From Octopus bimaculoides (Eukaryota): a stretch of DNA of 45,275 bases. The first letter of the stretch is position 1. The number at the start of each line of letters is the position of its first letter. The stretch lies in NCBI RefSeq assembly GCF_001194135.2, contig NC_068987.1:38467795-38513069 (forward strand), read 5' to 3'. Shown piece after piece: positions 1-45,275 of this stretch. Position numbers and translations under genes: made by a program. The notes under the pieces are model-generated. The model was given only the letters and a program-made list of their open reading frames with translations. It did not search any database and was not told the origin of the DNA.

Positions 1-600
1 TGACAATAATAATTGTAGGTATTGAATAAAATACTAGAGATAGGATGGCACACTGTAGATCTCCATTAAGGTGAGAATTGTTTATAATTTATAATATGGA
101 GTCCGTAGAATATAATAATTATATTAATATTGTCTGATTCAATATTAATATGTTAAAATATAACTTAAATGTAACACATGTGGGTTTTGAAAAAATTCGT
201 AGAAGTAATTATTCCTATTGCAATTGAAATTAAAATTTTTTTTTTTTTTTATTATTATTTATGATTTATTTATGGCTCATATTTTATGGTACTATGTAGT
301 ATAATATTGGATTTTAAGGCAGGCATATCAATGTAAAATTTGTCAATAGTAATTGTGACTTTCCAGTGGCCCCTAAGATAATTTATGTCTTGAATAATTA
401 ATAATAAATAAGAGAAGTTTTAGTAATTTAGTGATTATTGGTAGTGGTGTAATAGTCATAGAATATGGCAAGGAGTTACCTCCCCTATTGCAAGTTAGTA
501 TATGTAAACAAAGGATTTCGTATTTGATAACGTTAAAAAGAGTGTGGTATAGATTTAAATTTTAAATTTGATTTTGTTCGATTAATTCATTATGTGTTTT
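1..600 (-). pseudogene. Highly decayed Penelope-like RT fragment (tentative)
   Basis: Manual minus-strand translation near 30-130 gives FYGLHIINYK...HPISSILFNTYNY, resembling the PLE RT motif FYGLPKIHK...RPIIS..NTYNY. Many stops. Confidence 0.3.
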
Positions 601-780
601 TGAGTTTTTTTTTGTTCTAATGAAAATTATTCCTGATGACGTGTACGACAACTAATATATTTGACTTATTTTTAATGGTTAAATATAGTTATACACAGAA
701 ATGTTTACATTGGATGAATACATGGATATATTAAACTTCGGTGTTGAATCTCTTTATTAAATGTATAAATTTGAAACTTT

Positions 781-816
<36 letters not shown>

Positions 817-988
817 GTTACGAAGGGTATTGGAGTCAACCAAACCCTAAAGGTACAGGTAATACCGAGTAAGTGCTGTATACCGATTAGTTTTGCCCCT
901 GACGTGGTTGCAACATAAGTGGGGAATATAACATGGGTCGTGTATTAGCGTGTGTGTATATAAAAAAGAATAAGATAAAGAGACCAAT

Positions 989-1484
989 TTTTAATTCAGA
1001 AACTCTTTTTGGCATTGAACTGATGAGCTTTGTGATTGTCTCTTGTGGAATTTCTGCCCACTTTTCATGCAACAGTCCAAACAATTCATCTTTTGATTTA
1101 GGTTTCTGTTGAATTTTTCGTATAGCTCTATCTAGTATGCTCCAAAGATTTTCAATTGAGTTCATGTCAGGAGATTGGCTCAGCCAAGGAAGCTTTTTGA
1201 TTCCATTTTCAGTTAGTCATTGTTGATTCCGTTTTGCTGTGTGGCATGGAGCCCCATCTTCCATGAATAAAAACTCGTTTTTCGTTATGTTATCATGTGA
1301 ATGCATAAAGAAATTGTAGCTCACATTTGTTTTCATTCCTCCACTTCACTCTGTATTTCATATCTTCTCTATAATAACTATTACTTAAACATTTTTTCAC
1401 ACTGTCTCTGATGAAGGGATATATAAAATATCCCAGAAGCAGCTGCAAGACCTTCTCTTTATAAATGTCCTGAAAACTATTCAC
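989..1484 (-). mobile_element. Tc1-family DDE transposase remnant (C-terminal catalytic region)
   Basis: Minus strand reads DGAPCHTAK ... ENGIKKLPWLSQSPDMNSIENLWSILDR...W..IPQE.I..LI.SMPKRV, the QD.A..H / SPDLNPIENLW Tc1 motifs. Frameshifted. Confidence 0.85.
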
Positions 1485-1529
1485 AGCCTTGGATTTTCAA
1501 TTTCATTTTATATTATCTATCTGTATATA

Positions 1530-1577
<48 letters not shown>

Positions 1578-1590
1578 CTATCTGTATATA

Positions 1591-1636
<46 letters not shown>

Positions 1637-1639
1637 ATA

Positions 1640-1940
1640 CAGGCACTCCACATACACACACATGCACTTACTAAACATAGACAAACATAGAGGGATACGC
1701 ATGCGCAAATATAGACACATACAATGGGAATACAAAATACAACATGACTGATCGTTAGTAAGGAGGGACACACAAATAAGAAAGAAGAAAGCAAAGGACC
1801 ACTGATGAGGTCACAGAAGTGTGATGAAAGAACTCTGGCTGAAAAACGATTAATGTAATATAAAGCTGAAGCAAATTAATACCAAATATATAGTGCGTGT
1901 GTTTTTATTGGCTAAACTGGCAACACGACCATCTCCAAAT

Positions 1941-1948
<8 letters not shown>
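1640..1948 (+). mobile_element. Solo PLE 3' terminal (pLTR) fragment, inverted relative to 6281-6500
   Basis: Reverse complement aligns by eye with the tail of the PLE at 6281-9240 (e.g. ACTCTGGCTGAAA, TATTGGCTAAACTGGCAA, CCAAATACAACA). It contains a hammerhead-like motif. Confidence 0.75.
1799..1838 (+). ncRNA. Minimal type I hammerhead-like motif
   Basis: CCA-CUGAUGA-G-GUCACA(GAAG)UGUGAU-GAAA-GAAC-UC-UGG. Intact core, 6-bp stem II, 3-bp stem I, imperfect stem III. Confidence 0.5.
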
Positions 1949-1993
<45 letters not shown>

Positions 1994-2010
1994 CATATAT
2001 ATATATATCT

Positions 2011-2148
2011 AAAGGAGCACTCCGTCGGTTACAATGATGAGGGTCCCAACTGATATGATCAACAGAACAGCCTGCTCGTGAAATTAATGTGCAAGTGGTC
2101 CTTACAATCATGCGCCAAATATCCTAACCACTAAGCCACATGCCTTCA
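2011..2148 (-). mobile_element. Internally deleted tRNA-derived SINE
   Basis: Ends in CCTAACCACTAAGCCACATGCCTTCAC, the reverse complement of the SINE head seen at 5271 and 44233. Confidence 0.6.
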
Positions 2149-2160
2149 CTATATATATAT

Positions 2161-2561
2161 CTTTTACTCTTTTACTTGTTTCAGTCATTTGACTGCGGCC
2201 ATGCTGGAGCACCACCTTTAGTCGAGAAAATCGACCCCAGGACTTATTCTTTGTAAGCCTAGTATTTATTCTATCGGTCTCTTTTTGCCGAACCGCTAAG
2301 TTACGGGGATGTAAACACACCAGCATCGGTTGTCAAGCGATGTTGGGGGGACAAACACAGACACACATACATATATATACATATATATATATATATACAT
2401 ATATACGATCGGCTTCTTTCAGTTTCCATCTACCAAATCCACTCACAAGGCTTTGGTCGGCCCAATGCTATAGTAGAAGACACTTGCCCAAGGTGCCACG
2501 CAGTGGGACTGAACCCAGAACCATGTGGTTGGTAAGCAAGTTACTTACCACATAGCCACTC
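2161..2561 (-). mobile_element. Full-length tRNA-derived octopus-type SINE
   Basis: tRNA-like head, central (TA/CA)n and tail GTCAAATGACTGAAACAAGTAAAAGAG. Homologous copies occur at 5021, 6121, 11711, 19853, 20901, 32089, 33864 and 41340. Confidence 0.85.
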
Positions 2562-2964
2562 ATATTTTTTTTCTTTTTTCTGTCAACTGGAATAGTAGCA
2601 GAATCACTGTAAATGTTTTACTGCATGGATTTTAAACTATGTTAAATCATTTGGAATGTCCTTTATTTTGAAGTTTCTTTATAATGATGTAATGCTTTCC
2701 TTAATCAATTAAAGGAGTTGTTGGAAACAGTTGTAATGGATTGATGCCTGTACCTCTACTGTTACTCATTTATATTTTATTCACCTATCTCAGAATCTGT
2801 CCTTTGTAAATATTATGGATTGTATATTTAATATAATGTACATGTCTGAATAGATATGGAACAGATTTCTTCACTCAGCTGAGTCTAATTTTCTACATAT
2901 GCTGCAGGAATATCATTTGGCTGTACTTATGTACTAAGTTTGATATTTACATAATATTATTGTG

Positions 2965-3022
2965 TCATCATCATCATCATCATTGTTTAACGTCCGCTTT
3001 CCATGCTAGCATGGGTTGGACG
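2965..3022 (-). mobile_element. 3' tail of RTE-type LINE/SINE family ending in (GAT)n
   Basis: Reverse complement of ATCGTCCAACCCATGCTAGCATGGAAAGCGGACGTTAAAC(GAT)n, which also occurs at 11655-11709 and 34930-34991. Confidence 0.75.
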
Positions 3023-3154
3023 ATCTATTATTCTGACCTAATGAGGTGCCTCAATTTAAGTACTTAATTCAACTGAATCTTACTTATAGATATATATATA
3101 TATATATATATATGGTAGAAAATATTTTAGTGGAGAAACACACATAGTAGATAT

Positions 3155-4995
3155 AAAAAGAGAAACAGATAAGATGAAAAAACACAGAAGATTTGTTTAA
3201 CAGGATTTAAGAGTGTATTAAAGCCATGATAATAAAGATATACAATTTTGTACAAAATAAGGTTTTGTTTATTCATATTAGAAATGACTTAGATATGTTA
3301 AATCACCTGCCAGAAAGGGTTGAGGAGGAAACAATCATGGTATCATTCGATGTGATTAATTTATACACCAACATACCCCATAGTTATGGAAGAGAAGCAA
3401 TCCATTTCTGGCTGGACAAATATCCAGAAGAAATACCAGAACAGATCAACAAAGACTTCATAATTGAATCAATTAAATTCATCCTCCAAAACAACCATTT
3501 TATGTTTGACACCACTGTTTATCGCCAAAAATCTGGAATTGCAATGGGAACCAGGGCAGCCCCAACCATTGCCAATCGAACAATAGTCTATTTAGAAATA
3601 ACAATATATCAGGAATCTTTTTCAAAATTTGGAAACACTCTCTCCCAATACATAAAAGAAATTTGGAAAAGATTTTTGGACTACTGCTTCATCCTCTGGA
3701 ATGAAAACATAGATAAGCTCCTGAAGTTCAAAAGACTTCTCAATAACATTAACACCAACATACAATTCACAATGGAACACAACCATGAGGAACTCCCATT
3801 CCTAGACATACTGACTAAAAAGATAAACTAAAAAAATAGAAACAAACATTTTTTACAAGACCACAGACACTAAACAATATCTATTATTTAGCTCATGTCA
3901 CCCAAGACATATCAAAACTAATATCCCCTTCAACCTTGCAAGGATTTGCACCATAGTATCTGAAAAAAATACCAGAGAACTAAGATTGCAAGAACTTAAA
4001 AATGTACTCCAGGACAGGAACTCCCCAACTCAACTCATAAATGAAGGAATTAAACGTGCAAAATTGATTAATATTAAAACATTAAGAAATGCCAAACACA
4101 ACAACACATCTCTGCATACAACCCCAGAAACAAAGAAACATTCAATATCATCATTCAAAATCTTTCAATACTCCATAGGGACCCCAAACTTAAGAGGATT
4201 CTATGTAACCATAAAATCATTAAGAGTAGCAAACAGCCTAAAATATTGATGAAAATTCTCACCAATGCCAAACTATTCTTTAGAACAACGGATGCAAGTG
4301 TCATAAAGTGTGGTCACCTTAATTGCAAAACACATCTCAATCTGTTGGAAAGATTGGAATTCCATTTCAGACAAGGACAAATATTCAAGATCAAATCTAA
4401 CTTCACTTGCACCTCCCAAAACCTCATTTAAATAATTAGATGCTCAGGCTGCTATCAAAATTATATTGGATCAACAGGAAATTCAATCCAAAAAAGATGT
4501 ATGGTCCACAGACAACAAATTTCCTTCCCACAATATCGCCAAATGTACCTCAGTCAACACATTGACGAATGTGCAGAACGATTACAACCATAATTTGAAA
4601 TTTTCCCATTTTATCAACTTGCCTTCTGGACCTCAACTCAAGTAAGACTAATTAAATAAGCCTCATTTATCCAAAAATATAAACCAGAATCAAATATGAA
4701 ACCATATTAAAAATAAATAACTTACCCTATCTAATGGAAGAGGTAAGAACACAAAAAATAGAAATTACAGATTTACTGCAAAATAAATGAGTGAACAGTT
4801 ATCTCCCCTAGCAGTTTATCTCTTTCACCTCTCAGTGTGATGAGCACTGCAAAACCAGTCCTTACTTCAATTATGTTGGAAGAACAAAACCTTATTTTGT
4901 ACAAAATTGTATAATATCTTTATTATCATGGCTCTAATACACTCTTAAATCCTGTAAAAACAAATCTTCTCTGTTTTTTCATCTTACCTCTTTCT
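3155..4995 (+). mobile_element. 5'-truncated Penelope-like element (RT + GIY-YIG) with inverted terminal segment
   Basis: ORF 3226-3831 has SFDVINLYTNIP, YRQKSGIAMGTRAAPTIAN, WKRFLDYCF and LPFLDIL. Downstream are thumb FYKTTDTKQYLLFSSCHP and GIY-YIG CGHLNCKT...NLI*IIRCSGC..NYIGST. 3170-3269 is the reverse complement of 4883-4986. Confidence 0.92.
4832..4864 (+). ncRNA. Decayed minimal hammerhead-like motif in PLE 3' tail
   Basis: UGAUGA-GC(ACU)GC-AAAA-CCAG-UC. Two CpG-type G>A reversions would give GAAA-CCGG-UC with palindrome ACCGGU. Stem I is poor. Confidence 0.35.
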
Positions 4996-5020
4996 CTCTC
5001 CCTCACTATATATATTTATA

Positions 5021-5255
5021 TTCTTTTACTTGTTTCAGTCATTTGACTGCTGCCATGCTGGAGCACTGCTTTAAAAGGATTATAGTCGAAGAAATCAACC
5101 CCTGGACTTATTCTTTGTAAGCGTAGTACTTATTCTATCAGCCCCTTTTGCCAAACGACAAAGTTACAGGGACATAGACAAACCAACATCAGTTGTCAAG
5201 CAATGGTGGCGGGACAAACACAGACACAAAGACACACACATACATAAATATATAT
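5021..5255 (-). mobile_element. 3' half of octopus-type SINE
   Basis: Homologous to 2161-2400. Confidence 0.8.
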
Positions 5256-5270
5256 ATCTATATATACACA

Positions 5271-5598
5271 GTGAAGGCACATGACCCAGTGGTCAGAGTG
5301 TTGAGCTTACAATCGCGAGGTTGTGAGTTTGAATCCCGGACCAGGCTGCATGTTGTGTTCTTGAGCAAAACACTTTACTTCACGTTGCTCCAGTTCGCTC
5401 AGACGTAGAAATGAATTGCGATGTCACAGGTACCAAGCTGTATCGGCCTTTGTCTGATAACACTGGTGGCATGGAGAGGGGAGACTGGTATGCATGGGCG
5501 ACTGCTAGTCTTCCATAAACAACCTTGACCGGACTTGTGTCTCGGAGGGTAACTTTCTAGGTACAATCCCATGGTCAGTCATGACTGAAGGGGGTCTC
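5271..5598 (+). mobile_element. tRNA-derived SINE (second family)
   Basis: Head GTGAAGGCACATGACCCAGTGGTCAGAGTG...GAGTTTGAATCCCGG (A/B-box-like), then GTGTTCTTGAGCAAAACACTTTAC central domain. Confidence 0.75.
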
Positions 5599-5695
5599 AG
5601 TATATATATNNNNNNNNNNNNNNNNNNNNNNNNNNNNNNNNNNNNNNNNNNNNNNNNNNNNNNNNNNNNNNNNNNNNNNNNNNNNNNNNNNNNNN

Positions 5696-5995
5696 AAATT
5701 AAGAGGAATGACCACCAAAAGTGGACTCCTATATGCTAGAAATAGATGCCAAATCACCTAACCACGAAGAGTTTGTTCTCAAGAAAAAAAATTTCAGCAA
5801 GACGCCAGACTATAAAAAGGGCAAGACAAATAAAGATATACGAAATTTCGTATATTTTCATTTGTCTTGCCCTTTTTACAGTCTGGTGTCATGCTGAAAT
5901 TTTTTTTCTTGAGAACAAACTCTTCGTGGTTAGGTGATTTGGCATCTATTTCTAGCATATAGGAGTCCACTTTTGGTGGTCATTCCTCTTAATTT
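5696..5995. repeat. 300-bp loopless palindrome
   Basis: Centre CGAAA|TTTCG at 5845/5846. The 150-bp arms are reverse complementary with a few mismatches, and the left arm abuts an N-gap. Confidence 0.9.
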
Positions 5996-6120
5996 TGTAT
6001 GTAATATAATTTCAATTTTCGGATTTTTTAAAATATGCTAGGACACTGGTTTTAATTGATTAATATCAATTTCTACCCTCATTAAATTTTAGATAGATAG
6101 ATAGATAGATAGATATACAA

Positions 6121-6280
6121 TGGGTTTCTTTTAGTTTCCATCTGTCAAATCCACTCACGGGGCTTTGGTCAGCCCGAGGCTGTAATAGAAAACACTTGCT
6201 TAAGGTGCCACACAATGAGACTGAACTCAGAAGCATGTGGTTGAGAAGCAAGCTTCTTACTACACAGCCATGCCTGCACC
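6121..6280 (-). mobile_element. 5' half of octopus-type SINE
   Basis: Homologous to 2410-2561. Confidence 0.8.
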
Positions 6281-9240
6281 TATATAGTGTTGTATTTGGG
6301 GATGGTCATATTGCCAGTTTAGCCAATAAAGACACATGCACTATATATTTGGTGCTCACGTGCTTCAGCTTTATTTTATATTAATTGTATTTCAGCCAGA
6401 GTTCTTTTGTCACACTTTTGTGATCTCATCAGTGGTCCTTTGCTTTCTGTGTGTGTCTATGTTTAGTGTGTGTGGGGGGAATGTGCCTGCATTATTAGTA
6501 TCTCCTGTTTATACACGTTCGTTTAATTTACTTTTATTTATTTTATTCATTTATATCTACTTACATTTTCTTTTCTTTCTAATTTTTTTGTATTTAATTT
6601 AATTTATTTTGTTAATGTATGTAGTTATTTAATTCCATTTATTTATCTGTGTATTGTATTATATTTTGTTCATTTTTATCAGTTTATGGGGATCTTATTC
6701 TGTCATAGGTTGTGGTGTGTTAGGGGTGTGTGCTAGTGTTCTATTCTAGTTTCCTATTCAGGCTAGGTTTATCTCCTATTATGTGTATAGCTTCTGTAAT
6801 TTGTCTAAGCAATGTGTCTGTCCTATGTGTGGACAAGATTTTAACTTCTGTGCTGTTGAGTGAGCCCCCGTTTTCCTGCTCGGCATGTTGGTACAGAACA
6901 GATGAGCTCTTCTCTTCCTTAAGTTCCCTCCAATGTTCATTTTCCCGCTCTCCTATGCTCCATGCTGTCTCCCCTATGTACGTCATTGTGTTGTTACTGC
7001 ACTCTCCCTCTGTAAGTCTTATACTATAGACTACATTCCTAGCTTTACAGTTTGTTTGTGGGCTAAATCTACATGCAGTGCAGTTCCTATCATTACAGGG
7101 GGTTCTACTAAAAGGGTAGGTTCTACTGATTAGGGATTTGATAGGGTTGCCTGGCTTTTCTACAACCTTAATTCTTAGCTTAAATTTGTCTAGAGCCCTT
7201 CTAAAGTGGTATGCCAGTTCGCCTCTAGGGGTGGTGTTGACGAACATGACACTCTGGTATTTGTGGCTATCATACCATGAGTTGGTCTTCCCTATTTTCT
7301 TCTTAGTCCTTTTAATAGTTTTCCATGACTTGCTCCTATAGAGTGGGCAAATCTCATTCCTATTCTTATGTATGATAGTTTCAAATTTCCTCATGGCTCC
7401 TTTGTGTACTATGATCCTCCTTTCTTTATGGCTGTATCCTGAGAACTGCATGCAGTGGACGAAGTGTTGTAAGTGTCTCTTTAACTTTGTAGGGTCACAC
7501 ATGCAGGACACATTTCTCATTACTCTAATGAGGTCTGCCATCAATATATTGAATTTGGCATTGTCTGCAATAGCTGATTTCCAGTGGTTCAGGTATTTGG
7601 AGGCCATAGGTTTAGCATAGTGTGAATGAAATATTTTATTATTCAGTTTCCAGCCAGAGTTCTGTATCTAGTACTGGTAGTCTGTGGTTAGGGTGTTTGA
7701 TAGGGTAGTCTATCGTGACCTTAATACTCTGCTGGATGGAGTTAGCTATTTGTTGGATGCTCTCCATAGTATTAGTTTCTATTTCTATTTCAAGAGTACT
7801 CTCTTGTGGGGGTGCCTTTACCACTATGTTGATATCATTGACATAGTGAGAGTACATGTTCATAAGTATGGAGTTCTGTGTCAGGTGCTCTTTAAGCCTC
7901 CTGTCCTGCTATACCATGAAAAGGTTGGCCACATCACCAGTGATACTAACCCCGATGGCTGCCCCCTCATCCTGGGTGTATATTTTGTTGTTAAACTTAA
8001 ATGTGTGGCCTTTGAGGGTAACTCTTATACTAGTTCCTAGTGCATGTGTGATCATTTTCTTTACTTGATATTCGTTTTGGTGAGGGTCTGTATGCTACCC
8101 ACTATACATCCTGTTAGGTTCCAGGTGTTGTTACAGTCATTGATCCTGCTGAGGAGATCTTCCGTGCTGTCACAAACATCAGATGACATCTGGATTATGG
8201 GGTATATGATCATTGAGAGGAAGTAGGAGATCCTGTAGACCTTTTCTCTCTCTTTATGTGCCTGTAAAGTTGTTACTTTCATATTGGCGATGTGAGGTTG
8301 CATTGCCTGGATATAGTTCGGCAAGCTGTCTTATCGACATCCTGTTGGACTTATCTGTGGAGAGGTATACCACCTCTCCATTCTTCATGCGCTGCATGAG
8401 CTTACATAGGCCACATGCAAGTATATTTCCGAGTTGTTGGGCCTCTGTCTTATTCTGTCTCTTAGTGTATAGTTCTAAAATCTGTCTAAGTTTGGTCCTA
8501 GCTATAGTGAATTGTACTTCCATGTGGTTACTAGTATGTCTTAGGAGGAAGACCCTTTTGTTAAAGGGTAGTGTTGTCCGATAAATACGGCTCATGTTGT
8601 AAGATTTGTCACATATGTTGAAGAACTGAGTGTCAAGGGAGTGGGTACTTATGTTGTTGGCCCTTCTAGGGCTATCTTCCTCATTACCACTACCACCACT
8701 ACCACAACCATCATCAACCCCACCACTACTACCACCACCACTACCACCACCATCACCACTACCACCGCCACTACTACTGCTACTACCACTATTACTACTA
8801 CCACTATTACTATCTCTGATTATTGCTATGTACCTGGTGTTGGTGTATGTATTGTTGGCATTAGTGTTGATCCTTATGTTTGCCTGTTGGTCCCTGCCAT
8901 TCCCCCTGTTGTGGTTGTTGTTTCTGTTCCTAGCAGCCCTGTTTTCTGTTTCAAGTCTACTGACTCCCTGTCCAAGAATTCTGTTGCATTCAACTATACT
9001 CTCCCCATGACCCTACTTTTATTCTTGTCCTTGTGCCTATGGTCATCTGTGTGTGTGTCTGTATGTCCGCTCCCCCATTACTGTTGTTGTTGTATTCGAT
9101 TTTTTTTCTCTGTTTTTGTATCTGTTGCTTGTGTTCATGTGTTCATTTTTGCTGTTGTCGTTTGTGTTGCTCTTGTTGCTATGGTTGTTGTTGTTGTCGC
9201 TTGTGTTGTTGTTGTACATGTTTAAATTCCAACATATTTT
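6281..9240 (-). mobile_element. Near-complete but disrupted Penelope-like element
   Basis: Frameshifted RT pieces (GAAIGVSITGDVANLFM, YSHYVNDI, HRLPVLDTELW) and GIY-YIG ORF 6741-7607 (CKARNVVYSI...YIGET...ERENEH). It also has a low-complexity N-terminus and a 3' tail with a hammerhead-like motif at 6396-6435. Confidence 0.92.
6396..6435 (-). ncRNA. Minimal hammerhead-like motif (copy of 1799-1838, GAAA>AAAA)
   Basis: CCA-CUGAUGA-GAUCACA(AAAG)UGUGAC-AAAA-GAAC-UC-UGG. Confidence 0.45.
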
Positions 9241-9490
9241 TGTATTTTTGTGAAAGACTTGGGGGTCATGGGGGTCATGATGAATATATAAACATATATA
9301 TACACACATGCATATATATATACTTTATTGAAAAGCATATTACTCTACCTCTGGCATTCGAGTACTATTTTTTCCACATTGTTTCACATTTATGTGCTTA
9401 TTCTGGTATCTATCTATCTATCTATATATACATATATATATATATATATANNNNNNNNNNNNNNNNNNNTGTATGATAGTGTATAGATGA

Positions 9491-9855
9491 ATATATTATT
9501 CAAAAGAATTCCAACTCTGTTTTTTATGTTTTATTTATATTCTTATAATATTAATGTAGGATATAGAATATATAGTATATATAGTAAAATGAAATGAAGT
9601 ATTGATTGTCTTATTGAATAAATGAAATATTGAATATTAAATATTAAAGGTTAAGGACCTTGAAGACTGCTAAAATGTAAGAAAGTATACTAGTCCTTTA
9701 ATATTTAATATTCAGTATTTCATTTATTCAATAAGACAATCTGTACTTCATTTCATTTTACTATATATACTATATATAACATATACTATATCCTACATTA
9801 ATATTATAAGAATATAAATAAAACATAAAAAACAGGCAGAGATGGAATTCTTTTG

Positions 9856-9865
<10 letters not shown>
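9491..9865. repeat. Foldback repeat (~160-170 bp arms) with hammerhead-like motif in the loop
   Basis: 9491-9650 is the reverse complement of 9695-9865 with small indels. The loop is 9651-9694. Confidence 0.9.
9653..9698 (+). ncRNA. Minimal type I hammerhead-like motif
   Basis: AAGGAC-CUUGAAGA-CUGC(UAAAAU)GUAA-GAAA-GUAUAC-UA-GUCCUU. 6-bp stem I, perfect palindromic stem III (AGUAUACU), CUA triplet, one extra U in the core. Confidence 0.55.
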
Positions 9866-9898
<33 letters not shown>

Positions 9899-10632
9899 NN
9901 NNNNNNNNNNNNNNNNNNNNNNNNNNNNNNNNNNNNNNNNNNNNNNNNNNNNNNNNNNNNNNNNNNNNNNNNNNNNNNNNNNNNNNNNNNNNNNNNNNNN
10001 NNNNNNNNNNNNNNNNNNNNNNNNNNNNNNNNNNNNNNNNNNNNNNNNNNNNNNNNNNNNNNNNNNNNNNNNNNNNNNNNNNNNNNNNNNNNNNNNNNNN
10101 NNNNNNNNNNNNNNNNNNNNNNNNNNNNNNNNNNNNNNNNNNNNNNNNNNNNNNNNNNNNNNNNNNNNNNNNNNNNNNNNNNNNNNNNNNNNNNNNNNNN
10201 NNNNNNNNNNNNNNNNNNNNNNNNNNNNNNNNNNNNNNNNNNNNNNNNNNNNNNNNNNNNNNNNNNNNNNNNNNNNNNNNNNNNNNNNNNNNNNNNNNNN
10301 NNNNNNNNNNNNNNNNNNNNNNNNNNNNNNNNNNNNNNNNNNNNNNNNNNNNNNNNNNNNNNNNNNNNNNNNNNNNNNNNNNNNNNNNNNNNNNNNNNNN
10401 NNNNNNNNNNNNNNNNNNNNNNNNNNNNNNNNNNNNNNNNNNNNNNNNNNNNNNNNNNNNNNNNNNNNNNNNNNNNNNNNNNNNNNNNNNNNNNNNNNNN
10501 NNNNNNNNNNNNNNNNNNNNNNNNNNNNNNNNNNNNNNNNNNNNNNNNNNNNNNNNNNNNNNNNNNNNNNNNNNNNNNNNNNNNNNNNNNNNNNNNNNNN
10601 NNNNNNNNNNNNNNNNNNNNNNNNNNNNNNNN

Positions 10633-10880
10633 AAAAATGCCAAAGGCCAAGTTTGATTGTCGATGGTATGTTGCTAAACAGCACCAACCGCAGAATCCGA
10701 TGCATCAACTGTTAAAGAGAGGCGAGCATCAGGAACCAGATGTGCAAGCAAAGGAACAGAAGCTATTTCCTTTTTGAGTGATTCAAAAGAAGATAATGCC
10801 TCGGCAGATAGAGTGATAGAAGAATTTTTTTTGTATTTGCTTTCAATAGTTTCATACGCTGACAAGTCCATGCGTATCAC
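10633..10880 (-). mobile_element. Ty3/Gypsy pol fragment (RT connection / RNase H start)
   Basis: AFESLKKEIA-like SFESLKKEIASVPLLAH...LSLTVDASDSAVGAV followed by ..KLGLWHF. DAS..AVGAV is the Gypsy RNase H motif. Truncated by the gap. Confidence 0.85.
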
Positions 10881-11359
10881 GTCAGATTGACGATGGGAAG
10901 GATGACTTCCCGTTGCAAATACCGACAGGGCACAGAAAGTATGTTAATAGCCAGCTGGAAGAGATGTTCTCCTGGGGCTAAAAGCAACAGCAGCATTCAC
11001 CCTTAGGGTCTAGCCACATTTAAGTGGCAAATATACTTCACGTCGTGCAGTTACTGTTTATACCTCGTTCAGAGATTTAACATTGCATATATATAAATGG
11101 AGTTAGACACAGATGTTATTCGAATTCTTTTGCTTCTGACATGTGTTTTGAAGATGTCTCTGGTATTATTCCAAAGGTACCTGAAGTAATTATACATTGG
11201 TGTATGAAATTTTTAATTTTGGAGTTGCTTGATGTGGACTTGATTCTGTTGTGATTGACTTCAGATACAATGACCTTATTAATATTTTTGGGGGATGGAT
11301 GGTATTAACTGGATTAATGTTGGTATTGGTGAGTGTATCCCTGTTTAACAGGCTAAGAT

Positions 11360-11709
11360 GCACCATTTTGAGCATGGCCGTTGCCAGTACCGCCTGACTG
11401 GCCTTCGTAGGATTTTCGAGCAAGATCGTTGCCAGTGCCCCTGGACTGGCTTGTGCGGGTGGCACATAAAAGACACCATTTCGAGCGTGGCCGTTGCCAG
11501 TATCGCCTGACTGGCCTTCGTGCAGGTGACACGTAAAAGCACCTACTACACTCTCTGATTGGTTGGCGTTAGGAAGGGCATCCAGCTGTAGAAACTCTGC
11601 CAAATTTAGATTGGAGCCTGGTGTTGCCATCCGGTTTCACCAGTCCTCAGTCAAATCGTCCAACCCATGCTAGCATGGAAAGCGGACGTTAAACGATGAT
11701 GATGATGAT
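11360..11709 (+). mobile_element. RTE-type LINE/SINE 3' tail with internal ~60-bp repeats and (GAT)n end
   Basis: Repeated GGCCGTTGCCAGTA..CTGACTGGCCTTCGT units, then AGGAAGGGCATCCAGCTGTAGAAAC...(GAT)n. Confidence 0.8.
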
Positions 11710-11710
11710 A

Positions 11711-12112
11711 GGCACAAGTGTGACTGTGTGGTAAGAAGTCTGCTTCCCAACCATATGGCTCTGGATTCAGTCCTACTACATTGCATCTTGGGCTTGTGTC
11801 TTCCACTATTGCCTTGGGCCGACTAAAGCCTTGTGCGTGGATTTTATAAACAAAAACTGGAAGATGCCCATTTGTGTGTGTGTGTGTCTTTGTGTCAGTA
11901 TTTGTTCCCCCCCCCACACACACACACTTGACAACCAGTGTTGGTGTGTTTACATCCTCATAACATAGTGGTTCACCAAAAGAGACTGACAGAATAAGTA
12001 CCAGGTATGATAATAAATAAGTACTGGGGTCAATTTGTTCTACTAAAATTTTTCAAGCTGATGCCCCAGCAGGATGTCAGTTTAATGATTGAAACCAGTA
12101 AAAGATAAAAAA

Positions 12113-12114
<2 letters not shown>
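11711..12114 (+). mobile_element. Full-length octopus-type SINE
   Basis: Homologous to the reverse complement of 2161-2561. Confidence 0.8.
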
Positions 12115-12207
<93 letters not shown>

Positions 12208-12290
12208 CATGCACACATACATACATACAAATATGTATATATGTATAAATACATACAAACACACACACGTGTGTATGTGTTTGTTTAGAC

Positions 12291-12620
12291 CAGAGGTTCT
12301 CAAACATTTTGGGCCACCGCCCCCACCTCCTGGACACATAATACCCTCAGCGCCCCCACCCCTATTTTTATGTATAAATAAATATTTTATATTTTACTAA
12401 TCTATATATACTATGAACCATTTGATATTTAATATAATATATAATTTGTATACAATACTATAGTAATATTATAATAAATTCAGTGTCTCCCAATTCACTG
12501 CCTTCCTCCTAACGCCTCCTTTTTCTCTACCGCCCCTCCCCCCTCCCCTAGGTGCCAGCACCCACCTAGACTGTTTCAACGCCCACTGGAGGTGGGGAGC
12601 GTCCATTTTGAGAACCTATG
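12291..12620. mobile_element. Non-autonomous hAT (Charlie-like) MITE, 330 bp
   Basis: TIRs CAGAGGTTCTCAAA / TTTGAGAACCTATG. Perfect 8-bp TSD GTTTAGAC at 12283-12290 and 12621-12628. Confidence 0.9.
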
Positions 12621-13615
12621 GTTTAGACTTATGTATTTTATGTATGTGAGAAGCATATTTTTTATTCAAAATAACAGGATTTGGCTGATAAGAATTTAGC
12701 TTCTACTTATTTCTTATTGGTTCACTTTTAAAAGTGGTTGACAGCTGACATAAGGATTAATGACTTTGTCAAACTGCCATTATGGTTCAATAGATTCAAA
12801 AATTTTGTATTAGTAAAAGCTATCTGGCTGGATCACTGTTGTGATACATATTAACAAAGTTAGTCATGATCGGTGTGGAGGAAAGTTGAAATATAATTTA
12901 ACAAATATAAATTGTCTGTTTGGAACATTAATATCTTTAGAATACCATGCAGAGTAGCAGCAATGGTAAAGTGTTGAACTGAATATCTTACAATATTCAG
13001 TTATAGTATTTAGTCATACATCTTTGGTTTCTGAATCCAAATCTTATAGCTGACCTTGTCTTGTATCCAACCCAGTTTTATAAAATAAATACCAATCTAA
13101 TATCGATGTTGAATTGGCTACACTACCCCTTAATCAATCATAATGTAGTGTTCTTATCCATTAAATTGTACTGTTGAGATGCTAAGGGGCCAAATGAAAT
13201 TATCAGTAATTCATTTCACATCCTGTCTCCCTTACTGCATTGTCTGTAGTGAAAACACTTAAACCTAACTCAGCCTAACAACCTCGCCACATCACCAGAG
13301 ACTGCAGTCAAAGTATAGTGGTGAAATTAACTAGGCTGTCAATGATATATTCAAAACTAGCTCTGGAGAAAGCATCCAAGCTAACTAGGTAAAATGAAAT
13401 TTACATCTAGTGGTGCTCTTAAGATTTCATCGGTTATAGAACTCATTTCTAAGACAAAACAACAATTTTGGTAGAAGAAATAAATAACATTCCTGATCTT
13501 GAAATTGCATTATGAAAATAAAATCATGAAATATAAAGATATCCTTACAAAAGAAATGTTTATGATATATATATATAATGTATACTTAAATATATTTTAC
13601 ATTTTTTTTTTCAAG

Positions 13616-13791
13616 TGGCCAGCAAGGACCATTCAGATGTTGACTGCTTTGGAGTAGCCATTCTTTCACATGGTAGAGAAGGAGCTGTTTATGCCACAGA
13701 TGGGTCTGTACCACTTAATATTCTGGTACTCCCTTTCAAAGGAGATAGAGCTCCCAGTTTGGTTGGGAAACCAAAGTTATTTTTTATTCAA
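13616..13791 (+). CDS. casp3/7-like: Effector caspase (caspase-3/7-like) internal exon with catalytic His
   Basis: Polypyrimidine tract plus AG at 13614-15 and donor GTAAGT at 13792. Encodes (V)ASKDHSDVDCFGVAILSHGREGAVYATDG...PSLVGKPKLFFIQ. 176 nt, phase 1 to phase 0. Confidence 0.95.
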
Positions 13792-13825
13792 GTAAGTATT
13801 ACATCTACATAGCTTATATTTTTAC

Positions 13826-13898
13826 TGTTATTAGAAATAGGAGCTGTTTGTTATTAGAAATAGGTGCTGTTTGTTATCAGAAATAGGAGCTGTTTGTT
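13826..13898. repeat. 23-bp minisatellite x3
   Basis: TGTTATTAGAAATAGGAGCTGTT repeated three times with single mismatches. Confidence 0.9.
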
Positions 13899-14634
13899 CA
13901 TTCTGCTTAAAATTGCAATTAAATCTCCTTCAAATCAGTGCTACTATATTCAAAATAGCAGGACTCATTTCATGTAGTTTTTGATCCATTATCACCATTT
14001 ACCCTCTATTTTCCATGCTTGTTGGAATAATGTCTGAATAAAGGACAGATGGTCACCGCTGAAATGTATTTGGTCTGCTTGATTGGGCCTTACCTACGGC
14101 TAACCAATAATAACTCTATTAAAATCAACATGGACACAGACATGATCATAACCATGTTTCTGAGTTCAATCCCACTGCACATCATTAGCAGTCTTAAGTT
14201 GATCAGTATCTTATGAACAAAATTTGGCAGATGAAAACTGTGTTGAAGTTTGTCATGCAACTGGATATTAAAACTAATGGTGATGATGATGATGGCAGCA
14301 GTAGTGGCTGTGCATGAATGCCTGAGAGAGTGTGTGTTCTACCAGTATACATCAGTAAAATACATAAATATTGGCTAGAAAACCTAAAGCTGTTACTTTT
14401 GCACAAAGCTTATTGTGAAATTTGTTCTATACCAAATTACAAACATTCCCTTACCACTCTCACTATCAAAAATACAGTGACGCAATGATTGAACAGTTGA
14501 AAACTCTAATGATGCTGTTGTTCTAATATTATAATAACAGTCTACATACATATTGAGGCCTTGTAGTATAAGATAGTATATATACTATATACCAGGGGCG
14601 TGCACTCTCAGGCATGCAATGAGAATTTTTATTA

Positions 14635-14740
14635 ATCACTACAATTGTTTTGACCCATCTAGCATAGATCCTTCATGGGTGGGATACTTAACAACTGGTT
14701 CAGGAGCACCTGGCGGTGTAGATGTGTCTCTTCAGGTGAT
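14635..14740 (-). ncRNA. Type I hammerhead-like motif with 77-nt stem II
   Basis: AUCAC-CUGAAGA-GAC.A.CAUCUA...UAGAUG.G.GUC-AAAA-CAAUUG-UA-GUGAU. 5-bp stem I, intact CUGANGA, palindromic stem III, GUA triplet. The only core change is G12>A. Confidence 0.65.
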
Positions 14741-15009
14741 AGATATAACTCATTAAAATAACAATTCTGCAAGGTATCTTCTCAGGTCGTGTAAAGAAAA
14801 GCAACAAATTAAAGGATATAGCTTCATTAATATAGAGGATCAATGATAAAAAATAAGATGCCAAAAAAAAAAAATGGACACACATTATAGCAATAAAAGT
14901 ATTAAATATAACTGTTAATGGATATGGATGTATACAATCCTTGGCATATGTTGTATGGTGCATATACACTCACTCATACAAACTACAAACACCCACATTT
15001 CTCTGTATA

Positions 15010-15874
15010 AACACATATCAAAAGGTTCCCAGACTAGTTATGTTTAATAAAAAATAACTTATTTACTTAAGTTTTAACATCAACTCCTTCGAAATAATCG
15101 CCTTGCACAGCAATACACTGGCCCCAACATTCCTGCCACTTTTGGAATCCAGTCTGGAACTCGTTTTCTGTAAGCAAGTCAAGGACCTTCCACGATTCAC
15201 ACTGGGTTTTAACAATGGTGACCTTTGAGCTGCATTTTCATCTTGGGAAAGAAATTGAAGTGTGCAGGTACTAAATCTGGCGAATAGGGTAGGTGTGGAA
15301 GTGATACCATGTTTTTGGTGAGAAACTCATGAGTGAGGAGAGCTTGGTGACAGGGTGCATTGTCATCATGAAGAATCCAGTTCTTCACACTCCACAGAAT
15401 GTCATTCCTCAAATGCTTCAAAATATCACAGAACTCTTGATTGACAGTTTGGTCCTGGGGGGCAATTTCACATTTCTGGTGGTGGGGTTTGATGCTTATG
15501 GCAGGTCTTCCAGCTCACTCATCATCTTCCAGCAACATTCTTCTGCTTTTAAAGCACCCATACTAATCGAAACATTGCCTACAACCCATTGCCTTATCAC
15601 CATATGTTTGCCAAAGCATGCTCAATGTCTATGTAGCAGACTTCCCAAATTAAATGCAAAATTTCGTGTTGGCTCTTTGTTCCTATCCATGACAGACTAC
15701 AGCATACACATGATCACAAAGACACAAATTTCACAACATGTGAAGTTAACACAGCAATGTCACTTACCACACTGCCTCATGAAGGTCACTGCTAGCTTTC
15801 ACTGTGCACATAAGTGTGCTGCCATCTGTTGGTGCATTACAGAATTAATCCGGGAACGTTTTGACATCACTTCA
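15010..15874 (-). mobile_element. Internally deleted mariner element
   Basis: HDDNAPCH...PHLPYSPDLVPAHFNFFPKMK (mariner DD34D region). Diverged TIRs TCAAAAGGTTCCCAGA / TCCGGGAACGTTTTGA, with TA after the right end. Confidence 0.85.
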
Positions 15875-16039
15875 TATTGTTACATCCTTGCCAAGGACAA
15901 CTTAATATTATCCCCAACCTCAGCTTTGTGTAGCTTTAAGAAATATTGAATCCCTCTTGTCTTTATTGACTAATTTCTCATTAGCACAGATCAAACAGAT
16001 GTTGGTATTTATTTGCACTTTCTATTTTATTGTTTCTAG

Positions 16040-16196
16040 GCATGTCGAGGAACCAAAATGGATGATGGTGTAGAAGTAGTTGATGGTTCTTCTTTCACTG
16101 AGGATGATAGTGTAGATGCTGTAGCTTCAGCTGATGTCATTATGAGAACAGTTCCAACTGAAGCTGATTTCCTATTTGCATATTCAACCACCCCAG
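16040..16196 (+). CDS. casp3/7-like: Effector caspase exon with catalytic Cys, linker and small-subunit start
   Basis: Acceptor TTTCTAG at 16033-39 and donor GTAA at 16197. Encodes ACRGTKMDDGVEVVDG...RTVPTEADFLFAYSTTP(G) and joins the previous exon to give FIQACRG. 157 nt, phase 0 to phase 1. Confidence 0.95.
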
Positions 16197-17001
16197 GTAA
16201 ATTACTGTCTCTTTGTTGACTTTACATAATCATAAATAAACTCCATTCATCTGAGACTGAAAGATAAAGTAGAAAGATCCATTACTTAACACCTAAGTTC
16301 CAGGTTTTCCTGGCACCTAAAATTGTAAATAATGTTTAATATATACTTTGTTTGATTGGATTCAAAGACAATTTATTTTAGGAGAATAAATCAGCAATTG
16401 AGTTATACATATCTTTGTTTATATAAGAATTTTTTTTTTTAAATCAGACAATGAATGTTCATTTCACATTTGAAATCACTAATCAATCTAGCAATCAAAT
16501 ATAATCTTTTAAAATTCAAGCCATTAGTTGCTGCTATTGTTGTTGTTTAACCCTAAGCCATCCATGATCAAACAGATCTTCATGCCACAATCTTCTCTAA
16601 TGTCATAAATTGCTATAAACAATGTGCCTCCCAGCAAAAAACATTTCAGTGAAATTTATAGTTGCTAATCTGGCATTGCATTAAGTCTTCTATCCAATTT
16701 TTTTTCTTCATTCTTTCTATTTGACATCCATGTTTTCATAGCAAGTATAAATTATAGTTCAAATTCTCCTTGAATTGGTTCAGCCTTAAATTTTCTCTGG
16801 GTTAATAGAGTAAGTGCTAGTAAAATGTCAAGAGCACTTTGACAATTAATCTCTGATAAATAAATAGTTGCTCCTACAACTTCATGGTGTGTGGGACATC
16901 ACTGAAGACTTGGTCTTCAACTAAAACAACAACTAGCAATATATCCTTCTGAAACACTTGTTATTTTTATAAAGCTGCCATTAGTTAACAGTGATGAAGT
17001 A

Positions 17002-19324
17002 TCTATATATATAAAAATGAGAATGTATGTCTGTCTGTGTGAATCCCTAAAACTCGAGAACTACACAACCAATTTCATTCAAATTTTACACATGCCTTAC
17101 TTAGGGTCCCGGTTGTGTTTTTGTCAAAAAAACTTTTTAACTTCTTGCATAGTTCGAGCCCACAGCAACATAATAGCTCCTCCACTATTTAAGTATTACG
17201 TGTCAAAAGTGAAACAAAAACACTCATGTCAAATACTTTCACTTTAAAAATGAAACTATTCCACTAACTGAAACAATCACATTTCGATACTGTAATGACA
17301 GTTACTTTCACTTTAATGGTGTATATATATGTATATATATATATAGAGAGAGAGAGAGAGATGTATATGTACACGTATATGTATAGATATATATATATAT
17401 AGATATAGATCTATATGCATACATGTATATGTATACATATGTGTAGATGTATATAGATATAGATGTACATGTAATATGTACACATATATACATATATATA
17501 CACCATTAAAGTGAAAGTAACTGTCATTACAGTATCGAAATGTGATTGTTTCAGTTAGTGGAATNNNNNNNNNNTATATATACATATATATACATGCATA
17601 CAGATATCTATACATATATACACCCATCACACACATTAGTCATTTGTTTTCTTATCCAAAACTACGTCAAAAGTACTGAATGGATCTTTATGAAATTTGG
17701 AAATTATATTCTATGCATAACGGCCATAACCCCCATGAAAATTCATATATTTTTGATGTTGATGAAATTTTAACCATACATATTACACACAAATAAAGTA
17801 ATGTTTCTAAAATTTCTTCTTCTTAGAAGTTACAAAGACCCCTTCATGGGGACTTCACACCCACAATTTAGTCATTTTTCCTAAGCAAAGACGAATACAG
17901 TTGTACTATTGGAAGCTGTAGGGTCACCCGACCATAACAGATGAGCATTATTTGTAATTCAACGGTACAACAGTGTAAGACTATCCATTGTGATTTCTGC
18001 AATGTGGTGCATATATTGTCAAGTAAATGAGATGCATCTTTGCCTCCACTGATTCACTTGCAAAGTGTTGAGTAAAATTATTTCGTTGCAGACCTCTTTG
18101 AGTCTTTTTGTTATCACTGCGACACATAGTCCCCAGTTGATAACATTGATTTCAAGGCCTTCCCAGATGAGTGACTGGTTGTTCTAAGACATTTATCGAT
18201 TATAAATTTTTTCTGCACAGTTACCTATCGGTATAGTGATCATTTGCAAACTCCAGAGGTGACACTTTCATTTCCCTTTACTCCAAGCGTCACACATTGT
18301 TATTTCAATTGGGTCATGCACTTCCAATTGCTATAGATCCGTAATGCATCTTACAGCTGTGCCTGTCACCTGTATGGTGAGGAATCCTACATTGGGGAGT
18401 AGTAACAACTAGGCTAGGGTAGCTGACTGATTATCATGATCATTCGTCTTTTCCTTTCCTGTAGCTTTGCTCTCTTTTTCAAACCCAGTGAACATACATA
18501 TGTTTTCTATTTCAAAGAAATTCAGACAATACATATTACACACTAGTTAATAAGATTCCCAACAATTCAACTTCTCTGGTTGACATTAATACACCCACCC
18601 CTAATAGGGGCCTTAACTCCCACATTTTTCAGGAGAAAAATCCTTTTAGGGTCCATGTAGTGTCTTAGGCCAAAAAAATTTTTAACTTCTTGCATAGTTC
18701 GAGCCCACAGTAATATCATATCTCCTCCACTATTTCAGTATTACGTGTCAAAAGTGAAACAATAGCATCACTCTACTGTAATGTCAGATACTTTCACTTT
18801 AACACTGAAACTGTTCCACTATTTCAGTATTACCTGTCAAAAGTGAAACAGTAACATGTCGCTACTGTAATTTCAAATACTTTCACTTTAATACTTTCAA
18901 TTTCATACTGAAACTATTAAAGTGAGACTATACTCTCACATATATACAAGCATACTATAAGACCCAAGTTAAAAACATTCCCAACAATTCAACTTCTCTG
19001 GTTGACATTAACACACCCATCCCCAATAGGGGCCTTCATTCCTACATTTTAGAGCTCCATGAGCTCCATTTTTCAGGAGCAAAATCCTTTTTACAGGTTC
19101 CAGAAGACTGAAATTTTGGAATATGCACATAAAGATCAATAGTATGGGATACATGTCTCATGATTAGAATTTTTTTAGGGTGTGTAAAGAGGGAAAGAAC
19201 CCTCATGTGCAATTTTCATGAAATTCGAATCATATGTATTCCAGTTCCTTACAGAAAATATAACACAAAATTCTCATTCTTCAATTGCATGTAACACGGG
19301 CAAGTATAACTATATCTCTGCTAG
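17002..19324 (+). mobile_element. Non-autonomous Helitron-like element with internal duplications
   Basis: A|TC 5' end (TCTATATATATAAAAATGAG..GTCTGTCTG) and CTAG|T 3' end preceded by a degenerate hairpin TTGCATGTAACACGGGCAA. Blocks 17130-17300 and 18670-18900 are duplicated, as are 18545-18660 and 18965-19095. Confidence 0.6.
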
Positions 19325-19852
19325 TATAACTATATGGTAAAGCAACAGAGCTAGAGAATTGTGTTAATAATGTTAGCCATAGAACTGTAACATAGTTTTA
19401 ACTATGTGAGATGAACAACTTATGACTAGTTCTTAACTAAATGGTCATTAACTTTATTGATTTGGTGATCGACAATTTTTATTCATTGTATAAACATTAA
19501 CTACTCTTATCACAATTACTTCAGGCATTTTGAGACAATGCAAATCTATTGCAGTAAATAACATGCTAACATGCTCTCAAATGGTGAACTGATACCACAT
19601 ACAGCCAGTCATTCACACTCTTACAACTTGGTGCATCAGAAAGATTTCAGGTTAAGTCCAAATTTCAGAATTACAATCAATACACTCTTACACATGAATG
19701 TCTGTAGTGAAAGAGGTTGGCTGCAGTACAAGTTCACTGGAATAGTTATGCTGTAAGTAGTAGCATCATTGTATGAATCCCCTTCATCTCAAGACAAAGA
19801 CACACACACACATATAGACACACATACACACACTCACACATATAAGTGGCTA

Positions 19853-19995
19853 TAGGTGCAAGCATGACTTTTAGGTGCTAGCATAGCTGTTTGATTAAAA
19901 GCTTGTTTCCCAACTGCGTGATTCTAGGTTCAGTCCCACTTCCTTGGGCAAGTGTCTTCTCCAATAGTCCTAGGCCAACCAAAGCCTTGTATGTG
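19853..19995 (+). mobile_element. 5' half of octopus-type SINE
   Basis: Homologous to 11711-11870. Confidence 0.7.
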
Positions 19996-20625
19996 TGTGT
20001 GTGTGTGTGCATGTTTGTTTGTGTGTATGCGCATGTATATACATGTGTGCATATCTGTGTCTGTGTTACTATCTCTTTACCTCAACACCATTTGATAGTT
20101 GTAAATGGCTGTCCTTCATTTCAAATATTTGTGTAAGCATGTCTGTTCATGGGGGAATATTACTTTACTTGGAAATAGGTGAGGGTTGGCAACAGGAATG
20201 GCAGCAGGCTGTAAAAAATCCTTCTCAATGAATTTCATCCAATCCATGCGAGTGTGAAATGGTGAACATTAAAAATGATTGGGGTGATGCTGATGATGTT
20301 TTTAAAAAAAACATTTTTTGCAGAGAACAGTTATTGTTTAGAGAAACTGAAGATATGTTTGGTTCATGCTAGATATGACACCAATTATTTTTTTTTTAAA
20401 CTGTTACTTTGTACATACAGAAATATATATATATGTATTTATAAAAATATGTCCCAACGTATCTTCACCATCGTCTCTCCCACTATCACTCTCTCAATCT
20501 TATTGCCTAATTCACTCTCCTTTCTTTTCCAACTGAGGTATCTATGTATCTACTCTATAACAAGACACCTATCTTTGTTCCTCTATACCTTTAATCTCTC
20601 AACTGGTACAAAGCCACACCCTGAT

Positions 20626-20823
20626 GGTGCTGGTGCCATGTAAGAACCACCCAGGCTACTCTGTAAGGTGGCTGGCATTAAGGACATCTAGCTGTAGAAA
20701 CCATGCCAAAACAGACAATGGAACCTAGTGCAACTCCCAGCCTTACCAGCTTCTGTCAAACCATACAACTCATGCCAGCATGGAAAACAGACATTAACTA
20801 CTGCTGTTGCTAATGATGATGAT
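20626..20823 (+). mobile_element. Diverged RTE-type tail
   Basis: GACATCTAGCTGTAGAAACCATGCCAAA...CCATGCCAGCATGGAAAACAGACATTAA...(GAT)n. Confidence 0.7.
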
Positions 20824-20900
20824 ATATGGAATGATCATATACGGTATTAAACAATGAATGAGAATGAATGAGAAAAAAATGGAATTTTATTTTTTAGATA

Positions 20901-21102
20901 TCTTTTATCTTTCACTTGTTTCACTCATCTGACTGCAGCTATGCTGAGAAAATACCTTGAAGGGTCTTAGTCAAATGAATCGACCTCAGGACTTATCATT
21001 TTTTGAAGCCTAGTACTTATTCTATTGGTCTCTTTTGGCAAACCGCTAAGTATTGGGGACATAGACACATCACCACTGGTTGTCAAGCAGTCATGGGGGA
21101 CA

Positions 21103-21157
<55 letters not shown>

Positions 21158-21258
21158 ATATATCCATTAAGTTTGTTTATGGGATATACTTGCCCAAGGT
21201 GCCATACAGTGGAACTGAACCCAGAACCATGTGGTTGAGAGGCAAGCTTCTTACTATG
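20901..21258 (-). mobile_element. Full-length octopus-type SINE
   Basis: Homologous to 2161-2561, with a long (CA)n centre. Confidence 0.8.
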
Positions 21259-23229
21259 TGAATGTTTTTTCTACTACTATTGCTGCTGAAAGTTGTAGCA
21301 GTACTTATATGTTTGTAAATATTTCTGTTGTATTTTAGTTTGATTTTGTATATACATACCTCCTGGCTCATTCAGCACATGACTTATTACCTGGAGTTGA
21401 TTATATCCTAGATACTGTATTTTAAAATAACCTGAACATTTTTATTTTGCTTGACTATTATTGATAAAACATTCGAACTTCCTTGCTTCAGTAATCTCAG
21501 AATGAATCATTGACTCATTCAAATAAATGCGATAAAAATAGTTGAACCTAATATTTTCATGGTTGGATGTGTGAAATGACAGTAGTATTGATGGCTTACA
21601 TTAGTGTGTTATACATTTCTGGATTTTAGAATTCTAAATTTGGAAAATAAGGATCTCTGTGAATTAATTTGATTGGCATTTTTCTATATCAAAACTTTGT
21701 TCTTATTCTGGTTGATGAAATAATTCTTTTTTTTAACCATTCACAATGTAACTACCATTAAAGGAAGGGCTTATACATGTACATAACATGTAAAATAAAT
21801 TAACATTACTAGAATTACACATATAAAAAGCACTATTGTGACTAATAGAAATCAAGTACAAATATTGCACCCTGACCTACAACAATAATTTCATATATAG
21901 GTGCATTTTGGTGGCCCTCACCTGAAATTCATTTATACTGACCCCTATACCTATTCTAGCTAACCCCAATGATTGAATGATAAAGTCCTTTTTATCAGGA
22001 TTAGAATACAAAAGTAACCTTTGCAACAATATACTGATTCTGTTAAAGACATCTGTGGATCAAGTGGTGGTGGTGGCAGCAAATTAGGTATTGCATTAAG
22101 TCTTCTATCCATTTTTTTTTTCTTCATTCTGTCTATTTGACATCCATGTTTTCATAGCAAGTATAAAATTGGGTTGAAGAGTATACACCATATAAATAAT
22201 TAGAAGAGTATCTGTCATATAAATAATTAGAAGAGTTTGTGCTATAACTAAGAATAAATGTTGATGAGAAATTAATGATAGGAGACCAAATAAAGTTGTC
22301 AATAATAATTGAGAATAATTGTTATGTTACTAAATGTAATGTAAAAGGAAATGTTGCATATAAGACTAATGCTTAGGGATGAATAACAAAGAGATAATGT
22401 TATATTCTCAATGTATTCATTCTCATTAGTTGACTATCAGAAAACTTGAAATGACTAGGAGAAAAAGTTCAATATAAATGAACATAAAAATGAAGGTATG
22501 AGAAATATATACAAATATTATCTTTATTGTTTATTATAGTATATGAGAGAAGAAGGATTATATAAGAAGTGTACATATGCAAAATATGTTGTGTTTGTTG
22601 TCTCCCATTGCGAGGATGTAAGAGAGAAATGGAATACCAGATGTGAATGTGGAAAAGTGAAGTGAAAGAAAAGTTTTTCAATGGCCTGTCATGAGACAGT
22701 ACCTTTGATTGCATTTAAACATTTCTGGTGAAAAGATTGAATTGAAGCTAATTTCTTAAAAGAAAAAATAGAAAACAATAAAAACAGAATGCTTCAGAAT
22801 TTCCTGCCTACATTTTAGCACAAAATAGCAAGGCTTTGAAAGCAGCTGGCAACTTATCATACCCACCACAAATATAATTGTTTGAAATTAATGTCAGAAG
22901 ATGTATTTACTATGGCCAAAACAATGTCCTAATCTAGGCAGAAATATCAGTGTTTTGACTTTAAGCAATGATCTGCTACAATAACCTATAAGTAAGTATG
23001 ACTGTTTTATCAATATTGTATAATATAACAGACATAACTTGTTATAAGCTAACATCTGAGGTAGACTATTATGCAAACCAATTTACATTATATACACATT
23101 GGGTTAAGATATGAAATATTAAAAGTTACTCTGGAAAATTCTAAAATGTTTTATCAAATACAAAATTATATAAAGCTGAAACATTTTGATTTAGAAAAAC
23201 GGAAATGGGCAGTATGATGACATTCTCAA

Positions 23230-25970
23230 CATGTCTTTCCTTGCTAGGGATGTTGTAATATGTGTGTACATTTCTAACCCTAATCCCTCTCTATGCCTTA
23301 CTCTGTCTCTCTCTCTCTCTCTCCCCCTTTCGATTACCTCTCGCTTCACCAGGATTATAAACCTACGCTCGTTCCCCGATTTCTCTACTCAACCTCTGCC
23401 AAAGAATATAAATCTTCAGAATGATGTCCAGATACGAAATTTTCTGTCTTTTCAACCTCGTTCATACCCTTCTATTTATGCGCTTATCATTATACCTTAC
23501 TTAATGCTGTCTCTATTCTGTCCATTTCATTACCATGTCATCAAATTCATTCTTTTATTCAAGTTTATCACACAGTCACTTATTTCTATAATTCTGTCTT
23601 AGATTAGCTCTCAGATTTTTCAATTCTATATTACTATTATTAACATTTGCTGTCTCATTAAACTATGCTACACAAATCCCCAAAGAATATCTTTCCCCTC
23701 GTGTTCTGACCACTAACCCTAATCCCTCTCTATGCCTTACTCTGTCTCTCTCAGTCTCAATCTCTCTCTCTCTCTCTCCCTTTCGATTACCTCTCGCTTT
23801 GCTAGGACTATAAACATACGCTTTCACCCTGATTTCCCTACTCGATCTCACTCTCTCTACCTCACTCTGCTCATGGTACACCCGCCTTCCCCCACCCCCA
23901 CCAGTACTGGAAGTTCCTATCCTCTCCACCAGTAACAGAAGTTTCTATCCTCTCCACATGTACCAGAAGTTCCTATCCTCTCCCATCCTTTGGTTGTCTC
24001 CCATGAACACTTCTAAAGGCTTCATGCCACCCCACCCCTACTTAGGGTTTATCTCCTCCTATGTAAAGTAGTGATCATATAGTGCAAAAATATGATAGTG
24101 CAGTGTATACAGGTTGAATTGAAGGCTATTGTTTGTTTGTTTATGAATTCTGCCAAATGCGAGCTTTCTTTTCAGGTACATGGTGCTGCTGTCCCCCGTC
24201 CCAGGGTCTCATAGGCCCATACCTCCCACACCCTCAGGGTTGGCACTCTCAATGTCAACACACAGAAAGGTAGGTTTGGTGAGATTGTTGAGATGCTTGA
24301 ACAGAGATATGTCAATATCTGCTGCCTCCAAGAAGTAAGGCGCAGAGGAGGTTTCGCTAGGTTCCTCACAGGCAAAGAACACAGGTACAAGATTTTCTGG
24401 GCAGGGAACATAGACAGGGTAAGGGGCGTGGGTATACTTCTTGTGGAGAAATGGGTGGATAAGGTAATCGAGGTAATCAGAGTATGCGATAGAATACTTA
24501 AGATTAGTGCTTCATCGTGGGTTAGCAACCATTATTTCAGCCTATGCCCCTCAGCTGGGACTACCCGATGGACAGAAAGACCGATTTTATGAGACCCTCT
24601 TGCAGACTACCTTGTTAACGAATGACAGGGACCTTCTCTTTGTGGCTGGTGACTTGAATGGACATGTTTGACAACGTACCGGGGGCTTCCATCGCGTACT
24701 TGGAGGCTATGGTTTTGGTTCCCTCAATGAGGAGGGAACCAGGCTGCTGGAGTTCTTATTTCTTTATTGCCCACAAGGGGATAAACATAGAGGGAACAAA
24801 CAAGGACAGACGAACGGATTAAGTCGATTACATCGACCCCAGTGCGTAACTGGTACTTAATTTATCGACCCCCGAAAGGATGAAAGGCAAAGTCGACCTC
24901 GGCAGAACTTGAACTCAGAACATAACGGCAGACGAAATACCGCTATGCATTTCGCCCGGCGTGCTAACGATTCTGCTAGCTCGTCGCCTGGAGTTCTGCG
25001 ATGCAAATGACCTCATGGTTTGCAATACTAACTTTAGGAAACCTGCCAGTCACCTATTCACCTACTGTTCTGGCAGAGACACTAGCCAAATCGACTACAT
25101 CCTCGCCAGAAAAAGGGAAAGATGGCTGCTTATAAATGCCAAAACCTTCCCATGCGAAGAATGTACCCCACAACATAGACTAGTAGTTAGTGACTTCAGG
25201 ATCAGAGCTAAGTGGCTGCCCAGAAGATGACCAGCATGGAGGAGAAGGGTCTGGAAGCTTAAAGATCCCACAAATGGACAGAGATTTAGAGACATATTAC
25301 TCGAAGCCTTTGACGAAATAGAAGGGGATATAGCTTCACACAATGTAGAAGACAGCTGGAGGTTTCTACAGGACAACCTGCTGAGGGCCAGTGACCAGAT
25401 CTGTGGATAATGCAAAGTCCCCTCTTGACCCAAAATAACGTGGTGGTGGAACAATGTTGTTGACATTTTCTCATTAGAGAAAAGAAACAGGCTTGAAAGG
25501 ACTGGAAGAATGGTGGTAGCAAGGAATTGTATCAGACTGCCAGAAGGGAAGCTAGGAGACAGGTTTATTTAGCCAGAGGGAAGCAGATAAGAAAATATTT
25601 GTCAATGTTCTGCGCCGTGAGGACCAAAGACTTGAGGTATTTCGTGTTGCAAGAGAGTGTGTGAGAGAGAATCGTGATGTCGTAGGAGAGAAATGTGTCC
25701 GCATAGATGATGGTTCACTCACACTAAGTGTGGCTGCAAAGAGAGAGGTTTGGAGACGTCACAATGAAAAGGTTGCTCAATAAAGAGAATGAATAGGAGA
25801 AAGAGAGTCTGCCGAATGTTGACCCAACACAGGGACCAGCTATCCGACTTGACAGTACGATGGTAGATAAAGCAATCATGAGTATGAAGACAGGGAAAGC
25901 CCCTGGCCCATCAGGAATCACCGCAGAGATGCTCAAAATATCTGGCTGTGTCGGCTATAGCCTAGTCACC
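23230..25970 (+). mobile_element. RTE-clade LINE, 5' part (5' UTR repeats, AP endonuclease, start of RT), 3'-truncated
   Basis: LRVGTLNVNT...ICCLQEV...GVGILL...DRILK; SQIDYILARK...QHRLVVSDF; SMKTGKAPGPSGITAEMLK. Upstream are ~130-bp direct repeats (23275-23400 and 23715-23850) and a ~27-bp unit x3 (23895-23985). The 5' boundary is uncertain. Confidence 0.88.
24757..24987 (-). mobile_element. SINE nested in the RTE endonuclease ORF
   Basis: 10-bp TSD CTGGAGTTCT at 24747-24756 and 24988-24997. Removing the insert restores ..GTRLLEFCDANDL. Confidence 0.9.
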
Positions 25971-27329
25971 CCACAACCCATCAACGGGTAAAAAAATAAT
26001 TTTTCACAAATAATATTTTAAACAAAATTCCACAATAATTTTCTACCCCATAGGGTGAAAATTAATGTCCTACAATGGACAACAGTTCAAATTCATGTAA
26101 AACACAAATCAACAAAATAATATCAAACAAGTAACAAGCCAAAGGTGAACTCACATAACAGGGTTACAGAAATTCCGAAAAACAATGCAAAAAAAAACCA
26201 GTTGGCAATGGGAAGTGGTTCTCAATGCAAATATATATATATACTTTTTCAAGTGACAAAATGTCACTGATCTCAAAAAAGTGGAAACAAGTAATAATAA
26301 ATCTCTGAGCAAGGTATAAACAGTAGCTGCATGACATTGTGAAGTATATTTGCCACCTAAATATGGCTAACCCTTAAGGGTGGATGCTACTGTAGCTTTT
26401 AGCCCCAGGAAGACATCTCCTTATACATGTATCTTCCTATATATGATGAATTTAATGGTGTGGAATGGATTGTTATACATTAGACATCACAAACAACCTA
26501 TGAAAGTTAGGATTTAATTGCAACATAAGTTTAGAGAACTGGTTAGCTGTGCTGTTAGTTCTCTCCAGAGGTACAGGAGTTGATCTCAGTACTACTGCAG
26601 GCTAATAAACCGTTGATCAAATTTATAAGGCTGTTGTTGCTGTTGCTGCTTTGCAGTTTAAGGTGAACTGGACCTTTTGTCAGTTACCTTGTCACGCACT
26701 CAAGATCTTGATAATGACACACACTTACTCATTGTAACCTCTGGTCGTCTGCTAATTAGCCAACTTGATTATTCTTGATCTTTTATTTGTATATTAAAAT
26801 CTCTGTTAAATATGTATTAACCTAATTAGTAATCATAATATGAAGAAGAAAAACTTAAATATTTCTGTAAGAGAACAGTTTACAAAATTTTGATAAAATG
26901 CTATCAGAATATTATATAGTGATGTCTTATTATTTTCAGAGAAGTGTTAGAATCATTAAAATGCTGGACAAGATGGGAAATTTTTCCAGGAATTGATTGA
27001 ATTGATTTATTCCTCTCTCCTCTCCCTAAATATCTGATATTCTTCCTCTGTTAGAAATTATAATTCGTTAGCCAGCAGGTTGTCAATCAAACATAGCATT
27101 TGTTTTTAATTGATGCCTTTATTTTCAAACACATTGATCTCAAATTTGAAATTTGAAATATGGGTATTCATTCTAAAGACAGTTGGAAGTTTTCTTGTAT
27201 TGTTTTTTATCTAAAAGAAATTTTTTAAATGAAATTTGACCCTTACATTGATCAGTCATTGATAATATGTTGTTATAACCATTAACATTCGATATGAAAG
27301 AGTGAGAAATTCTAAAATACATGTAACAA

Positions 27330-27590
27330 ATATAGTTAGAAGATTCAGGTCAGTTGTTATCAATGGAAGTGGACAATGAGTAATCAGCTTTACTGTGGAA
27401 AGCAATTTAACAATGGCAAACATTTGTTTGAAGCAGTATGTGTGAAAACCATATACATGGGTTCCCCCTGATGAACATACTATAAATCAAATCGATTTTA
27501 ATGTGATGAATAAAAATAGATATAAGCTATTGTGACTTGAAAAATTCTCTCAGGAATTTACTGAAACAGACAGCAAGCAGTAGTTAACAA
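27330..27590 (+). pseudogene. Ancient RTE-like AP-endonuclease remnant
   Basis: SFTVESNLTMANI..KPYTWVPPDEHTINQIDFNVMNK resembles FC..N.L.I.NT.F...K.TW.SPDG.T.NQID.I. Confidence 0.6.
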
Positions 27591-29404
27591 CTAAGGTTAT
27601 GGAAATTAAAGTAAACAACAATGTATAATGAAATATTATATGACTAACAGACTAAAACTGTATACACTAGAGATAGCATTGTTTTGAAGTATGGCTTTTT
27701 GTTGCTAAAAGAATGAGGAAAAATTATGGATGAGCAAAATCTTATTATGCACATATACTTGTGACAATTAGTGTTAGCTGAGTACATAAAGACTGCTAAA
27801 TAGGTTTAGTGTAAAAAGTGAGGTAAAGAGATGAGATGAAATTCAGTAAATCAAATTAAAAGAGTATTGGTTCTTAAGATAGAACTGGGATGGTCGTATA
27901 TAAACACTTTATATCAAAATAAGCAACAAGGATGTCCAAAGTTAATGCAGTACAATCGTTTCATGCGACTCCATTTATTTAAGCAATGTGAACATTACAT
28001 CAAATATAAAATACAGAGCAATTCTCAGCTGCACAAAGATATAGAAATTTACTGAAATTTCATTTCAACAGAAGGACATATTTTTATGACTACATTTAAA
28101 CTCTCCAAGTAGAAAGGAAGAATACATTATTTCACTCTTTCTTTTTATTTCATTATTAATTTATAATTAGCTTTTATTTATTCACATATTAATTAAGCAA
28201 ATATTGGTATCTCAAGTATTTCAAACTTAGCATATGTAAAACAATACTGATACATTATTCTGATTAATAAAAACCATGAACAACCAATTTACTGTATCTG
28301 TACACAATATAGCAACTTTATTTTATATATTTTTGACATAGGTGCCTTATGTTAAAACTTCCCCTGCGCCATTATAAACTGGTCTGCTAGTAGAGAAACC
28401 CCCCACCTATAGTAGTTTGTCACTAAACCCAAAGAAATTTTATAACTATATCATCCATGTTTACTGCTTATATTGTTTACCCTTTCCCTTTCCCTACAAA
28501 GAAAATGCCAGTGTCCTCTTAAGCTTTGAATCACTAGGTCTGATAAGATGATCCATAAATCAGAAACAAAAAAACAAATAAAATCAGTGACAGTTAAAAA
28601 TCTGCTTAGAATTAATTACTAGCCTGTATGGTCTGGCTAAGTCAAAATGGTTTTTGTATTCTTCCTTTCATGTAATGTTCACATTGCTTAAATAAATGGA
28701 TCCGCATGAAACGATCGTACTGCATTAACATTGGATATCCTTGTTGTTTATTTTGATTTTAATCGCCTTAGTTTGAAATTGTATGGATAATACCATACTT
28801 AATTCTGANNNNNNNNNNNNNNNNNNNNNNNNNNNNNNNNNNNNNNNNNNNNNNNNNNNNNNNNNNNNNNNNNNNNNNNNNNNNNNNNNNNNNNNNNNNN
28901 NNNNNNNNNNNNNNNNNNNNNNNNNNNNNNNNNNNNNNNNNNNNNNNNNNNNNNNNNNNNNNNNNNNNNNNNNNNNNNNNNNNNNNNNNNNNNNNNNNNN
29001 NNNNNNNNNNNNNNNNNNNNNNNNNNNNNNNNNNNNNNNNNNNNNNNNNNNNNNNNNNNNNNNNNNNNNNNNNNNNNNNNNNNNNNNNNNNNNNNNNNNN
29101 NNNNNNNNNNNNNNNNNNNNNNNNNNNNNNNNNATATATATATATATACACACACATATATATGCATACATATACATACATATATGTATGATTTTAACTC
29201 TTAATCCCTTTGCTTCATTTTTTCATTCTCTTTCCATATTTTAACTCTTAATCCCTTTGCTTCATTTTTTCATTCTCTTTCCATATTTTTCCTCTCATCC
29301 CTTTCTGCTGAAGAGTGTAGTAAGCTCAGTCATTGTACAGTGATTGCCATAAGCTTTAAGCTTATATAAAAATACCATTATTTTTATTTACAGGATTGTA
29401 AAAA

Positions 29405-30025
29405 TGGTGCCGTATAAAAAAAACCATTTGCACCGAAAGCATGCGCAGGTGGCACATAAAAACCACCTACTACACTCTCGGAGTGGTTGGCGTTAGGAAG
29501 GGCATCCAGCTGTAGAAACTCTGCCAGATCAGATTGGATTGTGGTGTAGCCATCTGGTTCGCCAGTCCCCAGTCAAATCTTCACAAGCAGGAAGGTCTTC
29601 GCAAGCATGTATATATATATATATATATCATCATCATCATCATCATCATCATTTTCCATGCTAGCATGGGTTGGACGATTTGACTGGTGGGACGTAAAAA
29701 GCACCATTTGAGCGCGGTCGTTTCCAGCTCCGCCTTACTGGCACTTGTACCAGTGGCATGTGGACAAAACATTGGACTGACTCCTATGCAGGTGGCACAT
29801 AAAAACACCATTTGAGCGTGGCCGTTGCCAGTACTGCCCGACTGGCCCTCGTGCTGGTGGCATGTAAAAAGCACCCACTACACTCTCGGAGTGGTTGGCA
29901 TTAGAAAGGGCATCCAGCTGTAGAAACTCTGCCAGGTCAGATTGGAGTCTGATGTAGCCATCTGGTTTGCCAGTTCCCAGTCAAATCGTCCAACCCATGG
30001 AAAGCGGACATTAAATGATGATGAT
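29405..30025 (+). mobile_element. Cluster of RTE-type tails (two direct copies with an inverted tail at ~29628-29690 between them)
   Basis: AGGAAGGGCATCCAGCTGTAGAAAC occurs at ~29495 and ~29905. (CAT)n-CCATGCTAGCATGGGTTGGACGATTTGACTG lies inverted between them. Confidence 0.75.
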
Positions 30026-30032
30026 ATACACA

Positions 30033-31311
30033 CTAGGGGATACCCCCAAAAAATTGGAATTTTGCAATATTATTTTATTCTCTTAGTTTTACATGTTTAT
30101 ACTTTTACCACCTTGAAAGTATTCTCCATTTGAAGCAATGCATCAATCCAGATGCATTTTTCATCCTGGAGCTCTTGCAAATTGATGCCTTTTAATGCCC
30201 TGCATCGTTTTTTCCCTTACCTCTTCCTCATCTGCAAAACATTTTCCTTTAAGGATTTATTTTTCATTCAGAGAAACATAGAGAGCAAGATCAGGTGAAT
30301 AGGGAGGGTGGGTAAGTGGGGTTCATGCCATTTTTGGTCAGAATTTGCCTGACACTCAAGGCTGAGTACACAGGTGTATTGTCATAATGAAACCACCACT
30401 CTCCACTTTGCCACAGGGTAGGATGTTTTCATCTCACCACATCTCACAAATGCTCCAGAACTGCCAAATGAAATGTTTGGTTAACTGTTTGACCAAGAAG
30501 AACAAATTTTGTGTGGACAATTCCTTTTGCATTGATGAAACAAATCAGCATCATCTTGACATTTGACTTCACTTGACATGCTTTTTGGGGGCGTGGTGAC
30601 ATCAAATGCTTCTATTGACTTGATTGCTGCTTCATTTCTGGGTTGTAGCCATAGCAGCAGCTTTCATCACTTCGAAAAAAGGTCCAAATCAACTTCCGAT
30701 TATTCTTTCAGTTCATGACACACATTCAATTGTGATTGCTTTTGATCTTCCATGAACAAGTGAGGCACAAATTTTGCTGCAAAGCTTTTCATTCACAATT
30801 TCTTGCTCAAAATTTGTTGCCAGGAGCTCCAAGACACACCAGTCATATCAGTTGTTCAGTGATAGTCCTGCAAGATGAGTTCGTGAATTTTCGTGATGTT
30901 TTCATTTGTTCAGGAGATCAACAGTTGCTCTGAATGAGGCTGATCTTCAAGTGACAAGTGACTATTCCTATAGCATGAATTTCACTTGTAAACTTGTGTT
31001 TTGCTCATGGCAGCATCCTTACATGCTGTTTGAGGCATGACAACTGTTTCAGCTGCTGTTTTTCCCGGCAGACAACAGAATTTCACTGAAGCATGCCGTT
31101 CTTTCATTTCAGTCATTGCAAAAATCAATGAACAAGAAAGAAGCACTGCAAAACAAAGATGCACCATGTGGCAGTACGACCTCAGATAACAATGCCAGTC
31201 AGCAGACTGACACCTGAGGGTCGCATCAAGTGGCTCTTAGCAGTGGAAGCCTGAACTACAATGGGCTTATCCAACAGAGAACATTTCCAGTTACTTTTCG
31301 GTACCCCCTCG
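30033..31311 (-). mobile_element. Near-full-length (1279 bp) decayed mariner
   Basis: TIRs CTAGGGGATACCCCCAAAAAATTGGAA / TTCCAGTTACTTTTCGGTACCCCCTCG|TA. N-terminal ERHASVKFCCLPGKTAAETVVM HTH motif. Size is typical of mariner. Confidence 0.82.
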
Positions 31312-32088
31312 TATATATACATATAATAATTGATGAAAGAAACAGAAGATAGATTTAGCACTAGTCTTTATTCAGTACGATTATTTTAACCCATCCTGCA
31401 ACTGTCCATTATGGGTAGGATATTGTCCATCCAATTGTGTTGCATCAATCTGTGCAGTTTGTTTTACATCAGGTACATGCATAAGGAAGGGGATGTCCTC
31501 CTAGATAAACTGAGTTGTCCTAGGCACATTGTTCTTGCCTGCTGTATTTTGGTTATGACCCGTACAGTTGTCCATGAGTATATAAATCATGCAATCTTAA
31601 AATATAAAGGGTGCAACCTGTCAAAGAAGGATTACATTTAGGTTAACGGAGGGGTGTGCACTCCCAGTTGTGAACACACATTCACACATTCACACAAGCA
31701 TACAAACACACACACACATCCACACACGCATACCATAAATTAAAAACATAGTATCAGAGAACTGTCAAAGAAAGATTACATTAAGATTAAGGGGTAGGAG
31801 TCTATGCTCATTGGACTTAAACACACATATATATATATATATATGCTTACGGACACACACACATGTGCAGCCAGTATGCCATTTCAGGTGGTTATTGGCT
31901 AACAAGATGTAGAAATTGTGGCAGACTTCTATCTGTTATTCCACTGTGAGGTAAGATCGGCCATCAGTCACAGATGACTCTGCTCTTTGGTGTTTTGCAG
32001 ACATGCACACCATACAAACATACATAAGTGTTTGTACATATATACACACCCGCGCACTCATGTATATATATATATATTTATATATATA

Positions 32089-32271
32089 TTCTTTTATTTG
32101 TTTCAGTCATTTGACTGTGGCCATGCTGGAGTACCACCTTAAAGGGGTTTTAGTCAAACTAATCAACCCTAGCACTTATTCTTTGTAAGCCTAGTACGTA
32201 TTCAATCAGGCTCTTTTGCTGAACCACTAAGTTGGTTGTCAAGCGATTGGGGCGGGGGCAAACACAAATAT
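32089..32271 (-). mobile_element. 3' half of octopus-type SINE
   Basis: Homologous to 2161-2350. Truncated by the gap. Confidence 0.75.
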
Positions 32272-33079
32272 NNNNNNNNNNNNNNNNNNNNNNNNNNNNN
32301 NNNNNNNNNNNNNNNNNNNNNNNNNNNNNNNNNNNNNNNNNNNNNNNNNNNNNNNNNNNNNNNNNNNNNNNNNNNNNNNNNNNNNNNNNNNNNNNNNNNN
32401 NNNNNNNNNNNNNNNNNNNNNNNNNNNNNNNNNNNNNNNNNNNNNNNNNNNNNNNNNNNNNNNNNNNNNNNNNNNNNNNNNNNNNNNNNNNNNNNNNNNN
32501 NNNNNNNNNNNNNNNNNNNNNNNNNNNNNNNNNNTTCTTCAATGAATATATTATATAAAATATTGTAAAATATTGAACATTATTGAACTTTGGAAGGGAC
32601 ATTATGGTGGTAATAATAAACACACGCACTGGTTCAGTCCTTTAATAAAGTGGAGCTGACAGCTCCACTTTATTAAAAGACCGAACCAGTGCGTGCGTTT
32701 ATTATTACTGGCATGTGTTTATTACTTCTTTCAACACATGAATTCACATCAAGAATCTTGGAAACCAAATACAAATACAAGCTATGATAAGCTCCAGCCA
32801 AGCTAGCAAGACATTGAAGAACACTGTGTTCTGCTGTCTAAAAATCAAAATAACCATCAGATAACTCCACTTTATTAAAGGACTGAACCAATGCATGTGT
32901 TTATTATTACCACCATAATGCCCCTCCCAAGATTCAATAGTATTTCTTTCAACACACGAATTCTCATTAAGAATCTTGCAAACCAAATACAGATACAAAC
33001 TATATCAAGCATTATTATCAAATTAAAAAACAGAGAGATCTAATGGATACTAATTAGTTTATTAATTAATCAACATATT

Positions 33080-33182
33080 CACCTACAATTGTTTCGTTTC
33101 ACAGACAAAATTAAAAGGACAAAACACACATATATATATAATTTTGCATTCTAAATACTTTGTATGGGAAATCATTAGGGTG
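33080..33182 (-). ncRNA. Hammerhead-like motif with 76-nt stem II (left arm)
   Basis: CACC-CUAAUGA-UUUC...GAAAC-GAAA-CAAUUG-UA-GGUG. Confidence 0.55.
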
Positions 33183-33309
33183 TACAAGAGACAATAAGGA
33201 TTACATTAGGATACATTTGAAATACTCAGAATATAGTCACATAATAAACATGTCTATACATTCTGAGTATTCCAAATGAATCCTAATGTAATCCTTATTG
33301 TCCTTTGTA

Positions 33310-33412
33310 CAACCTGATCATTTTCCATACAAGGTATTTAGAATGCAAAATTATATATTCATATATGTTTTGTCATTTTAATTTCGTTTGTGAAATGAAA
33401 CAATTGTAGGTG
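33310..33412 (+). ncRNA. Hammerhead-like motif with 76-nt stem II (right arm)
   Basis: CAAC-CUGAUCA-UUUUC...GAAAU-GAAA-CAAUUG-UA-GGUG. The two arms' core mutations complement each other to give CUGAUGA. Confidence 0.5.
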
Positions 33413-33863
33413 AATATGTTGATTAATTAATAAACTAATTAGTATCCATTAGATCTCTCTGTTTTTTAATTTGATAATTATACATTATATTTTGAAGAGA
33501 TATTTCTTCAATGAATATATTATATAAAATATTGTAAAATATTGAACATTATTGAACTTTGGAAGGGACATTATGGTGGTAATAATAAACACACGCACTG
33601 GTTCACAATTATACATTTAATAATAAAAATAAGTCGTCTTATACCAGTCTTAGTAAATTTATTAGGGACTTAAAGGACAAGAATAAAATGTTTACTATGG
33701 AGTGGGAATTAATAAGCAGGGCTAGTGCCTATAAAGTTGGCAATGCCATTTGTTTTCTTTGCGTAGAAGAATATGTTGATTAATTGATAAATCAATTAGT
33801 ATCCATTAGATCTCTCTGTTTTCTAACTCGATAATAATGTTTGATGTTTTACCATATACAACA

Positions 33864-34020
33864 GACTTCTTTCAGTTTCCATCTACCAAATCTACTCATA
33901 GGGTTTTAGTCAGCCTGAGGTAGTAGTAGAAGACACTTGCCGAAAATGCCATGCAGTGGGACTGAACCCTGAAACGTGGTTGGGAAGTAAGCTTCTTGCA
34001 GCACAGCCATACCTGCACCT
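33864..34020 (-). mobile_element. 5' half of octopus-type SINE
   Basis: Homologous to 2410-2561. Confidence 0.75.
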
Positions 34021-34027
34021 ATATATA

Positions 34028-34080
<53 letters not shown>

Positions 34081-34160
34081 AAAAGAAAATGGAGAAACTG
34101 ACATATAGACATCAATTTATTAGAAACTAATACAATTCTGAATAATATCAAACTCAATTT

Positions 34161-34256
34161 CACCTACAATTGTTTCCCTGCCCAATTAAATCAGTTTGGG
34201 AAATTAAATTAAATTTCCATATCAAATATCATTAATTGGGTATTTCATCATGGGAA
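34161..34256 (-). ncRNA. Hammerhead-like motif with 69-nt stem II
   Basis: UCCC-AUGAUGA-AAUA-CCCAAUUAA...UUAAUUGGG-CAGG-GAAA-CAAUUG-UA-GGUG. Confidence 0.45.
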
Positions 34257-34836
34257 GAATTTGACAGAAGGTGCTACATTCTGATGCGTTGTCTGATTAT
34301 GCTCATGAAATTAGTAACAGGAATAATGGAATTAAAAAATTTGAAAATTATAATGTACCTTCTGATAAGAATAATACTATTTGGCTCATTATTCCATTCG
34401 CTAAGCAAATTAAGAACAATTTAGTTGGATCTTTATGCAAACTATTTTCTAAACATTCTACCAAAAAAAGATATTATGATGTAATTAATGCCAGTTTTCT
34501 CTGTGTTGCTTTTTCTATCTTGAAGAATATGTCCCAGATTATTTCTTCCCTTAACAAGAGGAAATTATCAAATTTTTATAACAATAATTACCCAATTAAA
34601 TGCAACAATAATACTCTAGGAAACAATGTTAGTGAAAAATGTAAAAATAATTCTTCTAATGTACAAGGGGAAACAACCTACTTTAAATTCCATCATAACC
34701 TGAAGAACAGAAGTAATGCTCAAATAACAATCATACTAAATCTGATAAATTAAATCACAATAGTAATATAAATATAAATGAAAATATATGTTGTGATTGC
34801 AAAGATAGAAATGATTGTTTAATAATTATTGTCAAC

Positions 34837-34991
34837 AGTGGTTGGCGTTAGGAAGGGCATCCAGCTGTAGAAACTCTGCCAAATCAGACTGGAGCCTGGT
34901 GTTGCCATCCGGTTTCACCAGTCCTCAGTCAAATCGTCCAACCCATGCTAGCATGGAAAGCGGACGTTAAACGATGATGATGATGATGATG
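34837..34991 (+). mobile_element. Young RTE-type tail inserted into the PLE endonuclease region
   Basis: Nearly identical to 11566-11709. It interrupts ..YCQ|QKNVVY. Confidence 0.85.
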
Positions 34992-36170
34992 AACAAAAAA
35001 ACGTAGTTTATAGATGTAAAGTGAATTCTGAAGGTAAGAATTTCTTTTACATTGGTGCTATGCAAGACTATATAAAAAAATGCATCGCTAATCACAATTA
35101 TACATTTAATAATAAAAATAAGTCGTCTTATACCAGTCTTAGTAAATTTATTAGGGACTTAAAGGACAAGAATAAAATGTTTACTATGGAGTGGGAATTA
35201 ATAAGCAGGGCTAGTGCCTATAAAGTTGGCAATGCCATTTGTTTTCTTTGCGTAGAAGAATTATACCGAATCTTAAATTCCAAATGTAGACTCCTTAACT
35301 CAAAAAGGGAGGGTGGGATATCCTGTGTTCACACCTATAAACATGTTTTCAAAAACTACCATTAAGTACAATGTAAAAGTTATCAGGCAGTATCTCAGGA
35401 TTAATATACTAACAATTATAACTATAAAGAGATATCATATCAATATTAAAATATAAGATAAATGGTAAATATGGACATAAGGTTTTATTTATAGGTAGTC
35501 ATATTATATAAAGGTTAAAAGTATTTTAAGTACATATCTTAGGAATATGTAATCAATAATTTTTTTTTTTTTGAATATTAATTCAATGATGGTTTGAATT
35601 TTTATTAATTTCATTAATTTTGATTTATTAACATTTTTCCTCAAATAAGCTCATGTATATCTGTTCACACTGTTATGTAAACAAGTATATTGTGCACAAA
35701 TATTGATGACGTAATATTTAGCTATGGAAATAAGTAAGCAGTTTTGATTCGTCATCATCTGGTAGCTTTCAACACATTAACACACATGCACAAATACATA
35801 ATGAAAATATTACACATACATAACTATGGTTTTTAAAATAGAAAATTATAATAATAATTTATTATTTAACTATAATTTCTAGATTTCCAGGTGACTTATA
35901 ATTAGATTTCTTAAGTGATTAAATATCTTAATGACATTTCAATCTATCATAAGTAATTGTGTAATTTAGGAATAATGTGTTTTAGCTTCTAGTTTAAAGT
36001 AATTGTATCAGAATATCATTTAAGCTAACTAATTGATATCTTGTTTTTTCAATACATTATGCATGTATGCACCCAAATGCATAAAACAAATTTGCATTTA
36101 CATATATATAAGTAACATTTTTTTTAAATACATTGATTGCTGATATGCACTTATTTGAGTCTATCAAGGG

Positions 36171-36266
36171 TCGATGAAATACCCAATTAACGATATTCAA
36201 TATGGAATTTTAATTTAATTTAATTTACCAAATTGATTTAATTGGGCATGGAAACAATGGTAGGTG
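36171..36266 (+). ncRNA. Decayed hammerhead-like motif with 73-nt stem II
   Basis: UCGAUGA-AAUA-CCCAAUUAA...UUAAUUGGG-CAUG-GAAA-CAAUGG-UA-GGUG. The 5' strand of stem I is lost. Confidence 0.4.
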
Positions 36267-36399
36267 AAATTGAGTTTGATATTGTTCAGAATTGTATTAT
36301 GTTCTAATAAATTGATATCTATATGTCAGTTTCGCCATTTTCTTTTTCTCATAGATAAAAAATAAAAAATAGTTACCCAGATCCATCAGTGCAAAGCTA

Positions 36400-37365
36400 A
36401 CATACAGCCATCCTCATGAGAACAGATTGCCATGGATAGGCTAGCCTGGAGGACTGCTATCCGCAATGGAGCCCAACAAAAAAGTGCTATCCATTGGACA
36501 CGCAATGCTGCATCCACTTCTGCCATGAGAGCTCAAGAAGTCTGAGAAGAGAGTGCTATCTGTTGGGCACACAACACTGCATCCACTTCTACTTCTGCTG
36601 CGAGGTTGGCAGATGATGGTAACCATCGGATGATGAGACTTCAGTCTAATGTTCACCAGAAGGCTCTTACCCATGGCTATTGGAAGCCATTGAGTAGTAA
36701 ATGGGCATCAAAGGCGCTCAGCTATGATTCTGCCAAGGATTACATCACTCATCAAGAGATTGTTATGGGGGATATGTCTGTAATATGTCTATATTACAAG
36801 GCCCTCAAGTGGGTTGGAGAATCCAGTGGCCTATGCTGCTCAAACAAAAGATTCGTTTGCCTGACCTGCAAAACACTCCTCAGCCTTTGCTCTCTTTACT
36901 CCTTGGTCAACACTCTGATTTGCAGCAATTTATACAGAAAATTCTCGCTTATAATTCTGCCTTCCAGAAGACAAATTTTGGTTGCAAATCCATTCATGAA
37001 GACTCCTATGTGCCAACATTCAAAATTCAGGCCAAACCTATCATCGGATAGGCTCTATTCTTCCTGTCAACAACACTGAACACCAATTCCTTCAAATTTA
37101 CTTCATAGGAAATACCACTGAGCAAATGGCTCGCCAATCTCAGGTGGCACCTGAAACAAAAATACCTGTTTTGAATGAACTTCAGGAAATGCTCCACATC
37201 ACCAAAGCAATATGTGAGGGACTTCAAAACTGCTACACAACGCCTACATACAGATGAGTCCAACTTCAAAGTTATCATAAAGAGTGACTGAACACCTATC
37301 GGAGAGCACCAAGGATGCTTTAACCAGCCCAAAAATGATGAAATTGTAGTTCTACTCTGCTGTCC
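36400..37365 (+). mobile_element. Helitron Rep N-terminal fragment (pseudogenised)
   Basis: EIVMGDMSVICLYYKALKWVGESSGLCCSNK / LPDLQNTPQPLLSLLLG...ILAYNSAFQKTNFG...PTFKIQ / FKVIIKSD.TPIGEHQGCFNQPKNDEIVV, matching Helitron Rep motifs (G.M...C..C.A.KW..E..G.CC; YNSAFQMTSFG; GEH..RFNAP). Confidence 0.85.
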
Positions 37366-38389
37366 CGATGAAGCTACACCATTGACTACATGGCGACCTC
37401 CTTCACCAATACATCAACATACTTTCTCATGTGAACTCTTTAGCAGTTGTTTCAACACACCAATGTGGGACAGTGCAAATTAGCGTGGGATGGTCCACAA
37501 GGGTTTACATCCTCATGGTGTGGACTGGGCAACATTTTGACTTCGGTGTGAATGCCTAAAAACTCAAATACAATGCAATCGTTCTCCAATTTTCATCATG
37601 CATCACCGGCGGACATGATCCTTTTCAATCCTTCATGATAGCTCATTAGTGACTGTTGTTATATGCAGGGGGACAACTCTAAGTAAACTCTCTGCTCACA
37701 ATAAGACTCATGCTGGTTATTTTCAGTACATATATACTTGTATGCTGCTTACTTTTACCATCATTACAACTTCCCAATTATCTGTCTGCCTTTCATCATA
37801 TCTTTTCACTGTGAACTGCTAAAGATTCAAAGCAGTATTTGTGAACTGAAATCAAACTCTTCATGTCTTAATTTTTCGTTACCTGAAGTCAATTTCAGAA
37901 TGGTCGTACACTGTAAGCACACAACAAATACATTCCCTTAACTTTACTTTTTCAAGTAGGTATTATATTGCCATTGTTGAACGTAACAGTCATACTTCTC
38001 TCCAAAAACATAGCTCCATTTGCTGTTGAATAAAATAAACTCGTAGAGAGGAAGTTTCAACATCTTCCTTACACCATTTATGTGGCTGATTCTGACAAGA
38101 AATTTCACTTTCATGTAAGACATCTATATTTTGTAGTCATTATCCGTAATCTACTCTCAAAACACTTCAGCAGCTCTACTTCGCATCATTTGCAAACTTG
38201 TATGTTCTATGATCATTAAAGAGCAACGACCTCTACAATAACCAGTGTTCAATTTGGTTTTCTGTTCTTAGGTTAATCAGAAACAGATTGTCATGCTACT
38301 TATAAACCTTCTCAGTAGTTCAATTATTTGGTGAAAAAAATACCACCAAAGCAACTTAAACTGTCCAAAGGACAGGTGTGTTTGCTAGT

Positions 38390-38406
38390 ATATATACATA
38401 TATATA

Positions 38407-38454
<48 letters not shown>

Positions 38455-38487
38455 ATACATATGTGTGTATATATATATATCACATAC

Positions 38488-38552
<65 letters not shown>

Positions 38553-38585
38553 ATACATATGTGTGTATATATATATATCACATAC

Positions 38586-38626
<41 letters not shown>

Positions 38627-38627
38627 C

Positions 38628-38681
<54 letters not shown>

Positions 38682-38810
38682 CTACATATAAATGTATATA
38701 TATATATGTGTGTATATATACACATACATATATATGTATGTGTATATATATATATATATACACATACACATATGTATGTGTACACACACAGACAGACACA
38801 CACACATATA
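38390..38810. repeat. Compound (TA)n/(CA)n satellite with recurring TCACATACATATGTGTG unit
   Basis: Directly visible. Confidence 0.9.
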
Positions 38811-38812
38811 AA

Positions 38813-39243
38813 GAGAAAAACAGCTAGTTTTAAATCTCTGAGCGAGAAATATGTAGTAACAGTACTGCATAATAAAGTCTGTTTTCCAAAGTAAAGTGGC
38901 AGTCCTGCTTAGGATGATGTGACTACTGTTTAGCCTCAGGGAAACATCTTTTCCAGCTGGCTACTGACACACCATCTGTGTCTGTATACTGTGAGCAAGG
39001 GAGCTAATGCTCCCCTTCCAGCTTTAGCTATACCTGCAGACCAATGGTTTCTGGGTTATTTCTCTTCCTTGGTGCAGGGTAATTGCCAGTTAGAGATGGT
39101 ATCTACTTGACCTCGCTCACAATATATATTTTTAAGGTGACATGCAGTCACTGATCTCGTAATGAGAAAAACAGCTAGTTTTAAATCTCTGAGCAAGAAA
39201 TATGTAGTAACAGTACTGCATAATAAAGTCTATTTGCCAAAGT
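38813..39243. repeat. 80-bp direct repeats (38813-38892, 39164-39243) of a dispersed repeat family
   Basis: GAGAAAAACAGCTAGTTTTAAATCTCTGAGC...CCAAAGT occurs twice. Related sequence lies at ~26290-26410 (+) and ~10975-11080 (-). Confidence 0.75.
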
Positions 39244-39315
39244 CTATTAGTCAGTAGGAAAAGATGTAACTCTGGATTCATTTGCTGTACAAGAACAGAA
39301 TTCATTTTGCTTTAA

Positions 39316-39550
39316 CTAGTAATCCATTTGTAAACCAGTAATCCTGATTTAATCAGTAATCCTGCATTAACCTCTAATTTTGCATCAATCATTATCTTGT
39401 TTTGAGTAGTAATCTTGTTTTCACTATGAATCTCATTTTAATCAGTAATCCTATTTTTGCCAGTTTTCTTCATTTAACAAGTAATCTTGTGTTAATCATG
39501 TTTTTACCATTAATCTAGTTTTAGCAGCATTCTGTTTTAATCAGTAATCA
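39316..39550. repeat. Degenerate ~18-bp tandem array
   Basis: Recurring AGTAATCCTGTTTTAATC-like unit. Confidence 0.7.
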
Positions 39551-39629
39551 GTCGAAAGACCCTTTCTGTTATTTATTCATATGTATTCGTATATGTACAA
39601 AATTTTTTTTCCTTCTATTGTATAGCCAA

Positions 39630-40600
39630 AATTCTAGCTTTCTTGTTTTTGTTTTTGTTCCTGTTTTCCTTTTTGTATACATTTGTTTGCATTCCTCAGA
39701 AGCTTAATGCTTTTAGCTTAAGTCCCTGGCACCTGCTGGATTTGAGTAGTCTCAGAGATAAAAGGGCAAAATTACAAGGACTTTCCAGACTCTAACTGAT
39801 GAGGAAATCGGCTGTGAATGATCTGTGTATCTTGTTTTTGTCATACTATCATCTATTTTCCCGCATTTTGTGTTTTGTTGGTTTCCATTTGTTGTGTTCT
39901 TTCTGTCCTACCTTTGATTTATCCATGTGACGCTCTGTACAACCTGTTGCTTACTTTGTCAGAACAAGATTACTAGTTACAAGTAGATTTATATATAGTT
40001 AACACTTGATAATAGTTTAAAAAAAGCACTTAAATATTGGTTACAACTAGTAGGTTAAAATATGATATTGGACGAACATAACGTTATGAAATAATAATAC
40101 AAGTGCAACAGAAAATGAATTATACATATACAATGATAAAATGCCTTTCAGCTATACAGCAAAAGGAAAATAATTGTACAATTACAACATAAATAAATAA
40201 CAAAAAAGGTCCATCGACTATCAGATGAATGTAGTAAGCTGGCGCAAAGGTAAAATGGAAAATCTTAACACACAGATGAACATGACCAGTCTGAAAGGTG
40301 GCTGGTCAAAGAGGATAACAGTGCCTTGGCCAGACAGCGATCACGTGGTAGGAGAGGGAAGGAGTTAAAGAGGACAGAGGGACTAAGGAATAGGAGAGAG
40401 GGGAAAGAAATCAGAGGAACTAAAGAATGAGAGAGAGGGGGAGAGATAGAGGCAGAGAGAGAGAAAAAACGGTACAAGGAAGGTAAGTGATGAAGGAAAG
40501 CAAAGGAATTGAAGAATAAGCAGGAGGGAGGAAAAGGGATTAAGGAATACAAGAGAGGGGAAAATGAAATCAGAGGGACTGAGGAATGAGAGGGAGGGGA

Positions 40601-40634
<34 letters not shown>

Positions 40635-41039
40635 GAGAAAGTGAGGAAGAGAGAGGGAGAGTTGTACATAATATTCAAGGGATATCTTTTTTTAACAAAG
40701 TGAACAACAGGTTGTACAGAGCATCACATGGATAAATCAAAGGTAGGACAGAAAGAACGCAACAAACAAAAACCAACAAAACACAACATGCGGGAAAATA
40801 GATGATAGCATGACAAATGGCAAACAGGACAAAAACAAGATACATGGATTGTTCGCAGCTGATTTCCTCATCAATCAGAGTCCAGAAAGTCCTTGTAGTT
40901 TCACTCCCTATCTCTGAGTCTACTCGAATCTGGTAAGTGCCAGAGACTTAAGCTAAAAATGTTAAGCTTCTGGGAAAGGCAAATGAATGTATACAAGAAC
41001 AAAAACAGGAACGGAAACAAAAATGAGAAAGCTAGAATT
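39630..41039. repeat. Inverted repeat with ~340-355 bp arms around a ~710-bp spacer containing a GA-rich tract
   Basis: 39630-39970 is the reverse complement of 40684-41039, visibly diverged with an indel. Confidence 0.85.
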
Positions 41040-41339
41040 ATACATGTATTTCAACACTAAATATGAAAATCATAGATAATTTCATTTTGTTATAGAACAA
41101 ATCTTTTGGATCACATTTTAAACATATGCAATACTAGCTTAAAAGCCACACACCGTGTGGACTTTTAATCTAGCTCTTGTGGAGGGCTAATTGGGCCTGT
41201 AGCCCAAAACTAAAGAGAGCAATAATAATAAAGCATTTATTGGTACCCAACCAATATGGTATTGCTTTAAATTCAGTTTAAATGAAAAACTTGTAACTTC
41301 ACAGACTTTTGGAGTCCTTTTAAAATTTGAATACAAGAT

Positions 41340-41356
41340 GTGTGTGTGTGTATGTA

Positions 41357-41395
<39 letters not shown>

Positions 41396-41600
41396 TGTGA
41401 CTTTGTGTCTGTATTTGTCCCCCACCACTTGATAACAGGTGTCGCCATGTTTATGTTCACATAACTTAACGGTTCGGTAAAGTAGGCCAATAAAAAAATA
41501 CCAGGCATAAAAAAAGAAAGAATCGATGTTGATCTGTTCGATTAACATTTTTCAAGTCAGTGCCCCAGCATGGCCACAGTCTGATGACGGAAAAAGATTT
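41340..41600 (+). mobile_element. 3' half of octopus-type SINE
   Basis: TTTGTCCCCCACCACTTGATAAC...CCCCAGCATGGCCACAGTC. Confidence 0.75.
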
Positions 41601-41629
41601 TAAAAACCACTAAATTCCATACAAAACTT

Positions 41630-41854
41630 AAAGCTAAGGGAGGTAACTCTTGTACCTCTCAGTTACTTTACCTGCTAAAAATATCAACCCAAATGCTTTT
41701 AAATCAGATCCCAAAGCTGGATGTTCAAGAACCAAATGAAGGGCAGATTTTCAATCCTGGGATCATCTTGATCCCAAAAAGATATAATATACCTATGTAG
41801 AGCGAATATAGACTGAGATACAGACAGACAGAATTACACTTTTATTAATATAGA
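41630..41854 (-). mobile_element. 5' end of a second Helitron-like non-autonomous element
   Basis: Minus strand begins A|TCTATATTAATAAAAGTGTAATTCTGTCTGTCTG, like the 17002 terminus. No 3' end recognised. Confidence 0.4.
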
Positions 41855-41953
41855 TATTATAGCTCAGAACAGTGCATTACACCCACACAAATTATATTAC
41901 AGCCACATTCAATACTTTACAGCTTGGAATAATTTATCACAGTCAATTACAAC

Positions 41954-42086
41954 AAATAACAATTCAATCTACAGAATATATTAAATAACAATTCAATCTA
42001 CAGAATATATTAAATAATAATTCAATCTACGAAATATATTAAATAATAATTCAATCTACGAAATATATTAACAGTTCAATCTACAA
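41954..42086. repeat. ~28-29-bp minisatellite x4-5
   Basis: AATTCAATCTACAGAATATATTAAATA(C/AT)A repeated. Confidence 0.85.
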
Positions 42087-42541
42087 TCCTGATTTATAAA
42101 TACTCAACATACAAATGTTTGATTTTGATTTTGCACTATTCTTACACCAAACTTATCCAATTTTTATCAATAATAATTGAGCCAAAGTTAACAGAAACAG
42201 TGAAGAAAGATTAAATACATCTAATCTATTTTGGAATGGTGGATTGTGAAGAACATAAAGCTAGAAATAAAAACATGTAAATATTGGCAGGTTCAATGAA
42301 TATATCTATTATGATTACTTGTGTCAAGAAATTTTTTATATAGACTCTCCAAAAATTATGGTTGTTGTTTGTTGAACTAATGTTATGTCAATGAGTTAAT
42401 TATTTCTTTTTTATTTGTAGTTTGTTCACTAATTAATGCAGCCTATTTGTTTTTAAATAATTTCAAATAAATTACAGTTTAAAATGTATTCCTTACAGCT
42501 ATAAAAACTTATGCTTAATTTTTGTTCATTTCTAATTTTAG

Positions 42542-42789
42542 GTTATTATTCTTGGCGTAATAATGAGGAAGGTTCCTGGTTTATCCAGGCACTATGTATT
42601 ATTTTGGAGAACCATGGAAAAGAAATGGAGCTAATGCACATGTTAACATTGGTCAATCACATTGTGGCTTACGACTTTGAATCATGTACCAATGAAGATT
42701 TCACATCTAAAAAGAAACAAATGCCATGTATTGTTTCAATGTTGACCAAATATGTTTACTTCCGACCCAAAAAACAAGAAATAATTTAA
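42542..42789 (+). CDS. casp3/7-like: Effector caspase terminal coding exon (small subunit)
   Basis: Acceptor TTTTAG ending at 42541. Phase 1 matches the 16196 donor (G|GT = Gly). Encodes GYYSWRNNEEGSWFIQALC...KKQMPCIVSMLTKYVYFRPKKQEII, with TAA at 42787-89. Confidence 0.95.
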
Positions 42790-42826
42790 AATTACTGGTA
42801 ATGTCAGCTGAAGTGGCAGCAATACA

Positions 42827-42832
<6 letters not shown>

Positions 42833-42874
<42 letters not shown>
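42833..42874 (+). repeat. Pure A42 tract 43 nt after the caspase stop codon
   Basis: Counted directly. Confidence 0.95.
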
Positions 42875-42877
<3 letters not shown>

Positions 42878-43384
42878 GATCCTATAACTCTAGCATTCAT
42901 TTATCTTTTATTTTCAAAGAATGGTTTATTTTATAATAGATATTCAACAAAATCAGAATCACTTTTTATGAAATAAAAAAAATACACATTTCCATGAACA
43001 TTAAACAAGGTATTAGTTTACATTTTTCAAACTTGATATTATATACATTTCTTTTTGTTTGCTTTTTCTTTTGCATTTTTTTCCCCAGTTTAATGTAAGC
43101 CATAGAAAATGCCTTCTTAAAATTCCACAAAATTTTGTGGACTTTAGAGTTCTTGTTTGTGTGTGTGTATGGATGTGCATTTATGTTTTATATTTGTGTG
43201 TGTGTGTATGTACATATATATCTCTTTATACACTCACAAATACATTGCTATACATGTTATTTAAGTTTACATTTGACCATATGTGTATGTATATATTGAT
43301 TTACATATCTATCCATAAAAATACATTCACATAATACATCAAGCATATATGTATGTACACTCTCACACGTGCGTGTGTGTATAA

Positions 43385-43747
43385 ATATATATATTAAAGT
43401 AGAAAAGAAAAGGCAAACGGTTTAGCAAGAATTGACAAGGACATTTAATTTAGCTGTATAATAAAAGGTTTACATAGTCTCTAATAGCTGTTTCTAGAAT
43501 ATCCCTGCTATTGGAACATCATGCTGAGCAAGGATTCCATAGGCCAAGTATCCCATCATTGGAGAGAGATAGTTAAATATATGTAATGGTGAAAGAATAT
43601 TCCCCATCAATGATAATTGTTGTGATCTATTATATCTAGAAACAACTGTTAGAGATTATGTCATGCTTTTATTATATACTTAAATTAAATGTCCCTGTCA
43701 AGTCTTGCCAAACTGTTTGCCTTTTCTTTTCCACTTCAATATATATA
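43385..43747. repeat. Foldback with ~117-bp arms and ~130-bp spacer
   Basis: 43385-43501 is the reverse complement of 43632-43747. Confidence 0.85.
43478..43567 (-). ncRNA. Decayed hammerhead-like motif with 61-nt stem II
   Basis: UCUCU-CCAAUGA-UGGGAUA...UAUUCUA-GAAA-CAGCUA-UU-AGAGA. The opposite arm has GAAA-CAACUG-UU-AGAGA, so the consensus stem III is ACAGCUGU. Confidence 0.45.
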
Positions 43748-43950
43748 CCTACCAGCTCAAGAGGAAGCCACTTCTAGCTGCTTTAGAAAGGCAGTTACAA
43801 AATCATATCTTCAACTGCAGTTTCAACCGGAATTTTGGTGGCATATCAATTTGAGTGCTCAGAGTGTATACTTATTTCCTGGAGTTATCCTGATGAAAAC
43901 TCCTTGTATCCTTTATATAATGTATATATGTGCATATATTTATGATATAT

Positions 43951-44233
43951 GTTGTTGTTTGTTCCTTCTCGAGCCATACCTGACTCATAAGGGCTGGTTT
44001 CCCAGTTTCATTGGTGTATAGGTTCCCCAGCTGGACGGGATGCTGGCCCGTCGCAGGTGAGCTGTTAGATGTAGGAGGAAAGAGTCAGCAGAAGTTCACT
44101 ATTACCTTCTGCTGGAGCCACATGGAGCTTAGGTGTTTCGCTCAAAAACACACATTGCCTATTCTGAGATTTGAACCCCCTGATCCCTTCACCATGAGTC
44201 TGCTGCTCTAACCACTAGGGCATGTGCCTTCAC
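43951..44233 (-). mobile_element. tRNA-derived SINE
   Basis: Minus-strand head GTGAAGGCACATGCCCTAGTGGTTAGAGCAGCAGACTC...GGTTCAAATCTC, with a (CAA)n-type tail. Confidence 0.75.
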
Positions 44234-44281
44234 ATTTATGATATATATTTAAGTATATATATTATTATATATGTTTGTGTC

Positions 44282-44319
<38 letters not shown>

Positions 44320-44642
44320 TGTATGTATATATGTATGTATGTAAATATAATTATGATTCAGTTGAATTAGGTACTTAAATTCAAGCACCTTGCTAGTTTG
44401 GTGTAATCTGCATACCCCCAACAATATTATTTGAATATTGAATATTAAGACTCCTTGTAGGGGTATTTGTACCCAATATTCCTGTCATGTATGCAGGCAA
44501 TGCAGTCCATCTAAGTGAAGATATCTGCTCTTGATAATTCAGTCATATACTTTTTATAAAGTTATTTCTATAGTATTTCCAATGTACAGATACCAAGTTA
44601 GGTGAACAGAATATAAATAAGTAACAAAGATGTACAGGTGTC

Positions 44643-44726
44643 AATTTATTACAGCTGTTTCAAGAGGCTCCATTTAATTGATTACATTATATCAGTTTGA
44701 AAGAAACCATTCTCATCAGATGAATT
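44643..44726 (-). ncRNA. Type I hammerhead-like motif with 51-nt stem II, core intact
   Basis: AAUUCAU-CUGAUGA-GAAUGGUUUC...GGAGCCUCUU-GAAA-CAGCUG-UA-AUAAAUU. All core nucleotides present, palindrome ACAGCUGU, GUA triplet, stem I 6/7. Confidence 0.7.
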
Positions 44727-44864
44727 CATAGACTTCAAACATAAAGGTTAAACCATTTTTTTAACAAATTTACATCAATAATGGAAACAATGTAAATATT
44801 TTGGCTTCCATCATTGATGTAAATTTGTTAAAAAATGGTTTTTCTTTTATGTTTGAAGTATATG

Positions 44865-44955
44865 AATTCATCTGACGAGAATGGTTTCTTTCAAATTGAT
44901 GTAATGTTTTCATTAATCAATTAAACGGAGCCATTTCAAATGGCTATAATGAATT
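44865..44955 (+). ncRNA. Hammerhead-like motif with 58-nt stem II, GAAA/stem III damaged
   Basis: AAUUCAU-CUGACGA-GAAUGGUUUC...GGAGCCAUUU-CAAA-UGGCUA-UA-AUGAAUU. Stem I is 7/7 and stem II pairs over 10 bp. Confidence 0.5.
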
Positions 44956-44990
44956 GACACGTATACATTTTTGTTATTTATTTATATGTT

Positions 44991-45024
<34 letters not shown>

Positions 45025-45163
45025 TGTGTAAATATATATACATATATATGTGTGTGTATGTATATATATATATAATGAGAGTTTTCAAACAAAACAAAAG
45101 ACAAAGATGGGTGTGCAAACAACAAATAGATATATTAGTTTAACGCTCAGGAAGTGAGAAAAT

Positions 45164-45199
45164 GTTTTACTTTTCGAGCCTACGCTCTTCGACAGAAAG
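45164..45199 (-). ncRNA. Core-variant hammerhead-like motif in a probable PLE tail
   Basis: CUUU-CUGUCGA-A-GAGC(GUAG)GCUC-GAAA-AG-UA-AAAC. A related truncated copy CUUU-CUGCUGA-A-GAG...GCUC lies at 29301-29327 (+). Confidence 0.3.
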
Positions 45200-45275
45200 G
45201 AACGTGGAAATAAACAGGGAGAGAAAATAAAAAGGCTAGCGATCTATCATTGCAATATAAATGTATGTATGTATG

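What the first reader, a model, noticed from the sequence alone, without database searches (positions are those of the whole stretch)
14635..44955. A recurring class of 'long-stem-II' minimal hammerhead ribozymes in four unrelated sequence families
Seen: eight motifs (14635-, 33080-, 33310+, 34161-, 36171+, 43478-, 44643-, 44865+) share one layout. It is a short stem I, CUGANGA or a 1-2 nt variant, a 51-77 nt stem II closed by up to 10 bp, GAAA, a palindromic stem III (ACAAUUGU or ACAGCUGU), UA/UU, then stem I. Stem I pairs differ between families (AUCAC/GUGAU, CACC/GGUG, UCUCU/AGAGA, AAUUCAU/AUGAAUU) yet stay complementary, which is covariation. Established: PLEs carry minimal type I hammerheads with palindromic stem III that are thought to cleave as dimers, and standard descriptors cap stem II length. 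Inference: this is a PLE-derived ribozyme class with an expanded stem II domain that motif searches would miss. The domain could supply tertiary contacts or a protein/RT-binding site. I cannot tell whether it is already catalogued.
Basis: partly seen in the sequence, partly recalled or inferred. Interest (0 to 1): 0.85.

Follow-up and report, generated by a model that had tools for sequence, protein, structure and literature searches.

The report
Decayed retrotransposon hammerheads with long helix II
The eight motifs are real but mostly mutated relics of the minimal hammerhead ribozymes carried by Penelope-like retrotransposons; their one unusual feature is a helix II of 51-77 nt instead of about a dozen, and no cleavage activity has been shown.

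Summary
All eight motifs sit at the stated coordinates and have the type I hammerhead layout. The layout is short stem I, CUGANGA, a long helix II domain, GAAA, a palindromic stem III and U-H. The pattern is far above chance: the 3' box occurs 13 times against 1.8 expected.

Only one copy (44643-44726, minus strand) has a fully intact core. The others carry 1-3 disabling substitutions, and the 34161/36171 pair has no verifiable 5' half. By sequence there are five families, not four.

The context fits Penelope-like elements (PLEs):
- Copies lie head-to-head as 5'-truncated inverted pairs or as solo copies.
- Elements end in (TA)n.
- One pair flanks a truncated open reading frame (ORF) whose homologues show the Hydra-clade PLE signatures.

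Two outside Hydra-clade elements carry ordinary minimal hammerheads with helix II of 10-14 nt. The long helix II is therefore a trait of these families, not of the clade.

Rfam finds none of these motifs, but it also misses the canonical PLE hammerheads. Its failure is therefore not specific to helix II length.

Verdict: a new variant of a known kind, present here only as dead copies. Interest is moderate to low, and function is untested.

The parts
14635..14740 (-). M1, family B, solo copy. Layout: AUCAC / CUGAAGA / 77-nt helix II domain (10-bp base with 1 mismatch) / AAAA (G12->A) / CAAUUG-U-A / GUGAU.
33080..33182 (-). M2, family A, left arm of inverted repeat 32884-33605. Layout: CACC / CUAAUGA (G5->A) / 76 nt / GAAA CAAUUGU A GGUG.
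33310..33412 (+). M3, family A, right arm. Layout: CAAC / CUGAUCA (G8->C) / 76 nt / GAAA CAAUUGU A GGUG.
34161..34255 (-). M4, family A', an inverted 5'-truncated arm (34070-34249) that ends in (TA)n. Layout: CAUGAUGA / 68 nt (9-bp helix behind a 4x4 internal loop) / GAAA CAAUUGU A GGUG. The stem I 5' strand is not verifiable.
36171..36266 (+). M5, family A', arm 36173-36357. Layout: C-GAUGA / 73 nt / GAAA CAAUGGU A GGUG. Homology to M4 starts at GAUGA.
43478..43567 (-). M6, family C. Layout: UCUCU / CCAAUGA / 61 nt / GAAA CAGCUAU U AGAGA. The tail ends in (TA)n.
43639..43655 (+). M9, the 3' box of the opposite arm of inverted repeat 43386-43747 (GAAACAACUGUUAGAGA). The upstream half is not homologous to M6.
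44643..44726 (-). M7, family D, the only copy with a fully intact core. Layout: AAUUCAU / CUGAUGA / 51 nt (7-nt deletion relative to M8 and M10) / GAAA CAGCUGU A AUAAAUU.
44865..44955 (+). M8, family D. Layout: AAUUCAU / CUGACGA / 58 nt (10-bp base, z = -5.1) / CAAA UGGCUAU A AUGAAUU. It is an arm of inverted repeat 44611-44987, next to (TA)n.
2617..2742 (+). M10, a solo family D copy, about 75% identical. The 3' box is GAAACAGUUGUAAUGGAUU, the core 1 box is destroyed, and the 3' end is the same as in M7 and M8.
34361..35362 (+). 5'-truncated, decayed Hydra-clade PLE ORF (linker plus GIY-YIG endonuclease). It lies between the M4 and M5 arms and is interrupted by a SINE-like insertion at 34836-34994.
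33603..33845 (+). Second endonuclease (EN) C-terminal fragment. Bases 33603-33772 are 100% identical to 35092-35261. The fragment is joined directly to about 80 nt of the family A tail (33763-33845, 88-89% to the arms).
6395..6438 (-). E1, a canonical short-helix-II PLE minimal hammerhead. Layout: GGACCA / CUGAUGA / G-A-UCACA-AAAG-UGUGA-C / AAAA.. It lies about 300 nt downstream of a PLE-type ORF (6741-7607, minus strand; CX4CxxC linker plus GIY-YIG).
1796..1841 (+). E2, a second copy of the canonical minimal hammerhead. Layout: CUGAUGA / G / GUCACA-GAAG-UGUGAU / GAAA GAACU C UGGCUG. The repeat is 88.7% identical to E1.

Best explanation
The motifs are neutral-decay relics of type I minimal hammerhead ribozymes from the 3'-terminal (pseudo-LTR) region of Penelope-like retrotransposons. 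At least families A and A' appear to belong to Hydra-clade elements, which insert into (TA)n.

Each copy is a severely 5'-truncated unit made of a short upstream stretch, the hammerhead, and a 38-215 nt tail. Copies were often deposited head-to-head with a second inverted truncated copy, as is typical of PLE integration.

In the active master elements the RNA would fold as follows:
- a 4-7 bp stem I;
- the CUGANGA and GAAA core;
- a helix II closed by 7-10 bp and extended into a 51-77 nt hairpin domain.

Stem III is only a palindrome (ACAAUUGU or ACAGCUGU) and cannot fold on itself. Two hammerheads would therefore have to pair through it, for example those of tandem pseudo-LTR copies. That gives an 8-bp intermolecular helix III, with cleavage after GU-A or GU-U.

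My inference is that the long helix II is an exaggeration of the already enlarged helix II of PLE minimal hammerheads. It would act as a thermodynamic clamp that compensates for the missing loop-loop contacts and the short stem I.

**What is shown:** motif identity, stems, repeat architecture, and the PLE ORF next to one pair.

**What is inferred:** dimeric cleavage, the role of helix II, and the assignment of families B, C and D to any particular PLE clade.
For: **Motif enrichment and anchored stems**
- Enrichment of the boxes and the descriptor.
- Anchored stem I and helix II statistics.
- The helix II ends pair in every family.

**Consensus behaviour**
- The family D majority of three copies restores a perfect 3' half, GAAACAGCUGUAAUGAAUU.
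- A hypothetical family D consensus homodimer is predicted to adopt the same double-hammerhead topology as the canonical L003 hammerhead.

**Repeat architecture**
- Inverted pairs are 71-90% identical: 32884-33605, 43386-43747, 44611-44987, and 34070-34249 with 36173-36357.
- Solo copies M1 and M10 exist, and family D copies share one 3' end.
- (TA)n sits at the ends of the A', C and D units.

**PLE coding remnant**
- The window ORF remnant is colinear with residues 480-693 of a 696-aa protein.
- The conserved endonuclease residues are kept in the window copy.

**Literature**
- Hydra-clade features and (TA)n targeting; inverted 5'-truncated copies: PMC8557442.
- PLE minimal hammerheads with an enlarged helix II, a short helix I, a palindromic stem III, and pairs on opposite strands: PMC4209133.

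**Controls**
- Canonical PLE minimal hammerheads occur in the same window downstream of a second PLE ORF.
- They also occur in outside Hydra-clade elements: L003 at 2459-2506 and L028 at 1799-1836. In L028 the hammerhead lies about 50 nt before a (TA)n end.
Against: - Only M7 has an intact core, so no family consensus could be built from more than three copies.
- Family A' has no verifiable stem I 5' strand or C3-U4. It also has a 4x4 internal loop between the core and helix II.
- Family A has an unpaired C next to G12.
- The G10.1-C11.1 pair is present only in families B and D.
- The helix II domains of families B and C are no more stable than shuffles.
- The unpaired nucleotide after A9, typical of PLE minimal hammerheads, is absent from B and D.
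- No direct tandem pair, which dimeric cleavage would need, is present in the window.
- The link between the ORF and M5 is uncertain: 810 nt separate them, against 135-185 nt in the outside elements.
- Families B, C and D have no ORF nearby.
- The two outside Hydra-clade elements have short helix II.
- PLE minimal hammerheads are known to cleave poorly in vitro (PMC4209133), and cleavage was not needed for insertion in vitro (PMC11167929).
Confidence: 0.75

Rival explanations
1. The elements are non-autonomous retrozyme-like elements, short PLE-derived units that spread on their own, rather than 5'-truncated ends of autonomous PLEs. The hammerhead would process tandem transcripts into small circular RNAs.
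For: - Units are short (about 180-360 nt), carry no ORF, and recur.
- Family A looks like an internal-deletion derivative. Its tail also follows an endonuclease ORF end at 33763-33845.
- Animal retrozymes are proposed to derive from PLE pseudo-LTRs (bioRxiv 10.64898/2026.07.22.740005; PMC7229834).
Against: - The window holds no direct tandem repeats of any unit. All pairs are inverted.
- The hammerheads are of the minimal type. They lack a foldable helix III and the loop 1/loop 2 contacts typical of retrozymes (PMC7229834).
Confidence: 0.12
2. The hammerhead cores are real relics, but the 51-77 nt between the boxes is not a selected helix II domain. On this reading the master copies were already non-cleaving hammerhead-derived sequences, and the insert is neutral expansion or serves another purpose, such as a 3'-UTR hairpin recognised by the reverse transcriptase.
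For: - Families B and C have helix II domains no more stable than shuffles.
- The junctions in A and A' are non-canonical.
- No motif is shared between the helix II domains of different families.
- Outside Hydra-clade hammerheads are short.
- Hammerhead cleavage was dispensable for PLE insertion in vitro (PMC11167929).
Against: - Five unrelated families keep a similar spacing of 58-77 nt, taking the undeleted length for family D.
- All five pair at the base of helix II directly next to both core boxes.
- Stem I compensation is kept in four families.
- One copy still has a perfect core.
Confidence: 0.2
3. The inverted structures are foldback or MITE-type DNA transposons with TA target sites, and their arms only resemble hammerheads.
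For: Three structures are inverted repeats over their whole length (362-722 bp) and lie in TA-rich flanks.
Against: - Solo copies (M1, M10) share the same 3' end but have no inverted partner.
- Arms differ in where they start, which indicates 5' truncation.
- The core boxes and compensating stems recur in unrelated sequences.
- A PLE ORF lies between one pair.
- Inverted 5'-truncated copies and (TA)n targeting are documented PLE traits (PMC8557442).
Confidence: 0.04
4. The motifs are chance matches in AT-rich, repeat-rich DNA.
For: - A scan of metagenome contigs with CTGANGA-N45-75-GAAACAATTGTAGGTG returned 11 loci (4 distinct sequences). None has a complementary stem I, so the boxes alone do arise by chance in very large data.
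- Some weak look-alikes exist in the window at 16951, 31038 and 37441.
Against: - Shuffle controls: 13 against 1.76, 1 against 0, and 5 against 0.22.
- The product of the stem I probabilities for the four families is of order 1e-8.
Confidence: 0.02

Closest known systems
Minimal type I hammerheads of Penelope-like elements (Cervera & de la Pena 2014, PMC4209133; Lunse et al. 2017, cited in PMC6765202)
   Same: - Type I topology with CUGANGA and GAAA cores.
- Short open stem I of 4-7 bp with no loop 1.
- Enlarged helix II.
- Palindromic stem III that cannot fold alone, which implies dimeric action.
- Many heterogeneous families per genome.
- Mostly dispersed truncated copies, sometimes in pairs on opposite strands.
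   Different: - Helix II here is a 51-77 nt domain rather than 6-8 bp with a small loop.
- The unpaired nucleotide after A9 is missing in families B and D.
- G10.1-C11.1 is not kept in A, A' or C.
- The stem III inner palindrome is 6 nt.
- I could not read the Lunse 2017 or Arkhipova 2017 papers, nor the supplements of the 2014 paper. Prior description of long helix II variants is therefore not excluded.
Hydra clade of C-terminal EN+ PLEs (Craig et al. 2021, PMC8557442)
   Same: - Endonuclease domain with CxxC and CxH around the conserved E and N.
- Homologues with RWK and DKT motifs and a CxCX5C linker.
- Insertion into (TA)n.
- Inverted 5'-truncated copies.
- A hammerhead close to the 3' end, as in L028.
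   Different: - Described Hydra elements have "canonical" hammerheads. The two outside elements I recovered have helix II of 10-14 nt (L003, L028).
- The window copy is a broken 5'-truncated ORF.
- Only families A and A' are physically next to it.
"HHR_half_core" cases in Naiad PLEs (Craig et al. 2021, methods)
   Same: CUGANGA and GAAA boxes separated by an unusually long distance (35-50 nt) in a PLE 3' UTR.
   Different: Those cases were reported as not fitting stem/loop descriptors. Here stems I and II and a palindromic stem III are present, and the spacing is 51-77 nt.
Metazoan non-LTR retrozymes (PMC7229834)
   Same: Short non-coding units with a type I hammerhead, probably mobilised by PLEs.
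   Different: Retrozymes are direct tandem repeats with canonical hammerheads, usually with loop-loop contacts and a foldable helix III. None of that is seen here.

Membership tests
Hammerhead ribozyme, type I | Conserved core C3-U4-G5-A6-N7-G8-A9 ... G12-A13-A14 ... U16.1-H17 | tested here: met
   The core is met in full only in M7. M1, M2, M3 and M8 each have one core substitution, M6 has two, and M4 and M5 lack C3/U4. The two-copy and three-copy family comparisons are compatible with an intact ancestral core in A and D.
Hammerhead ribozyme, type I | Helices I and II flank the core at the right junctions | tested here: met
   Stem I has 4-7 contiguous pairs in families A, B, C and D (P = 0.004-0.028 each). 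The helix II base pairs in all families. This is not met for stem I of family A'.
Hammerhead ribozyme, type I | Helix III closes the junction | tested here: inconclusive
   There is no intramolecular helix III. An 8-nt palindrome (ACAAUUGU or ACAGCUGU) could form it only between two copies. Cofolding of a hypothetical family D consensus gives that topology.
Hammerhead ribozyme, type I | Site-specific self-cleavage after H17 | not testable with these tools
   This needs transcription and cleavage assays or mapping of RNA ends.
Hammerhead ribozyme, type I | Match to the Rfam hammerhead covariance models | tested here: not met
   There is no hammerhead hit even at E <= 10. The control is uninformative, because the canonical PLE minimal hammerhead in L003 is also missed.
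PLE minimal hammerhead (PMC4209133) | Short helix I (4-5 bp), enlarged helix II, palindromic 15.2-16.2 / loop 3 | tested here: met
   Stem I is 4-7 bp, the helix II base is 7-10 bp, and the palindromes are exact in M1, M2, M3, M4 and M7.
PLE minimal hammerhead (PMC4209133) | Unpaired nucleotide between A9 and 10.1, and a conserved G10.1-C11.1 pair | tested here: not met
   Families B and D have G10.1-C11.1 but no extra nucleotide. Families A, A' and C lack G-C at that position. The canonical copies E1 and E2 in the window do have the extra nucleotide.
PLE minimal hammerhead (PMC4209133) | Located in the pseudo-LTR or terminal region of a PLE, often as truncated dispersed copies or pairs on opposite strands | tested here: met
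   Head-to-head pairs are present, and a Hydra-clade ORF remnant lies between M4 and M5. There is no ORF near families B, C or D.
Hydra-clade PLE (PMC8557442) | C-terminal GIY-YIG endonuclease with CxxC and CxH around the conserved E and N | tested here: met
   In alignment A1 the window copy keeps Y..YIG..K..H..C.LC..E..N..E..C.H. Three homologues give weak Pfam GIY-YIG matches.
Hydra-clade PLE (PMC8557442) | RWK motif, DKT instead of DKG, CxCX5C linker | tested here: inconclusive
   The motifs are present in homologues P0025, P0091 and P0001. The window copy is 5'-truncated, and its linker is disrupted by a SINE-like insertion.
Hydra-clade PLE (PMC8557442) | Insertion into (TA)n | tested here: met
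   The A', C and D units end at (TA)n. The outside elements L013 and L028 do the same.
Non-LTR retrozyme (PMC7229834) | Direct tandem repeats of about 150-400 bp, each with a canonical type I hammerhead | tested here: not met
   Self-BLAST shows only inverted pairs and solo copies.

The most novel reading that the evidence does not exclude
A lineage of PLE hammerheads has expanded helix II into a size-constrained domain of about 58-77 nt. The domain would be needed for folding, dimerisation or protein recruitment, and it has escaped cataloguing because descriptors cap loop 2 and the covariance models do not cover minimal hammerheads.
Probability: 0.3. Interest if true: 0.55.

Novelty: new variant of a known kind. 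Interest (0 to 1): 0.35.

Why it matters
If the long helix II is a selected feature, current hammerhead counts in such genomes are underestimates. It would also give a natural test case for how minimal hammerheads without loop-loop contacts gain stability, or recruit the element's protein, through helix II.

It would extend the known structural range of PLE ribozymes, whose role in retrotransposition is still unclear. As seen here, however, the copies are dead relics of a known element class. The immediate value is mainly for annotation: these inverted repeats are PLE debris, not microRNA-like hairpins or MITEs.

Tried and rejected
**Rfam**
- Neither the gathering-threshold scan nor the E <= 10 scan gave a hammerhead hit.
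- The many mir-297-type hits are (TA)n/(CA)n microsatellites.

**Pfam**
- ORFs and stop-masked frames gave nothing for the PLE ORFs, apart from a weak DDE_3 match for a mariner remnant.

**Word-based protein searches**
- Two timed out.
- One found nothing.
- One returned four unnamed proteins.
- One returned only the query itself.

**Other searches that led nowhere**
- Related contigs L005-L012 come from a sequencing series with about 69% nucleotide identity in the ORF. They have decayed motif-like stretches but no significant similarity to the window's arms.
- L013 and L015 show no clear hammerhead in the flank held.
- The metagenome scan for the family A type pattern gave only chance hits without stem I.

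**Candidates rejected as chance**
- 43824(-), 28708(+), 35350(-), 16951(+), 31038(-) and 37441(-).

**Not attempted**
- I did not build a covariance model. A variable 50-77 nt insert in helix II would be penalised as insertion.

**Papers not held**
- Lunse 2017 and Arkhipova 2017 could not be read, nor the supplements of the two key papers.

**Organism**
- It could not be identified.

Full report
**1. Observation**

- M1 (14635-14740, minus) is the cleanest outside family D. It has a 5-bp stem I, a perfect CUGAAGA, a helix II whose base is 10 bp with one mismatch, the palindrome ACAAUUGU, and A at H17. Position G12 is A.
- M7 (44643-44726, minus) is the only copy with every core nucleotide intact. 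Its stem I has one mismatch.
- M2, M3 and M8 each carry one substitution at an essential core position (G5, G8 and G12 respectively). M6 carries two.
- M4 and M5 align to each other only from GAUGA onward (36173). Their stem I 5' strand and C3-U4 cannot be verified.
- The spacing between the two core boxes is 51-77 nt. The 51-nt value in M7 comes from a 7-nt deletion relative to M8 and M10.

**2. Chance**

- The 3' box GAAACARYTGTWR with up to one mismatch occurs 13 times against 1.76 expected. No shuffle out of 100 reaches 13.
- The two-box pattern occurs once against zero.
- A full descriptor (core with up to 2 mismatches, stem I of at least 4 bp, helix II base of at least 6 bp, near-palindromic stem III) gives 5 hits against 0.22.
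- With the core boxes as anchors, contiguous stem I pairing has P = 0.013 (family B), 0.028 (A), 0.013 (C) and 0.004 (D) against a window null.
- The helix II base duplex has P = 0.006 (B), 0.006 (A'), 0.002 (D), 0.14 (A) and 0.11 (C).
- In every copy the ends of the inter-box segment pair with each other.
- The segment as a whole is more stable than shuffles only in families A, A' and D.

The hammerhead reading is therefore sound, but the copies are heterogeneous and mostly damaged.

**3. Families and extra copies**

- Self-BLAST and arm-to-arm BLAST separate five groups. Families A (M2, M3) and A' (M4, M5) share only the 18-nt GAAACAAUUGUAGGUGAA.
M9 is the 3' box in the other arm of the family C repeat. 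M10 is a solo, 75%-identical family D copy near 2617-2742.
- With three family D copies, the majority sequence of the 3' half is a perfect GAAA-CAGCUGU-A-AUGAAUU.
- The window also holds two canonical short-helix-II minimal hammerheads, E1 (6395-6438, minus) and E2 (1796-1841, plus). E1 lies about 300 nt downstream of a PLE-type ORF (6741-7607, minus) that has a CX4CxxC linker and a GIY-YIG motif.

**4. Context**

- M2/M3, M6/M9 and M7/M8 are arms of inverted repeats that are 82%, 71% and 83% identical. M4 and M5 are 90%-identical arms 1.9 kb apart.
- In each pair the hammerhead 5' ends face the centre. Units end at a common 3' end, in three families at (TA)n. Solo copies also exist.
- This pattern fits 5'-truncated retroelement copies deposited head-to-head, not a transposon defined by terminal inverted repeats.
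- Between M4 and M5, on the M5 strand, lies a broken ORF (34361-34678 plus 34997-35362). It is colinear with residues 480-693 of a 696-aa protein.
- An exhaustive profile search gave 1977 relatives.
[quoted passage not shown] These are the features that define the Hydra clade of PLEs, which also targets (TA)n (PMC8557442, section 11).
- The same paper describes inverted 5'-truncated copies and the assembly problems they cause.
- PMC4209133 already reports pairs of minimal hammerheads 100-700 bp apart on opposite strands.

**5. Outside controls**

- Contigs encoding two Hydra-clade relatives carry ordinary minimal hammerheads.
- L003 at 2459-2506 has a 4-bp helix II with a 5-nt loop, an extra A after A9, and stem III ACAUUAUGU.
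- L028 at 1799-1836 has a 10-nt inter-box segment whose UGA/UCA ends could form about 3 bp, and stem III ACCUAAGGU. It lies about 135 nt after the stop codon and about 50 nt before a (TA)n end.
- The position near the 3' end therefore matches the window, but the long helix II does not.
- Rfam misses the L003 hammerhead as well. Its silence on the window is therefore not evidence for a special class.

**6. Mechanism**

- Stem III cannot fold within one molecule.
- Cofolding a hypothetical family D consensus with itself gives two helix II hairpins, an 8-bp intermolecular helix III and paired stem I strands. The canonical L003 motif gives the same topology.
- This fits the dimer model for PLE hammerheads (PMC4209133, PMC6765202).
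- The window holds no direct tandem pair. A transcript through an inverted pair would fold as a long hairpin instead. These loci are best seen as dead copies.
- That the long helix II stabilises a hammerhead lacking tertiary contacts is my inference, not a shown result.

**7. Gaps and assembly**

- No motif touches a gap, and the flanks of each gap do not overlap. Most gaps abut (TA)n.
- The right flank of gap 32272-32534 is an exact copy of 33504-33605.
- Bases 33603-33772 are an exact copy of 35092-35261. Everything else in this nest is at least 10% diverged, so local assembly redundancy or a recent duplication is possible.
- The motif calls do not depend on either duplicate.

**8. Verdict**

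The PLE origin is supported. The "ribozyme class" claim is untested and rests on decayed copies. The helix II expansion is a variant of a known kind. Its prior description cannot be excluded, because the key supplements and two papers were not available.

Noticed in passing
window 6395-6438(-), 1796-1841(+), ORF 6741-7607(-): Two canonical short-helix-II PLE minimal hammerheads lie in a repeat that is 88.7% identical between copies. One is about 300 nt downstream of a 288-aa ORF that ends in a CX4CxxC linker and a GIY-YIG endonuclease (NVVYSI..TYIGET..R..EH). This is a second, different PLE lineage in the window.
   Followed up: partly
window 32535-32636 = 33504-33605; 33603-33772 = 35092-35261: Two exact duplicates of 102 and 170 bp sit in a region where other repeats are 10-30% diverged. 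The first abuts assembly gap 32272-32534. They suggest local assembly redundancy or a very recent duplication or conversion.
   Followed up: partly
window 33766-33790: A chimeric junction. The endonuclease ORF is cut at ...GTAGAAGAAT and continues as the family A tail, which normally follows GTAGGTGAAT at the hammerhead cleavage site. The 8-of-10 microhomology hints at template switching or microhomology-mediated joining.
   Followed up: no
window 34836-34994 (also 11560-11709, 29445-29582, 29853-29990, 20627-20797): A roughly 150-bp SINE-like repeat is inserted into the PLE ORF and is 98% identical to the copy at 11560-11709. Contig L009 from a related data set has the ORF uninterrupted at this point.
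   Followed up: partly
window ~15000-15900(-): A mariner/Tc1-type transposase remnant (..HDDNAPCH..PYSPDL..) with a weak DDE_3 match lies just upstream of M1 on the same strand.
   Followed up: partly
window 24293-25230(+), 3226-3831(+): LINE debris: an apurinic-type endonuclease region (CLQEV..GVGILL..QIDYIL) in the GC-richer block, and a weak RVT_1 match flanked by a 92% inverted repeat (3159-3269 and 4883-4997).
   Followed up: no
window 5696-5995, 9482-9874, 17258-17564, 32610-32708: Further whole-length palindromes (97%, 83%, 81% and 93% self-complementary) all lie next to assembly gaps and/or (TA)n. The centre of 9482-9874 holds a hammerhead-like string (AAGGAC CUUGAAGA ..14 nt.. GAAA GUAUACU A GUCCUU) without a helix II, and its stem I pairing comes from the repeat arms themselves.
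   Followed up: partly
window 37490-37568(+): A sub-threshold match to the HDV ribozyme model (30.4 bits against a gathering score of 50, E = 1.4). HDV-like ribozymes occur at LINE 5' ends, so it may deserve a look.
   Followed up: no
window 16904-16963(+): A perfect CUGAAGA lies 47 nt upstream of GAAACACUUGUU, but there is no complementary stem I or helix II. It is either chance or a very decayed copy.
   Followed up: partly
L003 1-30 and 2503-2532: The contig encoding the Hydra-clade protein P0091 has identical 30-nt ends, meaning a tandem or circularly permuted assembly of a roughly 2.5-kb unit. The hammerhead lies between the stop codon and the next start codon.
   Followed up: no
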